Source: Thermoanaerobaculia bacterium (GTDB taxonomy: Bacteria > Acidobacteriota > Thermoanaerobaculia > Multivoradales > Multivoraceae). From it: DNA of 64,000 nt. Position 1 is the first letter of the stretch, and each line of letters begins with the position of its first letter. The notes below the pieces were generated by a model. The model was not told the DNA's origin and ran no database searches. It saw only the letters and a list, made by a program, of their open reading frames with translations. The DNA is taken from NCBI GenBank assembly GCA_963666565.1, contig OY762911.1, forward strand, positions 4,032,001 through 4,096,000. The letters are read 5' to 3'. Position numbers and translations under genes: made by a program. Shown here in pieces: positions 1 through 64,000 of the stretch.

Positions 1-539
1 TGTTCGTGGCCGGCGAGCCGATGATCGGCGGAGCCCTGGGCGCCGTTCCACGGGAGGGCGAAGAGGCTCAGTGGACCCGGACCGATCATCTGGGCCGCTT
101 CGAGATGAGCGGTCTGGACCCCGGCCCTTACGACCTGAGGATCGAGGAGGCGACAGGAAGCGCGGAACATCGATCGATCGACCTGCAGTCCGACCTGGAG
201 GGCCTGCGCATCGACCTTCAGAGACCGGCTTCGGTGGAAGGCCTCGTCGTCGATGGGGTAACCGGTCAACCCCTCGCCTACGCCTGGCTGACGGCGGGGA
301 GCGCGCAGCAGATCGCGGCGCTCAGGAGCGACGACTCGGGATCCGGTTCAGCCGGAGAGACGATGAGCGAGAACGGCGGCCGTTTCACGCTCCGGTTCGG
401 GCCAGGCGCCGAACAGTTGTGGGTCGAACGCGAGGGCTACCAGGACGCCTTCCTTTCCCTGAACGTGGCCCCCGGTCAGCGGCAGGAAGGACTCGTCATC
501 CGCCTGCGGCCGGAAACACCCGAGGCGCCGGACCGCTAG
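1..539 (+). CDS. Carboxypeptidase-regulatory-like repeat protein, C-terminal part (5' end outside the window)
   Basis: The frame is open from the window edge (..FVAGEP). Repeats such as 'TRTDHLGRFEMSGLDPGPYDL' and 'VEGLVVDGVTGQPL' align with the C-termini of the paralogues at 558 and 6643. Confidence 0.8.
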   Translation, partial: FVAGEPMIGGALGAVPREGEEAQWTRTDHLGRFEMSGLDPGPYDLRIEEATGSAEHRSIDLQSDLEGLRIDLQRPASVEGLVVDGVTGQPLAYAWLTAGSAQQIAALRSDDSGSGSAGETMSENGGRFTLRFGPGAEQLWVEREGYQDAFLSLNVAPGQRQEGLVIRLRPETPEAPDR

Positions 540-557
540 CCCTGTTAGCGTTCACGA

Positions 558-3467
558 ATGCTCGGCCCGCCGTCCAGGTCGCGACTCACCGTGCCGCGGC
601 CGTTTCTGTGCCTCGGCGTGGCCGCTCTCGCGACCGGCTCACTCTGGGCTCAGCCGGCCGCCGAGGCGCCGCTCACCGTCACCGGCACCCTCGTCGACGA
701 ACGCGGTTCTCCCGTCGCCGGCGTCGAAGTCGTCCTGCGCCCGTATCCGAACCGGTACGAACTGGACCTCGCCTTCCTGGGCCATCCCGAGGCGCTGCCG
801 GAAGCCGTGGAGCGAGTCCTCTCCGGTCCTGAGGGCGGCTTCTCGCTGTCGGCGCCCTTGGTCGGCCCATACCGGCTGGAGATTCGGCCGAGCCCGGCGG
901 CAGCCGGTCCGGCCACCGTCGCGCGCGCCTATCGGCATCTCGCGCCCCTGCGGGTTCCCCTGCACCTCGAGCCCATCGAGCTGCCGGACCGCCACCCCCT
1001 GACGATCCGGGCACTGGACGCCGACGGCCAGCCCGTCGAAGGCGCCGTGGTGATTGCGATTCCCGAGCCCAGGCAGCGCACGGGCAACCCTCCCTACCGG
1101 CCTCCGCACGAACAACCGGAGCGCCTCCACCCCGAGTTCGAGCGCGCGGCCGCGCGCACGGACGGCCAGGGAATCGCCCGGTTCCTGATGCCGTCGCAGG
1201 CTGCGGACGTCGTCGTCCGGGCGGACGGCTTCGCGGCGCGGCGCGCGAACGTGGAGTCGGGCCGCGCCGCCCTGAGGCTCGATTCCGCACCGCACATCAT
1301 CCTTCGCGTCCGCGGTCCGGACGGCGAACCCGCAAACCGGGCCGTGATCCGGCGAGCCGGCGGCGCCGACGAAGTTCCGATCGCTCTGACCGGCGAGGAC
1401 GGTCTGGCTGCGGTCGGCCTCGGCGCCGACGAACGGGCAACGCTCGTGGCGGAGGCGCCTGACGGCTCGTGGATGCGCACGACAACCCGGAATGAACCCG
1501 CTCGGGAAAGCGCTTCCGAACCGTCGGTCCAGGAGCTCCTGCTGCAGCCGCCCGCGGTCATCGCCGGCCGGATCGCGGACGCGACGACCGGGCTCGGCGT
1601 GCCCGACTCGGTGGTGTGGGTTCGCTCCGATCCCGGCCGGCACACGGTTGCGGACTCCTCCGGAGGCTTCCGCCTCTACGCTCCGCTCCCTCAGCGGCGC
1701 ATCGAACTCGGCGCGGTCGCCAGCGACTACCTTGCCGCGACCGCGACCGTCAACGCGGACCGCATCCGCGCGGGGGCAGACGTCCTGGTCGGACTGGCGC
1801 CGGCCGCGCCTCTCGCCGGCCGGGTCGTCGATGGCTTCGGCCGCCCCGTGGCCGGGGCCAACGTCCAGTCCGAGCCAACCGACGACGAGCCACTCGAATG
1901 GCGCACGGACCGGCACGGACGGGCGACATCCGGGCCCGATGGATCGTTCTGGATCCCGAACGCCGTGTACGGCAGCGGCTACCGACTCACCGTCGAAGCC
2001 CCTTCCTACGCTCCCGCGCAACACGACTTGCCGCCCTTCGAGCGAGCTTCCCCGGTGGAGCCGGTCCACATCGTGCTGTCGCAGGGACGGCAGCCCTGGG
2101 GCACCGTCACCGATCCGGAAGGGGCGCCGGTAGCCGGCGCCGAGATCCGACTCTCGTGGCCCTCCGAGTATCCCGAGCTTCCCGCGAGCTTCAGTGACGA
2201 CGAGGCAGTTGAGGCGGTGCTCTCAAACAACCGCGGCGAGTTCGAATTCGCAACCGTGGCGCCCGGCCAGTACGGCGTCAGCATCTCCCATCCGGAGTAC
2301 GTCCATCTGGACGGGAAGCCGGCGAACGTTCCTCAAGGCGCCGGCTACTTCGACCTGGGAGTCTTCGTCCTCACGCCCGGCGCCGAGATACACGGCGTGG
2401 TTTCCGACCCCGATCAGGGTCCCCTGGAGGGTGTGGAGATCAGCGCAAGGCAACGAAGCCAGATCCTGTCGGGGCAGACGCGGACCGCAACCACCGACGC
2501 CAGAGGGCGTTTCCGGCTGGGCGGACTGCTGACCACCGTACTGGCCGACCTCACTGCGACAGCGGACGGCTATGCCCCTGCCGCCGTCGAATCCGTGCGG
2601 CCGGCGACCGGCGAGCCAGTTCTGATCGAGCTCGCCAGGGGCGCTTCGCTGAGTGGACGGGTGTTCAATCCGGATGGCAGCGCCGCCGCCGGTGTCCAGG
2701 TTGGCCTGTCCGTGCCCTATACCGAGTTCCGCCGCCGCGCAGTGTTCGGCGAGCACGTCTTTCACTCCGCCCGCGCGGACAACGACGGCCGGTTCCGGTT
2801 CGATCGGCTCGTTCCCGCCAGATGGTCCCTCGAAGCTGTAGACCGGACGGCCCGGGCCACGCTGGAAGGCATCGAACTGGGATCGGGCGCTTCGCGCGAG
2901 GTCGAGATCAACGACCGATCCGTCGCCAACGTGACGATCCGGCTCGAACCGGGGGCCGAGATTCGCGGCATGGTCACCGGCCTCGACGCCGGCGACATGG
3001 CGACCGTGGGAGTCGAGGCCTGGCAAGGCGCTCTGTTTCGGAGCGCCTCCCCCGACCTCGACGGCAGCTTCTCGATCGAGGCTCTCGCGCCCGGCACCTG
3101 GCAGTTCTCCGCGACGACCGGGGAGCGGCGATCGCCAATGCAGAGCGTGACGGTCGATCCGGGGGCTGCATACGCAACCGTCGAGCTGCACTTCCAGCCG
3201 GGCTTTCGGGTGACCGGCCAGATGTTCGTGGCGGGCGTACCCGCCACCGACGGTTTCGTCACGGCGTCGCAGCCGGGTCAGGAGAACCCGAGACGGACGA
3301 GAACCGATCACCAGGGCCGCTTCGAGATGAAGGGACTGCCGGCCGGCGGCTACCAACTGCAGTTCCGACACCGTCTCGGAGCCACTACCGAGCAGCCGCT
3401 GGACCTGCAGAGCGACTACCACAACCTGCTCGTGCATCTGCAGCCGCTCTCCGACGATCAGAACTGA
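558..3467 (+). CDS. Secreted carboxypeptidase-regulatory-like (beta-sandwich) repeat protein, 969 aa
   Basis: Signal peptide (..GSLWAQ) followed by repeated 'G.V.D..G.PV.GA.V ... T..DG.F....PG.Y.L' modules. Confidence 0.85.
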   Translation: MLGPPSRSRLTVPRPFLCLGVAALATGSLWAQPAAEAPLTVTGTLVDERGSPVAGVEVVLRPYPNRYELDLAFLGHPEALPEAVERVLSGPEGGFSLSAPLVGPYRLEIRPSPAAAGPATVARAYRHLAPLRVPLHLEPIELPDRHPLTIRALDADGQPVEGAVVIAIPEPRQRTGNPPYRPPHEQPERLHPEFERAAARTDGQGIARFLMPSQAADVVVRADGFAARRANVESGRAALRLDSAPHIILRVRGPDGEPANRAVIRRAGGADEVPIALTGEDGLAAVGLGADERATLVAEAPDGSWMRTTTRNEPARESASEPSVQELLLQPPAVIAGRIADATTGLGVPDSVVWVRSDPGRHTVADSSGGFRLYAPLPQRRIELGAVASDYLAATATVNADRIRAGADVLVGLAPAAPLAGRVVDGFGRPVAGANVQSEPTDDEPLEWRTDRHGRATSGPDGSFWIPNAVYGSGYRLTVEAPSYAPAQHDLPPFERASPVEPVHIVLSQGRQPWGTVTDPEGAPVAGAEIRLSWPSEYPELPASFSDDEAVEAVLSNNRGEFEFATVAPGQYGVSISHPEYVHLDGKPANVPQGAGYFDLGVFVLTPGAEIHGVVSDPDQGPLEGVEISARQRSQILSGQTRTATTDARGRFRLGGLLTTVLADLTATADGYAPAAVESVRPATGEPVLIELARGASLSGRVFNPDGSAAAGVQVGLSVPYTEFRRRAVFGEHVFHSARADNDGRFRFDRLVPARWSLEAVDRTARATLEGIELGSGASREVEINDRSVANVTIRLEPGAEIRGMVTGLDAGDMATVGVEAWQGALFRSASPDLDGSFSIEALAPGTWQFSATTGERRSPMQSVTVDPGAAYATVELHFQPGFRVTGQMFVAGVPATDGFVTASQPGQENPRRTRTDHQGRFEMKGLPAGGYQLQFRHRLGATTEQPLDLQSDYHNLLVHLQPLSDDQN

Positions 3468-3507
3468 TCGGCGGGTCGCCAAACGACGTCGGGTAACCGT
3501 GCGGGAG

Positions 3508-4920
3508 TCACCTCCGCTCGTACGTGTACAGCCTCCGCCCGCTCGCCGACACCGTCTCCACATGACGGATCGCGGCGTACGGTTCCAGCGCCGCCTCCCA
3601 CGCCTCCGGCGTGTAGTCGGCGAAGCGGTCGCCCCGCAACGTGAGCAGGTCGTCGACCCTCGGATCCCCCTGGGGAACGAACTCGACCAGGCCGCGCGGC
3701 GCCAGGGAAACGAGCCAGGAGGCGATCCGCGGCAACGGCACGTTGCGGCCGATGGCCAGGTGGTGGAGCACGGCCAGCGCCACCAGGGCGCCCGCGCCGC
3801 GCGAGCGATGCGCCAGCGAGCGCCTCTCCGTCTGGGACCAGCCCTGGTCGGGCGACGGGTTGGCCAGATCCTGGTAGAGGGGCAGGAAGCGCAGACGATC
3901 CGAGCGCGCGCGCGCGCAGGCGGCCTCCAGCGCGCCGAAGTCCGCGTCGAAGCCGATCGCGTCGCGCACGCCGCCTTCCAGGGCGATGGCGGAGAACTCG
4001 CCCGTGTTGCAGCCGAGATCCCAGAGCTGCTCCGGCGGCGCCTCGGCAATGAAGGAGCGCACGGATTCCGCCTTGCGCGAGGCTTCGGCCGTGTCGTAGC
4101 TGGTCAGCAGCGAGTAGTCGCTCCAGGTCGTGTCCGTGCCCCGGGGCACGAGACTCTCGATCCAGCGCCGAAGCTGGGTGAGGAGACCGCGGTAGGCGTT
4201 GCGCGGCAGCGCACGTCTCTTTGTCCGCTTCGCCGCTTCGCTGCGCGAACCCGCGCGGCGCTCGAAGCGAAGCGGGAGCAGGACATGCGCCTGCATCCTC
4301 GCCGACCAGCGCCGCCGGCGCGGCAGCAGGGCCGCCAGTTCGCGGCCGGGGATTCCCTCCTGCATCCCGCGATACCAGGCGTTGTGGGGAACGCCGAGTT
4401 CCGCCGCCAGCAGCAGGGGGTTCAGGAACTGCTCGCAGAACTGCGAGTGGCCCTCCCAGTACTCGCCTTCGCGATAGCGCCGCAACGACAGCCAGTCGAT
4501 GAACACCGGCTTGGCGCCCTTGAACTGCACGTTGTAGGCGCTCGCGTCGGAGAGCGAGATGTCCCTGTCGAGCAGCCGGATCTGCATCTCCAGGTGATGA
4601 AGCGCGGCCGCCTTCAGGAGGGAGAAGGGCCACTCGTAAGGATAGGAGATGAAGGGCAGGCGGGGATGCTCCAGGACCAACCCTCCGGGCGGCGGCAGGA
4701 CGCCGGCCTCGACCGGATCCACTTCCTCCGCCGCCACCAGCCCTCCCTCGACGACCAGCGCATCGACGAGGCCGCACTTCCGCGCGTAGCGGTACTCCTC
4801 GACCGCGGCCGGCGCGACGCTTCTGAAGATGCGGCCGTCCCGGCCCTCGATCACCTGCCCCGCCGGATCGCGGAAAGAGGAAGGCTCGGCCTGGGACTCG
4901 CCCGCAGCCCCGGCCCGCAC
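3508..4920 (-). CDS. NoeA-like protein: kinase-like N-terminal region plus class I SAM-dependent methyltransferase
   Basis: Motifs 'SSFRDPAG', 'ISYPYEW', 'DASAYNVQF', 'FIDWLS', SAM motif 'WDLGCNTGEF' and 'LAVLHHLAI'. Confidence 0.8.
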   Translation of the reverse strand: MRAGAAGESQAEPSSFRDPAGQVIEGRDGRIFRSVAPAAVEEYRYARKCGLVDALVVEGGLVAAEEVDPVEAGVLPPPGGLVLEHPRLPFISYPYEWPFSLLKAAALHHLEMQIRLLDRDISLSDASAYNVQFKGAKPVFIDWLSLRRYREGEYWEGHSQFCEQFLNPLLLAAELGVPHNAWYRGMQEGIPGRELAALLPRRRRWSARMQAHVLLPLRFERRAGSRSEAAKRTKRRALPRNAYRGLLTQLRRWIESLVPRGTDTTWSDYSLLTSYDTAEASRKAESVRSFIAEAPPEQLWDLGCNTGEFSAIALEGGVRDAIGFDADFGALEAACARARSDRLRFLPLYQDLANPSPDQGWSQTERRSLAHRSRGAGALVALAVLHHLAIGRNVPLPRIASWLVSLAPRGLVEFVPQGDPRVDDLLTLRGDRFADYTPEAWEAALEPYAAIRHVETVSASGRRLYTYERR

Positions 4921-5135
4921 TACTCGGACTCGGGCTCGTCGGTACTGCCGAAGCCGAAGAAGGCCTGAATGCGATGCCAGTAGTACCTGAAGGCAAGTGC
5001 CGCAGCCGCCACGCCGCCGATCACCGCCTGCAGAATCATGCTGCCCGACGCCGGATCAAGGTATGCATGGGCCGTTTGCGGCACGATCAATGCCACGATC
5101 AAGGCAACCAGCAGACTGGTTCGATGCTTCGCCAT
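4920..5135 (-). CDS. Small membrane protein with YLDPxSGS motif (71 aa)
   Basis: MAKHRTSLLVALIVALIVPQTAHA|YLDPASGSMILQAVIGG: signal-like segment plus one TM helix. Its stop abuts the methyltransferase start. Confidence 0.75.
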   Translation of the reverse strand: MAKHRTSLLVALIVALIVPQTAHAYLDPASGSMILQAVIGGVAAAALAFRYYWHRIQAFFGFGSTDEPESE

Positions 5136-5335
5136 TCGTCTCGCTCCCCGGGGACGCTTCCCGCCACCCCCGGTGAATCGTCCGTGAAGACGAACAGATC
5201 CGGGGCGTTTCGTCAAGGGATCCCGACCGCGCTACGCCTCTCGCCGAGGACGTTGATCGCCCGTCGCGCGCTAGAATACGCGAAGGGTCGCCGAACCGAA
5301 ATGCCCCATCCTTCTGGAACCGGGCGTCGCATCGC

Positions 5336-6646
5336 ATGAGAGCACCTACCACGCGCTGTGTCAGCCAACGAGCTCGCGGTTCGTTCCGAGTCGGAGCCAC
5401 GCTAACGGTGGTGCTCCTCTGCGCGCCCGCGCTGCCCGATCCGCCCAGCGGTGCCCTGCACGGACAGCAGCCGTCCACCGCGCCCACCGTAGCCGGGCGT
5501 CTCATCGGCCCGGACCTGCAACCGGCGGCCGGTCTGGAGGTGCGACTGATCCCGGTCCCGGGCAGCTACGTCCGCCGCCTGTCAGAACTCGGCGTCGCCA
5601 ACGCCGCGCGGATCATCGACCGTACCCGCTCGGATGCCGAGGGGAGCTTCGAGCTGATGGCAACGCGCGCCGGCCCCCACCAGATCGAAGTCATGGCCGA
5701 GGCTCCCGAGACCAGGCCGCCCACCGTTGTCGCCCCGGTCTACGTGCGACTGGTTCTGCGCGCCAAGCCGAATGCCGTCCCGCCCATCCAGCTTCCCAAG
5801 ATGCACCATCTCGTCATCGGCGTCGCGGACGAGGAAGACCAGCCGGTCAAAGGAGCGCTGGTCCTCGTTCAGGCCTCCCAGTGGTCCGACCCTTCGGTCT
5901 GGGCACACAGAGGAAAGACGTCCCCGACGTATGGTCGCGCCAGCGCACGCACGAACGAAGACGGACTGGCGAGGTTCTTTCTTCCTACCGCAAAGTCCAG
6001 CGTCGCCGTCTCGGCATCCGGGTTCAACCTCAGCATCGATGACCTGTCACGGGACCGGGCGGCGTTCAGGCTCGCCCGCGGTGACGGCGTCACGCTCCGG
6101 ATTCTGGATGTCGACGGAGTACCCGTCCCCCGAGCCGTGATCCGGGTCGGCGAGTACCAGGCCATCCCCCTGGCGCTCACCGACGACCGCGGCGAAGCGA
6201 CCGTCGGGTTCCCCGGGGGAAAGGGAATCTCCTACCAGATCGAAGCCGAGGACGGGGCCTTCGCCCGCACCGCGCGCGTGAAGCGCGAGCCCCCGACTGC
6301 TGCCGGACCCCAAACCGTCGAAGTCCGTCTCTGGCCAGCCTTCGAGCTTCGAGGCCAGGTGGTGGACGCGAAGACCAACCTGCCCGTCGAGCTGGCAACG
6401 ATCTGGATCGACGACGGGCTCGAAGGAACTGATCGCGGACAAGACAGACTGGTCTGGGCCCGTCCTGGTGGGGAGTTCACTCTGAAGACCCGCGCCGACT
6501 ACGTGCCACCGGCGATCCGGATCGCCGCCGCGGGCTACAGGACAAAGCGAGTCTGGCTGGGACCGGAGCACTACGCGACCGCCGACCGTCGCAAACCGAT
6601 CCGGGTAGAACTGAAGCCTCAGAAAGGCCGATCCGCGCGGAGATGA
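5336..6646 (+). CDS. Short carboxypeptidase-regulatory-like repeat protein, 436 aa
   Basis: Colinear with the N-terminal ~440 aa of 6643..10527 (PGSY.RRL.ELG, APVY, ALTDDRGEATVG). ATGA overlap with the next gene. Confidence 0.8.
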   Translation: MRAPTTRCVSQRARGSFRVGATLTVVLLCAPALPDPPSGALHGQQPSTAPTVAGRLIGPDLQPAAGLEVRLIPVPGSYVRRLSELGVANAARIIDRTRSDAEGSFELMATRAGPHQIEVMAEAPETRPPTVVAPVYVRLVLRAKPNAVPPIQLPKMHHLVIGVADEEDQPVKGALVLVQASQWSDPSVWAHRGKTSPTYGRASARTNEDGLARFFLPTAKSSVAVSASGFNLSIDDLSRDRAAFRLARGDGVTLRILDVDGVPVPRAVIRVGEYQAIPLALTDDRGEATVGFPGGKGISYQIEAEDGAFARTARVKREPPTAAGPQTVEVRLWPAFELRGQVVDAKTNLPVELATIWIDDGLEGTDRGQDRLVWARPGGEFTLKTRADYVPPAIRIAAAGYRTKRVWLGPEHYATADRRKPIRVELKPQKGRSARR

Positions 6647-9600
6647 ACGAGCCCAGAAGCGCTGCAGCCTTCGGGGAGGCCACGGTCACCAGAGATCCAG
6701 CACAAGCTCCGTTACGGCTGGCGAAGCTGGCCCTGGCCACACTGCTTTCGGCGACCTGGCCGGCATCGAGCGGCGATCCGCTGAGCGCCCAGCCTCCGGA
6801 GCTTGCCGACCCCGCCGTGTCCGGGAAGCTGGTCGCCCCGGATGGTTCCGCTGCCGCGGATCTCGAAGTCCGCCTGATCGCGTCACCGGGCAGCTACGCC
6901 CGAAGGCTGCGCGAACTCGGAGAGACCGACGCGATACCGGTCGTCGACCGGAGCCGCACCGATACAGACGGTCGCTTTGTCCTCACGGCGTCGCGGATTG
7001 GCCCTTACCGCCTCGAGATCCTGGCAGCCGTTCCCGACACGACACCGCCAACCGTCCCGGCGCCCGTGTACGCCCTGCTGCTCCCACTCGCCGAGCCGAT
7101 GGTCCTGCCGCCAATCCAGGTGCCCCGGATGCACCACTTCGTCGTCGGCGCGAGAGACGAAGCGGGGGCACCGATCGAAGGCGCCCTGGTCGTTGCCCGA
7201 ACCACTCGCCGGTCGAACCGGGAACGGCGAAGCGTGGAGACGGTCCAGTCGCGGCCCACACCGCCCTGGCGGCAAGCCGCGCAGCCCCGCGAGTCTGAAC
7301 TCGCGCATCCCACGTTCGATCGCGCGACCGCCCGCACCGACGCCCGGGGAATCGCCCGCCTCTCTCTGCCGACCGCCGACGCCAACGTGGTCGTTGCGGC
7401 GCCGGGCTTCGAACTCCGGGCGTCCCTGATTGAAGGCGGGCGCGGCCTATTCGAGCTCAGGCGCGACGCCGGCGTCACCCTCCGGGTGCGGGATCAGCTC
7501 GGCGCGCCGGTTCCCCGCGCGGTGGTCCGCATCGGTGAGAGCATGTCGGTCCCGCTGGCCCTGACGGATGACCGTGGCGAAGCGACCGTCGGGCTGAGCA
7601 CGACACAAGGCATCTCCTTCCAGGTGGAGACGGAGGACCGTTCATTCGGGCGAACCTCGCCGATCGAGTCGTCCGACGACCATTCCGCCGAACCGCGCAT
7701 TGTCGAAGTCACCGTCGCGCCGGCGATTGAACTCGCGGGAAGGGCCGTTGACGCAACGACCCGATTGCCGGTTTCCGATGCAACGATCTGGCTGAACGGC
7801 CGATCCGGCGACCATGCCTGGTCCGATGCCGCCGGCAGCTTTACACTGCGGACTCGCGACGATGCTGGCGCCCTCCACCTGTCCGCCACCGCGCTCGATT
7901 ACCGCGTCCAGGCGATGTCGGTCCCCCTGGAACGAGTGCGTAGCCACCAGGCGATCTCCGTCGTGCTGAACCCGGCGGCCAGGTTCACCGGCACGGTGAC
8001 CGACTCCAGCGGACACCCGGTCGTCGAAGCACGGCTGCTGGTCGACCGCCTGGACCCGGCGGACGCCGGAACCAACGCCGCGAGATCGGGCACCTACTAC
8101 CAGTGGCGGAGCGGCTACGGCCGGGATCACCAGACGACCTCGGCATCCGATGGGACGTTCCGGCTGGAGGGTCTGGACCGCCACCTGTCCTATCTGCTCA
8201 CTGTCGAAGCCCAGGGGTTCGTGCGCTACTCCGTCGAGCTGCCCGGCGCTGGCTCCTCCGGCGCCCAGGATGCCCTCGACATCGTCCTCAGCCGTGGCCA
8301 CCGCACCCGGGGCAAGGTCGTCGACGCTGACAGGCGGCCCGTGCCGGAGGCCGCCATCGCCATCATGCCGTCGATGCGCGATGCCCGCGGCGGCGTCTCC
8401 GTGAGCGCGGACGCCTACCTGACCGCCGCCAGCGACACGGAGGGAGTCTTCGAGTTTCCGGCCGTGGGCCCCGGCAGCTACCAACTGACCGTCGACCATG
8501 CGGAGTTCACAGGCCGGCCGCCGGTAAACATCGACATTCCCGGCGGCGAGGGCGACGTCGATGTCGGTGTCTTCACGCTCACGCCGGGACAGCAGATCGA
8601 AGGCCTCGTCTTCGGCCCGGATCGGCGTCCCGTTGCCGGGGCACGGGTCAGTGCCTTCGACGATCGTCCCGTCCCGGGCCCGATCGACGCCGCTTCCCGG
8701 AGCGCCACCACGGACGACCGCGGACGTTTCCGCATCGGAGGACTGGGAGAACGGCCAGTTCAGGTCGCCGTGGAGGCGGACGGCTTCGCGCCCTACAGCC
8801 TGAAGGCAGTCCGACCCGGCGCGGGCGAGCTGCTGGAGATCGAGCTGGGCCCTGGCGCCACGCTGACCGGGCGCGTCGTCGACGCGGCCGGCGATGCGGT
8901 CTCCGGTGCTTTCGTGACGATCTACAACTTCGATCCCGACATGTGGCGCAGCTCGTTCAGCCCGGTGATGGCGGAAACCGAGGCCGACGGCAGTTTCCGC
9001 CTCGACCTCCTGCGTTCGGGCAGGTGGAGTGCGTCCGCCTTCACCCGGGAGGGAGGTTCGAGTCGTGCCGAGAGCGGCCCCATCCGCCTGGATGAGGGCG
9101 TCGTTCGGGAGATCGAACTCGTCCTGCCGACTGACGGCGCCGACGTCACGGGCATCGTCACGAACCACAATGGAGAGCCCGTGGCGAACGCCGATGTCAC
9201 GATCATCGCGAGCGGTGAACCTGGCGGCGCGTCTCTGCGATCGGCGCCGTCGTGGCAGACGGGTGCAGATCAGCGCGGCCGCTTTCAGTACCGTGGACTC
9301 CCGGCCGGCGCCGCCACGATCATCGCCAGCCATCCGGAGTACCGGATCATCCAGCGCGAGATCAGCCTGGAGTCGGGGTCGAACGAGATTTCGCTGACCC
9401 TTCAGCCGGGCCTTGAGATCACAGGCACGCTGCGGTCCGAGGACGGGCTTCCAGTCGCCCTCGGCGAGATCGATGCGGAACTCCAACCCGCACCGGGGCA
9501 GGATCGCCTGTCCGACGACGTGGTCTGGCGGCGGGGCGGTGTGCACCAATCCGCCCATGCCGTCAGCGACCGCAACGGCGACTATCGACTGGCGGGCCTG

Positions 9601-10527
9601 GACACCGGCGTCTACATTCTGCGGGCGTGGGCCGACGGATACGGGGCGGGCGGCCCGGGCCACCGAGTACGGCTCGAGGGCGGCTCCATTGCCGGCGTGG
9701 ACCTCGTGCTTCCTGCCGAGGCAGCGATCGAAGTGCGGATAGCCGGTGAACCGGTCTCGGGAATCGACGTCGGAGCGCACCAAGGCTACGAGGACTACCG
9801 CACCGCGACGCAGAACCCTAGCGGCGCCTACCGTATCGACGGTCTCGGTCCGGGAGACTGGACCGTGACGGCCCAGGACTTCGGCGGCCGCAGGGCCGAG
9901 CAAACCGTCACTCTCGCACCGGGCGACGAGGCTGTCGTCGAACTCAGCTTCGAGGAGGGTCTGCATCTGACCGGCTGGGTGACGGTCGCGGGCCAGCCGC
10001 CGGGCGGCGGCAACATCGCGCTTCTCAGCGCCAGCCTCTATCCGCGCTGGACCGAACTAGACCGGGACGGGCGCTTTGAACTCCCGGCTGTGCAGCCCGG
10101 CGTCTACAACCTGGCGATCCGCGTCCCCGGGGCGGCCGGCGAGACCACCGGCACGATCTACCAGCGCCAGGTCGAGCTCCAGGAAGACGAGGAGCTTCGC
10201 CTCGACCTGGAACTGCCCGCCGTGCTGACCGGCCTCGTCACCGACAGCGTAGGGCGACCGCTCGCTGGAGCGCTCCTCCTTACCGTCCAGGCCGGCACGG
10301 AGACCATCGCCCCGTCGGCGGTGCTTTCGGGCGCGGGAATGGCCGGTACGGCGCTGACCGACGCGGAGGGCCGGTTCGAGTTGCGGTCGGCCCCAGGCTC
10401 CTGGGATCTGCAGATCGTACGCGAGGGCTTCGAAACACTGATCGTTCCCGTCGAGTTGGCGTTAGCGGAGCACCGCCAGGGTCTCGTCTTCGAACTCCGC
10501 GCTGGCGGGAACCAGCGGCAGAACTAG
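6643..10527 (+). CDS. Large secreted carboxypeptidase-regulatory-like repeat protein, 1294 aa
   Basis: More than 10 repeated modules of the same type after an N-terminal hydrophobic signal. Confidence 0.85.
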   Translation: MNEPRSAAAFGEATVTRDPAQAPLRLAKLALATLLSATWPASSGDPLSAQPPELADPAVSGKLVAPDGSAAADLEVRLIASPGSYARRLRELGETDAIPVVDRSRTDTDGRFVLTASRIGPYRLEILAAVPDTTPPTVPAPVYALLLPLAEPMVLPPIQVPRMHHFVVGARDEAGAPIEGALVVARTTRRSNRERRSVETVQSRPTPPWRQAAQPRESELAHPTFDRATARTDARGIARLSLPTADANVVVAAPGFELRASLIEGGRGLFELRRDAGVTLRVRDQLGAPVPRAVVRIGESMSVPLALTDDRGEATVGLSTTQGISFQVETEDRSFGRTSPIESSDDHSAEPRIVEVTVAPAIELAGRAVDATTRLPVSDATIWLNGRSGDHAWSDAAGSFTLRTRDDAGALHLSATALDYRVQAMSVPLERVRSHQAISVVLNPAARFTGTVTDSSGHPVVEARLLVDRLDPADAGTNAARSGTYYQWRSGYGRDHQTTSASDGTFRLEGLDRHLSYLLTVEAQGFVRYSVELPGAGSSGAQDALDIVLSRGHRTRGKVVDADRRPVPEAAIAIMPSMRDARGGVSVSADAYLTAASDTEGVFEFPAVGPGSYQLTVDHAEFTGRPPVNIDIPGGEGDVDVGVFTLTPGQQIEGLVFGPDRRPVAGARVSAFDDRPVPGPIDAASRSATTDDRGRFRIGGLGERPVQVAVEADGFAPYSLKAVRPGAGELLEIELGPGATLTGRVVDAAGDAVSGAFVTIYNFDPDMWRSSFSPVMAETEADGSFRLDLLRSGRWSASAFTREGGSSRAESGPIRLDEGVVREIELVLPTDGADVTGIVTNHNGEPVANADVTIIASGEPGGASLRSAPSWQTGADQRGRFQYRGLPAGAATIIASHPEYRIIQREISLESGSNEISLTLQPGLEITGTLRSEDGLPVALGEIDAELQPAPGQDRLSDDVVWRRGGVHQSAHAVSDRNGDYRLAGLDTGVYILRAWADGYGAGGPGHRVRLEGGSIAGVDLVLPAEAAIEVRIAGEPVSGIDVGAHQGYEDYRTATQNPSGAYRIDGLGPGDWTVTAQDFGGRRAEQTVTLAPGDEAVVELSFEEGLHLTGWVTVAGQPPGGGNIALLSASLYPRWTELDRDGRFELPAVQPGVYNLAIRVPGAAGETTGTIYQRQVELQEDEELRLDLELPAVLTGLVTDSVGRPLAGALLLTVQAGTETIAPSAVLSGAGMAGTALTDAEGRFELRSAPGSWDLQIVREGFETLIVPVELALAEHRQGLVFELRAGGNQRQN

Positions 10528-10758
10528 CAGGCCGCGTCAGTCCCCGGAGCTTCGGGTCATACGCTCGCGAGCGGAAGGACTCGATTTCGAAAGGGCCTCG
10601 CCGGGGATTCAGCTTGTCGCGCAGCGGCGCCAGACGCTCCCTCCGGATACGCCGCGGGCGCGCTCGTTGGCCGTCCGAACTTCCGATCGCCTCAGGTCGA
10701 TCCTCCGTTTCCCGCTCCGGGACCGCAGGAACCCCACACGGTCGATCACGCCCCACGT

Positions 10759-11447
10759 TCAACAGTCGAAGCTCCCCGCGAGTTCTGGCAGATGCCGGCG
10801 AAACCGGCGCTGGAAGCTCTTGCTCTCCGCACATACGACCTTCACGGTCCTGGCTACCGCGTCTTCGATCACGGGCGGCAGCGGCGACTCGAGGTTCCAA
10901 TAGAACAAGCGCCGCTCTGCGAACCCGGGTGGCACGTACCACTCGAACCGGAACAACGGCACCCGATCCACGTCGCCTCGTGGTCCCCAGTCGTTGCGAA
11001 GGAACTTCCCCACGGTTTCAGGACACGCTGGAGCGAGCCCTTCCGTCCAGAACGCGAAACCCCCACTGCACGGTTCCTCTTGTGCGGTCGACATGACGGT
11101 CGGATGTTCCCAGGGCGCCGTCAGGCGGTCCAGTCCACCCGCCGCCATCCGACCGCAGTACTGTGGCGCCAGATCGCCGCGCGAGTAGGCCGTGAAACCG
11201 TCATCGTGCACGACAAGCTGGCGTACTCCTGATAGAAGCGGCGGGGGAACCAACCGATGGCCACGTTGACCCGAGGCGGGCCATGGCTGGTGAAGCCGTA
11301 CTGCACCGCGAGACATCCCGGATCCTAACTGTAGATGGAGTTGAGGCAGGAACTCAGAATCGGCAAAACAACCAGCACCGGCGTGTAGAGCAGCGCTCGC
11401 CGGATGTGGGCGACGATTCGCCTGCGTTGGTCAACTGAAGCCGCCAC
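10759..11447 (-). pseudogene. Disrupted lipoprotein gene (in-frame TAG plus frameshift)
   Basis: GTG at 11447 reads MAASVDQRRRIVAHIRRALLYTPVLVVLPILSSC (lipobox). TAG at 11325-11327, then the same frame continues DPGCLAVQYG..FYQEYA and shifts near 11215 into LVVHDDG..AGSFDC. Confidence 0.6.
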
Positions 11448-11549
11448 CGCCGGACGCTACAACACCCCGTCTCAGCGGGCCAGGTCGTAGGATACGCGCC
11501 GGACCGCCCGAAGGCGGCGCCCCCGACTCATCGGCAGAAGGAGAACACT

Positions 11550-12386
11550 GTGGACATCGCGAACAGGATCATGGTCGTCACCGGCGGCGCCTCGGGAATC
11601 GGCAAGGCGCTGGCGGAAGGGTTTCACCGCGAGGGCGCGCGGCACGTCGTCGTCGCCGACCGCGACGAGGCGGGGGCCAAGGAAGTCGCCGGGGCGATCG
11701 GCGGCACGGGCGTCGGGCTGGACGTGGCGGACGAGGGCGCCGTGCGCGACCTGGTCGCGGCGACCCAGTCGAGCATCGGTCCGATCGACCTGTTCATGTC
11801 GAACGCCGGATTCGTGACGATGGGCGGTCTCGAGGTCCCCAACCGGGAGATCAACGACCAGTGGGAGGTCCACGTCATGTCCCACGTCTACGCCGCGCGG
11901 GCCGTCCTGCCCTCGATGATCGAGCGCGGCGAGGGGTACATCATGAGCACGGCCTCCGCGGCGGGTCTGCTGACCCAGATCGGCTCGCTCGCCTACTCGC
12001 TGACCAAGCACGCGGCGGTGGCGCTGGCGGAGTGGATCGCGATCACTCACCACCACCAGGGCATCCGCGTCTCGGTGCACTGCCCGCAGGCGGTGAAGAC
12101 GAACATCGGCGCCAACAGCCCCGACCGGAACCGGCGGCGGGGCCTGTCGGTCGGGGTCGCCTCCGGCGACGGCGTGCTCACGGCCGAGCAGGCCGCCGAC
12201 GCCTGCATCGACGCGGTCCGCGAGGAGCGCTTCTGGGTCCTGCCTCACCCCGAGGTTGCGGAGTACGTCCGGCGCAAGGGGAGCGACATCGACCGCTGGC
12301 TCCACGGCATGAGGCGCTTCCAGGGACGGCTGTACGAGGGCCAGCCGCTCCCCGGCGACTGGTTCGTCGACGCCCGGGACGACTGA
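11550..12386 (+). CDS. SDR family oxidoreductase
   Basis: TGGASGIG, NAG and YSLTK catalytic motif; AAGGAG RBS. Confidence 0.93.
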   Translation: MDIANRIMVVTGGASGIGKALAEGFHREGARHVVVADRDEAGAKEVAGAIGGTGVGLDVADEGAVRDLVAATQSSIGPIDLFMSNAGFVTMGGLEVPNREINDQWEVHVMSHVYAARAVLPSMIERGEGYIMSTASAAGLLTQIGSLAYSLTKHAAVALAEWIAITHHHQGIRVSVHCPQAVKTNIGANSPDRNRRRGLSVGVASGDGVLTAEQAADACIDAVREERFWVLPHPEVAEYVRRKGSDIDRWLHGMRRFQGRLYEGQPLPGDWFVDARDD

Positions 12387-12545
12387 GGCTGCCGGGAACG
12401 GAACCACGGCCCGCGACGCGTCCGTCCCCGGACGATCCGGTCTTCTCGACGCGCTGGCGGCGGCAGGGAACGCGCGCCGCGCGGACCCGCGCGCCCTGGG
12501 CGACGGGCTGCCGAACCGCCTGCAACTCGCGGTAGGCTAACGACA

Positions 12546-15500
12546 ATGACGGCCTTCTCTCTGGACGACAAGTACACCCTTACCGAAGGCCGGGTGGCGA
12601 TCACCGGCATCCAGGCTCTGGTCCGGCTGCCGATGGACCAGCACCGCCGCGACCGCGAAGCCGGCCTGCGCGTCGGCGGGTTCGTCAGCGGCTACCCGGG
12701 ATCGCCTCTCGGCGAATACGACAAGCAACTCATGCGCGCCGGCCGGTTGCTGGCGGACCACGACGTGGTCTGCCAACCGGCGATCAACGAGGAGACGGCG
12801 GCGACCTCCATCTACGGCGCGCAGCTCCTCGAGCGGTTCCCTCACCAGCGGTACGACGGGGTCGTCGGCTACTGGTACGGCAAGACGCCGGGCGTCGACC
12901 GCACGGGCGACGCCTTCCGCCACGGCAACTTCATCGGTACCGGCAAGCACGGCGGGGTGCTCGTGCTGGCCGGCGACGACACGGCGTGCAAGAGCTCGAC
13001 CATCCCCGGCGACAGCACGCCGAGCCTCTTCGACCTCTCGATCCCCGTGCTCTACCCGGGCGATCCGGCGGAGATCCTGGAGTTCGGCCTGCACGGCATC
13101 GCCCTGTCGCGGTTCTCCGGCCTGTGGACCGCCCTCAAGGTGGTGACCAACGTCGCCGACGGCGGCGCGGTCATCGACCTGCCGCGGACGCCGCCGCCGG
13201 TGCTGCCGGAGCTCGAAGTCGGAGGCCGACCGTTCCAGAAGCAGCTCGACATCCGGCTGCTGCCGCCGCACTCGGTGGAGATCGAGCGGCAGATCTTCTC
13301 GGAGCGCACGGCGGCCGCGCTGGCCTACGTCCACGCCAACGGCCTGGACAGCATCCGTTGCGCCGGCCCCGGCGACCGCCTGGGCCTGATCGCCGCCGGC
13401 AAGCCCTACCGCGACCTGCGGCTCGCGCTCCGCCTGCTGGGGCTCGACGAAGCCGCGCTCGATCGTCACGGCATCCGGGTGCTCAAGCTCGGTTGCATCG
13501 CGCCCATCGAAACCCGGCGCCTGCGCGAGTTCGCCGCCGGCCTGGAGGAGATCGTCGTCGTCGAAGACAAGCGCGGCTTCATCGAAGGCCAGGTACGTCA
13601 GACGCTCTACAACCTTCCCGACCGCCCGCTCGTCGGCGGCAAGCGAACGCCGGAGGGCGAGGAACTGTTCCCGGTCCACGGCGAACTGGAGGGTCACCAG
13701 ATGGCCCTGATCCTCGGCGCCTACCTGGAGCGGCGGCTGCCGGGCGCCGTGCCGGCGGAGAACCTGTCCCGCCTGCGGGCGGGCGCCGAGCACGCCGGCA
13801 TGGCAGCGACCCTGCCCGCCGCCCTGCCGCGGACGCCCTACTTCTGCAGCGGCTGCCCGCACAACACCTCGACCCGGTTGCCCGAAGGGTCGGAGGTGGC
13901 CGGCGGCGGCATCGGCTGCCACGCGATGGCGATGTGGATGGACCGCGGCATCGGTTGGGTGCCGCAGATGGGCGGCGAAGGCGCCTGCTGGATCGGCCTC
14001 GCGCCCTTCACGGAACAGGAGCACGTGTTCCAGAACGTCGGCGACGGCACCTACGCGCACTCCGCCAGCAAGGCGATCGAGGCCTGCATCGCCGCCGACA
14101 TGCACATGACCTTCCGCATCCTCTACAACTCGGCCGTGGCCATGACCGGCGGCCAGGATGCGGTGGGACTGCTCAGTTCGATGGGCGTCGCGAAGCAGCT
14201 CCAGATCCAGGGCATGAAGCGGGTCGTCCTGGTGACCGAAGATCTGGAGCGCTTCCCTCATCGCGACGACAACGGAGTCGAGATCCGGCACCGCCGCGAC
14301 TACGACCAGGTGCTCAGGGAACTGCGGGCGATCGAGGGCCCGACGGCCGTCGTCTACGACCAGCAGTGCGCGGCGGAGAAGCGTCGCGAGCGCAAGCGCG
14401 GCATCCAGGAGACGCCGAGCCAGCGCGTCTACATCAACCCGGCGGTGTGCGAGGGCTGCGGCGACTGCGCCGCGAAATCGAACTGCCTCTCCGTGGCACC
14501 GCTCGACACCGAGTACGGCCGCAAGACGCAGATCCACCAGTCGTCGTGCAACCTGGACTACTCGTGCATCGAGGGCGACTGCCCCGCCTTCATGACCGTC
14601 GATCTCGGCGCGGGCACGAAGCCGGTGCGGCGCGCCGCCGCGGCGCCTCTCGCCGAGGATGCGGTCCCCGAACCGGCCGGCAAGCTGCGTGAGAACGACA
14701 CCTTCCGGGCGCTGCTGGTGGGAATCGGCGGCACCGGCGTCGTCACCGTCGACGCGATCCTGGTTACCGCGGCCCTGCTCGAAGGCCGGTACGCGGTCCA
14801 CCTCGACCAGACCGGTCTGGCGCAGAAGGGCGGCGCGGTGGTCTCGAACCTCCTGCTCAGCAGCGAGCCGATCGACCGGGCGAACAAGCTGGGCGAGGGC
14901 GAGGCCGACCTGGCCCTGTCCTTCGACCTCCTGGCCACGGTGGCCACGGACAACATCAAGCGGTTCTCCCGGGAGAACACGGCCGTGGTCGCCAACACCG
15001 CCGGCATCAGCCCGGCCGCAGTCATCACGGACAGTTCAGCCCGCATGCCGCCGCTCGACGAACTGCGCAAGCGGCTCGCCCTGTTCACGGACAGCGACCG
15101 CAGTTGCTTCGTGGATGCCGAGGCCGCCACCGAGCGGCTGCTCGGCAACAGCGTCACCGGCAACATCTTCCTCGTCGGCGCCGCCTACCAGCGGGGCCTG
15201 CTGCCGCTCCAGGCGCGCTTCATCGAGCAGGCGCTGGTCACGAACGGCGTCGCCGTCGAGGACAACATCCAGGCCTTCCGGTACGGCCGGCTCTCCGTCG
15301 CCGATCCGGAGCGGTTCCGGCGCGCCGCCGGGCTTGCCGAACCCGAGGCGCCGACCGCGGCCGCGGCGGTCGACGCCGCCCGCGAGCGGCTCGACCGCTG
15401 GGCGCCGAAGCTCGGGCCGGAACTCGACCGGCTGCTCGCCGGGGCGCCGCGGGGAGGAGCGCTCGACTGTCTCCTGCCCGGCCGCGTTGCCGACATGCTG

Positions 15501-16100
15501 CTCTACGGCGGCGGTTTCGCGGAGCGCTATCTCGGCTTCGTCGCCGAGGTGGCCGACGCCGAGGAGTCCAGGCTGACGGGCCACACCGCCGTCCGCGAGG
15601 CGGCGGCGCGCTACGGCTTCAAGCTCCTCGCGGTCAAGGACGAGTACGAAGTCGCGCGCCTGTGGCTCCAGGACCCGACCTGGGACCAGGTGGCCCGGGA
15701 CTACGACGGCTCGCTGTCCCGCCAGGTCCTGCTCCACCCGCCGACCCTCCGCCGGTTCGGCTGGAAGCGGAAAATCCGTCTGGGCACCTGGTCGCGCTCG
15801 CTGTTCCGGCTGCTGTACGCCGTGCGCGGGCTTCGCGGCACCGCGCTCGACGTCTTCGGAGGGACCCGGCACCGCCGCCTGGAACGCGGGCTGTTCGACT
15901 GGTACCGCGGCCTGGTCCACGGCGCCCTCGACCGGCTCGACGCGGACTCCGCGCCGCTGGTCGTCGAGGTTGCCGAGATCCCCGACTCGATCCGCGGCTA
16001 CGAGGACGTCAAGGAGCGCACGGTCGCCACGGCCCGGACGCGGGCGAGGCAGCTTCTGGACAGGCTCGACGAGCCGCCGGCCGACTCCCGCGTAGCCTGA
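12546..16100 (+). CDS. Indolepyruvate:ferredoxin oxidoreductase family protein (fused alpha/beta)
   Basis: GYPGSPLG, FCSGCPHN, GIGCH, TPP-binding GDGTY..S...LYN, CEGCGDC and CNLDYSC..GDCP Fe-S motifs, GIGGTGV, KDEYEVARL. Confidence 0.93.
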   Translation: MTAFSLDDKYTLTEGRVAITGIQALVRLPMDQHRRDREAGLRVGGFVSGYPGSPLGEYDKQLMRAGRLLADHDVVCQPAINEETAATSIYGAQLLERFPHQRYDGVVGYWYGKTPGVDRTGDAFRHGNFIGTGKHGGVLVLAGDDTACKSSTIPGDSTPSLFDLSIPVLYPGDPAEILEFGLHGIALSRFSGLWTALKVVTNVADGGAVIDLPRTPPPVLPELEVGGRPFQKQLDIRLLPPHSVEIERQIFSERTAAALAYVHANGLDSIRCAGPGDRLGLIAAGKPYRDLRLALRLLGLDEAALDRHGIRVLKLGCIAPIETRRLREFAAGLEEIVVVEDKRGFIEGQVRQTLYNLPDRPLVGGKRTPEGEELFPVHGELEGHQMALILGAYLERRLPGAVPAENLSRLRAGAEHAGMAATLPAALPRTPYFCSGCPHNTSTRLPEGSEVAGGGIGCHAMAMWMDRGIGWVPQMGGEGACWIGLAPFTEQEHVFQNVGDGTYAHSASKAIEACIAADMHMTFRILYNSAVAMTGGQDAVGLLSSMGVAKQLQIQGMKRVVLVTEDLERFPHRDDNGVEIRHRRDYDQVLRELRAIEGPTAVVYDQQCAAEKRRERKRGIQETPSQRVYINPAVCEGCGDCAAKSNCLSVAPLDTEYGRKTQIHQSSCNLDYSCIEGDCPAFMTVDLGAGTKPVRRAAAAPLAEDAVPEPAGKLRENDTFRALLVGIGGTGVVTVDAILVTAALLEGRYAVHLDQTGLAQKGGAVVSNLLLSSEPIDRANKLGEGEADLALSFDLLATVATDNIKRFSRENTAVVANTAGISPAAVITDSSARMPPLDELRKRLALFTDSDRSCFVDAEAATERLLGNSVTGNIFLVGAAYQRGLLPLQARFIEQALVTNGVAVEDNIQAFRYGRLSVADPERFRRAAGLAEPEAPTAAAAVDAARERLDRWAPKLGPELDRLLAGAPRGGALDCLLPGRVADMLLYGGGFAERYLGFVAEVADAEESRLTGHTAVREAAARYGFKLLAVKDEYEVARLWLQDPTWDQVARDYDGSLSRQVLLHPPTLRRFGWKRKIRLGTWSRSLFRLLYAVRGLRGTALDVFGGTRHRRLERGLFDWYRGLVHGALDRLDADSAPLVVEVAEIPDSIRGYEDVKERTVATARTRARQLLDRLDEPPADSRVA

Positions 16101-16167
16101 ATCGCGCCGGAGTCAAAGCTCCTCGCCGCGCCCACGAAGAGGCGACGGGCTGCTACGATCCTCCGCC

Positions 16168-16989
16168 GTGACGAACCGCCGGATCGCTGCCGCCCTCTGC
16201 GTCCTTCCGGCCCTGCTGACGGTGCCGGCCGCCTCGGCGCACGCCCAGGCGACAGCTCACCCGGTGCTGAGCGCCTTCGCGCCCATCGACGACTACATCC
16301 TCGATGTCGATGGTCAGGCCGATTCCGGCGCGAGGCTGTACCTCTCGCAGCGCGCCGCGGCGATGCTGATCCTGAGCGAATCCCTGGGCGAGCCCGTGCT
16401 GCTGTGGGCCCGCACGATGGCCGTGGATCGCTTGCCGGCGACCGACCTTCTGGCCGCCGGCGCCGGCTACGACGTGGTCGCCGAGCCGGCCAAGACCTAC
16501 GTCGGCGAAGCCCAGGCCGACCAAGCCGCGATCTTGCTGCCCCTGGAGGGCCTCGACGCCCGCGTGATCCCCCGACCGCCCCTCGTCGGCGACCGCACTC
16601 TCGGCGAACTGCTGGAGCACTCCCCCGGCTACCGCGTCGGCATGGACGCCTTCGAGCCGAACACCGCGGCGATGGCCGCGCTCCGCGAAGCCGAACCGGC
16701 GCGCGTACGGGTCTTCTTCGGCTCCTGGTGCGGCGTCTGCAAGCGAGTGCTTCCCAACCTGCTCGAGGTCGAGGCGGGTCTGGAAGGCGCCAACCTCACG
16801 TTCGAGTACTACGGCCTGACCGCGCCCCCTGCCGGCTGGGAAGATCCGGAGGTCAAGGCGAACGAAGTGACGGGCCTGCCGATGGCTATCGTCTACCGCG
16901 ACGGTCAGGAAGTCGGCCGCTTCGGCGGTGCAACCGACTTCGCCCAGCCGGCTCAGGCGCTGCAAGTCCTGCTCTCCGGATCCCGCTAG
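16168..16989 (+). CDS. Exported thioredoxin-family protein
   Basis: Signal peptide and C-terminal thioredoxin fold 'FFGSWCGVC...GLP..IVYRDGQEVGR'. Confidence 0.85.
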   Translation: MTNRRIAAALCVLPALLTVPAASAHAQATAHPVLSAFAPIDDYILDVDGQADSGARLYLSQRAAAMLILSESLGEPVLLWARTMAVDRLPATDLLAAGAGYDVVAEPAKTYVGEAQADQAAILLPLEGLDARVIPRPPLVGDRTLGELLEHSPGYRVGMDAFEPNTAAMAALREAEPARVRVFFGSWCGVCKRVLPNLLEVEAGLEGANLTFEYYGLTAPPAGWEDPEVKANEVTGLPMAIVYRDGQEVGRFGGATDFAQPAQALQVLLSGSR

Positions 16990-16999
16990 AGGAGAAGAC

Positions 17000-17260
17000 A
17001 ACGATGGCCAAGGAACACGGGAAACAGACCGTCTGAACGACGACCGCTTGAGCCGCATCGGTGACGCTACGATACGGAGGATGAACGATGGCCAAGGAAC
17101 ACGGGAAACAGACCGTCTGAACGACGACCGCTTGAGCCGGATCGGTGACGCTGCGATACGGAGGATGAACGATGGCCAAGGAACACGGGAAACAGACCGT
17201 CTGAACGACGACCGCTTGAGCCGGATCGGTGACGCTGCGATACGGAGGATGAACGATGGC
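17000..17260 (+). repeat. Three 84-bp tandem repeat units plus a 9-bp partial, each carrying a mini-ORF MAKEHGKQTV* and an RBS
   Basis: Units start at 17000, 17084 and 17168. Unit 1 differs from units 2/3 at two positions. The partial AACGATGGC supplies the ATG of the next gene. Confidence 0.95.
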
Positions 17261-18551
17261 ATGGGACTTCGAAACAGACGCTGAATTCCAGGACAAGCTG
17301 GACTGGATGGACGAGTTCGTCACCAACGAAATCGAACCGCTCCGCTTCGTCCTCGGCAGCCCCTACGACCTGTCCTGTCCCAAGCGGCAGAAGCTGATCC
17401 CGCCGCTCCAGGAGGAGGTCAAGAAGCGGGCGCTCTGGGCCTGCCACCTCGGTCCCGACCTCGGCGGCCAGGGCTACGGCCAGGTCAAGCTGGCGCTGAT
17501 GAACGAGATCCTGGGCCGGGCGCCGCACGCGCCGATCGTCTTTGGCTGTCAGGCGCCGGATTCCGGCAACGCGGAGATCCTGGCCCACTACGGCACGGAC
17601 GCGCAGAAGGCCCGCTTCCTGCAGCCGCTGCTCGACAACGAGATGGTCTCGGCCTACTCGATGACCGAGCCGCACGGCGGTTCCGACCCGAAGGTGTTCA
17701 CGACCCGCGCCGTCCTCGACGGCGACGAGTGGGTGATCAACGGCGAGAAGTGGTTCTCCTCGAACGCCCGCTACGCCTCCTTCCTCATCGTCATGGTCGT
17801 GACCGATCCGGACGCGCCGCCCTACAACAAGATGTCCATATTCCTCGTGCCGAAGGACACGCCGGGCGTCGAGATCGTCCGCAACGTCGCGGTCGGCGCC
17901 GGCGAGCAGGAGGGCTCGCACGGCTATGTCCGCTACACGGACGTGCGCATCCCCCAGGACCACCTGCTCGGCCAGCGCGGACAGGGCTTCGTGGTCGCCC
18001 AGACCAGGCTGGGCGGAGGCCGCATTCACCACGCAATGCGGACGATCGCCAAGGTCCGTACCGCCTTCGACCAGATGTGCGAGCGGGTGCTCTCCCGCGA
18101 GACCCAGGGCGAACTCCTGGCGCAGAAGCAGCTCGTGCAGGAGAAGATCGCCGACTCCTGGGCGCAGATCGAGCAGTTCCGGCTGTTCGTGCTCCAGACC
18201 GCCTGGAAGATCGACAAGTACAAGGACTACCGGATGGTCCGCAAGGACATCTCGGCGGTCAAGGCGGTCATGCCGAAGGTCTACCTGGACGTCTTCTCGC
18301 GGGCGCTGATGATCCATGGCTCGCTCGGCGTCTCGAACGAGATGCCCTACTCCGCCGGCGTCATCGACTCCTTCCACATGGCCCTGGCCGACGGCCCGAC
18401 CGAGGTCCACAAGATCACCGTGGCGAGGCAGCTCCTTCGCGAGTACGCCGGCACGGACGACCTCTTCCCGACCACCCACCTGCCGAAGCTCCGTCAGGCC
18501 GCGTACGAGAAGTACGCCGAGGCGCTCGAACACGAGGTGGCGGCCAACTGA
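17256..18551 (+). CDS. Acyl-CoA dehydrogenase
   Basis: APDSGNAE, SMTEP..GSDP, INGEKWF, AQTRLGGGRIHH, DGPTEVH. Confidence 0.95.
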   Translation: MAWDFETDAEFQDKLDWMDEFVTNEIEPLRFVLGSPYDLSCPKRQKLIPPLQEEVKKRALWACHLGPDLGGQGYGQVKLALMNEILGRAPHAPIVFGCQAPDSGNAEILAHYGTDAQKARFLQPLLDNEMVSAYSMTEPHGGSDPKVFTTRAVLDGDEWVINGEKWFSSNARYASFLIVMVVTDPDAPPYNKMSIFLVPKDTPGVEIVRNVAVGAGEQEGSHGYVRYTDVRIPQDHLLGQRGQGFVVAQTRLGGGRIHHAMRTIAKVRTAFDQMCERVLSRETQGELLAQKQLVQEKIADSWAQIEQFRLFVLQTAWKIDKYKDYRMVRKDISAVKAVMPKVYLDVFSRALMIHGSLGVSNEMPYSAGVIDSFHMALADGPTEVHKITVARQLLREYAGTDDLFPTTHLPKLRQAAYEKYAEALEHEVAAN

Positions 18552-18592
18552 CGTAGCGTTCCGCCGCGCAAGCTGCTACATTCCCCCTCGCC

Positions 18593-18934
18593 ATGTTGAA
18601 GAACTTCCTGTTTGCGATCGCGTACATCCTCGGCGCGGGTTGGTGGGCCAGTCAAGCCATGGTCGATGCGGCGGCCGGGTCCTGGTGGAACCTCCTCGCC
18701 TTCTTCGCCGTCCTGACCTTCTTCCTGGTCCGCATCGGCTGCATGGGCGGCAGCGAGGAGGACGCCCGGAAGATGGGCAACGTCTTCTCGATCCTCATCG
18801 CCGTGGCCCTGCTGGTCATCGCGGGGATGGGGCTGGCTGGCGGCGACGGAAGCGTCGCGAACGTGGTCTTCGCGCTGCTGTTCTCGGTCGTTGCCGGGCT
18901 CGGCCTGCGCGCGACAGCCGCCGCGCACGCCTAG
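18593..18934 (+). CDS. Small 4-TM membrane protein, hypothetical
   Basis: Four hydrophobic segments, GC3-biased codons, extended -10-like box just upstream. Confidence 0.7.
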   Translation: MLKNFLFAIAYILGAGWWASQAMVDAAAGSWWNLLAFFAVLTFFLVRIGCMGGSEEDARKMGNVFSILIAVALLVIAGMGLAGGDGSVANVVFALLFSVVAGLGLRATAAAHA

Positions 18935-19056
18935 CGCTCCGCGTTCGCAGCTTGCCGGCAACTCGCGGTCAGCGCGAGTCTGCAAGCGACAGTGCTACGC
19001 TTCCACCGACGACGCCATCCACCCGGGCTTCCCGGTCACCCGACGGAGAAACGGAC

Positions 19057-19584
19057 ATGCTCCTCGACCTCGCCAAGAACCGCCCACATCTGCTCGTGGC
19101 GGCAGCCGCACTGCTGCTTCTCTTCGCCGGCTGCGCCGCCGGCTCCGAGGACGATCACGCGGACCATGACCACGCGGAAAGCGACATGGACCACGCGGAA
19201 GAAGCGGCCGACGACGGCGCGCCGCGCGTCTACTTCGTGGGGCTGGAGAACCACGCCACGATCCCCAGCCTGATCGACCTGCAGTTCGCGGCCGAGAACT
19301 TCATCATCGAGCCGGTGGGCGACGGCGCGATCAACGAGGGCGCCGGCCACTACCACATCGCCATCGACGGCGAGTGTCTGGAGCCGGGCATCGTGATCCC
19401 GACAGCCGACCCGTGGATCCACTTCGGAGACGGCTCGGACTCGATCGAACTCGAGCTCAGCCCCGGCGAGCACTACCTCTGCCTCCAGATCGGCGACGGC
19501 GAGCACCGCACGCTCGACGAGCCGGGCCTGTCGCAGTACATCATGGTGCACGTCGAGGAAGAGGCCGAGGCGGCGACCGAGTAG
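19057..19584 (+). CDS. DUF4399-domain lipoprotein with His/Asp-rich linker
   Basis: Lipobox FAGC; 'GHYHIAID..IHFGDG..LSPGEHYLCLQIGDGEH'; GGAGA RBS. Confidence 0.8.
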   Translation: MLLDLAKNRPHLLVAAAALLLLFAGCAAGSEDDHADHDHAESDMDHAEEAADDGAPRVYFVGLENHATIPSLIDLQFAAENFIIEPVGDGAINEGAGHYHIAIDGECLEPGIVIPTADPWIHFGDGSDSIELELSPGEHYLCLQIGDGEHRTLDEPGLSQYIMVHVEEEAEAATE

Positions 19585-19701
19585 CCCCGCAGCTTCGCGG
19601 CGTCGGACACAACGCGCCCGTCCTGGGTCAGGATGGGCTGGACGTCGGTGCCTGGGCCAGAACCGGAGCCTGCGACAGGTCCGGCGGCGCCAGAGCTGGC
19701 C

Positions 19702-21864
19702 TCAGTCGAAGAAGAACGGGCTCGTCCAGGCCGCGCCGCCGTCGGTCTGGACGACTCGCAGGTAGAGATAGCCGCCGGGCCGGAACTCAGGCAAGGCGAC
19801 GGTCAGGCTGCACTCGCGCTCGCCTTCGGGGCACAGCGCCTCGCCGGCCACGGCGCCGGCGCCGGCCGCTCCCTGGCGGCTGACGACGTCGATGCGCGCG
19901 ATCTCCGCCGGCGCGACCGCGCGGACGACGACCGTGCTCTCCGGCACGCCGGCGATCGGGCCGACCTCGCCGGCGGCGGCTTCGGCCGCCGGAATCGTCG
20001 CGCCGATCGGCCAGCCCGCGTAGCTCGCCCGGACCACGATCCGCGGACCGTTCGTGGCGTAGACGCGGCGCGCCAGGAGCGCCTCGCGGATCCCCTCCCG
20101 GGTCGCCTCGTCGCTCAGGACCGCGGTCACGCCGCCGCTCGGCGACGCCAGGTGCGCCAGGCCCGGATGGCCGTCGTGGCCGTCGCTCGAGCCTGTGAAC
20201 CCCAGCCGGTAGCCGCGGTCGAGGGCGTCGCGCACGAAGTTGCCGTCCACGGCGCCGCGGATCGGCACTCCCGGCGAATCCGCCGCCTCGCTCGACCCGT
20301 GAACGGAGACGATCTCGGTGACCGGCTCCAGCTCGGGCGGCGGCGGCGCGGACCAGTCGGTGGCGATCGGGTCGCCGGCCGAGTGGTGAGCGAAGGTCAG
20401 TACGCGAGCGCCCCGGAACCCGGCCCAGAGTTCCCGAGGCTCGTCGTAGCGCTCGTCGATGGCACTGAGCAGCAGGTCGTCCGCGGCGCCGGCGGCGGGG
20501 CCGTACGTAAGCGAGGCCGACTCCCTCCGATCGTGCGCTTCGCCGCGCTCGACCGGCGCCGCGCCCTGGCCCGCGTCGTCGAAGAACACGACGTGCCGGT
20601 GGCCGTGAACCCAGTTGGTCCACTCATAGCCGGCCAGCGCGACGAAGCGTCCCGCATCGTGCCGGCGAGCGACGGCCTCCAGCGTCCGCCGCCAGATCGA
20701 GGGTTCGCCGTCCATGAAGCGCATGCCCCAGTGGTCGTGGTCGGTCACCGCCGCGGCGTCGAGGGCGGCCACCTCCCGCGCGTAGCGCAGCAGGTCGTTC
20801 GGCGTTGCCGAACCGTCCGAGAGGCCCGAGTGGTTCTGCAGATCGGCCCACAGAATGCGCCGGCCGGCCGGCGAGACGAGGAGAGGGTTGCTTTCCGCCT
20901 CGAAACCGGAATCCAACCCGGCGCCGTCCGCCCTCCCCTCCACCCGCACCACGCCGCCGAGCTCGGCGGAAAGCCTGAGCGGAACGACCAGGCGGCCGCG
21001 GTCCTCGTCCTTCAAGGGCAGAGAGACGACTTGCCGGGAAGCGCCGTCCGAGCCGGGCTCGCCGCCCCAGCGGGACTCGGTGCGCGAACGGATCGTGCGG
21101 AGACGCTCCACGCCGTCGACCCAGACGCCCGCGGGCAGCCGCAGATCGAGCGTGCCGCGAAACGCGGGCCAGCCGTTGCCGGCCGCATCGACCAGGGCTG
21201 CCGCCAGGTCGACCGAGTCGCCGGGCCGCGCCGTCGACGGCAGGTGCAGCAGCAGGCGCGCAGGCGGCCCCGGCAGGACGTCGACGGCTGGGGATTCGGC
21301 GATCAGTTCCCGGATGCCGTCGCCGTCGCCGTCGACAGCCACCCAGAATCGCGACTCCCGCTCCGCGTAGCGGTCGGCCAGCGCGCCCGCCGGGCCGGCG
21401 CCGTAGGTGATCTCGACCTCTTCTCCCGCCGCAAGCGCCCGGCCGCCGACGCCGATGGCGAGCAACTGCTGGTCCAGCGTTTCCGCCGAGAGTTCGACGC
21501 CGACGGCGTCCGTCTCGATCATCGTGTAGCCCAGCGCCCGCGGACGCTCCGTCTGCGGCGTGCTCCAGCCCCAGAAGGGCGACACCTGGAGATGGACGGT
21601 TCCCCCGACCGCCACGCCCTCCGGCCCCGCCCGGTAGACGATTCGCCAGCTTCCCGGACTTCCCGCGACCGCCGGCCCCCTCAAGGCCTCGACGGTGGCG
21701 GCGCCGCCGCCGTCGGCGATCGATCGCGGTCGCAGCAGGTCGGCCCGGAGCTCTTCGACCACGTCGTGACGCGCTGAGCGATCGGGCCACGGGTCGCCCG
21801 ACGGTTCTTCCGGCGCCGACCCACAGGCAATCGCGGCAAGCGCCATCGCCGTAGCCAAGCCCAT
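19702..21864 (-). CDS. PHP-like metallohydrolase lipoprotein (DUF3604 / CehA-McbA-like)
   Basis: Lipobox AIAC; 'WADLQNHSGLSDG', 'TDHDH', 'GYEWT...GHRHV', 'GSSDGH'. Confidence 0.75.
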   Translation of the reverse strand: MGLATAMALAAIACGSAPEEPSGDPWPDRSARHDVVEELRADLLRPRSIADGGGAATVEALRGPAVAGSPGSWRIVYRAGPEGVAVGGTVHLQVSPFWGWSTPQTERPRALGYTMIETDAVGVELSAETLDQQLLAIGVGGRALAAGEEVEITYGAGPAGALADRYAERESRFWVAVDGDGDGIRELIAESPAVDVLPGPPARLLLHLPSTARPGDSVDLAAALVDAAGNGWPAFRGTLDLRLPAGVWVDGVERLRTIRSRTESRWGGEPGSDGASRQVVSLPLKDEDRGRLVVPLRLSAELGGVVRVEGRADGAGLDSGFEAESNPLLVSPAGRRILWADLQNHSGLSDGSATPNDLLRYAREVAALDAAAVTDHDHWGMRFMDGEPSIWRRTLEAVARRHDAGRFVALAGYEWTNWVHGHRHVVFFDDAGQGAAPVERGEAHDRRESASLTYGPAAGAADDLLLSAIDERYDEPRELWAGFRGARVLTFAHHSAGDPIATDWSAPPPPELEPVTEIVSVHGSSEAADSPGVPIRGAVDGNFVRDALDRGYRLGFTGSSDGHDGHPGLAHLASPSGGVTAVLSDEATREGIREALLARRVYATNGPRIVVRASYAGWPIGATIPAAEAAAGEVGPIAGVPESTVVVRAVAPAEIARIDVVSRQGAAGAGAVAGEALCPEGERECSLTVALPEFRPGGYLYLRVVQTDGGAAWTSPFFFD

Positions 21865-22036
21865 ACGGGCGCGGCCTCTCACATCACTCCGAGAATGCAC
21901 GATTACTCCTCGCGCGGGGACGAGACTTCGAGAATCCGGCTGTCGATCACGGTCAGGTCGTGAGTGCTCATCCGGTTCCTCCGCTTCGCTGGATCCTCTC
22001 ACGAGGCCCTGAGTCGCTGTAGTGTCGCACGCCCGC

Positions 22037-22600
22037 ATGCCCTGCAAGATCGCCTTCATCGGGACCCACGGCGTCGGCAAGACGACCCTCGCCTACGGGC
22101 TCGCCTCGCGCCTCAAGCGTCGCGACGTCAACCTCGACGTCGTGGTCGAGGTCGCGCGCCGCTGCCCCCTCCCCCTGAACGAGGGAACGACCCTGGAGGC
22201 CCAGTCGTGGATCCTCCACTCGCAGATCGCCGAGGAACTGACCGCCGAGGCCCGTTCGCCGGTCGTCATCTGCGACCGCAGCGTCCTCGACAACTACGTC
22301 TACCTCCTGGTAGCCAGCGGCAGCCAGCCGGCGATGGAACCGCTGATCGAGTCCTGGTGCAAGACGTACCGCCTGCTGGTCCACGTGCCGATCCTGCATG
22401 GCAGCGAGGCGCAGGCCGACGGCGTCCGCACCACGGATCCCGCCTTCCGCCGCCAGATCGACGACCGGCTCCGGGACGAGCTGGCGGACCGCCGCATCGA
22501 CGTGCTGGCGCTCCGTTCGGAGCGCCGGGACGGCTGGCTCGACACGGTCGAGGAAGCGGTCGCGAACGAGCTCCGCATTCCCCAGCTCGACCTGCTCTGA
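22037..22600 (+). CDS. AAA_28/NadR-like P-loop kinase/ATPase
   Basis: KIAFIGTHGVGKTT, EVAR, ICDRSVLD, DGVR. Confidence 0.85.
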   Translation: MPCKIAFIGTHGVGKTTLAYGLASRLKRRDVNLDVVVEVARRCPLPLNEGTTLEAQSWILHSQIAEELTAEARSPVVICDRSVLDNYVYLLVASGSQPAMEPLIESWCKTYRLLVHVPILHGSEAQADGVRTTDPAFRRQIDDRLRDELADRRIDVLALRSERRDGWLDTVEEAVANELRIPQLDLL

Positions 22601-22724
22601 GCCGTCCCGGACACGCATATACTCACCGCCCGAAAGCGAACCCGAACCGCCAACCGACACGCACCGCGACCGAACCTCCGCGCCCCGGAGGCGCCCCGGT
22701 CGACGCGTCCGACAGGAGCCGCCC

Positions 22725-23891
22725 ATGTCCCGTCCCTTCCTGCGCACCGAACTCTGCGACATGCTGGGGATCGAGTATCCCGTGTTCTCCGCCGGCATGG
22801 GGCCCGTGGCGGGAGGCGCGGAACCCGTCGCCAGGGCCGACCTGGTGGCGGCGGTGTCCGAGGCCGGCGGCCTGGGCGTGATCGGCGGCGTCGCCTACAG
22901 CCCCGAAGACCTGCGCGCCGAGATCGCCAAGGTCCGCGCGAAGACGGACAAGCCGTTCGGCGTCGACCTGCTGCTGGCCACGAACTTCCTGGAGAAGGCG
23001 GGTACGGGACCGACCTCGGCGACCGTGCCGACGCGCGACCTGGTGCCGGCGGAAACGCGCGACGCGCTGCGGAAGATGGCCGAGGGTCTCGGCATCGAAT
23101 GGCTCGAGGCGCCGCCCCCGGCGCCGAGCTGGGCCGTGCCCGAGGGCCAGAGCTACGCCGGCGCCCAGATGGAAGTCCTGCTGGAAGAGAAGATCCCGGT
23201 GTTCGCCTCCGGCCTCGGTTCGCCCGCGCCCTTCGCCAGAGCGCTCAAGGACGCCGGCATCAAGATCGTCTCCCTGGTCGGCAACGCGCGCGCCGCGCGA
23301 CGCGTCGCCGAGGGCGGCGCCGACATCGTCGTCGCCCAGGGCACCGAAGCCGGCGGCCACACCGGCAAGATCGGCACCCTGGCGCTCCTGCCCCAGGTTA
23401 TGGACGCGGTTGCGCCGATTCCGGTCGTCGCCGCGGGCGGCGTCGCCGACGGCCGCGGCCTGGCGGCGGTCATCGCCGCCGGCGCCATCGGCGCCTGGTG
23501 CGGCACCGCCTTCCTGGTTTCGAACGAGGCGAACCAGCCCGCGCTGCAGAAGCAGCGCATCCTGGAGGCCGCCACCGAGGACACGGTGGTCACCCGTCTC
23601 TACAGCGGCAAGACGATGCGGAACATCACGAATCCGTTGATCCAGGCCTGGGAAGCGAGCGGCATCCGGGCGCTGCCGATGGGGCTCCAGGGCGTGCTCA
23701 CCCGCGACCTGCTGCACTCGATCCGCACGGCCGGACGGGACGACCTGCTGATGAACGCCGCCGGCCAGGCCTCCGGCATGCTGCAGAAGACCCGCCCGGC
23801 CAGCGAGATCCTCCACGAGATGGTGGCGGACGCCTCGCACCTGCTGGGCGCGCGGCTTTCGCAACGGGTTCAGGTCCAGGTCGCCGTCTAA
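22725..23891 (+). CDS. Nitronate monooxygenase / FabK-like flavoprotein
   Basis: AVSEAGGLG, KPFGVDL, QGTEAGGH, AAGGVADGRG; AGGAG RBS. Confidence 0.9.
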   Translation: MSRPFLRTELCDMLGIEYPVFSAGMGPVAGGAEPVARADLVAAVSEAGGLGVIGGVAYSPEDLRAEIAKVRAKTDKPFGVDLLLATNFLEKAGTGPTSATVPTRDLVPAETRDALRKMAEGLGIEWLEAPPPAPSWAVPEGQSYAGAQMEVLLEEKIPVFASGLGSPAPFARALKDAGIKIVSLVGNARAARRVAEGGADIVVAQGTEAGGHTGKIGTLALLPQVMDAVAPIPVVAAGGVADGRGLAAVIAAGAIGAWCGTAFLVSNEANQPALQKQRILEAATEDTVVTRLYSGKTMRNITNPLIQAWEASGIRALPMGLQGVLTRDLLHSIRTAGRDDLLMNAAGQASGMLQKTRPASEILHEMVADASHLLGARLSQRVQVQVAV

Positions 23892-23897
23892 GGTGCC

Positions 23898-24027
23898 GGG
23901 TGCGCGGGTCTTCTGACCCGCTCGCGGGCTGTGCCGCGTAGCGGCGCAGCCCCGAAGAGAACCGCCGGCCGGCGAGCGCGCCGAACGGGGCGCCAGGCCG
24001 AGCGGGTCGAAAGACCCGCGCACCCAG
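23898..24027. repeat. Inverted pair of REP-like palindromes (REPIN-like) between convergent genes
   Basis: GGGTGCGCGGGTCTTCTGACCCGC (23898-23921) and GCGGGTCGAAAGACCCGCGCACCCAG (24002-24027). Confidence 0.85.
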
Positions 24028-24057
24028 CGGAAGGCTGCCGACGACGACGGACGCCGT

Positions 24058-25149
24058 CTACCACCGCCTCGCATCGGGCTCGATCGCCTCCAGGTCGAAG
24101 CAGTGGTATCCGGCGGGGTGCCGCCAGAACCGCTCCCGGTACGGATACATCCGCAACGACGCCTGGTCGGTCGGCGCATCCAGGCTGAATGTCGCGCAGA
24201 GTTCGTACGCCTTCTCGCCGGTCGGCCGGAACTCGTAGGGCCGCCTGGTCTCGGGATCGATGATCGACTCGATGCCGATGTCCCGCTCGCCGCTGAGCGC
24301 GTCCAGGCTCCCCGGAAGCGCACCGGTCCGCTCCCAGTAGACGTCGACCGCCCGAACGATGTCCCGCAGGTTGCCGACCCGCGCGACATCGAGGCCGCGC
24401 TCCCGCGCCTCGCCGGGCGAGCCGACCGCCACCAGGCCCAGAACGACCGCCACGCCGACGGCTGCCGCCGACGCTCCGGCGAACACGGCCGGCAGTCTCG
24501 GCGCCTGGTCCCCCGCAGCCTCTTCCGCCTCGTCCTGGCGCAGATCCCAGAAGTAGTAGCCGAAGACGCTCCCTGCGGTCGCCGCGACCACGCCGACCTT
24601 CAGGATGAACCTGACGGCCAGCTCGCCGCCCAGCGCGAAGAAAACGAGCGCGATCAGGTCGCCGGCCAGGACTCCGGCGGCGACGAAGAGCGTCAGGTAG
24701 GTCAGCCACTTCCTGATTCGCGACGAGCGCAGGTCGGGGTCGCCGCGCAGGGTGCGGCGGACCTTCCTCTGGATCAGCAGGAAGGCCGGGAAGGAGATGA
24801 CGAGATAGGCCAGCCCCCAGCGCAACATCTCCGCGGAAGCCGCAGCCGGGAGAGTGAAGGCCGCGTCCGGGAAGGCCCGGTTGATCAGCACGAACAGGAC
24901 GTTGCCGAAGCTGATCGCCGCCGTGTACAGGGCCGCGAACAGCAGCAGGTAGAGAAAAGCCTCCCGCGCCCCCACGTACGGCCGCGGCCGCGGGATCGGC
25001 GCCACGAACTCCTGGTCCACCCAGGCGCCGAGCGCCTTGTCGATGTCGGCTTGGCGCCAACTCGCGTCGGCCAGCGCCTCCCGGATCTCGTCGCGGCTCG
25101 CGCCCCGCGACAGTGCTTCTCTTACGAACCGGCTCAGTTCCTCGTTCAC
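24058..25149 (-). CDS. DUF5671-type membrane protein
   Basis: 'FVREAL..G.SR.EI...L..A.W', 'PIPRP', 'AREAFLYLLLF', 'IRKWLTYLTLF', pilin-like C-terminus 'DPET..PYE....YELCATF'. Confidence 0.8.
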   Translation of the reverse strand: MNEELSRFVREALSRGASRDEIREALADASWRQADIDKALGAWVDQEFVAPIPRPRPYVGAREAFLYLLLFAALYTAAISFGNVLFVLINRAFPDAAFTLPAAASAEMLRWGLAYLVISFPAFLLIQRKVRRTLRGDPDLRSSRIRKWLTYLTLFVAAGVLAGDLIALVFFALGGELAVRFILKVGVVAATAGSVFGYYFWDLRQDEAEEAAGDQAPRLPAVFAGASAAAVGVAVVLGLVAVGSPGEARERGLDVARVGNLRDIVRAVDVYWERTGALPGSLDALSGERDIGIESIIDPETRRPYEFRPTGEKAYELCATFSLDAPTDQASLRMYPYRERFWRHPAGYHCFDLEAIEPDARRW

Positions 25150-25165
25150 GGTGCTTCCTCCGCGT

Positions 25166-25210
25166 TGTTGACGTTGTCAACATTACTCGCGATGCCCCGC
25201 CAAGTCAACA
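25166..25210 (-). promoter_or_regulatory. Sigma70-type promoter with overlapping palindromic operator
   Basis: Minus strand TTGACT-17 nt-TAATGT. Palindrome TGTTGAC-gtt-GTCAACA (25166-25182) over the -10/+1 region, plus an extra half-site at the -35. Confidence 0.7.
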
Positions 25211-25333
25211 GCGGGCGCTACCGCCCGGAGACCCCTCGCAAGCTCGGTGTTTCGGCCCATCCCGTCCTCGTCCAGGAGCCTGCGCCGCAGACTCACCCTG
25301 TAGCGTTCCGCGGCGCAAGCTAGGATCCCCGCC

Positions 25334-26032
25334 ATGACTTCGACAGCCCTTCTCGACGCCCTCCGCTCTCTCGATACGCCGACGGTGTGCAACGCGCTGG
25401 AGGTCGTGGCGCCCAAGCGGCGCGGGCACGGCTACACCGTCGATCCGCTCGTGTGCGCACGGCCCGGCCTGTCGCCGATCGTCGGCTTCGCCCGCACGGC
25501 CCGCATCCGGGCCCGGCACCCGAACGCGGCCGATCCGAAGGACGCGCGCCGCGCCTCCGTCGGCTACTACGAGTACCTGGCTTCGGGAGAAGGCCCGACG
25601 ATCACGGTGATCCAGGACCTCGACGACGGCGCTCGCGGCTACGGCGCCTTCTGGGGCGAGGTGAACTCGAACATCCATCTCGGCCTGGGCTGTCTCGGCG
25701 TGATCACGGACGGCAGCATCCGCGACATGGACGACATCGCCAGGGGCTTCCAGTTGCTCGCCGGCCGGGTCGGTCCGTCACATGCGTTCGTGCATGTGGT
25801 CGACTACGGCGGTGCGGTGACGGTCGCCGGCATGGCGGTCTCGGACGGCGACCTGATCCACGCCGACCGGCACGGCGCCGTCGTCGTCCCAACCGACGTG
25901 GCCGACCAGGTCGAGGCGGCGGCCGACCTGATCGCCCGGCGCGAACGGGTGATCATCGACGCCGCCAAACAGCCGGACTTCGACTTCGAGAAGCTGAAGG
26001 CCGCCTGGGGCGAGGCGGCGGAGATCCACTGA
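25334..26032 (+). CDS. RraA / HMG-aldolase family protein
   Basis: DTPTVCNALE, AFWGEV, TDGSIRD, GDLIHADRHGAVVVP. Confidence 0.9.
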   Translation: MTSTALLDALRSLDTPTVCNALEVVAPKRRGHGYTVDPLVCARPGLSPIVGFARTARIRARHPNAADPKDARRASVGYYEYLASGEGPTITVIQDLDDGARGYGAFWGEVNSNIHLGLGCLGVITDGSIRDMDDIARGFQLLAGRVGPSHAFVHVVDYGGAVTVAGMAVSDGDLIHADRHGAVVVPTDVADQVEAAADLIARRERVIIDAAKQPDFDFEKLKAAWGEAAEIH

Positions 26033-26048
26033 GCCGGCGGCGAGCTGC

Positions 26049-27599
26049 TCAGGCCGTCACGGGCTCGATCGGCGTAACGATGCCGAGCGCGTCCTCGATC
26101 GCCTGCCCCGCCTCGAGGCAGAGGCCCTCGCGGTAGCGGCCGCCGATCACTTCGACGACCTGGGGCAGGCCATTGGCGACGCCGGTGGGCACGCAGACGG
26201 CCGGCAGGCCGAGCAGGTTGAGGGCGACCTCGAAGCGCATCTGGCGAAGGACCGCCCCTGGATCGTCGAGGTCCAGGCCGATGACGAAGGGCGGCTCGGT
26301 CATTATCGGGCCGACCGTGATGGGGTAGTCCTCCTGGAACTCCTGCCAGGCGGCGGCGATCGCGTGGCGCTGCGCGTACATGTCCGCGTACTCGGTCGCC
26401 GACTCGACGTCGAACAGGTCGAGCGCTTCGATGAGGAAGGCGTAGGCGTCTTCCGACATGATCTCCTGGAGCGACGCCCGGGCGAGATTCAGCTCGTAGC
26501 CGAGGAAGACCTCCCAGGCCCGCAGCGCCTCGGCGGTCATCGGCGGCTCGACCTCCTCCACCGCGTACCCCGCCGCCTCCAGCGCCTCGCCGGCGGCGCG
26601 CACGCCGGCCGCGACGTCCGGGTGGGTCGAACCGCCGCTCGGTTCGGGCACCAGGGCGACCTTGATCGGCGACGACGGGACCTCCAGATCGAGCGGCACG
26701 GGGACCGACCACGGATCGCTCCGGTGATAGCGCCCGAGCAGCTCATAGGCAGCGCGGAGGTCGGCGACGCGACGCGCCATCGGACCGTCGACGGCCATCA
26801 ACTGGCCCGACATGCTGCCGCCGGTGGGGCTGGCGATCCGTCCGAGCGTCGGCTTGAGCGACGCGATGCCGTTGCACTGGGCCGGGATGCGGAGCGAACC
26901 GCCGATGTCGTTGCCGAGACCGAGGCAACTCATGCCGGCGGCCAGGGCCGCTCCTTCCCCGCCACTCGAACCGCCGACGTTGCGGTCGGCCGCCCAGGGG
27001 TTCCGGGTGACTCCGTAGAGCCCGCTGTCGGTGTGAACGCGGAGCCCCAGGTCGGGGAGGTTCGTCCGGGTGAGCGGGATGGCACCCGCCTCCTTGAGCC
27101 GGGTGACGATCAGCGCGTCCTCGTCCGCGATCGCGTCGGCGAGCGCGGGTACGCCGTTCGTGGTCGGCGTGCCCGCGACGGCGATGTTGTCCTTGACCGA
27201 GATCGGCACGCCGTGGAGCGGGCCCAGCTCGGCGCCCGTCGCCACCGCCTCGTCGGCGGCCTGCGCGGCGGCGCGCGCCTCGTCGGCGAGCACGCGCACG
27301 ACCGCGTTCAGGTGGCCGTTCACCGCGTCGATCCGCGCGAGGTGCGACTCGACGACTTCCAGGCTGGAGACCTCGCCGCGGCGGATGGCCGCAGCCAGTT
27401 CGCCGGCGCTGGCGCGCCAGAGGTCGTCCGGCATGGGGCCGGCTGCCGTGCCGGCGGCGGCCGCGCCGGTGGGAGCGGCCGCATCGCCGTCGCACCCGGC
27501 GAGCAGTCCGGCCGCGCCGGCAAGCGAGAGAGCGTGGAGGACGTGGCGGCGCGAGACGCCGTTGACTTCCTGGGGTTCGGGTTCGTGGGTCGTCGTCAT
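26049..27599 (-). CDS. Amidase-signature enzyme with Tat/lipoprotein signal
   Basis: SRRHVL..LLAGC; GVPISVKD, GGSSGGEG, GNDIGGSLRIPA; GGAG RBS before ATG 27599. Confidence 0.9.
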   Translation of the reverse strand: MTTTHEPEPQEVNGVSRRHVLHALSLAGAAGLLAGCDGDAAAPTGAAAAGTAAGPMPDDLWRASAGELAAAIRRGEVSSLEVVESHLARIDAVNGHLNAVVRVLADEARAAAQAADEAVATGAELGPLHGVPISVKDNIAVAGTPTTNGVPALADAIADEDALIVTRLKEAGAIPLTRTNLPDLGLRVHTDSGLYGVTRNPWAADRNVGGSSGGEGAALAAGMSCLGLGNDIGGSLRIPAQCNGIASLKPTLGRIASPTGGSMSGQLMAVDGPMARRVADLRAAYELLGRYHRSDPWSVPVPLDLEVPSSPIKVALVPEPSGGSTHPDVAAGVRAAGEALEAAGYAVEEVEPPMTAEALRAWEVFLGYELNLARASLQEIMSEDAYAFLIEALDLFDVESATEYADMYAQRHAIAAAWQEFQEDYPITVGPIMTEPPFVIGLDLDDPGAVLRQMRFEVALNLLGLPAVCVPTGVANGLPQVVEVIGGRYREGLCLEAGQAIEDALGIVTPIEPVTA

Positions 27600-27657
27600 C
27601 GTCGCGTCTCCAGGGGTTGCTGTGGGGCTATTGCCGGGCCGGGGCCTCACGCCGGAT

Positions 27658-27683
27658 GCCGGCGGGGACGCCGGCGCACCCGG
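27658..27683 (+). repeat. Variant REP-like palindrome
   Basis: GCCGGCGGGGACGCCGGCGCACCCGG: a different hairpin with the same GCGCACCC tail as the main family; intergenic. Confidence 0.55.
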
Positions 27684-27691
27684 CAGGGTTG

Positions 27692-28840
27692 CTAGCCACT
27701 GGCGCGGAGGTCCTCGAGGTCGAGCGTCTCGGCGAGCACCGGCACGCCGTCCATTCCGCGGACTTCCAGGGTCACCGAGCGGGCATCCCAGTCGATGGAC
27801 AGCGCGCCGTAGTTCTCGGGCTGGTACGTGGGGCCGAGACGGTACGGCCCCGCCTCTTCCCCGCTGCTGAAGGCCGCGTTGAGCGAACTCGCGGTGAGTT
27901 CCAGAAGCGGGTAGTCCAGGGCGTCGTCGCGGCGGTAGATGCCGCCCCGGTGCCGGTCGCCGGAGATCATCACCACGCCGTTCGCGCCGGTCTCGCGAAG
28001 CAGCGCGTAGAGACGGTCGCGCTCGGCCGGCAGATGCCGCCACGCCTCGTAGCCGTGACCGTCGGCGATCACCTGGATCGACGACGCGAGGATGCGCAGA
28101 TCCGCCTCCTCCTGGAGCACCTCCCGCAGCCAGGCCCACTGCTCCTCGCCGAGCATCGTCTTGGCCGGATCGGGATCCGGCAGATAGCGCTCCTTGCCCG
28201 GGGCGCCCCGCTCGTCCGTGGGCCGCAGGGCGGAGCGGAAGTACCGGGTATCGAGCAGGATGAGCTGGACCCGCCGCCCCGGCGGGCCCCAGGTCACGGC
28301 GTCGTAGACTCCCGGCCGGGAGGCGCGCTCGGAGTCCGCCGGCACGTCCCAGAAGTCCTCGAAGATCCGCTGCGCCTCCTCGCGGCCGAAGAAGTCGGCG
28401 CCGCCGTCGTTCAGGCCGTAGTCGTGATCGTCCCAGGTCGCGGCCAGCGGCACGGCGGCGCGCAGCCGGCTGAAGCCGTCCGCCGCGGCCTGCATCGCGT
28501 AGGCCTCCCGCAGCTCCCGCAGGTCCTCGGACTCGACGTCGCCATAGACGTTGTCGCCGAGGAACACGAAGAGGTCGAGGTCGTCCTCCAGGATGGCGTC
28601 GAAGATCGGTTGCGGCAGGTCCTGCCTGAGGCAGGAACCGACGCCGATCCGCTCGAGAGCGGGCTCGGACGCCGCGGCGTCCGGCTCGGGCGATTCGTCC
28701 GCGCCGCCGCAGGCGACGAAGAGAAGGAGCGCAGCCGACGGCAGGAGGGCGCACGCAGACCGGAACGAGCGGCGCCTTCCGCCCGGACGCGGGCAGGACG
28801 CGCGCGTTCCCGGCCCCGGGGGCCCAGTTCTCTGCTTCAC
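27692..28840 (-). CDS. phoD: Alkaline phosphatase D family lipoprotein (start uncertain)
   Basis: GSC, LGDNVYGD, TWDDHDY, LLDTRYFR, MLGEEQW.WL, ISGDRH; lipobox FVAC. Confidence 0.88.
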   Translation of the reverse strand: MKQRTGPPGPGTRASCPRPGGRRRSFRSACALLPSAALLLFVACGGADESPEPDAAASEPALERIGVGSCLRQDLPQPIFDAILEDDLDLFVFLGDNVYGDVESEDLRELREAYAMQAAADGFSRLRAAVPLAATWDDHDYGLNDGGADFFGREEAQRIFEDFWDVPADSERASRPGVYDAVTWGPPGRRVQLILLDTRYFRSALRPTDERGAPGKERYLPDPDPAKTMLGEEQWAWLREVLQEEADLRILASSIQVIADGHGYEAWRHLPAERDRLYALLRETGANGVVMISGDRHRGGIYRRDDALDYPLLELTASSLNAAFSSGEEAGPYRLGPTYQPENYGALSIDWDARSVTLEVRGMDGVPVLAETLDLEDLRASG

Positions 28841-29831
28841 GGCACACTCTCTCGATATCGAACGTGGACGGGTCGGGCAGTTTCCCGGCGGCGACCATCT
28901 CATCGATCAGCTTCTCCGTCTCCGTTACTCGGTCCCTCTCCGCGTAGGCCCGGCGTCGCGCCACGACCTGCGGATGTTCAAGCATCGGACAGTATCCCAG
29001 CATCCGCTGCTTCACCTTGGGCCACTTCCGCCGCAGGTAGAGGTTCGGCTGGTAGGACTCGTCCCATTCCGGCGTCACGTAGTCCCTCAGGTCGAACGGC
29101 CGCCGGAGTCGCCACACGCCATCCTCGTGGACGATGCTCGGGTCGTCCCCGGAGCAGAGATGCTCGTAGAACCACATGCCCTCGTAGTTCGACTCCAGGT
29201 CGGCAAGGGACAGGACGCCCGACACGGCCTTGCCGAGGATCGTGATCTCGTGCCGCAAACCGCGACGCAGGGCCCGGAGTTCGGCGTCCGCTGGCGTCAT
29301 GCCCCGCTTGCGCGCCTTGCGGTACCAGCCGTGGTAGTACCAGGCGGTGCCCAGAAGGTGGGTCAGCTTGTCGGTACCGAACCGCACGCCGTTCACCTCC
29401 ACCGTCGGACTCGGCGGCATCCAGCGGCCGGTATCGAACAGCGACGAGGTCCCGCCGTAGAGGTACTTCGCCTCGAACTCCCGCATCTCCTCCGGTCCCG
29501 ACGGCGAGCGGCTGACCAGCGGCGAGTTCGCCGACCAGGTCTCGAAGCCGTCGAAGAACAGCATCCGGTGGCGCTTGAAGAACCGCAACCGCACGTTCTG
29601 GCAACGGCGGTCCTTGCCGTCCCGGTTCAGTTCGGCGACCAGGCGCTCGAGTTCCAGGTTGACGCGGGCGTTCAGCACCTCCGTCGCGTCGTCGAGGCGC
29701 CGGCCCCAGGCGAAGAACTGGTCCGTCTCGAGAGCCGGCGCCGCGCCGGCGCCGCAGAGCCCGAGGAGCGCCGTCGCGGCCGCTGCCACCAGGACAAAGC
29801 GGCGACGTGCCGGGCTAGCGGGTCGCGACAT
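28820..29831 (-). CDS. Secreted hypothetical protein with no stop codon of its own (reads through into downstream genes)
   Basis: Signal peptide, then protein-like sequence ('LETDQF', 'GTDKLTH', 'SLADLESNYEG', 'WDESYQPN') up to ~28820. The frame stays open to 26049. Confidence 0.65.
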
Positions 29832-30436
29832 CAGAAGCCCCAGGCGAAGCCGGCCGTGTAGACGTGGCGGTCGGCGCCCTCGTGAGCGGAGCTGATCCGC
29901 CGCAGGACGCCGAGGTTGAAGGTGAAGCGAGGCAACGCGAACTGCCCCTCGAATCCGGCCAGCGTCTGGCGCGCCGGATCGAGGTCGGAGTCGCCCCAGG
30001 TGCGGACCAGGACGGCGCGCGCGCTCCAGCCGACGTAGACGTTGTTCAGGAAGGCGGATCGCGGCTTGCGAGCGCCGATCAGGCGGGCATAGCCGAGGCC
30101 CAACTGTCCGCCCGCAGAACCCGGCTCGATCTGCGCGACGAAGCCGCGGTACTCGCAGAAGGCGGAACAGTCATGGCTGTCCGGCACCCGCGCCACGACC
30201 GCTCCCGCGCCCGCCGAGAACTCCAGGGGGATCGAGTAGCGGATCCGCGTGACGGGAAGCCAGCGGAGCGAGGTCTCGTCGACATCGGCACGCACCCGAT
30301 CCGCGAGTGGCCGGGGGTCTTCCGGCCCTGGTCGCGCTTCCTGCGAGACGAGCGGCGCCGCCCAGAAACAGAGAAGAACGGCGCCGGCGGCCAGACGCAA
30401 CGAACCGGCCGGGATGGATCGGAAAGCAGCTTGCAT
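29831..30436 (-). CDS. Small outer-membrane beta-barrel-like protein
   Basis: Signal peptide, amphipathic strands, C-terminal 'AGFAWGF'; stop overlaps the next ATG (TGATG). Confidence 0.6.
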   Translation of the reverse strand: MQAAFRSIPAGSLRLAAGAVLLCFWAAPLVSQEARPGPEDPRPLADRVRADVDETSLRWLPVTRIRYSIPLEFSAGAGAVVARVPDSHDCSAFCEYRGFVAQIEPGSAGGQLGLGYARLIGARKPRSAFLNNVYVGWSARAVLVRTWGDSDLDPARQTLAGFEGQFALPRFTFNLGVLRRISSAHEGADRHVYTAGFAWGF

Positions 30437-30568
30437 CGGCGACGAACGCAGCGGGGCCGGCCCGCTCCTTCGTTCGCAGCCGATGCTACACCCGGCAACA
30501 CGGCGCCCGATCCGGCGGCGCACCGCCGGATCGGGCCGCGGGCGGCGGCTGGAGGCGCCGGACGACCG

Positions 30569-33500
30569 CTACGAGCCGCCGCCGAGCCGGTACGTCATGA
30601 CCGCCTTCAGCCGGCGTCCCTTCGGGTTCGCGGTCAGGGCGTCGAAGGACTGCTCGAAGAACACGAGCGGCGGGTCCTCGTCCGTCAGGTTGAGCGCCGA
30701 CAGGGCGAGATCGAAGCCGAACCGCGGGAAACGCCACAGGAACGTCAGGTCGAACGTGAGCCACTCGTCGATCGGCAGCAGTTCCACCGGCGTCCAGGCC
30801 AGGTTGCTGTCCTCGTAGGACGAGATGTGGTTGGCCCAGCCGATCAGGCTGTAGTCGCCCCAGCGATAGCCGAGCGAAGCGCGCGTCTTCATCTCCGGCA
30901 GCGGCGGAGCGATCGGCGTGTCGCGGTTCAGCAGGCCGACGACGTCCTTCTTCTCGCGGTAGACGACGCCGTCGCGCCGCAGTTCCTTCAACTCGTAGCT
31001 GTCCGTGTACGTGCTGTCCAGGCTGAAGGAGAGTTCGCCGTCCCCCACCTCCACCTGGCCGCCCAGGTGGAAGTCGAAGCCCGACGTCTTGATGCCGGGC
31101 CAGTTGATCAGGTCGATCCGCACCCTCTCGATGTCGGCGGGATCGCAGGAACCGTCCGTCACCCCGCCCGGGCAGACGACGCGGCCCATCACCGCGCCCA
31201 ACGCGGTCCGGTTGCCGCCGTAGCCGTCCGCGTAGAGCCGCAGCACCTCCTGCTGCGGAAGCGGAGCGATCACGTCCTCGAAGTCGTAGCTCCAGTAATC
31301 CAGCGTCACGTCGATGCCCGGCGCGGCGTAGAGCATCAGGCCCACGTTGTACGTGAACGCCTGCTCCGGCTCGAGCAGCCGGCTGCCGAACGCGTCCACC
31401 GCCTTGTAGACGCCGACCGTGTTGAGGTACTCCAGGGTGGTCCGGATCTCCTCGTTCAGATCGTCGACCGAGGGCGCCCGGAACGTCGTCTGCACCGAGC
31501 TGCGGAGCGAAAGGACGTGGCTCTGCCCCGCCGAGAGCAGCCAGCGGCCCGAGAACTTCGGATCGAAGCTGTCGATCTCGTCGTGGACCTCGTAGTTCGC
31601 CGCGAACTGCATGTCGCCCCGGCCCGCGTTGAGGGCCAGCTCGCCGAACGCACGGTGGACCGTCTGGGAGTCGCCGTAGGGGTAGTAGCCCGAAGTGAAG
31701 GTGAAGGTCCCGGCGCGGGCCCCGCTCTGCCGGCCGGTGACCGGATCCACGCAGGATCTGTCGCCGGGCACGACGCAGGGGTTCAGACTGTAGTCGCCGA
31801 CCGCGTTCGGAGTCGCCGTCACGTCGAGCCGCCGGTACTGGTAGCCGAACGCATAGTCGAGCTTCTGAGGCAGCCAGTTGCCGGAGAGGGTCGCCTCGGC
31901 GACCACCATCTCGGCGTCGTTGTCGACGTCCACGATGTCGTTGATCCAGTCGAGCAGCGCCGGGCTGTTCTCCAGGCCCGCCACGTACATCGGGTTCGCG
32001 CTGTTCTCCCAGGCCGCGCCCGGCTGCGCCGAGTACTCGATGCCGTTGCCGAACGGGTTGTAGAACATGCAGTTGCCGACTCCCGGCTGGGCGCCGCCGG
32101 TGTTCCCGAGCCGCATCCCCGACGGGCTCGTGTCGTCGGCCACCACGCCGACGCCGCAGTTCGCGCCGCCGTAGCCGCGGAAGGCGAGGAACTTGCGGTA
32201 CGCGTACTCGGCCGGCTGGTTCATGTTGCCGGTCGTCCGCGAGTAGTTGACGCCCACGTCGAGGGTCGCCGCCTTGCCGCCGAGGGTCAGTTCGTGGTCG
32301 ATCGAAGCCGCGAGGCGGGTCGTCTCGGTCGCCCGGCGCAGACCGCGCCCGGGACCCGAGTTCCCGACCAGGCGGCCGTAGAAGTACCAGTCGTCCTCCA
32401 GGCACGCCTGCTCCGAGCCGAAGCCGGCGGACGAGAAGTCCGAACCGCACAGCGCCTGCCGCCCCGGGTGGATGCCGGGCACGACCTGCAGGCCGTCCAG
32501 CAGGGACACCGGCGGGTAGGACGGCGTGGTCACGTAGTTCGGGATGATCGACTCCGCGAACAGCCCTTCCAGGTGGTAGCTCGTCCTGTCCGACAGCGGG
32601 CCGTTCAGCTCGGCGAAGAACCGGTTGGTCTCCGTCGACTCGACCAGGCTGTCCCAGGCCTGGTAGCGGAAGGCGCAGGTGAAGCCGCGGTCGTAGCCGC
32701 CGAGGCCGTTGCACGCCGGATCGACGAAGTAGTCCGTGCCGGCCGTGCCGTTGCGGGCGCGCGCCAGCTCCTCGACGAACGCGGAGGAGCTTTCGCCGCC
32801 GGTCAGGTTCGGGCGCAGGAAGATGCCCGGATTGCCGGTGTTCGACCAGCCCCAGAACCAGCCGGTGGCGCGGTCCTTGAGCGTGTACGGCCGCTCCCGC
32901 GCGCCGAGATGCGAGCGCTCGGCGCGCTCCAGCGAGAAGACGAGGTGGTGCTGCGAGTCGCCCAGCTTGCCGCCCCAGATGGCGCCCGCCGTCGAGTCGC
33001 CGGCGCCGTCCATGCTCTCGTGCGAGACGGCGGCCTCGAAGCCGGTGAACTGGTCGCGGGTGACGAAGTTGGCGACGCCGGCCACGGCGTCCGACCCGTA
33101 GATCGCCGCCGCGCCTTCCTTGAGCACCTCGACCCGGTCCATCGCGATGGAGGGGAAGGCGCTGATGTCGACGAAGCGGCCGCCGAACAGCCGCGCCGGC
33201 AGGGGCGCCTGGCGCCGGCCGTTGAGCAGCACGAGCGTCCGCGAGGCCCCCAGGCCCCGCAGGTTCACGTTGGCGACGCTCTCCGGCACCGCCGTGCCCT
33301 GGTCGTTGTACCAACTGTTCGCCTCGCCGATGACGCCGGACGAGGCGGTCAGGTTCTTGATCAGGTCGACCGCCTGCAACGAACCCTGCTCCTTCTGCAC
33401 TTCCCGGTTGACGACCTCGACCGCGTACGGGAGGTCGATGGCCGGTTCCTCGATCGCCGAGCCGGTGACGACGACGACCTCCTGGGCCTGGAACTCGAGA

Positions 33501-33676
33501 ACGCCTTCCTCGTCTCCGTTCTCGTCGCCTTCTTCGTCTTCCTGTGGCGAGGGAAGCGCTTCCGCCGGGGACCCGGCGGCGGCATCGCCCGCTGGGTCCG
33601 GCTCCGCCGCAACCCCGGCGCCGGCGACGCCGGCCAGGAGGAGAATCGAAATGGTCAGCAGCAACTGGGTACGCAT
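30569..33676 (-). CDS. TonB-dependent receptor
   Basis: TonB box 'EVVVVTGS'; plug 'NLRGLGASRTLVLLNGRR' and 'RVEVLKEGAAAIYGSDAVAGVANF'; AAGGAGG RBS. Confidence 0.95.
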   Translation of the reverse strand: MRTQLLLTISILLLAGVAGAGVAAEPDPAGDAAAGSPAEALPSPQEDEEGDENGDEEGVLEFQAQEVVVVTGSAIEEPAIDLPYAVEVVNREVQKEQGSLQAVDLIKNLTASSGVIGEANSWYNDQGTAVPESVANVNLRGLGASRTLVLLNGRRQAPLPARLFGGRFVDISAFPSIAMDRVEVLKEGAAAIYGSDAVAGVANFVTRDQFTGFEAAVSHESMDGAGDSTAGAIWGGKLGDSQHHLVFSLERAERSHLGARERPYTLKDRATGWFWGWSNTGNPGIFLRPNLTGGESSSAFVEELARARNGTAGTDYFVDPACNGLGGYDRGFTCAFRYQAWDSLVESTETNRFFAELNGPLSDRTSYHLEGLFAESIIPNYVTTPSYPPVSLLDGLQVVPGIHPGRQALCGSDFSSAGFGSEQACLEDDWYFYGRLVGNSGPGRGLRRATETTRLAASIDHELTLGGKAATLDVGVNYSRTTGNMNQPAEYAYRKFLAFRGYGGANCGVGVVADDTSPSGMRLGNTGGAQPGVGNCMFYNPFGNGIEYSAQPGAAWENSANPMYVAGLENSPALLDWINDIVDVDNDAEMVVAEATLSGNWLPQKLDYAFGYQYRRLDVTATPNAVGDYSLNPCVVPGDRSCVDPVTGRQSGARAGTFTFTSGYYPYGDSQTVHRAFGELALNAGRGDMQFAANYEVHDEIDSFDPKFSGRWLLSAGQSHVLSLRSSVQTTFRAPSVDDLNEEIRTTLEYLNTVGVYKAVDAFGSRLLEPEQAFTYNVGLMLYAAPGIDVTLDYWSYDFEDVIAPLPQQEVLRLYADGYGGNRTALGAVMGRVVCPGGVTDGSCDPADIERVRIDLINWPGIKTSGFDFHLGGQVEVGDGELSFSLDSTYTDSYELKELRRDGVVYREKKDVVGLLNRDTPIAPPLPEMKTRASLGYRWGDYSLIGWANHISSYEDSNLAWTPVELLPIDEWLTFDLTFLWRFPRFGFDLALSALNLTDEDPPLVFFEQSFDALTANPKGRRLKAVMTYRLGGGS

Positions 33677-33950
33677 CGTGCCTCCTTGTCTCTCCAGAGG
33701 GAGTGAGCCTTGATCCGTGCGACGAATCGACGGCCGACGTCGACCTGCCGTCCCATGCAACCCGTAGCGAGCGCGAATCGTGTGCCCAAGAGGATACACC
33801 CATGCCGCGCGGGCGCTCCGGATCTCGCCTCGGCGCCATGCCGCCCGGCCAGACCGCGTCGCCCGTACCTCCCGTACCAACCGCGTCGCCCGGACGAACC
33901 GCGCTGCAAGCCGGCCCCGTCAACTATGATCCCGCCACAGGAGGTTCAAG

Positions 33951-34397
33951 ATGTCCCGAACAGCCCACCGAGCGCTGCCCGCGGCCGTTTTCGCGCTGAC
34001 CCTGAGCGCGACCGGCCCGTCCGACGCCCATCACGCGTTCTCCGCCGAGTTCGACGCCAACCTGCCGATCAAGGTGGAGGGGACGATCACGATGGTCGAG
34101 TGGATCAACCCGCACGCTTGGGTCCACGTCCAGACCACGCTCGACAGCGGCGAGACCCTGACCTGGGAACTCGAGGCCGGAACGCCGAACACCCTGGTCC
34201 GCCGCGGCCTCACCCGCACCCTGCTCAAGCCCGGCACGGAAGTCGTCGTTCGCGGCTACCAGAGCAAGGACCAGATGTGTACGCCGAACTGCCGCGGCAG
34301 CGGCCGCGACATGAAGCTCCCCGACGGCCGCAGCCTGTTCATGGGCTCGTCCGGCACCGGCGCGCCGCGGGACGGCGCCGACCCGACCGAGCAGTAG
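33951..34397 (+). CDS. DUF6152 family periplasmic protein
   Basis: Signal then HHAFSAEFD, 'EWINPHAWV', 'W.LE.G.PN.L.R.G'; TATGAT -10 and AGGAGG RBS. Confidence 0.85.
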   Translation: MSRTAHRALPAAVFALTLSATGPSDAHHAFSAEFDANLPIKVEGTITMVEWINPHAWVHVQTTLDSGETLTWELEAGTPNTLVRRGLTRTLLKPGTEVVVRGYQSKDQMCTPNCRGSGRDMKLPDGRSLFMGSSGTGAPRDGADPTEQ

Positions 34398-34484
34398 CGG
34401 CACCCCCGGTGCGGCCCCTGGCCCCGGGGCGCCCTCCGGATGGCGTCCCGGCGCGATGGTCGCTACGGCGGCCGCGCCGCCCGA

Positions 34485-34604
34485 TCAGCCGTCGCCGGGT
34501 GCCTCGCTCGACTCCTCGTCGTCGTCCAGCACGCCGAAGGAGGCGACGATCTCCAGGCCGATGAACGCCACGGCCAGCAGGATGAAGAAGTCGAAGTCAC
34601 TCAT
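34485..34604 (-). CDS. Possible 39-aa single-TM small protein with acidic tail
   Basis: MSDFDFFILLAVAFIGLEIVASFGVLDDDEESSEAPGDG; GC3-biased codons. Confidence 0.45.
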   Translation of the reverse strand: MSDFDFFILLAVAFIGLEIVASFGVLDDDEESSEAPGDG

Positions 34605-34737
34605 GAGTCGCTGTCTCTGATGAAGATGATCCGCGGAGTCCGCGCCGTGGCGTTGCCTCCGTGGATCATATGCCGTCCGGCAACGGCGCGCCAACCGGGG
34701 GCGTCGACCCGACCGCACCGGAGCGAGACCGCCGAGT

Positions 34738-34794
34738 TATAGGGAAGTTACCCCGGTTTATCGAAATCGGATAAACCGGGGTAACCTTCCTATA
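34738..34794. repeat. 57-bp AT-rich near-perfect inverted repeat (MITE/IS-scar-like)
   Basis: TATAGGGAAGTTACCCCGGTTTATC-gaaatcg-GATAAACCGGGGTAACCTTCCTATA; arms match 23/25. Confidence 0.85.
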
Positions 34795-34913
34795 CATGTC
34801 GCCGACAGCCGACTGATGGCCACGGGTTGGCTGGCCGTGAGTTCGATGACGAACTCCGAACCGTCTTCCTCGACGTACCGCTTCACCAGTGCGCTCGCGT
34901 CGAGAAACAGCAT
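34758..34913 (-). pseudogene. vapC: Truncated VapC (PIN) toxin
   Basis: MLFLDASALVKRYVEEDGS is a PIN N-terminus. After ~39 codons it runs into the palindrome and stops. Confidence 0.8.
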
Positions 34914-35197
34914 CAGAACCGATCGTCCCGTTCCTCGACGATGGTGTCCGCGACCGATTCGCCACGCACCTGTATCGGTTCGACCGACCGCGCGCGGCGC
35001 GCGGTCCCCAGGGTCACGAGTCCCCTGGCCGCGAGGTCGAGGAGTTTCTCCTCCTCGTTCGACGCGGCTTTCGGCAGCGGCCTGAGCTCGGCCACGGGTC
35101 GTCCTCGCTCGGTCACCAGAATCACCGATCCCTCGCGGACCCTTCGAAGGTACGTGCCCAGCCGCGTCTTGAGTTCTCTCGCTCCCACCGTCACCAT
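34913..35197 (-). CDS. Phd/YefM family antitoxin
   Basis: MVTVGARELKTRLGTYLRRVREG..ILVTERGRPVAEL; TGATG coupling to vapC. Confidence 0.9.
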   Translation of the reverse strand: MVTVGARELKTRLGTYLRRVREGSVILVTERGRPVAELRPLPKAASNEEEKLLDLAARGLVTLGTARRARSVEPIQVRGESVADTIVEERDDRF

Positions 35198-35233
35198 GTG
35201 ACCATTGTAGGCACAAGCGTAAGGGCCGGGCAA
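35190..35233 (-). promoter_or_regulatory. Leaderless TA promoter with palindromic operator over the start codon
   Basis: TTGCCC-18 nt-TACAAT-6 nt-ATG; palindrome GTCAC-cat-GTGAC at 35190-35202. Confidence 0.65.
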
Positions 35234-35443
35234 GGACCGGCCCCGCTCAGGGAGCGCTCATGGGCCACCACCAGAACCGCCTCACATTGAAGAAGGCTCT
35301 ACCGACCGAACTCGGGTCGCTATGGACCGATCAAGCCAAGTCGCCGAACCACTCGAAAGGCCCACCTGCGGCAACACCGCCGCAATGGCGATCAGGGATC
35401 CCCGACTCCAACCGGCGGCGGCCACGGTCGCCGTGAGCGCCGC

Positions 35444-36523
35444 CTACGGATCCTGCTGATCCTGCTCTTCCTTCGCCGCTTCCAGCGCCTCCTGTGCCGC
35501 GTCGACGCGGTTCTGGCCGCCGTACCAGCTTGCCAGCCAGTCCTTGCCGTCTTCGGCGGTGCCCTGCTGCTCGCGGTGGCGGGCGCCGCGGAGCATGAGA
35601 GTCATGGCGCGGTTGCCTTCGTGGCAGGCGTACTCGAGGACCGGGTCGTCGGTGCGGCGCATCTCGATGGCGCTCGTCCAGGGCGCTTCGAAGGACTCGG
35701 GGTCGTCGACGGTGTACTCGTAGAGGAGGGCGTCGGGGCCGGTGCGGGTGAAGCGCTCGGTCAGGACCAGGTTCGGACCGGTGCCGCGGTAGGCGGTGTG
35801 CTCGGTGTAGTTCTTCGTCGTCACGACGAAGGTGTCGCCGTCCCAGACACCTGAGGAGTCGCCCTTCCAGAAACGCATGCTCTCGTCGACGTGCTCGCGG
35901 CCGTCGGTGGGGATGACGCGGTGGTCGTTGATCATCTCGGTCATGATCGCGACGTAGCCCCGCGACTGGAAGATCTCCATCATGTTGTTGTAGGCGCCGG
36001 GGGTCACCGGCGGGCCGGCGTTGAAGCCGACGATGCAGCGCTCGTAGGAGTTGCGCTCTTCCGGGCCGGCCGGGGGCTGGCCCCAGAGGGCGTAGCGCTC
36101 GTTCGCGCGGCGGATGGCGCCGTCCGTCATCTTCGGCAGGCGGCCGTTCGGCGGATCGACGATCAGGGAAGTGCGCATCGTGCCGGAGACCTTGTCGCCG
36201 AGGTCGAGCCAGAAGGAGTTGTAGCCGACGTCGACGTCGCCCTGGCTGGGATCGACGTCCTGTACGCCGGACGCCGCCCGCGCTGCGCGCTGCTGACGCC
36301 GCTGCTCTTCCAGTTCGGCAGCCTCTTCGGCGGTGAGCGTCGCCTTGTCGCCGAAGGCGGCAGGCCGCTCGAGCGGCGTGATCGAGCGGTAGTCCCAGGT
36401 GCCCTGCAGGTCCGGAACGCCCCAGGACGTGACGAGCTTCTCATCCTCGGCGTACGCGGCCCCGGTGACAACCAGGACAGCCGCGACGAAAGTGACGGTG
36501 CTTGCGGACAGTCGGTGCTTCAT
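35444..36523 (-). CDS. Uncharacterised periplasmic protein, 'PDL.G.W...EYACHEGN' family (paralogue 1)
   Basis: Signal; GVPDLQGTW, TSLIVDPPNGR, ERC, GDSSGVWDGDT, ERFTR, EYACHEGN; AAGGAG RBS. Confidence 0.8.
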   Translation of the reverse strand: MKHRLSASTVTFVAAVLVVTGAAYAEDEKLVTSWGVPDLQGTWDYRSITPLERPAAFGDKATLTAEEAAELEEQRRQQRAARAASGVQDVDPSQGDVDVGYNSFWLDLGDKVSGTMRTSLIVDPPNGRLPKMTDGAIRRANERYALWGQPPAGPEERNSYERCIVGFNAGPPVTPGAYNNMMEIFQSRGYVAIMTEMINDHRVIPTDGREHVDESMRFWKGDSSGVWDGDTFVVTTKNYTEHTAYRGTGPNLVLTERFTRTGPDALLYEYTVDDPESFEAPWTSAIEMRRTDDPVLEYACHEGNRAMTLMLRGARHREQQGTAEDGKDWLASWYGGQNRVDAAQEALEAAKEEQDQQDP

Positions 36524-36537
36524 GACTTCGACTCCTT

Positions 36538-37353
36538 TCACTCTGGCGTCGCCCCGCGGCGCAGATGGCCGTAGGCCGCGTCCTCTCCCCCGAGCGGAAT
36601 GCACTTGAACTCGAGCAGGCGCGCGTTCTCTTCAAGGCGCCTGTAGAGCGGCATGCTGATCGTCCACGGCTCGGTGAACACGTTCGGATCGGTGATCGTT
36701 GCCTCGTAGTGCATCGAGTCCGGTCCGGTGCGCGTGTAGCGTTCGACGACCTGGAGCTCCTCGCTGTGGAAGTTGCCGGAGGCGTCGAACCAGGTGTCGG
36801 GGACCTGGTCCGTGACCTCGACCACCAGGGTGTCGCCCTCCCAGTGCCCGAGCGAGTAGCCCATCCAGGACGGCAATACCGCCCGCGTGCCGGGCCGGTC
36901 GAGGCGGACCGGGCGGCTGTTGCCGCCCCACTCATAGGCGAAGAAGACCGCCTTCGGCGTCTGCACGATCTGGAACGGCAGCGGCATGTAGGTGGCGCGC
37001 GGAATGCCGGGGATGAAGCACTTCGCCGCCGGGTCCAGGTTCAGCCAGTCGGCCCGGTTCGCGTTACGCTGCTCGAGCGCCCAGTCCTGGTAGGGAATCT
37101 CGCCGCCCTCGACCACGCTCAGCCCGGCCGGGATCGCGCCCAGGGCGCCGTACGCCGGGACCGGCGTGCGCCGCGCGTGGTGCGCTTCGAGGTCCCAGTG
37201 GGCGCTGTTCATCGCCTGCCAGATGCCGTTCAGATCGGGATTGCCGTCGGGCGTCCTGGGCGCCTCCCAGGCGCCGTCCTGTGCCTGCACCACCGCAGAC
37301 ACGACCAGAAGCAGCATCGCCGACAGCGACACGGCCAGACTGTGCTTGTGCAT
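36538..37353 (-). CDS. Same superfamily, shorter type (paralogue 2)
   Basis: PRTPDGNPDLNGIW, KCFIPGIPR, GYSLGHWEGDTLVVE, ERYTR, LLEFKC. Confidence 0.8.
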   Translation of the reverse strand: MHKHSLAVSLSAMLLLVVSAVVQAQDGAWEAPRTPDGNPDLNGIWQAMNSAHWDLEAHHARRTPVPAYGALGAIPAGLSVVEGGEIPYQDWALEQRNANRADWLNLDPAAKCFIPGIPRATYMPLPFQIVQTPKAVFFAYEWGGNSRPVRLDRPGTRAVLPSWMGYSLGHWEGDTLVVEVTDQVPDTWFDASGNFHSEELQVVERYTRTGPDSMHYEATITDPNVFTEPWTISMPLYRRLEENARLLEFKCIPLGGEDAAYGHLRRGATPE

Positions 37354-37423
37354 GGATGGGGACTATAGCGAAGGTCGCGGCGACGGGCAGCGGCTGCTAC
37401 CGCCGCTCCGCGGCCCGGCGGAT

Positions 37424-37449
37424 GCGGGTCAGAAGACCCGCGCACCCAG
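37424..37449 (+). repeat. REP-like palindrome
   Basis: GCGGGTCAGAAGACCCGCGCACCCAG. Confidence 0.85.
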
Positions 37450-37469
37450 CACGCGGCGACGGCGACTCC

Positions 37470-39626
37470 CTACGGCAGGCGGAAGACGAACAGGCCGTTG
37501 CCGGTCCGCGGATAGCGGATCTCCGGGCTGACCCGGGCCGGGACGAAGCGCGGACTGCCGCCGCCGAGCCCGGTCGACACGGCCACGTACTGGACGCCGT
37601 CGACTTCGTAGCTGACGGGGAAGCCCTGCACCGAGGTCGGCAGGCGGGTGCCCCACAACTCCTCGCCCGTCGCCGTGTCCCACGCGCGGAATCGCCGGTC
37701 GATGTCGCCGGCGAAGACGACGCCGCCGGCCGTGGTCAGGGCCGCGGTGAGAAAGGCAGGCCGCTGCTCGATGCTCCAGACCTCCTCCATCGTGTCCACG
37801 TCGTAGGCCGCGAGCTTGCCGAGGCGTCCCTCCGTACCGGGCATCTCGAACCACTTCCGGTCCGCCCGCTCGCCTCCCGCCCCCTCTTCGAAGCGCGGCT
37901 CGCGGCCGGAGATGTCGAGGCAGCTCTGGCTCAGCGGCACGACCAGCAACCCGTGCGCGGGACTGTAGGAGGAGGCCTGCCAGTTGTGGCCCCCGGCCGT
38001 GCTGGGACAGACCGAAACCCACTCCCCGACTTCGGCCGACGCGATGTCCTCGCGGTAGCGGACCTCACCGGTCTCGCGGTCGATGTGGTCGAAGACGTTC
38101 TGGAACACCATTTCCTCGAGCGCGACGAAGGAGCCGTCCGTACGGTCGAGCTTCCACAGGATGCCGTGCTTGCCGGAGGTGAGCAGCAGCCGCCGGCCGC
38201 CGCGGTCGATCAGGACCTGCTCGAACGCCTCGTCGAGGTCGAGGGCTTCGCCGGGCACGTGCTGGCGGTAGAAGACGATTTCCCCGTCGCCAGGGCGCAT
38301 CGCCAGGGTCGAGTTCGTGTACAGCACCTCGTGGTCGATCGTCAGCCCACGGCTCGCGGGTACCCACGGCTTGGCCTGCGCCACCGGCCAGTAGACGAGT
38401 TGCAAGTCAGGGTCGTAGCTGCCTGGAATCCAGGAGTCGCCGCCGCCCCGCAGCATGAGCGGCAGCTCGCCCCAGGTGTCGCCGCCGGGCTCGCCGGGCC
38501 GGGCGACGGTGTAGGTGCGCCACCGCTCCTCGCCCGTCTCGGCGTCGTGAGCGGTGATGAAGCAACTGTCCTCGTGGTAGCGGATGCAGCCGTTGATGCC
38601 GTTGATCACCAAACCCTCGACCACGATCGGGCCGCTGGTGTTCGAGTAGCGCTTCGCCGGATCGGCAATCTGCGTCTCCCAGACAGGCCGCCCGTTCCGG
38701 GCGTCGAGCGCGAGCATGGCCGCGTCCTTCGTGGCGACGAAGACCTTGTCGCCCCGGATCGCGAGGTTGCGGAGCTGGTTGAACCCGCGCGCCAGGTCGC
38801 CCTCCAGCCCGCGGTCGTACTCCCAGATCAGCGTGCCCGTGTCGGCCTCCAGCGCCTGGATGATGTTCCCCGGGTTGGCCAGGTACATGACTCCGCGGTA
38901 GACCAGCGGTGTCGGCTGATTCACGCCATCCGCCATCGCCCAGGACCAGGCCATCCGCAGGTCGCCGACGTTGTCCGGGTCGATCTGATCCAGCGGGCTG
39001 TGGCCCTGACCGTCGTAGGTCCGCCGGAACATCAGCCAGTCGCCGGGGTCCGGGTCGAGCAGCATCCCGGTCGTCACCGGCTCGAAGTCCTCGATCTCCC
39101 GTTCCCCGGGCGGCGTGACGTGCTCCTCCTCCGCTTCGGCAAGAGCGCTGACGTCGCGTTCCGCGGCCACGGCTGCGTCCCTCGGGGAGGCGGCTGCACC
39201 CCCCAACCCCAGACTGCCCAGTGAGACGGCGAGACCGGAGCTGTCCGGCATCAGCGCTTCATCGCCGGCGGATGCGCCGTTTCGTAGCAGCACGAAGGCA
39301 GCGAGGTCGAAGGTCTGCTGCGGCGTCAGAGAGTTCCGGTTCTCCGGCGGCATCGTGACCCGGATCGTGTCCGCGAGATCGACGACGGCGCCGGCGCCCC
39401 AGGCGTCGAGAAAGTCCACGCCGACCAAGGGAGGCGCCTCGTTCGCGCCGGCCAGGCTGGAGAGGTGGCACTCGACGCAGATCTCCTCGTAGAGCGCCCG
39501 TCCACGCTCCGCCTGCTCGGCGGTGAAGACTCGCAACGGCTCGACCGGCGGTTGCGCGCCGGCGACCGCAACGGCCGCCAGGAGCACCCCGGCAGTTCCA
39601 AGCAAAACGGGACGTCGGGACGCCAC
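37470..39626 (-). CDS. Quinohemoprotein: N-terminal cytochrome c plus PQQ-binding beta-propeller dehydrogenase
   Basis: CVECH heme motif; '[20 protein letters not shown]...NV..L..AW', W-motif propeller blades, '[12 protein letters not shown]'. GTG start is approximate. Confidence 0.88.
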
Positions 39627-39640
39627 TGTTTCGCCCGCGA

Positions 39641-39666
39641 GCGGGTCGGAAGACCCGCGCACCCAG
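39641..39666 (+). repeat. REP-like palindrome
   Basis: GCGGGTCGGAAGACCCGCGCACCCAG between divergent genes. Confidence 0.85.
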
Positions 39667-39714
39667 GATTCGGCTCGGCAGCCCCTTCCGGGCAACCCAC
39701 GTACACTCCGCGCC

Positions 39715-40722
39715 ATGGCCCGCATACTAGTTGTCGGCGGCACCGGCCCCACCGGCCCGCCGATCGTCAACAACTTCCTCCACGCCGGTTTCGACGTCTC
39801 CATCTTCCACTCCGGCCGCCACCCGGCCGAGTTCGACGGTCCCGTCGAGCGCATCCTGGGCAACGCCCGCGACGCGGACGACATCCGCGCCAAGCTCGCG
39901 TCGCGCGAGTGGGACATCGCGGTGTGCATGTACGGCCGCCTGCGAACGCTGGCCGACGAACTCGCGGGAAAGACGAAGCGCCTCGTCGGCATCACCGGCC
40001 AGCCGGTCTACAGGGGGTCGCAGCCGCCGACGCCCGAGGGCCGCATCCCGCTGCCGGTGCCGGAGTTTGCGCCCCGCCAGTACGACGCGAAGAACTACAC
40101 GGGCAAGGTGGCGGCCGGCGAAGACCAGCTCTTCGAGCAGCACGGCCGCGGCGACTTCGAGGTCGTCATCCTGCGCTATCCCGGCGTCTACGGCCCGCGT
40201 ACGCCGATGAACCACGAGTGGGCGGTGGTCAGGCGCATCCTCGACCGCCGGCCGTTCATGATCCTCCCCCACGACGGCGTGACCTACTTCCAGCGCGGCT
40301 ACGCGGAGAACCTGGCGCGCCTCGTCTTCCTCGCCGCGACCCGGCCCGAGGCGGCGGGCGAGGCGTTCAACGCCGGCGACGAACGCGTCATCAGTTGCCG
40401 CGCCGTGGCCGAGGTCATCATCGACGAACTGGGCTCCGACATGGAACTGATCGGCGTGCCGGCGCCCTTCTGCCGAGGCGTCTTCCCGCTTGCCGAGAAG
40501 TCCAACCAACTGCTCGACATGTCGAAGGCCCGCAACCTGCTCGGCTACCGCGACGTGGTCGATCCGGAGACGGCGACCCGCGCCACGGCGCGCCATCTGC
40601 GCGACGACCCGCCGGCCGAGAAGGATCTCTACGCCGCGGGAACCGGCCGGTTCGACTACGAGCGGGAGGACCGGATCGTCGAACGCTGGCGGCGCGCGCA
40701 GGCGCTGATGAGCGAAGACTGA
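39715..40722 (+). CDS. NAD-dependent epimerase/dehydratase (extended SDR)
   Basis: [13 protein letters not shown] (YTGK), [16 protein letters not shown]. Confidence 0.85.
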
Positions 40723-40779
40723 GGCGGCCGCCGACTTGATAGCCTCGCAACCACCGAACGCGTTACGGAGGAGTCACCG

Positions 40780-41772
40780 ATGATCGGACGGACCACGCTC
40801 GCTCTCACCGTGGCGGCCGCGCTGCTCGCGGCGCCCGCACTGGCAGCCGACGACTGGGAGACGCCGCGCACTCCCTGGGGCCACCCGGACCTGCAGGGCC
40901 TGTGGACGAACACGACCCTGACCCCCTTCGAGCGGCCGGTCGAGATGGGCGACAAGGCGTTCCTGACCGAGGAGGAGGTCGCTCAGGCCGAGGCGGCCCG
41001 CCAGGCGATGATCCAGAACCGGGCGGACCAGCCCGCGCAGAAGGCGGAGGCCGGCCAGAACGTCGGCGCCTACAACCTGCACTGGCTGGAACTCGGCACG
41101 AAGATCGTCGGCAGCAGGCGGACCTCCCTGGTCGTCGATCCGCCGAGCGGCCGCGTGCCGGTGCGGCCCGAGGCGCAGCAGGTGCGGGCCGACAACCTGG
41201 TCAAGATGTTCGACTCGTACGAACACATGAGCGTCTGGGACCGCTGCATCACCCGCGGCGTCCCCGGGCACCTCTTCCCGGCCGGCTACAACAACAACTA
41301 CCGGATCGCCCAGACGCCCGAGTACGTCGTCATCTACTCCGAGATGATCAACGACGTCCGCTTCATCCCGGTCGACGGCCGCGAGCGGATCCCCGAGGAC
41401 CTCCACCTCTGGAACGGCGACTCCCGCGGCCACTGGGACGGCGACACGCTCGTCGTCGAGACGAGGAACTTCTCCGACAAGGGCTGGATCGCCACCAGCG
41501 GCTCCCAGGGCCGGATCAAGGGGATCCCGGTCAGCACCGAGCTCGTCACGGTGGAGCGCTTCGCGCGCGTCGACGAGCACACCGTGGACTGGACGGTCAC
41601 GATCGAGGATCCGGTCAACTACACGGACGCCTGGACGGTGAACATCCCGCTCTACTTCGACCCGGACAACGAGATGTTCGAGTACGCCTGCCACGAAGGC
41701 AACTGGGCGGTCTACAACACGTTGAGCGGCGCCCGCCACCTGGAGAAGACGGGCGAGGACAGCAGCCCGTAG
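40780..41772 (+). CDS. 'PDL.G.W...EYACHEGN' family periplasmic protein (paralogue 3)
   Basis: PRTPWGHPDLQGLW, TSLVVDPPSGR, DRCITRGVP, GDSRGHWDGDTLVVET, EYACHEGN; GGAGGAG RBS. Confidence 0.82.
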   Translation: MIGRTTLALTVAAALLAAPALAADDWETPRTPWGHPDLQGLWTNTTLTPFERPVEMGDKAFLTEEEVAQAEAARQAMIQNRADQPAQKAEAGQNVGAYNLHWLELGTKIVGSRRTSLVVDPPSGRVPVRPEAQQVRADNLVKMFDSYEHMSVWDRCITRGVPGHLFPAGYNNNYRIAQTPEYVVIYSEMINDVRFIPVDGRERIPEDLHLWNGDSRGHWDGDTLVVETRNFSDKGWIATSGSQGRIKGIPVSTELVTVERFARVDEHTVDWTVTIEDPVNYTDAWTVNIPLYFDPDNEMFEYACHEGNWAVYNTLSGARHLEKTGEDSSP

Positions 41773-41863
41773 ACGCGTCCGTCCGCGAGAGCGCCGCCAG
41801 TCCGCGCCCCGCGAGGAACCAGGCGACGCGACCGCGATCTCACGCAGCGCGAGGAACCACAAG

Positions 41864-42937
41864 ATGAGCTTCCCGATGAGTTTCGACCCTGGCCGCTTCC
41901 CCGTTCCCGTCCGCGACGACATGGCCGCGGCGCTCCGCGAATCCTGGGCCGACGTCGGCCGGCCCGGCGCCTGGTGGACCGGTCCCGAGCGAGTCGCCAT
42001 CGCGGGACTCGCCCGCGCCGAGCGCCTCCAGCGGAACCAGCCGCCGTGGACCCGCGACCGTTCGCGGGCGCCGGCGGCGCCCCTGCCCGAAAAGGCCGTC
42101 GAAGCGGCCCGGAAGATCGGCGCCGACCCGATGCACCTTGACCGCGAGTGGGCCGACGCCGTCATCGCCGAAATCGGCGACGCGCCCTACGTCGAACTCG
42201 CCTCGGTCGTCGTGACGACGGTCGCCGCCGACGCCTTCTGCGAGGCGATGGGGATCGACCCCGAGCCCCTGCCGGCGCCCGAAGCCGGCGAGCCGACCCG
42301 CGAGCGGCCCGACAACCTGAGCGACATCGGGGCCTGGGTGCCGGTCCAGGTCATCGACTGGAAGCGCGCAAACGTGGCGCGCGCGCTCAGCCTGGCGCCA
42401 GAGGGCGTCCGCACGTTCTTCCGCATGGTCGCCGCCATGTACTCGGGCACGGCCACCGACTTCGAGAAGATGGTGTGGGACCACCGGCCGCTCCCGCGGC
42501 CCCAGGTCGAGCTGATCGCGGCCAGGGTCTCGGCCCTCAACGAGTGCTTCTACTGAACCACCGCCCACACCATGCTGCTCCGGGCGAGCAGCAACGCAGC
42601 CGGAACGGAAGTGGACCTGAGCGCGACGGTGGAGGACACTGCTGACAGCGGGGTCGAGAACGGCGCGGCTCTGACGGCCTTCGCGGAAGCGGTCGTCCGG
42701 GCAACGGACGATCTGGATGCGGTCCGCGCGCGGGCGCTCGAGACGCTGGGGCCGGAGAAGTTCGTCGAGGCCGCCGCCACCGTCGGCATCTTCAACGGCC
42801 TGGTCCGCGTCGCCGACTCCACCGGCATCCCCAGCGACACGATGATGCTCGAAGGCACCGCCGACGTCCGCGGCGACCTCGGCATCAACCGCTGGGCCGG
42901 CGCCAAGGCCTCCGGCGTCGCCGAGGCGCGCGCGTAG
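41864..42937 (+). CDS. AhpD/CMD-like alkylhydroperoxidase-related selenoprotein (UGA 42554-42556 read as Sec), ~357 aa
   Basis: 'RPQVELIAARVSALNECFY-TGA-TTAH' gives CxxU at the AhpD CxxC position. The frame continues to TAG 42937 with protein-like sequence, and a hairpin follows the UGA. Confidence 0.8.
42573..42593 (+). other. Candidate bacterial SECIS hairpin
   Basis: TGCTGCTC-CGGGC-GAGCAGCA, a perfect 8-bp stem with a G-containing loop, starting 16 nt after the UGA. Confidence 0.65.
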
Positions 42938-42970
42938 CGTCGGGGACGCAGCACCCGCCGGTTCGCGGCT

Positions 42971-43378
42971 CTACCGGGCGGCTTCGGCGAGCCAGTTCTC
43001 CACGCGCAGACCGTCCACGCGGCCAAACTCCCTCTCGTTGTTCGTCACCAGCGTGGCGTGAGCGCCTCGGGCGTGGGCCGCAATCAGAAGGTCGTTCGCT
43101 CCTATCGTCTGGCCGCGCCGCACAAGCTCCTGGCGGATCTTGCCGTAGCGAACGCCAGCCTCGGCATCGAACGGCAGGATGTCGAGATCGAGACAGAAGG
43201 CCTGAAGCTCCCGCTCATTCTCTTCAACCCGAGCCGAGTGCGCGACGCCGAAGCACAGTTCCGCGTGCGTGATGGCGGAGATGCACACGCTGGAGGCGTT
43301 CTCCTCGAACTTCCGCCTCAGACCCTGATCGCGCTCGTTGATCAGGTAGATGCACATGTCCGTGTCCAGCATGAACAT
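42971..43378 (-). CDS. vapC: VapC PIN-domain toxin
   Basis: MLDTDMCIY, S.IT.AEL..G, IGANDLLIAAHA, LVTNNEREF.RV.GL.VENW. Confidence 0.95.
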   Translation of the reverse strand: MFMLDTDMCIYLINERDQGLRRKFEENASSVCISAITHAELCFGVAHSARVEENERELQAFCLDLDILPFDAEAGVRYGKIRQELVRRGQTIGANDLLIAAHARGAHATLVTNNEREFGRVDGLRVENWLAEAAR

Positions 43379-43620
43379 CAGCGGAGATCGTCCCGCTCCT
43401 CAAGAGGCGGCTGGTTGCGCGCGGGAAGGCTCCCTCGGGACCTCGCATCGAAGTACGCGCCCCAGTTCTTCCCGCGCGGAAGCAACGTAAGCCGATCCCC
43501 TTCCTGGATCACCTCCACCTCGGAGGTCGCGAACCGGCACGCCGCCGGCAGCCGTACCGCCTGACTGCGTCCGCTCCAGAACACCTTGGCGACCCCTCTG
43601 TAGTCCGGCTCCTTGTTCAT
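43378..43620 (-). CDS. vapB: VapB antitoxin (AbrB/SpoVT type)
   Basis: AKVFWSGRSQAVRLP...RF...EV.....GD.L.L.P; GAGGAG RBS; TGATG coupling. Confidence 0.93.
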   Translation of the reverse strand: MNKEPDYRGVAKVFWSGRSQAVRLPAACRFATSEVEVIQEGDRLTLLPRGKNWGAYFDARSRGSLPARNQPPLEERDDLR

Positions 43621-43661
43621 TGGCACTCCTCACGTCGATCTCAGAGTTTGCCTCCGGGAGA

Positions 43662-43677
43662 TATATCACGAGATATA
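43662..43677. promoter_or_regulatory. vapBC operator palindrome
   Basis: TATATC-acga-GATATA about 40 bp upstream of vapB. Confidence 0.6.
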
Positions 43678-43952
43678 CCGTCCGGCTGGCTCGCGGCGCG
43701 GAGAAGCCTCCGACGTCAAGGGGTGCCGGCGCAAAGCTCACCGAAGCGACAACTCCAGGGCTGCTCCCCTGCCCATGACCGCAAACAACCGGAGAACGCC
43801 GGTACCGGCCGACGCCTGGTCGACGGGGGCCAGGAGTTCGAATCCCGTCCGGTCCATGCCGGTGCCGACACGACGCTCCGAGTTGCCGGGGCCATCCCCG
43901 TTCGCGCTCGTGGCTGCCAGAAAAGCGCCGTCGCGATAGAGGACGATCTGGC

Positions 43953-44336
43953 GCGCCGGCGGCGCCCCTGCCCGAAAAGGCCGTCGAAGCGGCCCGGAAG
44001 ATCGGCGCCGACCCGATGCACCTTGACCGCGAGTGGGCCGACGCCGTCATCGCCGAAATCGGCGACGCGCCCTACGTCGAACTCGCCTCGGTCGTCGTGA
44101 CGACGGTCGCCGCCGACGCCTTCTGCGAGGCGATGGGGATCGACCCCGAGCCCCTGCCGGCGCCCGAAGCCGGCGAGCCGACCCGCGAGCGGCCCGACAA
44201 CCTGGGCGAAATCGGGGCCTGGGTGCCGGTCCAGGTCATCGATTGGAAGCGCGCAAACGTGGCGCGCGCGCTCAGCCTGGCGCCGGAGGGCGTCCGCACG
44301 TTCTTCCGCATGGTCGCCGCCATGTACTCGGGCACG
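43953..44336 (+). pseudogene. 384-bp duplicated internal fragment of the AhpD-like selenoprotein gene
   Basis: Direct repeat of 42068-42451 (offset 1885) with ~4 substitutions; lacks the start and the Sec codon. Confidence 0.9.
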
Positions 44337-44519
44337 CCCCTCTCCCGGACCGCTCGGGCTGGTCGTCGCAGGTGGCTGGCGCCGGACGGTTGGCGAGGCT
44401 GCGTGGGCGGAGGGGATCTGGAGGCCGGGGGCGGGTCGGGGGATGGCGACCGGGCAGATCCGGGCTCAGGGGGGTCGGCGACGCCGGGCGGGTGAAGGTG
44501 ACCCTGAGTTTGGCGCGGG

Positions 44520-46124
44520 TCAGGGGCAGGCCACACTGTAGATCCTGGCTTCAGAGAAGGCGGCGAGGGGTTGGAGGAGTGGGTAGGGATGGTGCCTGCC
44601 GGCGCGGGCGTCGGCGATGAAGGGGCCGAGCCAGTCGCTGGGGTCTTCGTCGGAACGGGCGCCGCCGAGTTGGACGGTGGGACGGACGACGAGGAGGAGG
44701 CGGTCGAAGTCGGGGCAGTGGCGGTCGGCGATTCGTTCGAGGGTCGGGTAGGTCAGGATCTCGGTGTAGGGCAGGCCGGCGTAGGAGATGGCGTAGCGGC
44801 CCGGGAAGAGGAAGGGAACGTCCATCGTGCCGCCGCCGATGACCAGATCGCCGGGGCCGGTGTGGTCGCGCAGCCATTGCTGGCGCTCGCTTCGGAACTC
44901 CATGGCGCGCGCGTCGCGGCCGGAGGACCGGAGGGCGGACTCGCGGACGAATGCGGCACCGAAGCAGATGATGAAGATGGCGAACGGCAGCCAGGCGAGT
45001 CGGCGCGCCCGCGGCAGGGCCCCGGCGACCAGGGCACCGAACAGCGGGATGAGGGGAACAGTGGCGGGAAGGGCAAGACGCGCGCCGATGGGATCGAGGT
45101 TGGCCTGGGCGCCGCGCCAGACGAGGGCCGTGAGATAGAGGACGGCCCAGGCGCCGATCAGCAGCGGCAGAGGACCCGATAGCCGGGAAAGCGATCCGTT
45201 GCGCGCGGCGAGCGCCACCAGGAGCGACAGTGCGGCGAGCAGGATGGCGGCGTCAGGCCAGTTCCCCACCGTGGTCGAGCGCCAGGCGCCAAGGAGCGCG
45301 GTGACGGCGAGACTCAGGTTCTCGCCGAGCGATCGCACCGCCGGCATCGCCGCCGGCAGCAGGCGGCCTTCGACCGCCAGGTTGCGGACCAGGATGGCGG
45401 CGATGGGGGCCAGAGCGCCGGCGGTGAGGGCGGCGGAGGCCGACCACCTCGCCACGCCGCGGCCTCGACTCGAATGCGGCTCGGAAGACCCTCTCCCGCT
45501 GGCGCGGCCGCCCCACCACAGCGCCGCGACGCCCAGGAGCGGCAGCGGCCACAGCGCGTAGCGGACACAGATGGCCGCGCCTGCGAGCAAGCCGAGAGCG
45601 AGGGCTCGCCGGAGTTCGAGTAGCCGATCGAGCAGCAGGAAGAACAGGAGCACCACGGCGACGGCGAGGCACTCGCTCAGAGCCGCTTGACCCAGATCGG
45701 TCAGCGGAACGAAGACGAGGGCGGCGCCGAGTCCGATCGCTCCGGCAGCGGAACCTCCGATCCGTTGCCCGAGAAGGTAGACCAGCAGCAGAATCGCGGC
45801 GTAGGCCAGCGCGGAAACGACGAGCGCCGCGTCGACGGCTTCGATCCCCAACTTCGAGAGAAGCGCAATGGCGAGCGGATATCCGGGTGGCTGAGCCGTG
45901 AAGGCCGACGGCAGGTCGAGGTCGCCGAACAGGTAGAACGGCTGGTTGAAGCCGCCGGTCGACTGCGTCAGCCCGTCGCCGGCTACCACCTGTCGCGCGA
46001 CGTCGACGTAGTTCATCGAGTCCGCCGTGAACGCGCGGACGCGGATCAGCGAGTTCGCGGCGAACAACGCGACGTAGGCGAGGCCAAGCGCCGCCAGGGC
46101 GGCGCCGACCTTCGGCCCGCGCAT
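44520..46124 (-). CDS. Polytopic GT-C (ArnT/PMT-like) glycosyltransferase
   Basis: N-terminal TM then 'TADSMNY..VAR', 'QPPGYP', 'LSE', 'RY', and many TM helices. Confidence 0.75.
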   Translation of the reverse strand: MRGPKVGAALAALGLAYVALFAANSLIRVRAFTADSMNYVDVARQVVAGDGLTQSTGGFNQPFYLFGDLDLPSAFTAQPPGYPLAIALLSKLGIEAVDAALVVSALAYAAILLLVYLLGQRIGGSAAGAIGLGAALVFVPLTDLGQAALSECLAVAVVLLFFLLLDRLLELRRALALGLLAGAAICVRYALWPLPLLGVAALWWGGRASGRGSSEPHSSRGRGVARWSASAALTAGALAPIAAILVRNLAVEGRLLPAAMPAVRSLGENLSLAVTALLGAWRSTTVGNWPDAAILLAALSLLVALAARNGSLSRLSGPLPLLIGAWAVLYLTALVWRGAQANLDPIGARLALPATVPLIPLFGALVAGALPRARRLAWLPFAIFIICFGAAFVRESALRSSGRDARAMEFRSERQQWLRDHTGPGDLVIGGGTMDVPFLFPGRYAISYAGLPYTEILTYPTLERIADRHCPDFDRLLLVVRPTVQLGGARSDEDPSDWLGPFIADARAGRHHPYPLLQPLAAFSEARIYSVACP

Positions 46125-46146
46125 CTCCTGGCCGCCTCCGGCGGCA

Positions 46147-46172
46147 GCGGGTCGGAAGACCCGCGCACCCAG
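46147..46172 (+). repeat. REP-like palindrome
   Basis: GCGGGTCGGAAGACCCGCGCACCCAG between the radical SAM and GT genes. Confidence 0.85.
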
Positions 46173-46192
46173 TGGACTCCCGGGCCGGGCTC

Positions 46193-47746
46193 TCACCCAG
46201 CCGCGAACTCGGGAACCGGCAGATCCTTGAGATGCCGGTGGCACATCTCGCAGCTCGACACGCCCTTCGACGCCGCCGCGGGATCGAGCTCCTCGTCCAC
46301 CCATCGCAGGAAGGTCCGGTAGTTCTCGAACACGGTCCCGGAGTCCGTGCCGACGGCGCCGAGGTCGAAGTGGGGCGAGTCGATCTCCGCCGCGAACGGG
46401 CAGGCGTGGAACCGCCCCTTCGTCGTCAGCACCGGGAAGCAGCGGACGCAGCGGTCGCCCATGCCGTGGTACTCCGACTCGCGGTCGCGGTCGAAGTCCT
46501 GCTCCGCTCCCCCGCCGGCGTGGAACAGCACCTTGTAGCCCTGGAAGACGCGGTTCGGGTTCGCGCGCGCCCAGTCCTCCAGGCGCTCGCGCGCGTAGCG
46601 AGGCATCGGCTCGGCGTCCCTGCCGTGGTAGATCGAGTAGTTCAGCACCGCCTCGCTCTTCGGGTCCGACTCCAGGATCGCGATCAGCTTCTCCGCCTGG
46701 ATGCCGTTCGAGAACACGGTGATGAGCCCCGTGAAGCCCCGCTCGCGGAGGTAGCGCATCGCGTCGACGATTTCCGCCGCGTGAAGGGTCGGCTCGCCGC
46801 CGTAAAACTTCAGGTTGCCGTCGGCGGCCAGGGTCTCCAGCGCCTGGTCCAGCACCTCGGGCGCGTAGGCCCGGTACCAGCCCTCCGGCGATCCGTCGAT
46901 CGTGCACCAGGAGCAGGCCCGGTTGCAGAAGTTGCCCTCGTAGAGATGGAGTTCGCGGAGCTCGCCGTCGGCCGCCGAGAAGTGCTCCACGGGTTCGTGG
47001 AAGGTGATCGGGCCGATGTTCGGGTCCCGGTGCGTGTCGTTGAGACCCCAGTCGTACGTGTTGTAGACGATCTCGTAGCCGGCGACCCGCTCCGGGTCGA
47101 GGCCCGCGTGCTCGGCCACGAAACGGAGTACGCCGCGGCGGTACTCCTCGCGCGTTCCCGCTCCGCCGGCGCCGCCGGCGAAGTCCTCCGCGTACATGCG
47201 GAAGATGCGCGAGACGAAGATCCTGCGCGCCTCGTGGTCCACCCGGCAGTTCCAGCGGTTCGCCAGGAACGCCTCGGTCGCCCGGCGCAGCGTGTCGCGC
47301 AGGCCGTCGCCCCGATAGGCCGAAGGGCGCACCGCCGGGCAACCGTTCGCTCCGCAGTTGATCGCGAAGTGGATGCGCGGTTCGGCGTACTCCGAGCGCA
47401 GGATCCGGTGCTCTATGTCGTCCAGGCTGACCGTCGAACCCCCGGCCACGTGCCGCCGCCGCTGGAAGAACCGGCCGTCGCGCGTCTTCCACACCGAACG
47501 GATCGGGTACTCCTCGGCGATCGCGTGCAGGGTGAACGCGTTGTAGGCGTTGATCCAGTAGGCGAGCCCGTCCTCCTCGCTCGCGAACAGGTCCGGCCGG
47601 CTGTCCGGCGACGCTTCGCCGAGTTCCCTTACGACGTCGTCAAGCAGCGACCGGCGCGCCGCGAGGCGCTCGTAGTCGACCTTGCCGTCCTCGGCGACGA
47701 CGGCAGACAGGAGGCGATCCCATGCGTCGTAGGAGAAGGTATCCAT
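46193..47746 (-). CDS. DUF547 domain fused to a radical SAM domain
   Basis: DUF547: VDY, AYWINAYNA, SLDDIEH.ILR, PRIHFAINC....CP, YDWGLN. Radical SAM: CNRACSWC, GGEPTL, C-terminal CVRC..ACPF..CEMC. Confidence 0.85.
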   Translation of the reverse strand: MDTFSYDAWDRLLSAVVAEDGKVDYERLAARRSLLDDVVRELGEASPDSRPDLFASEEDGLAYWINAYNAFTLHAIAEEYPIRSVWKTRDGRFFQRRRHVAGGSTVSLDDIEHRILRSEYAEPRIHFAINCGANGCPAVRPSAYRGDGLRDTLRRATEAFLANRWNCRVDHEARRIFVSRIFRMYAEDFAGGAGGAGTREEYRRGVLRFVAEHAGLDPERVAGYEIVYNTYDWGLNDTHRDPNIGPITFHEPVEHFSAADGELRELHLYEGNFCNRACSWCTIDGSPEGWYRAYAPEVLDQALETLAADGNLKFYGGEPTLHAAEIVDAMRYLRERGFTGLITVFSNGIQAEKLIAILESDPKSEAVLNYSIYHGRDAEPMPRYARERLEDWARANPNRVFQGYKVLFHAGGGAEQDFDRDRESEYHGMGDRCVRCFPVLTTKGRFHACPFAAEIDSPHFDLGAVGTDSGTVFENYRTFLRWVDEELDPAAASKGVSSCEMCHRHLKDLPVPEFAAG

Positions 47747-47760
47747 CGCGTGAATCCTAG

Positions 47761-49508
47761 CCCGCATGTTTCACCGATGCGGCGTTCGCGTCGGGTTTTG
47801 AGCTGAGGAAGGCGTTTTGGCGTTGGCCGGAGGCTCTCGCTGGGCTTGGGCGTCGCAGGCGGGTTCGAGTCGGCGTACGGAAGCGTCGCAGGCGGCTGCG
47901 GCGGCGCGGCTGGGCGATCTTCGGACGCACTTCGGCCGGGTGTCGATGCAAGGCGTGTTGTTGTGGGGTCCGATTCCGAGTCGGGTTTCAGGCCGGCGGG
48001 TGGTAGAGGGGTTTTCGTTGGAGGTTTGCCAAGGCCTGGGCGAAGTCGTTCTGCCAGGGGAAGGCGTCGGACAGGTGGATCCAGATGCGGCGGTGGGTGA
48101 TGCGCACTCTGGCGGCGACCTTGAGCAGGTGGAGGCGCAGAGTGCCGCACTGGAGGCGGGCCTTGCCGGTATCCGCGAGAGCGAGCCGTCGCACGGCGGC
48201 GAGCAGGACGTAGGCGAAGGAGGAGAAGTAGAGGCGCAGTTGATTGGCGGCCATGGTGGCGCTCGAGGTGCGGTCGGCGAAGAGGTCGAGTTGCTGCTCC
48301 TTGATGCGGTTTTCCATGTCTCCGCGGGCGCAGTAGAGCTGCTCGTAGAGCGGCTGCTTGCCGGCGCGGCTCCTCCGCAGACTGGACACGACGAAGCGGG
48401 GATTCGCGCCCTTCGCGAGCCACTCCGCCTTGCCCACCACTCGCCTCTTGCGAGACCACGAAGTGTCGGTCCGGTAGCGGAACTCACGGAACCGGCGCGA
48501 CGCCTTGCCGGTCGCATGGAAGCGCCGCCGCGACTTCTGAAGCGGTCGCCCAATCCGCCTCACAAGACGGCGATTCCTTGCCACGCCGAACACGAAGCCG
48601 ATCCCCTGCCTCTCGCACCAGGCCATGATCCGCTCCCGGCAGAAGCCCGAGTCGCCGCGCAGGACGATTCGCACCTCCGGCCAAGCCTCCCGAATCCGGG
48701 CGACGATCGGCGTCAACTCCCGGATCGTGCCCGCGCTGCCATCCTGATTCGACCGCCGCAGCCGCGCCAGCAGCAGGTGCTCGCCACAGAACGCGTACAG
48801 AGGCATGTAGCAGTACGTACCGTAGTAGCCGTGGAAGAACCGGCCCTCCTGAGCCCCGTGCAAAGGATCGTCGGTCGCATCGAGGTCCAGCACGATCTCC
48901 GCGGGCGCCTCCTCGTGAGCCTCCAGAAACAGGTCCACCAACAGACGATCCAACGCCTTCGTGTCTGCCGGGATCCGCTTGTAGCGGTCGCCCGCCGCCT
49001 TGCCCGGACGAGACAACTCCAGCCGATTCAACGCCGATGCGCTCGCCAGCGGACGACCCTTGTCCCGCGTCCGACGACGATCCGCGCCCGTGATGTCCGA
49101 CTTGCCCACCAGCAACGCCATGAACGCGTCCCGGCGAAGCTGGTTGTGGTCATTCAGGTCCTCGTAGCCCAGAGCCAGACCGTAGACCCGCTGAGCCACC
49201 AGATCACGCACCGTGTGCTCGACCGCCGAGGGATTCCGGTAGTCCCGAAAACACGACGCCATCCGCTCCAGAAGACCGAGGCGAGCCTCCGTCTCCCGAA
49301 GCAGCACGCCGCCGCCCTCAGACGTCAACTGGCCGCCGTCGAAACGAACCGTCACCCGACGGCGACCGTGGCGACCAAACTCAAGCTGCGACGGAGTACA
49401 CTCTGTGATCACGGGCCTCGCTCCTGCGGATCCTCCAAATGTCTGATACCACTTGGATTATCTGCCGGAAGAGGCCCGATCTCAAATCACCCCCGTGAGA
49501 TATGCGGG
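47761..49508 (-). mobile_element. IS1380-family insertion sequence (1748 bp)
   Basis: Terminal IRs CCCGCATGTTTCAC / GTGAGATATGCGGG (12/14 match) flanked by a CTAG target duplication (47757-60, 49509-12). Confidence 0.92.
47988..49412 (-). CDS. IS1380 family DDE transposase
   Basis: FDGG.LTSEGG, GYEDLNDH, LDLDATDDPLHGAQEGRFFHGYY, RGDSGF, Y..RGDMENRIKE. Confidence 0.95.
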   Translation of the reverse strand: MITECTPSQLEFGRHGRRRVTVRFDGGQLTSEGGGVLLRETEARLGLLERMASCFRDYRNPSAVEHTVRDLVAQRVYGLALGYEDLNDHNQLRRDAFMALLVGKSDITGADRRRTRDKGRPLASASALNRLELSRPGKAAGDRYKRIPADTKALDRLLVDLFLEAHEEAPAEIVLDLDATDDPLHGAQEGRFFHGYYGTYCYMPLYAFCGEHLLLARLRRSNQDGSAGTIRELTPIVARIREAWPEVRIVLRGDSGFCRERIMAWCERQGIGFVFGVARNRRLVRRIGRPLQKSRRRFHATGKASRRFREFRYRTDTSWSRKRRVVGKAEWLAKGANPRFVVSSLRRSRAGKQPLYEQLYCARGDMENRIKEQQLDLFADRTSSATMAANQLRLYFSSFAYVLLAAVRRLALADTGKARLQCGTLRLHLLKVAARVRITHRRIWIHLSDAFPWQNDFAQALANLQRKPLYHPPA

Positions 49509-49705
49509 CTAGCCCGCGCGTCTCGCCGAAGTCCGTGGCGAGCGCGCGGAGCGCGGCCCTCGGACCGATTCGGCGACGCAGGCGTAGCCGACACTTGCGT
49601 CGAGACGACGCGATGGAGAAGGTCCCGCTGAAGCGAGTGGATCCGCGGGCTCGCCCTACCTGTCCGGGCCAGGTCGGCGGACCGCCGCGCCGGCCGGCGC
49701 CTGCC

Positions 49706-50797
49706 TCAGCCGTCGAGGCACTCGAACGCCTCCTGGTCGCGCGAGGGCAAGGACTGGCCCGGCAGGTTCTCCCAGAGCCCGGTCCGCCCGTCGGGCGCCG
49801 TTACCTCGACCTGGTAGCCGAGATCCGTGGCGCCCGACGCGTAGAGCCACCAGTGACCGTTCAGCGAGCAACCGTCCAGGACCTTGACCAGTACCTCCGG
49901 ATTCGTCCGGTCGAAGAACCAGAACACGCCCGAGGAACCGTCCAGCTTCTCTCCGCTCGCCACGCCCTCGGCGTCCGCATGCCACCAGCACATGCTCACC
50001 GCGTATCCGTTGCGAAGGGTCACCGCCGCACCGTGCGAACAACTCGGCGCCTCCTGCTTCTCGACGGACCGAACGGCGTGAAGCTCGGCCGGCGCGAGCG
50101 CCTTCTCCACGACGTCCCGGCCGCAGCCGCCCGCGACGCAGGAATGGCCCAGGAGAAAATCGAGGCTCAGCTCGTGGGCGATCGTCTCCGCCTCGGCCTC
50201 CGGCACGAAGTATTCCGCCGGCCTCTCCAGGCCCGCCGCGCGATCCGCTATCCAGCGTCGAAACGACGCTCCGTCCCGCAAGGGACGTTCCGGCGCGCCA
50301 GGCCCGGCTGGCCCCGGAAACGGATTCCGCGACCGGGTCAGCACCGTCAGGCCGCCGACCCGAGCTTCCAGGAAGACGCCCACGCCCAAGTCGACCGCAC
50401 GCCAGACGCGCCCCTCCGGACGGAGGAAGAGCAGGGCGCGGTCTCCCTCCTCGAGCATCGCCGGTAAGGCCACCGTTCCCGCAGCGCCGTCGGGGGAAGG
50501 GCCGACCGGCAGCCGGACGATCAACGAACTGGCGGGCACGAAACCCTTCAGCACTTCTTCCACCCAGTACTCCGCGTCCGTCGTCGGCGCGCCGTTCACC
50601 ATCGGCCCCGGCCCGATGGCCGCAACTTCTCCGTAGACGATGACGAGCGACCGGTCCGCCAGATCCTCGTCGGCCGGCGGAACCTGGATGGCGGGGCCCG
50701 CCGTCGCCGGCGCCACGCCGCCGAACGCCGCGAGGAGACCCGAGAAGAACAGCGTTCGGCCAACGGTCGCCCTGCGAGCGTGAGTCTGGAAGCTCAT
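49706..50797 (-). CDS. Secreted protein with degenerate metzincin-like motif and C-terminal 'FWFF..N.EVLVKVLDGC' domain
   Basis: Signal; prodomain-like 'LADRSLVIVYGEV'; 'AHELSLDFLLGHSC'; C-terminal domain shared with the LRR gene. Confidence 0.7.
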   Translation of the reverse strand: MSFQTHARRATVGRTLFFSGLLAAFGGVAPATAGPAIQVPPADEDLADRSLVIVYGEVAAIGPGPMVNGAPTTDAEYWVEEVLKGFVPASSLIVRLPVGPSPDGAAGTVALPAMLEEGDRALLFLRPEGRVWRAVDLGVGVFLEARVGGLTVLTRSRNPFPGPAGPGAPERPLRDGASFRRWIADRAAGLERPAEYFVPEAEAETIAHELSLDFLLGHSCVAGGCGRDVVEKALAPAELHAVRSVEKQEAPSCSHGAAVTLRNGYAVSMCWWHADAEGVASGEKLDGSSGVFWFFDRTNPEVLVKVLDGCSLNGHWWLYASGATDLGYQVEVTAPDGRTGLWENLPGQSLPSRDQEAFECLDG

Positions 50798-50841
50798 TTC
50801 GTCCATCCCCTTCCGGTTGCGGCCCCCTGTTCCTCCCCGCG

Positions 50842-53645
50842 TCACGGGCCGCAGGGGAAGGCGGCGGTGTCGCCGCCGGGGCGCGCCGTCTCGCCGGCAA
50901 TTTCGTTGGTGTAGGTCCACTCGTTCCCGTCCGGCGCCACGACCCGGACGAGGAGCTTCAGGTCGGTCGTCGGCGCCAGGAACACCCACCGCCGACCGTT
51001 CACGGCGCAGCCGTCCAGGACCTTGATCAGCACCTCCACGTTGCCCGGGTCGAAGAACCACAGCAGGCCGGCCTCGTTCGACCACGTTCGTCCGCGCGCG
51101 TATCCCGTCTCTCCGTCCCGGGTCTGGAAGCACGCGAACACCCGGTATCCGCTGACTTCAACCGCCTCCATGGGCGGCTGGCACGTTTCGAGGCCCTCTT
51201 CCGGCGGCGGCGGCTCGACTCCGTTCACCTCGTGCCCGGCCTGATCGGACAGCCCCGGATGGCGGAGCGTCGCGGCCTCGCCGTCGGCCGCGACGATCGA
51301 GGCGTCGTTCAGTCTCAGAGAGTTCCGGATCACGCCGACGCCGTCGTCGTCCCTGTCCCCGCCCTGCACGAGGTACCGGAACACGAGCGTCCGGTCGCCG
51401 CTCTTCCCGCGGAACGTCGCCGCGCGCCCAGTGCCGCCCACGTTCAGGGCCAGCAGCGGCGTGCCGCCGTCGACGTCCACGGAGACGGCCTCGCTCATCA
51501 CGACGGTGACTTCAATCCACTCGCCCCATCCGTACGCGACGCCGTCGGCCGGGAACGAGGTCACGAAGAGCGAGTCCACGCCGGGAGGGGGTGGAGGCGG
51601 GGGTGGGGGTGGCTCCGGGTCAGGTTCCGGCGGAGGAGGGGTTCCGCCTCCTCCGCCTCCTCCGCCTCCTCCGCCTCCTCCGCCGCCGTCCCCCCCCCGC
51701 AGGCCGCAACGGTGTCCGTATCCTCTATCCCCGCGTGCCACGCCGTCAGGGCGGCGGGAAGGCAGACCGTGTTCGTTCCCCCGGCGTGGAACTTCTCCAG
51801 ATTCGTCAGCGCGCTCAACTTGCCCGGGAGTTCGCCGCTCAACTGGTTGCCGGACAGGTCGAGATGGACGAGCAACGTCCGGTCCCCCAGCCAGCCGGGT
51901 ACGGCGCCCGTCAGACTGTTGTCGTTCAGGCCGAGGTACTTGATGCTCTCGAGGTTCTTCAGCGCCTCGGGGATCGTCCCGGTCAACTCGTTGTCGCCGA
52001 GGTACAAGTACCAGGGGGTCGTGGCCGACCCCAACTCGGTCGGAATCCCGCCCGTCAGGCTGTTGTCTTCCAGATTCAGGTAGAAGAGATTGCTCAGATC
52101 GCCCAGTTCGGCGGGGATGGCGCCGCTCAACTGGTTCTCGCTGAGATTCACGCTCCTGAGGGGGAGGTCCCCGAACCAGTCGGGAATCTCGCCCGTCAGC
52201 GCGTTGTCCTGGAGGTTGAGGTAGCCGAGCTCCGTGAGATCCTCCAGCCAGGTCGGCATCGCGCCGGTCAGGCCGCTGTTCTCCATGAACAGCGTCGTGA
52301 GCTCCGCGAAGTTGCCCAGGAACGAAGGCGCGGGATCGGTGAAACTGTTGCCCCCGATGTGCAGCCGCGTGAGAGTCGTCTTGAGGTCGTCCAGCTCCGT
52401 CGGGATGGCGCCGGTCAGGCTGTTGCCGTCGATCCGGAGCGTGCGGAGAGCGGAGAGGCTGCCCAACTCCGACGGAATCGAACCGCTGAACTGGTTGTCG
52501 CCCAGATCCAGGGTGTTCAGTGTCGTGAGGTCTCCCAGCCACGTCGGAATCGAGCCCGTCAACTCGTTCTCGTTGAGATACAGGTCGTAGATCTTCGTGA
52601 GGTTCTTCAGGTTGTCCGGCAGCGCCCCGCTCAACTTGTTGTCGTAGAGATACAGGTACTGGAGGCTCTCCATGTCGCCCAGCTCGGCCGGTATGGCGCC
52701 GGTCAGTGCGTTCTCGCGCAGATACAACTGCGTCACTTTCGTGAGGGCGCCCAGTTCGGTCGGAACCGAACCGCTCAGCAGGTTGCCGCCCAGGTTGAGA
52801 TACGTGAGCTTCGTCAGGCTTCCCAGTTCCGCCGGGATGGAACCGCTCAACCTGTTTCCGGCCGCCCCGTACAGGTGCCCCTCCAGGTTGAGGTGGGTGA
52901 GCTCGGTGAGGTCGCCCAGTTCCGTCGGGATCGAACCGGTGAACTGATTGCGGCCGAGTTCGAGCCGCGTGAGACTCGTCAGATCGCCCAGCCAGGTCGG
53001 GATCTGGCCGGTCAGCCCATTGCCGCCGAGCTTCAGCGTTTCAAGGTTGGTGAGGTTCTTCAACTCCTCCGGCGGCGCGCCGCTCAACTCGTTGAACTGG
53101 AGGTCAAGGTTGCGGAGGTTCGTACTGCCCAGTTCCTTCGGGATCGCGCCCGTCAGGTCGTTCTGCTGAAGCCACAGGTTCTGGAGATTCGTCACGGAGC
53201 CCAACTGGGTCGGGATGGCGCCGGTCAGCTTGTTGCCGTAGAGCTCCAGGCGCGTCAGCCCCGTGAGGCTTCCCACCTCCGTCGGGATGGCGCCGGTCAG
53301 CTTGTTCCCGCCGAGTTTCAGGCTGGCAAGGCTCGTCAGGTCGCCCAGTTCCGTCGGAATCGTGCCGCTCAGGTTGTTCCAGGAGAGGTCCAGCTCGAGG
53401 ACCCGCCCGTTGCCGTCGACCATCACGCCGTGCCACGTGCCGATCGCCGCGTTGTCGTCCTTCCAGTTCGTGCTCGTCGTCCAGTTGGCGCCGTCGGTAC
53501 CGTCGTAGAGCGCCACCAGCGCGGCCTTGTCGTCGTTCGACTGGGCCGGCGCCGGAGCAAGAGCGCCGCCCAGCGCCGCGCCCGCGATCAGGCACGCCGC
53601 AGCTCGCGCGAGGCGCATCACGCCCCGATTCTCGGGTGTCGACAT
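50842..53645 (-). CDS. Secreted plant-RLK-type LRR protein (~22 x 24-aa repeats), frameshifted at a G9 tract before its C-terminal domains
   Basis: LRR-NT 'ALVALYDGTDGANW..W..W.GV'; repeats L..L.L..N.L.G.IP.ELG.L; C9 at 51690-51698. The Gly/Pro linker, Ig-like and 'WFFDPGNVEVLIKVLDGC' domains lie in a second frame ending at 50842. Confidence 0.85.
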
Positions 53646-53696
53646 GGGATCTTCCGGCTCGCGACGGTCCCGGCGAACCGCCGTCGCGGCCGGAGT

Positions 53697-54779
53697 CTAC
53701 TCGTTCCCGGCGCCCGTGCTTCCCGCCTCCGCCTTCCGCTCCAGGTACTCCCGCTCGAGCAGCCGGGCGCCGCGCAGGATGTTGCCCATCGCGTAGTTGC
53801 CTTCGTGACAGGCGTACTCGTAGTTCAACTCCTCGGTGCGGGGCCAGAGGAACTCGCCGCCGTAGGGCGCCGTGTAGTCCGGGTCGTTCACCGTGAACTC
53901 GTAGAGCAGGTCGCCGGCGCCGCTCTGGCGAGTGAAGCGCTCGGTCACCTTCAGGCCCTCGCGCGGCACGCCCGGCCGCTCGAGGAAGTTGGTCGTCTCG
54001 ACCACGAGCGTGTCGCCATCCCACCAGCCGATCGAGTCGCCGCCCAGGGAGCGCACCTCGGGCGGCGCGTGCTCCGCGTTGAGCCGCACCACCTTCGCCC
54101 AGTGCATCCACTCGACCAGGATGACGACGTGGTCCTCGGTCTGGGCGATCGTCTTCAGGTTGTTGTAGAGGATCGGCCGGGCCGGGGTCGCCGCCGCGCC
54201 GAGGTACAGGCAGCGGTCGAGCACCGAGAGCGTCTCCGGTCCGTCGTAAGGATCGTCGCCGGTCTCGATCCACCAGGCCGAGCCGGTGTTCTCGTAGGCG
54301 TAGGGATGGAGGTCGGCGCGGCGCGCCTTGCCGGCCTCGGAGAGCGAGGGCATGCGGCCGTTCGGCGGGTCGGTGAGGATGGAGGTGCGGAACTTGCCGT
54401 CGATCGCGTGGCGCCCGCTGCCGCGATCGGTCCAGAACGAGTTGTAGCCGCCGACCGCGCCCGCGGCGCCGGGAGAACCGTCGCCGCCGGACGGCGGCGC
54501 CGACCGCTCCGGGTCGCTGGCCGCGTTGGCCCTGGCCATCGCCGCCCGGGTCCGCTCCATGATCTCCTCCGCTTCCTCGACGGTGAGGAAGAGCTTGTCG
54601 CCGAACTCCGACGGCCGTTCGAACGGAATCGAACTTGCCAGGTTGTAGCGGCCGGTGAGATCCGGCTTGCCGCTGGCGGTGCGGGGAATGTCGTCGCCGG
54701 CGGCCGCGGCCGGGGCGGCCAAGAGGGCCAGAGCGGCGATCGCGACTACGATGGCGGGTGCGGTTCGTTCGATGCGCAT
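53697..54779 (-). CDS. 'PDL.G...EYACHEGN' family periplasmic protein (paralogue 4)
   Basis: PRTASGKPDLTGRY, TSILTDPPNGR, DRC, GDSIGWWDGDTLVVET, EYACHEGN; GAGGA RBS. Confidence 0.82.
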   Translation of the reverse strand: MRIERTAPAIVVAIAALALLAAPAAAAGDDIPRTASGKPDLTGRYNLASSIPFERPSEFGDKLFLTVEEAEEIMERTRAAMARANAASDPERSAPPSGGDGSPGAAGAVGGYNSFWTDRGSGRHAIDGKFRTSILTDPPNGRMPSLSEAGKARRADLHPYAYENTGSAWWIETGDDPYDGPETLSVLDRCLYLGAAATPARPILYNNLKTIAQTEDHVVILVEWMHWAKVVRLNAEHAPPEVRSLGGDSIGWWDGDTLVVETTNFLERPGVPREGLKVTERFTRQSGAGDLLYEFTVNDPDYTAPYGGEFLWPRTEELNYEYACHEGNYAMGNILRGARLLEREYLERKAEAGSTGAGNE

Positions 54780-55000
54780 GGCGTGTCCTCGCGTCGTGTA
54801 CACGGACCTTGGGGAAGATCGTTCAAGCGTACCGCAACGGAGGTCCCCGCTCCGCCGCTCGCAACGGACCGGGCCGCGAAGCGGAGCCGGCCTTCGGCCG
54901 CCGCGACTCCCTGGCCGCCTTCGGCGGCGGTGGGCTACGGGGCGCCGCTGCTAGACTGAGGCGCCCGTCAAGCCCACCGGTTCCAAAGGACGAACATGCC

Positions 55001-56656
55001 ATGAGATCCTCGCTCCGCCGCCGTCCAGGGCTCCGCCGCCGGCCAGGCACGCTCTCGGCGTTCGCCGGCGCCGCCGTGCTGCTCGCGACGGCGGCCGGCG
55101 CCGCCGACTCGCCGACCTTCAGCCGCGACGTCGCGCCCATCCTGTTCGAGAAGTGCGTGCAGTGCCACCGCCCGAACCAGGCGGCGCCGATGTCGCTGCT
55201 CTCCTTCCGGGAGGCCCGGCCCTGGGCGCGCGGCATGGCGCGGGCGGTCGAGAACGGCGACATGCCGCCCTGGAGCGGAGAGTCTGAGCACGTCGCGTTC
55301 CGCAACGACCTCTCCCTCTCCGCCGAGCAGGTCGCCACGATCACGGGCTGGGCCGCGGCCGGCGCTCCCGAGGGCGACCCCGCCGACCTGCCGCCGGTGC
55401 CGACCTTCCCCGAAGGCTGGACGCTGGGCGAACCGGACTACGTGCTCACGCTCGACCGGATCGAGGTGCCGGCGGAAGGCCCGGACCTCTTCCCCAAGCA
55501 GCGGATCGAGCTCGACCTGGAGGAGGAGCGGTGGGTTCAGGCCATCGAGTTCCTCCCCGGCGACCGGCGCGCGACGCACCACTTCCAGGCCACCTACACG
55601 ACGCCGCGGCGCGAGAGCGGCGGCCCCATCGGCTCCGGCGACAGGGTGAGCGAAGGCGCCGCCGGCAGCGGCGTGTTCGGCATCTGGACCGCGGGCATGC
55701 CGCCCTACGTGTTCCCCGAAGGCACCGGGCGCGTTCTCGGCCCCGGCACGACGATCACGATGGACTCGCATTACCACCCCTTCGGCGAAGCGACGTCCGA
55801 CACAACGCGCATCGGCATTCACTTCGGCGAAGGCGAGCTGCAACGGGAGGTGGCGACCGTCTCGGTGGCAAACACGGGCATCCGCATTCCGCCGGGCGCC
55901 GGCCACCACGCCGAGGAGGGGTTCTTCCAGCCCGACGACGACATGCAGATCCTCGCCTTCAGCCCCCACATGCACGTCCGCGGCAAGGCGATGACCTACC
56001 GCATCGTCCACGCCGACGGCACGTCCGAGACCCTGCTCGACGTGCCGAAGTACGACTACAACTGGCAGTGGCTCTACTACCCCACCGAGCCGATCGACCT
56101 GCCGGCCTCGAGCCGCATCGAAGTCACCGCGGTCTGGGACAATTCGAAGGACAACCCGGCCAACCCCGACCCGGCGCGCGAGATCATCTACCGCGGCGAC
56201 GTGGTCAACGAGATGTTCGTCGGTTTCATGGAGATCGTCCGCAAGGAGGGCGGCTACCACCGGCCGAAGAAGAACATCGACAAGCTCAACGACCTGATCG
56301 CCCGCCACCCCCGGGACGCCTCCTTCCTGGCCGACGGGTTCCTGCCGTTCGCGTTCTGGGCGCCGCGCGAGGGCGAGGGCATCCTCTACCTCGCCTCCGG
56401 CCTGCAGATGTTCACGATCACCCTGGACGACGTCGCCTGGACCGGCGACCGTCTCCGGATAACGACCCACTTCCCCACGCCCGAGGCGTCGGCCATCACG
56501 ACGGTGATCGACGGCGAACGCGACGCGGACGGCGTGCTCCGCGGCACGATCACGATGGGCGCCGGCACGGAGCGTCCCTTCGAGATGAAGCTGGCCGCCG
56601 AGCCCGCTGGCCGGGCGCCGTCCGGCGACGCCACCGGCGCCGCCGCCGGAGAGTGA
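55001..56656 (+). CDS. Cytochrome c fused to a type II copper monooxygenase-like (PHM/DBH) domain
   Basis: 'PTFSRDVAPIL..KCVQCH'; CuH-like THH...HYH; CuM-like PHMH...NEM; 'YDYNWQ'. Confidence 0.8.
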   Translation: MRSSLRRRPGLRRRPGTLSAFAGAAVLLATAAGAADSPTFSRDVAPILFEKCVQCHRPNQAAPMSLLSFREARPWARGMARAVENGDMPPWSGESEHVAFRNDLSLSAEQVATITGWAAAGAPEGDPADLPPVPTFPEGWTLGEPDYVLTLDRIEVPAEGPDLFPKQRIELDLEEERWVQAIEFLPGDRRATHHFQATYTTPRRESGGPIGSGDRVSEGAAGSGVFGIWTAGMPPYVFPEGTGRVLGPGTTITMDSHYHPFGEATSDTTRIGIHFGEGELQREVATVSVANTGIRIPPGAGHHAEEGFFQPDDDMQILAFSPHMHVRGKAMTYRIVHADGTSETLLDVPKYDYNWQWLYYPTEPIDLPASSRIEVTAVWDNSKDNPANPDPAREIIYRGDVVNEMFVGFMEIVRKEGGYHRPKKNIDKLNDLIARHPRDASFLADGFLPFAFWAPREGEGILYLASGLQMFTITLDDVAWTGDRLRITTHFPTPEASAITTVIDGERDADGVLRGTITMGAGTERPFEMKLAAEPAGRAPSGDATGAAAGE

Positions 56657-57180
56657 CGACGGCGCGCGGCAGGTTCCGGGCCGGCTTCCTTGCGCTGCCG
56701 TTGGCCGCGGCGCTGGCCCTGGCCTGCGGCGCGCCGACGATGTCCCAGCTCAAGGCGCTGGTGCGCGCGAGCTTTCCCGGCGTGCCCCAGATGAGCGTCG
56801 AGGAGTTCGACCGGCGGCTCGACGAGACGCCGGCGCCGCTGGTGATCGATGTCCGCGAGCCGCACGAGTACGAGGTCAGCCACCTTCCCGGAGCGGTTCA
56901 CGCCCAGGGCGGGAAGATCGTCGAGCTGGTCGCCGCCGCCGACTCCGAACGGCCCGTCGTTCTCTACTGCTCCGTCGGCTACCGTTCCTCGGCCGCGGTC
57001 GCCGACCTGATCCAGTTGCACGACCCGGAGATTCTCGACCGGGTCTGGAACCTCGAAGGCTCCATTTTCGAGTGGGCCAACTCCGGCCGGCCCGTCTATC
57101 GCGGCGACGTCGAGGTCGACCGCGTTCACCCGTACGACCGGCAGTGGAGCAAGCTGCTCGAACCGCACCTGCGGCCCTGA
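56653..57180 (+). CDS. Rhodanese-like lipoprotein
   Basis: GTGA overlap; lipobox ALAC; IDVRE..EY.VSHLPGA, YCSVGYRS, NLEGSIFEW. Confidence 0.88.
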   Translation: MTTARGRFRAGFLALPLAAALALACGAPTMSQLKALVRASFPGVPQMSVEEFDRRLDETPAPLVIDVREPHEYEVSHLPGAVHAQGGKIVELVAAADSERPVVLYCSVGYRSSAAVADLIQLHDPEILDRVWNLEGSIFEWANSGRPVYRGDVEVDRVHPYDRQWSKLLEPHLRP

Positions 57181-57229
57181 TTCCGCGCGGCGCCGGACCA
57201 GGTACCGAAAGAGACAGAAGGAGCACAAG

Positions 57230-59656
57230 ATGACCCGGACCGTCGCCCGCCTCCTGCCGTTCTGGCCGACGCTCAGCCTGCTGGCGCTCGCGAGCGCCCT
57301 CCCCGTCCCGGCGGCGGCCCAGGAGGCCGGCGCGGCGGAAGCCGAAGCGGCGCCTGGCGGCAGCTTCGGGGAGGAGATCACCGTCACCGCCCGAAAGCGG
57401 GAGGAGAACCTCCAGGAGGTGCCCTTCTCCGTCGTCGCGCCGAGCGAGGAAGTACTCCGCAGCCGCGGCGCGGGCAACCTGGAGGACATCGCGGCCAACG
57501 TCGCGGGCTTCACCGTGCAGAACCTCGGCCCCGGCCAGAGCCAGGTGGCCATGCGCGGCGTCGCCTCGGGCCAGATCGTCCGCGACCAGCCCGGCGTCAA
57601 GGAGCAGGTCGGCATCTACCTCGACGAGTCCGTCGTCTCCCTGTCGCTCTTCACGCCCGACATCGACATCTTCGACATGTCCCGCGTCGAGGTCCTGCGC
57701 GGGCCGCAGGGCACCCTGTTCGGCTCCGGTTCGCTCGCCGGCACCGTCCGCTACATCACGAACCAGCCGGAACTGGGGGTCTCCGACGGCTTCGGGGAGT
57801 TCTCGCTCGCTTCCGTCGGCGACGGCGGCATGGGCGGCAGCGCGAAGGCCGCGGTCAACGTGCCGGTGGGCGACCGCTCGGCGATGCGGATCACCGCTTG
57901 GCACACCTCGTTCGGCGGTTTCATGGACGCGGTGCAGCCCGACCTGAGCGTCGACGAGGACGTGAACTCCGGCACGCGGACCGGCGCCCGGTGGGCCTTC
58001 CGCTTCGAGCCGTCCGAGAACGTGACGGTCACGCCCCGCCTCATCCACCAGGAAGTCGACATGGACGGCTGGAACCGGATCGACGACTTCAACATCCTGG
58101 CCAACCCGTACACGACCACGCGGCCCGCCGTGGATCTCGGCGAGCGCGAGCTCTTCACCCAGTTCGACGAGCCCTACACGGACGAGTTCCTGCTCGCCGA
58201 CCTGAAGGTCGAGATCGATCTCCCGGACGGCTACTACTTCACCTCCATCACCTCGACGACGGACCGCGACCTGCTCGTCGTGCGCGACTCGACCGCGCTG
58301 TACGCGAGCGTCGCCGGCGCGACGATCGGCCTGCCCGAACCGGTCTACACGCTGGACGCGCCCCTGATCGACGCCACGACCGCCACGGGCCTCACGCAGG
58401 AACTGCGGCTGGCGAGCGGCGACGAGTACACCCACTGGGTGCTCGGCCTCTTCTACGGCACGAGCGAGCGCGACTACGGCCAGAGTCTGCCGGTTACGGG
58501 CTTCGAGGCGATGAGCGGCATTCCCACCGCGGGCGCTTTCGGCGCCGCCGTCGACGAGCTCTTCTACTCGGACCTGAGCTACGAGTTCGACCAGACGGCG
58601 GCGTTCTTCGAGATCGCATGGACCGCGAGCGACCGGCTCGACCTGACCGCCGGCGCGCGCTGGTACGACTACGAGGAGACCCGAAGCCAGGTCTTCGACG
58701 GGCTGTTCGCCGAACCCGGGCCGACCGTGGGCGAGACGAGCGCGGACGGCATCGCCCCGCGCTTGATCGCCAGCTACGAGGCGACCGAGAACACGCGCCT
58801 CAACGCCCAGGTCTCGAAGGGCTTCCGGCTCGGCGGCATCAACGATCCGCTGAACGTGCCCGTCTGCACGCCGGAGGATCTCGCGACCTTCAGCGGCCGC
58901 GACAGTTGGGAGGACGAGGAGCTCTGGAACGTGGAGATCGGCTCGAAATCGACGATCCTGGGCGGTCGCGGCACGTTCAACGTCGCGGCATTCTCGATGG
59001 ACATCTCGAACCTGCAGACCACCGTCACCGCCGGTTCCTGCTCCTCCCGGCTCGTCTTCAACGTGCCCGACGCGCGCAGCACGGGCCTGGAGCTCGAGAT
59101 CACGGGTCAGCCGTCGGCGGCTTTCGACTTCGCGATCTCCGCCAGCTACGCGGACTCCGAACTCGGGTCGACCCTGACCTCGACCGCGGCCGATGGGACG
59201 ACCAGCGTCGTCTCCGGCATCGAGAAGGGCAACCGCCTGCCGACGGTGCCGGAGTTCCAGGCCGCCCTCGCCGCGACGTACCGCTGGGAAGCGGGAGACT
59301 GGGCCGGCTACCTCACGGGCGTCTTCCAGCACGTCGGCTCGCGCTTCACGCAGATCGGCGACCACGCGCCGGGGTTCGGCACGGTGAACCTGCTGGCGCT
59401 CTCCGCGACGAAGCCGATCGGCGGACCGCTCACGCAGGACGTGTTCCGGTTCGATCCCGAGATGCCGGCCTACGACCTCCTGAACCTGCGGCTCAGCTTC
59501 CTGAACGAGCGATGGGACGTGGCCCTCTTCGTCAACAACGCCCTCGACGAGCGGGCCTTCCTGGCCCTCGACCAGGAACGCGGCACGCGCGCCCGCGTCG
59601 GCTACCTGACGAACCGGCCGCGGACCATCGGCGTGAGCACCCGCATCGACTTCTGA
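57230..59656 (+). CDS. TonB-dependent receptor
   Basis: EEITVTARKREENLQEVP, RVEVLRGPQGTLFG, C-terminal 'RPRTIGVSTRIDF'; AAGGAG RBS. Confidence 0.95.
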   Translation: MTRTVARLLPFWPTLSLLALASALPVPAAAQEAGAAEAEAAPGGSFGEEITVTARKREENLQEVPFSVVAPSEEVLRSRGAGNLEDIAANVAGFTVQNLGPGQSQVAMRGVASGQIVRDQPGVKEQVGIYLDESVVSLSLFTPDIDIFDMSRVEVLRGPQGTLFGSGSLAGTVRYITNQPELGVSDGFGEFSLASVGDGGMGGSAKAAVNVPVGDRSAMRITAWHTSFGGFMDAVQPDLSVDEDVNSGTRTGARWAFRFEPSENVTVTPRLIHQEVDMDGWNRIDDFNILANPYTTTRPAVDLGERELFTQFDEPYTDEFLLADLKVEIDLPDGYYFTSITSTTDRDLLVVRDSTALYASVAGATIGLPEPVYTLDAPLIDATTATGLTQELRLASGDEYTHWVLGLFYGTSERDYGQSLPVTGFEAMSGIPTAGAFGAAVDELFYSDLSYEFDQTAAFFEIAWTASDRLDLTAGARWYDYEETRSQVFDGLFAEPGPTVGETSADGIAPRLIASYEATENTRLNAQVSKGFRLGGINDPLNVPVCTPEDLATFSGRDSWEDEELWNVEIGSKSTILGGRGTFNVAAFSMDISNLQTTVTAGSCSSRLVFNVPDARSTGLELEITGQPSAAFDFAISASYADSELGSTLTSTAADGTTSVVSGIEKGNRLPTVPEFQAALAATYRWEAGDWAGYLTGVFQHVGSRFTQIGDHAPGFGTVNLLALSATKPIGGPLTQDVFRFDPEMPAYDLLNLRLSFLNERWDVALFVNNALDERAFLALDQERGTRARVGYLTNRPRTIGVSTRIDF

Positions 59657-59661
59657 CTTCG

Positions 59662-59816
59662 CTGGGTGCGCGACTGGGTGCGCGGTCTTCCGACCCGCTT
59701 GCCGCCGTAGGTGGCGGACAGCGTCGTCGCCGGCCTTTGGCCGGCGGCCCTGTTGTCCGGGCTACGCCGCTTCGCGGCGCCGCCCATGTGCGGGTCGGAA
59801 GACCCGCGCACCCCAG
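59662..59816. repeat. Inverted REP-like pair (REPIN-like) between convergent genes
   Basis: CTGGGTGCGCGGTCTTCCGACCCGC (59674-59698, preceded by a duplicated CTGGGTGCGCG) and GCGGGTCGGAAGACCCGCGCACCCCAG (59790-59816). Confidence 0.85.
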
Positions 59817-59834
59817 CGGCGCCCAGCCGCCGCC

Positions 59835-60704
59835 TCACGGCGAATGCGGCTGCGCCGTAGCGGCAAGAACCCCCGTCGCCGCCAGCACCAGCAGAGCGAA
59901 GACGACCTCGAGAACCACCGTCACCGGCACCGGGTCGGTGTGCGGATCGGGGCGAAGGTTCATCCGCAGGTAGTTCACGCCGCCCAGGAACAGGACGACC
60001 GCGCTCACGGCCACCTTCGCCAGCAGGATCCGACCGTACGGCTCGGTCCGGAGCGCCTCCCAGCCGGGCAGGTAGAGGACCGTCATCACCACCCCGCTCG
60101 CGACCAGGACGGTCGCCGCGGTCACCGCCACCGGAGCGAAGGCGCCGAGCCAGAAGCGGCGCATGGACGCCGCTTCCGCCGCCGAAGCCTGGCGGCCCAT
60201 GAGCGGAAGCGCGAGGATGACGGTCAGCGTGCCGGCCCAGAAGCCGGCGCCGAGCACGTGGGCGCTCTGGGCGATCCACGCGGCAGGGTTGCCGAACGCA
60301 TGACCCGTCATCGGCAACGTCGCGGCCAGCCCGAGGGTCCCGATCCCGGTGATCGCCAGACCGATCCCGGCGAACCGGAAGGCCAGCAGGGCGCCGAACG
60401 TCGTGCCCGCCGCGGCGCCGACCTGCCAGCGCCATCGTCCTCCCCAACGGCTCTCGATCGCCACCGCCCGCAGGTTCTCCAGCGTGAACGCCTCGCCCGG
60501 CCCCCAGACCTCGACCGACTGGAAGACGGCCCGCAGCGCCAGCGCCGCGAGCAGCAGAAGGGACGAGAGCAGGGTGAGCCGCACCAGTTCGACGCGCTGG
60601 TCGCGAACCGCCAGGTCGTGCGGGCCGATCGCCTCCAGCAGCCGCATGCCGACCGCGCCGAAGACCAGGAGCAGGGGCGGATAGACGGCCCAGCGGCCGG
60701 CCAT
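59835..60704 (-). CDS. copD: CopD family copper resistance/uptake membrane protein
   Basis: SRWG, TGHA, AHVLGAGFWAG, YGRILLAKV, GGVNY; adjacent to copC. Confidence 0.85.
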   Translation of the reverse strand: MAGRWAVYPPLLLVFGAVGMRLLEAIGPHDLAVRDQRVELVRLTLLSSLLLLAALALRAVFQSVEVWGPGEAFTLENLRAVAIESRWGGRWRWQVGAAAGTTFGALLAFRFAGIGLAITGIGTLGLAATLPMTGHAFGNPAAWIAQSAHVLGAGFWAGTLTVILALPLMGRQASAAEAASMRRFWLGAFAPVAVTAATVLVASGVVMTVLYLPGWEALRTEPYGRILLAKVAVSAVVLFLGGVNYLRMNLRPDPHTDPVPVTVVLEVVFALLVLAATGVLAATAQPHSP

Positions 60705-60738
60705 CTCCCAGGTCAGTGCGGAATCCGGGCCCAGCGGC

Positions 60739-61122
60739 TCAGCGCCCTGCGCGGTCGATCGTGAAGCTCCACTCGCCGGTCAGCACATGGCCGTCGTCCC
60801 CGGCCGTCCGCCACCTGGCCGTGTACGAACCGTCCGGCATCCGGCCCGTGACCCTGGCCATCAGGTCCTTCTCGCCCATCGTGTGAAGGCCCTCGACCTT
60901 CATCGGCCCCGCGGGGCCTTCGAGTTCCAGCTTGCTCAGCGGCACGTCCGGTTCCTGGTTGAACCACACCCGCAGCGTCCGCACCGGCCCGGAGAGCGTC
61001 GCGCCGTCCTCGGGGCTGGTGTTCGACACCTTGAGGTGGGCGAACGCGGCGGTGGCGAGAACGAGAAGCAAAGCGGCGGCGCCGAAGGCCGCGGCTCTCC
61101 GAAAGCGGCGTCGATTCGTCAT
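60739..61122 (-). CDS. copC: CopC periplasmic copper-binding protein
   Basis: Signal then N-terminal His (AH|LKVSNTSP.DG), 'F.Q.P', 'G.Y...W.....DGH...G...F'. Confidence 0.9.
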   Translation of the reverse strand: MTNRRRFRRAAAFGAAALLLVLATAAFAHLKVSNTSPEDGATLSGPVRTLRVWFNQEPDVPLSKLELEGPAGPMKVEGLHTMGEKDLMARVTGRMPDGSYTARWRTAGDDGHVLTGEWSFTIDRAGR

Positions 61123-61304
61123 CGAGAACGTCTCCGTGCTTGCACGACGCCGGCGCCAGTGCCGGCGCGCGAGAAGTCGAGCGTACCAGCCGCAGCGCCG
61201 CCCCCCATTCTCGACCGAGCGGCGAGCCGGCGGGGACCGTCCGTCGTGCTAGCGTGCCCGTCCTTGACCACAGTATCGGCATCGCTTGGTCCTCGGAGGC
61301 TGTC

Positions 61305-61982
61305 GTGTCGCATGAACTTCCCAACAGAGACTTCCCGTGCTACTCCGTGGCCGACGCCGCTGCCATGGTCGGGATGCCAGCCCAGACTCTCCGGCGCTGG
61401 ATGCGCTCCGAGGAGCCGCTGATAACGCCCGCAGCTCCCGCCGAGACGGTCTGTCTGTCCTTCGCGAACCTCGTCGAAGCCCACGCTGTCGCGACTTTGC
61501 GCAGGAGGTTTCGTCTACCGCTGCAGCGCCTGCGTACGGGTGTCGCCTACTGCCGCGACCACGGCATAGACCGCCCCTTCCTTCAGGAAGACCTGCGAGC
61601 CGTGTCCATGAACGTCTACCTCGACAGAGACGGCCACATGGTCAACCTTGGCAGCTACGGCCAGTTGGGTATGAGGCCGGTCCTGGAAGACCACCTCGCA
61701 CGCGTCGTGTTCCGCCAGGGGAGCCCTCTGCGGTTCTTCCCGCTGACTCGCCCCGAAAAGTCGCCCCGCTTCGTGGCGGTCGATCCCGAGAGGTCCTTCG
61801 GCCGTCCGACGACCGCCGAGGGCTTCATCAGCACGTCCGTCATCTATTCTCGATTCTCGGCCGGCGAGTCGGTGATATCACTCGCTTCCGACTACGACAT
61901 CAGGGCACCATATGTCGAGGAGGCGATCCGCTACGAGGGTGTCCACGCCTGGACCCTCAAGCGAGACAGAGTTGCTGCGTGA
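61305..61982 (+). CDS. HTH + DUF433 antitoxin (VapB45-like)
   Basis: YSVADAA..TLRRW, LSFANLVEAH, VDPERSFGRP, RF.AGES...LA.DY...VEEAIRYE; GGAGG RBS. Confidence 0.85.
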   Translation: MSHELPNRDFPCYSVADAAAMVGMPAQTLRRWMRSEEPLITPAAPAETVCLSFANLVEAHAVATLRRRFRLPLQRLRTGVAYCRDHGIDRPFLQEDLRAVSMNVYLDRDGHMVNLGSYGQLGMRPVLEDHLARVVFRQGSPLRFFPLTRPEKSPRFVAVDPERSFGRPTTAEGFISTSVIYSRFSAGESVISLASDYDIRAPYVEEAIRYEGVHAWTLKRDRVAA

Positions 61983-62505
61983 CGACGAAGATCTCGAGTT
62001 CTTTGCCGACCGGGATCTCGGGAAAGCGTTCGTCGAGAGGATTCGCGCCGAGCGCATCTGCAGGATCACCGGCTATTCGGAGCGTTTCGGCGAAACCAAC
62101 GCGGACGACGACCACTGGATAGCTGAGATCGCCGATCACGGCATGGTCGCACTGTCCCACGACTCAGCGATAAGGCGTAGCCCGCTTGCGCGTCGCGCTG
62201 TCTACGTGCACAGATGCCGACTGTTCATTCTCCGAGGTCAAGTTTCGACGACCGTCCTGGCCGAGTTCTTCCTTTGCGCCTTCGACAAGGTCGTGCGGTT
62301 CGCATCCGAACGACAGCCGCCATTCATCGCGGTTATCGTCAGAAGACAGAGACTCGGGAAGACAGTCGTGAACGTCGAGATGGCCAAGAGCGCCGAACAA
62401 CTGTCAGAGGAGTTCGGTAGCGAGGGAGGTCCCGCTCCGGTGACCGACGTCAACTACCCCCAAACACTCCAATCTGGTAGAGCAGACCGATCAACTGCAA
62501 GATGA
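61972..62505 (+). CDS. VapC45-like PIN toxin
   Basis: FFADRDLG, DDDHWI, ALSHDSAIR; overlaps the antitoxin stop; TTG start inferred. Confidence 0.78.
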   Translation: MLRDDEDLEFFADRDLGKAFVERIRAERICRITGYSERFGETNADDDHWIAEIADHGMVALSHDSAIRRSPLARRAVYVHRCRLFILRGQVSTTVLAEFFLCAFDKVVRFASERQPPFIAVIVRRQRLGKTVVNVEMAKSAEQLSEEFGSEGGPAPVTDVNYPQTLQSGRADRSTAR

Positions 62506-62944
62506 CGCCGACTACCAGCGCGACCACAGCAATCGTCAGACTCTTGAGAGCGACCCTGAGCCTTTGGGAGTTCTGAGCGGTAGAACGAAGACTATGGAGC
62601 TGCGACCGTCCGGCGTGGGTGAGCGCGTACTTGCTTTCGCCTTTCTCGACCACCAGACCGTCCGCGATCAACTCCTGAAGACTTTGCGACCAGTCCTCCA
62701 TGTCTACCTCTCCCCCGTCCCAGTCCACGCCATCACGAAGATCGTAGACGAAGCGACGCTCCTCCAAGACGGCTTCGAGCCGCGCCCATAGTGCCTTGCC
62801 GTAACACTCCACTTGCTCCAGGAGAAATCGGTCAGTCGCGGCATCGGCCCAGACATGCCGGAAACCGGGATCGCGAATCAGATTCGTCCGTGATCGCTTC
62901 CTCCAGATCCGACGCCTCCACCGAACCTGAATCCTGCGCCACAT
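62450..62944 (-). CDS. Hypothetical protein, winged-helix-like region plus C-terminal TM
   Basis: AAGGAG RBS; 'LQELIADGLV....YALT.AGR' followed by a hydrophobic tail. Confidence 0.55.
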   Translation of the reverse strand: MWRRIQVRWRRRIWRKRSRTNLIRDPGFRHVWADAATDRFLLEQVECYGKALWARLEAVLEERRFVYDLRDGVDWDGGEVDMEDWSQSLQELIADGLVVEKGESKYALTHAGRSQLHSLRSTAQNSQRLRVALKSLTIAVVALVVGVILQLIGLLYQIGVFGGS

Positions 62945-63557
62945 TGATTTTCTCCTTCGTCGAATCGATGCGACTTGTTGTGAAGAGCGCTGTGCAATCT
63001 GCTGTGGAGCGCGCTGCCACTTCGGTTTCCCGGCACGCGCAAGGGAGGACGCTCCGGTGCCATCGCTCCCAGAGTATGCCACCGCTTCCTCCCGACCGCC
63101 GGACTGTGCTCTCTCCGGGCGGCTACGGACTCCCGCCGTCTCGGGCCGAGAGCCCTCCGGCAGGTTCACTCCCTGAGCAGAAGGTCTCGGCTTCGCGCGC
63201 TACCTGGTCGGTCTGGCGGTCTGACTTCGGTGGATCAGGGACGCTGGCCGTCGGCAGAACGGGGGAACGGCAGAGTGCTCCACGTGCTTCCTCGGGTCTT
63301 GGGCCGAGGATGCGGCTTGTCCGAGGTCGTGCCCCTGACGACAGAACGACGGGTTCGACAATCTTCCGGGCTGAGCAGGCGGTCTCGACGGCGCAACCGC
63401 TCGCGCCGCACGTCCGTCGTCGTGCGGTTCTGATTCCAGTTCCTGCGGGAGCGCGGGACGGTGTGTCATGATTCTTCCCACATGACGACAACTTGTTCGG
63501 TGAAGACTGGGCCGCGCGGGAAGCGGTACGCTCGTGGCGTCTGACGCGCCGAGTCCA

Positions 63558-64000
63558 ATGTCCTCAACCACCAAAGGCGAGCCGCGGAGCGATCCCTACA
63601 CCGTCCGCGAGGGCGGCGCGGTCGAGCCGCCTTCCAACTGGCGCGCACGCCTCCGCTACCTCGGGCCGAGCGTCGTCATCTCGGGATCGATCGTCGGCTC
63701 GGGCGAGATCATCCTCACCTCGGGCCTCGGCGCCGCCGCGGGCTTCGTCATGCTGTGGTGGGTGCTCCTCTCGTGCTGGATCAAGTCGCTCATCCAGGCC
63801 GAGCTGGGCCGCTACATTCTGGTCTCGGGCGACACCTACGTCCGCGCAATGAACCGGCTGCCGGGCAAGATCGCGCTCGGCCGGGGGCGCATCAGCCTCC
63901 CGGTCCTCATCGCCCTGATCGCGATCGTCCCGGGGATCATGGGGCTCGGCGGGATCATCGGCGGCGCCGGCCAGGCGCTCACGCTGCTCTATCCGAGCCT
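63558..64000 (+). CDS. NRAMP-like (YcsG-type) transporter, 5' part (runs off the window)
   Basis: Translated by hand: MSSTTKGEP..RLRYLGPSVVISGSIVGSGEIILT..GA.AGFVMLW.VLLSC.IK..IQAELGRY. Confidence 0.85.
   Translation, partial: MSSTTKGEPRSDPYTVREGGAVEPPSNWRARLRYLGPSVVISGSIVGSGEIILTSGLGAAAGFVMLWWVLLSCWIKSLIQAELGRYILVSGDTYVRAMNRLPGKIALGRGRISLPVLIALIAIVPGIMGLGGIIGGAGQALTLLYPS

Follow-up and report, generated by a model that had tools for sequence, protein, structure and literature searches.

The window, by which we mean the whole 64,000-nucleotide stretch of DNA analysed here, encodes a small exported protein of the Pfam family DUF6152 and four larger exported proteins that resemble one another, set among a TonB-dependent receptor (TBDR), a quinohemoprotein dehydrogenase and further genes (Table 1). 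The DUF6152 gene, with an AGGAGG motif 7 nt 5′ of its ATG, diverges from the TBDR gene, as the sequence-only reading had described. The start codon of the TBDR is uncertain, and its open frame extends to 33919; GC3 is 0.93 in this frame, and the plug region gives weak NCBIfam TBDR matches. Convergent with DUF6152 is an operon in which the quinohemoprotein dehydrogenase comes first (probable start GTG at 39626 or 39662, in an ORF spanning 37470–39995), followed by the short paralogue and, after 14 nt, by long paralogue A, the final gene, which starts at the ATG at 36523 with AAAGGAG upstream. This order, together with the cytochrome c and PQQ domains of the enzyme, bears out the earlier observation that two paralogues lie directly downstream of the dehydrogenase on the same strand. 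The gap of about 1 kb between DUF6152 and the operon holds a toxin-antitoxin remnant, which is absent from loci L001 and L002, where the gap is about 250 bp.

The remaining paralogues, at 40780 and 53697, lie 6–19 kb from DUF6152. Long paralogue B is immediately preceded, on its own strand, by the epimerase/dehydratase-like gene and is followed by an AhpD-related selenoprotein, for which two ORFs abut in one frame; with the intervening TGA read as U, the product matches NF041238 at 336.7 bits (cut-off 175). This selenoprotein is a neighbour of paralogue B and a candidate member of the system at most. An LRR protein gene lies 51 bp downstream of long paralogue C.

Table 1. Features of the locus, in window coordinates.
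Feature	Position	Strand	Evidence and remarks
TonB-dependent receptor	30569..33880	-	Pfam Plug domain 9.5e-18; 1103-aa ORF; divergent from DUF6152
DUF6152 small exported protein	33951..34397	+	Pfam PF19649, 102 bits vs cut-off 27
Long paralogue A, EYACHEGN type	35444..36523	-	Family alignment and HMM; predicted co-fold interface
Short paralogue, EFKC type	36538..37353	-	Family alignment and HMM
Quinohemoprotein dehydrogenase, N-terminal cytochrome c and PQQ propeller	37470..39626	-	Pfam PQQ 4.9e-61, Cytochrome_CBB3 2.9e-07
NAD-dependent epimerase/dehydratase-like gene	39715..40722	+	Pfam Epimerase 1.6e-09; ATG at 39715
Long paralogue B, EYACHEGN type	40780..41772	+	Family alignment and HMM; copy chosen for modelling
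AhpD-related selenoprotein	41864..42937	+	In-frame TGA 42554-42556; downstream of paralogue B
Long paralogue C, EYACHEGN type	53697..54779	-	Family alignment and HMM; ATG at 54779

Each of the four paralogues begins with a hydrophobic, signal-like segment, and the aligned sequences are 31–43% identical to the first of them, the 35444 copy. Invariant in all four are P-D-L-x-G near the N-terminus, one central Cys, G-x-S-x-G-x-W-x-G-D-T-x-V-V, E-R, and E-x-x-C near the C-terminus. The C-terminal motif reads EYACHEGN in the three long copies and EFKC in the short copy, which lacks both a helical insert and the HEGN motif. An HMM built from the four and run against all 527 six-frame ORFs of the window recovered the same four only (E 1e-102 to 6e-161), so that their similarity reflects homology and not chance, and there is no fifth copy; the paralogues and motifs first read from the sequence are thereby confirmed. 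The family comprises 26,567 representatives at 50% identity, with up to five paralogues in tandem at its loci. Its invariant polar and charged residues are two Cys, a Gln, three Glu and an Asp, with His added in the long forms; the two invariant Cys may amount to nothing beyond a structural disulfide.

None of the four matches any Pfam family at E ≤ 0.01, lipocalin and FABP profiles included; NCBIfam returned nothing beyond one sub-threshold chance match, and a search of PDB chain sequences found no match. In the AF2 model of long paralogue B (pLDDT 77.9, pTM 0.78), the C-terminal half of about 130 residues is predicted to form a calycin-like barrel. Foldseek gave no match to this model at E ≤ 0.001, its best being weak ones to FABP, CRBP and SAHS chains (E 2e-3 to 1e-2, best 2.2e-3; target-normalised TM-score 0.41–0.52). 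One family representative (P0266) has an extra Lipocalin_5 domain, and others are joined by gene call to an SGL lactonase, a DUF3089 hydrolase or a PQQ dehydrogenase, as candidate fusions.

The DUF6152 protein matches profile positions 3–92 of 98 in PF19649 and carries a signal peptide, with a predicted mature N-terminus at His27-His28. Cleavage here is predicted by rule: an A or G at −1 before the HH, and an upstream hydrophobic core, occur in 40 of the 40 sequences in alignment A3. Residues H28 and N53-P54-H55 are invariant in the alignment. The AF2 model (pLDDT 84.7) has the elements E34-50, E57-63, E69-75, H79-84, E97-105 and E114-122, the order expected of an OB fold, a five-stranded barrel with a helix between strands 3 and 4. 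No Foldseek match to the model reached E ≤ 0.001; the best, at E 7e-3 or worse, are OB-fold proteins, namely the LysRS N-terminal region, SSB/Rim1 (target-normalised TM-score 0.62–0.73) and PriB. At E ≤ 0.01 the protein matches DUF6152 alone in Pfam and no metal-chaperone family, and against PDB sequences it has no match with E < 0.8. NCBI labels relatives 'DUF6152 family protein', the Pfam entry is named for its unknown function, and a literature search on DUF6152, PF19649, DUF6644 and PF20349 found no paper. The literature searched describes neither the partner family and its linkage to DUF6152 nor, for the small protein, an OB fold or a processed His-His N-terminus; the earlier remark that neither family has an assigned function agrees with these profile, structure-database and literature searches.

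To place the pair in a wider context, we fetched 80 genome loci with the long form as bait. Three are orthologues of the window and 77 come from other species; because all were chosen with the long form, and most are from Acidobacteriota, many from one order, they are not independent samples. DUF6152 is present in 15 of the 80, the three window orthologues and 12 others, and in 12 of these 12 it is the immediate same-strand neighbour of a family gene. In the gene-map version of this comparison, same-strand adjacency was seen at 10 of 10 loci against a mean of 3.2 under random placement, a value of 10 arising in 0 of 5000 permutations. The linkage is tightest with the short form: short-form orthologues (> 250 bits) occur in nine non-orthologous loci, eight of which also have DUF6152. 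Close relatives of long paralogue C (> 330 bits) were confined to L015 and L072, each of which carries DUF6152. DUF6152 is absent from the surrounding 10 kb in 65 of the 77 loci, so that either a single DUF6152 is shared among several paralogues or the majority of long forms act independently of it.

Gene fusions and other lineages give the same association. Among 28 longer DUF6152-containing proteins, 14–15 also match the family HMM, mostly as merged calls of adjacent genes; two are clean fusions of DUF6152 to a short form with no internal signal peptide (P0298, with 12 member sequences, and L004:7950-9080). Five of the 28 are fused to a Metal_resist domain (PF13801, Spy/CpxP/ZraP-like). In L004, a PQQ dehydrogenase, the DUF6152–short fusion, a DUF6152 and a long form stand in one co-directional row. 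On plasmids of cultured Novosphingobium humi, a family gene and the gene of an annotated 'DUF6152 family protein' overlap, the stop of the former lying across the start of the latter, and Novosphingobium sp. PP1Y encodes the pair side by side on one strand, along with another DUF6152 and two TBDRs. Three bacterial lineages encode family and DUF6152 proteins together, at times as fusions.

We co-folded three chains, the short paralogue, long paralogue A and DUF6152. DUF6152 was placed on the long paralogue, its predicted docking partner, with ipSAE values of 0.69, 0.76 and 0.69 against 0.01 for the best of three controls; the runs share at least 53% of contacts, and partner pLDDT is at least 73. 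In calibration of the tool, the mark was reached by 116 of 157 solved complexes and 2 of 215 mismatched pairs, counts that apply only roughly to three chains with our own alignments. In the predicted complex, N53-P54-H55 of DUF6152 (in W-I-N-P-H) lies against E-Y-A-C-H-E-G-N of the long form, whose surface there also includes the central Cys, Y-N-N and an invariant Glu. The sequence-only reading had proposed looking for the HH motif near the CHE motif: the C-H-E-G-N side of that contact appears in the model, opposite N53-P54-H55, but His27-His28 is not among the interface residues placed with low error. At the predicted interface of the long form 14 of 33 positions are conserved, compared with 50 of 276 outside it (Fisher p = 0.002); for DUF6152 the figures are 17 of 31 and 25 of 91 (p = 0.006). 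In the model the two proteins face each other through their most conserved surfaces. Since alignment-built models tend to join conserved surfaces, the co-fold score and the interface conservation are not independent evidence.

Links to the other neighbours are looser. The PQQ enzyme in the window scores 370 bits against TIGR03075, below the cut-off of 480; its closest solved chain is the alcohol dehydrogenase 4cvb (2.5e-108, whole propeller aligned), and this relative and the propeller profile place it among the PQQ-dependent alcohol/sugar dehydrogenases. It has an Asp at +2 of the presumed catalytic Asp, which we take to be a lanthanide signature. A PQQ dehydrogenase occurs within 10 kb in 29 of the 77 non-orthologous loci and is an immediate neighbour in 15 of these 29, against a mean of 11.8 under random placement within loci (631 of 5000 permutations reached 15), making the PQQ link only suggestive. 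The association with TBDRs proposed in the sequence-only reading fared poorly: Plug-domain genes occur in only four of the 77 loci, with three Acidobacteria-type outer-membrane barrel genes (Pfam) besides. The Plug-domain genes are found in 3 of 12 DUF6152 loci against 1 of 65 others, very small counts, which leaves a weak link to TBDRs. Among the 85 same-strand neighbours are esterases, alpha/beta-hydrolases, a lactonase, amidohydrolases, cytochromes c, and NHL and GSDH propellers; in L072 a PepSY_TM gene lies directly downstream of DUF6152.

The adjacency, the fusions, the Novosphingobium pair and the co-fold support the idea, first raised from the sequence, of a large and a small subunit. 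We consider it quite probable that DUF6152 and the paralogues form a physical complex, and we lean towards the view that they are partner subunits of a conserved exported, presumably periplasmic, module. Counting against partner subunits is the disagreement between genomics, which favours the short form, and the co-fold, which favours the long form. The core would consist of a short-form paralogue and DUF6152, usually with one or more long forms; in the window these would be the short paralogue, long paralogue A and the DUF6152 protein. The large subunits would be calycin-like β-barrels with an N-terminal extension and two invariant Cys, and DUF6152 an OB-fold protein with a processed His-His N-terminus. 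Their joint surface, as modelled on the long form, may be the working site, where His, Cys and Glu residues would most plausibly hold a metal ion; from this residue make-up we put forward a shared metal site tentatively, at somewhat below even chances. The module could act on small organic substrates or relay electrons beside periplasmic dehydrogenases (PQQ, cytochrome c) and hydrolases, with the expansion of paralogues mirroring different substrates, although we regard it as rather doubtful that the module has catalytic or redox activity of its own beyond acting as a carrier. Because a very large unnamed family is repeatedly co-encoded with DUF6152, occasionally fused to it and predicted to bind it, this looks like a widespread periplasmic complex as yet unstudied by anyone.

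Of the alternatives, the one that survives best, though we judge it unlikely, is that the pair handles metal rather than performing catalysis. DUF6152 would be a periplasmic metallochaperone, like CusF-type OB-fold proteins or histidine-brace carriers such as CopC, and the calycin-like paralogues ZinT-like metal-binding acceptors or stores, in a relay of TBDR-imported metal (Cu, Zn or, for the PQQ enzyme, a lanthanide). The invariant N-terminal His-His and N-P-H on a modelled OB fold, the Metal_resist fusions, the PepSY_TM neighbour and the Asp of the PQQ enzyme are all consistent with such a relay, as are the TBDRs in the window, at the PP1Y locus and, in very small counts, at DUF6152 loci. 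The tandem arrays of up to five paralogues and the varied hydrolase and dehydrogenase neighbours nevertheless fit a diversity of substrates better than a single metal, and DUF6152 has no Pfam metal-chaperone match at the threshold used. CusF, CopC and ZinT are analogies from general knowledge, and none is among the Foldseek matches listed; a riboswitch search of the window found none, and no AT-rich palindrome of the Fur/Zur-box kind was seen in the TBDR–DUF6152 promoter region.

Less probable still is a carrier in which the paralogues are non-catalytic, lipocalin/FABP-like periplasmic ligand-binding barrels and DUF6152 a lid or adaptor, ferrying hydrophobic or sugar-derived compounds to dehydrogenases and hydrolases as substrates, or away from them as products. 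The barrel model with its FABP, CRBP and SAHS matches, the Lipocalin_5 domain, the candidate enzyme fusions and the periplasmic catabolic neighbours all suit a carrier, but the structural matches are weak, and the invariant polar and charged residues cluster on one surface that resembles a reactive or metal site, not a hydrophobic pocket. That the two are chance neighbours in this genome with separate functions is very improbable: the window DUF6152 is convergent with the operon, not co-transcribed and about 1 kb off, and two paralogues are farther away, but the remnant accounts for that gap, and adjacency in other species, clean fusions, the Novosphingobium pair and a co-fold that passed its controls all speak against coincidence. 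The partner-subunit reading remains the one we prefer.

Set beside known systems, the small protein is a clear member of Pfam DUF6152, a catalogued family with no characterised member. The modelled C-terminal barrel of the long paralogues bears a weak likeness to those of the calycins (fatty-acid- and retinol-binding proteins, SAHS, lipocalins), and their G-x-W at the first barrel strand is a calycin habit. Unlike calycins, the paralogues are extended at the N-terminus by about 150 residues bearing PDLxGxW, carry a signal peptide and two invariant Cys, have a CHEGN motif and a helix towards the C-terminus, and have a putative small partner of their own. DUF6152 may be likened to CusF and SilF, periplasmic OB-fold metallochaperones, as a small exported barrel of five strands that would pass something on to a larger protein in the periplasm; the His/Met/Met/Trp ligand set of CusF is absent from DUF6152, and neither CusF nor SilF is among the 49 Foldseek matches listed for it. 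In the histidine brace, as defined in PMC10952591, an N-terminal His binds Cu through its NH2 and a ring N, and a further His does so through a ring N. Like the histidine-brace proteins (LPMOs, CopC, YcnI), DUF6152 has a His first after its predicted cleavage site and a second invariant His, H55. Unlike those proteins, which have Ig-like or cupredoxin folds, it is modelled as an OB fold and carries two adjacent His at the N-terminus. An analogy of gene layout only, given a PQQ adjacency not above random placement within loci, can be drawn with redox pairs such as fungal CDH/PDH and LPMO, where a copper enzyme is supplied by a PQQ or flavin dehydrogenase that has a cytochrome domain: here, a PQQ dehydrogenase of the sugar/polyol type, fused to a cytochrome c domain, is co-transcribed with putative His-rich metal-site proteins.

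Because the window is about 70% G+C, frames with high third-position G+C were taken as real genes and the gene set was picked from them. The four exported open reading frames (ORFs) that a sequence-only reading had named as paralogues are real and homologous, aligning at 31–43% identity to the first sequence, and each opens with a signal-peptide-like segment. The motifs listed for them hold without exception: P-D-L-x-G near the mature N-terminus, a single central Cys, G-x-S-x-G-x-W-x-G-D-T-x-V-V, E-R and a C-terminal E-x-x-C, the last being EYACHEGN in three proteins (the long form) and EFKC in one (the short form). Among the 527 ORFs that six-frame translation of the window yields, an HMM built from the four recovered exactly these. 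Their positions, and those of other features, are collected in the table.

Positions of the two-Cys paralogues, DUF6152 and other features, in window coordinates unless a comparison locus (L) is named
Feature	Position	Strand	Remarks
Paralogue A	35444-36523	-	long form, EYACHEGN
Short-form paralogue	36538-37353	-	271 aa, EFKC
Paralogue B	40780-41772	+	long form, EYACHEGN
Paralogue C	53697-54779	-	long form, EYACHEGN
DUF6152 (PF19649)	33951-34397	+	102 bits, cut-off 27
TonB-dependent receptor (TBDR), Plug domain	30569-33880	-	divergent from DUF6152
Cytochrome c + PQQ-propeller dehydrogenase	37470 to about 39626	-	first gene of operon
DUF6152-operon gap	34440-35440		antitoxin-like ORF and truncated PIN-like ORF
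Truncated PIN-like ORF	34758-35216	-	within the gap
Imperfect inverted repeat, about 24 nt	near 34741-34796		between DUF6152 and paralogue A
AhpD-related selenoprotein	41864-42937	+	in-frame TGA 42554-42556
PIN + MazE-type toxin-antitoxin pair	42971-43626	-	between paralogue clusters
DUF547 + radical SAM protein	46193-47767	-	NCBIfam radical-SAM matches weak
DDE transposase	47988-49412	-	DDE_Tnp_1_4, 508 bits; between paralogue clusters
LRR protein	51561-53645	-	694 aa; LRR_8, 9e-59
Second TBDR (Plug + barrel)	57230-59656	+	adjoins CopC/CopD pair
CopC/CopD pair	59835-61248	-	
CarboxypepD_reg-like repeat protein	549-3467	+	very large; 5 matched stretches
CarboxypepD_reg-like repeat protein	6433-10527	+	very large; 8 matched stretches
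DUF6644	L015:8856-9350		
DUF6644	L029:10940-12206		
DUF6644	L069:13239-13724		
DUF6644	L081:6020-6995		
DUF6644	L082:14003-15003		
PepSY_TM	L072:2878-4023	-	1.2e-54; directly downstream of DUF6152, same strand

Within the operon, the PQQ dehydrogenase gene is followed by the short form and, after 14 nt, by long-form paralogue A. The nearest solved relative of the dehydrogenase is the alcohol dehydrogenase 4cvb, with a sorbose dehydrogenase ranking behind. It reads L-D-L-D where 4cvb reads W-D-S-E, and we take the Asp two residues past the presumed catalytic Asp to be a signature of lanthanide-dependent PQQ enzymes. The operon converges on the DUF6152 gene across a gap of about 1 kb that holds a toxin-antitoxin remnant; between the TBDR and DUF6152 genes, no AT-rich operator-like palindrome was seen. 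The remnant is missing from two of the three orthologous loci (L001 and L002), where the gap is about 250 bp, as against 1.16 kb in L003 and about 1.05 kb in the window. These lengths suggest that the extra sequence between DUF6152 and the long paralogue is an insertion.

Paralogue B is flanked by an epimerase-like gene and the selenoprotein gene. In the latter, two ORFs abut across the TGA in one frame; with the TGA read as U, the 357-aa product scores 336.7 bits (cut-off 175) with NF041238, a model of the CFYUT type. About 18 nt past this TGA there is a hairpin of unremarkable folding energy (z = -0.95). Paralogue C is followed after 51 bp by the LRR gene, which has the same orientation. Neither tRNA genes nor Rfam matches were found anywhere in the 64-kb window.

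The paralogues had no Pfam match at E ≤ 0.01 and no NCBIfam match beyond a sub-threshold one to a model of a His-rich protein, which scored 17 bits where the cut-off is 44 and was put down to chance. Profile searches of the PDB gave nothing below E = 1.6 for the paralogue family and nothing below E = 0.8 for DUF6152. Every named relative of the paralogues is a 'hypothetical protein', as are the nearest clusters in the ESM Atlas, and the DUF label is the sole name of DUF6152. Both families are large: against representatives of 50%-identity clusters, the paralogue profile matched 26,567 at E ≤ 0.001, 13,691 at E ≤ 1e-10 and 2,346 at E ≤ 1e-30, and DUF6152 gave at least 7,964 matches among 8,000 scored candidates. 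The two-Cys family occurs in Acidobacteriota, Gammaproteobacteria and Alphaproteobacteria, often in several copies per locus. A full-text literature search on DUF6152, PF19649, DUF6644 and PF20349 found no paper. In the literature searched, both families lack a characterised member and a solved relative, and their pairing is undescribed.

Three leads from profile and ESM Atlas searches were set apart. Kinship of DUF6152 to MamS/MamX, its nearest named ESM Atlas clusters (0.81), was rejected with a score under the tool's evidence level. One cluster (375 aa, 100% DUF6152) came out at 0.76 against a paralogue and served solely as a lead to fusions. Lastly, a DUF6152 profile made from stop-to-stop ORFs matched the two-Cys family weakly because fusion ORFs at loci L004 and L075 had contributed their family part; we regard this as contamination of the profile and not as kinship.

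To what extent are the two families encoded together? With the long form as bait, we took loci from species genomes, keeping the best 80 of 626 confirmed (628 pattern matches). Three of these (L001–L003) are orthologues of the window locus, 93–95% identical, and were set aside, leaving 77. DUF6152 is present in 12 of the 77 loci drawn from this best-80-of-626 set, and in all 12 it directly adjoins a family gene on the same strand. A permutation test was run on cruder gene maps that covered 10 of the 12: the genes were adjacent in 10 of 10, against a mean of 3.2 under random placement, and none of 5,000 permutations reached 10; adjacency by chance is excluded. Within the best-80 set, true orthologues of the short form (above 250 bits, with all else below 135) occur in nine loci, eight of them with DUF6152, and close relatives of paralogue C occur in two loci only, both with DUF6152. 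The unit that recurs consists of a short form, at least one long form and DUF6152. At one locus (L004), genes for a PQQ dehydrogenase, a DUF6152–short-form fusion, another DUF6152 and a long form follow one another in the same direction. On two Novosphingobium humi plasmids, a short-type family gene runs into an annotated DUF6152 gene, with the stop of the former overlapping the start of the latter. The megaplasmid of Novosphingobium sp. PP1Y carries an adjacent same-strand family–DUF6152 pair, along with a second DUF6152, two DUF6644 genes and two TBDRs.

Among 28 longer DUF6152-containing proteins, 14–15 also match the family HMM. Where the family comes first (nine proteins), a spacer that is clearly signal-like in most is kept ahead of the His-His motif; where DUF6152 comes first (five), four are out of frame through its end. 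On these grounds of spacer or frame loss, 13 both-domain proteins were counted as merged calls of adjacent genes rather than fusions, though they nonetheless show gene adjacency. Clean fusions, with no internal signal peptide, are solely the public representative P0298 (12 member sequences) and L004:7950-9080, and both read DUF6152, then short form. Many apparent family–DUF6152 fusions among the public proteins P0272–P0295 are such merged calls, and domain-architecture counts from sets of this kind would overstate fusions. A Metal_resist domain (Spy/CpxP/ZraP-like) is fused in 5 of the 28 longer proteins. A partnership of DUF6152 with the two-Cys family in a conserved exported module is, in our view, well supported.

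Links to the wider neighbourhood fared less well. For the association with PQQ dehydrogenases proposed from sequence, immediate adjacency did not exceed chance within loci: in the 77 loci of the best-80 set one lies within 10 kb in 29 and is an immediate neighbour in 15, against a mean of 11.8 under random placement within loci, and 631 of 5,000 permutations reach 15. The proposed TBDR association found too few cases for a claim, with the Plug HMM matching in 4 of the 77 (L011, L031, L040 and L061), three of which are DUF6152 loci. The public representative P0257 joins the family to a full PQQ dehydrogenase, and others join it to an SGL lactonase, a DUF3089 hydrolase or Lipocalin_5; all may be merged calls. 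A same-strand scan took in 85 genes (29 + 56) no more than 250 bp from a gene of the two-Cys family or of DUF6152. Recurrent neighbours were esterases, alpha/beta-hydrolases, lactonase, NHL and GSDH propellers, amidohydrolases, amidases, cyclase-type hydrolases and cytochromes c, with many other kinds seen once. DUF6644 small membrane proteins, frequently encoded two in tandem, recur beside the pair in loci from Acidobacteriota metagenome-assembled genomes and in the two Novosphingobium species, and may be a membrane component of the system; none is found in the window.

An AlphaFold2 model of paralogue B, made from a 40-row alignment, had a mean pLDDT of 77.9 and a pTM of 0.78, with helix and coil in its N-terminal part and eight beta strands over residues 173–293. 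Foldseek returned no match to this model at E ≤ 0.001. Its best matches, with E from 2.2e-3, were all calycin barrels (CRBP, FABP and SAHS) over about 125–135 columns at target-normalised TM-scores of 0.41–0.52, and we read the predicted structure as a calycin-like barrel, at the level of fold only. In the model of DUF6152 (pLDDT 84.7), strands and helix succeed one another as in an OB fold, and its best Foldseek matches, at E = 7e-3 or worse, are OB-fold proteins (the LysRS N-terminal region, SSB/Rim1 and PriB). Nine positions are invariant in 40 DUF6152 sequences, including H27, H28, N53, P54, H55 and W72. In all 40, the His-His pair is preceded by a hydrophobic core with A or G at -1, which by the usual cleavage rule would make His-His the mature N-terminus.

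To model the assembly, we co-folded the short form (residues 25–271), the long form from 35444 (27–335) and, as the scored partner, DUF6152 (27–148), from user-supplied alignments. The score was 0.69 (runs of 0.69, 0.76 and 0.69), against 0.01 for the best control. This is above the threshold of the tool, a level attained by 116 of 157 solved complexes and by 2 of 215 mismatched pairs; these counts are approximate for a three-chain job with user alignments. Runs shared at least 53% of contacts, with partner pLDDT of at least 73. Confident DUF6152 contacts are almost all to the long form, at residues 104–108, 158, 162, C164, Y179-N180, E197, 294, 297–301 (including E-Y-A-C), 303–307 (E-G-N), 310–318 and 329–331. 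On DUF6152 they fall at 31–34, 51–55 (W-I-N-P-H), 57, 75–84, 86, 88, 105–109, 115 and 129–131. When an unrelated protein replaced the long chain, the DUF6152 score was 0.01 although the short form was present, and in the best run short-form residues 159–160 alone touched DUF6152. The co-fold thus lends no support to contact between DUF6152 and the short form, which by the tool's calibration is not evidence against it.

Conserved positions are enriched at the predicted interface, both on the long form (14 of 33, against 50 of 276 elsewhere; p = 0.002) and on DUF6152 (17 of 31, against 25 of 91; p = 0.006), though an alignment-based model may itself favour conserved surfaces. Both families' hallmark motifs sit, with good support from the model, on the predicted contact surface. 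The sequence-only reading had envisaged an interface bringing the His-His motif close to the C-H-E motif: binding of DUF6152 to the long form at the CHEGN region is supported by the model, which does not show it, whereas His27-His28 lie outside the low-error list. The predicted surface carries many His, Cys and Glu residues (H55, C164, C301, H302, E303, E197 and E298), and H27-H28 are beside it in chain order.

We infer that this H55-, Cys- and Glu-rich surface would be a shared working site, probably one that binds metal. The module would also act on imported organics together with periplasmic dehydrogenases and hydrolases, with paralogue expansion giving substrate range. The main rival is a metal relay, which is favoured by the OB fold and N-terminal His-His predicted for DUF6152, its Metal_resist fusions, the TBDR and the PepSY_TM neighbour; a role as a pure carrier comes second. 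The DUF6152/two-Cys system as such fits no known kind, although its folds are common; the novelty lies in the partnership and the predicted interface and not in a demonstrated function. Through the link between the families and its specific predicted interface, two 'hypothetical' labels become a two- or three-subunit system open to test, for which Novosphingobium offers cultured hosts tractable to genetics. If the shared His/Cys/Glu site binds metal, it would be a new architecture in periplasmic metallobiochemistry. Some of the periplasmic gene content still unassigned in soil and marine heterotrophs could also be explained by the module.

A bolder version, which we consider improbable, would make the module a new periplasmic metallo-oxidoreductase. 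The processed His-His and the N-P-H histidine of the OB-fold subunit would make a histidine-brace-like copper site across subunits, closed by the Cys-His-Glu motif of the calycin-like subunit; the co-transcribed cytochrome c/PQQ dehydrogenase would supply the electrons, and the tandem paralogues would determine substrate range. If true, a family of more than 26,000 representative clusters would be among the larger enzyme families absent from catalogues. We know of no histidine-brace-like copper site on an OB fold. In fungi, CDH or PDH feed LPMOs, and the electron supply proposed here from a PQQ dehydrogenase would be analogous.
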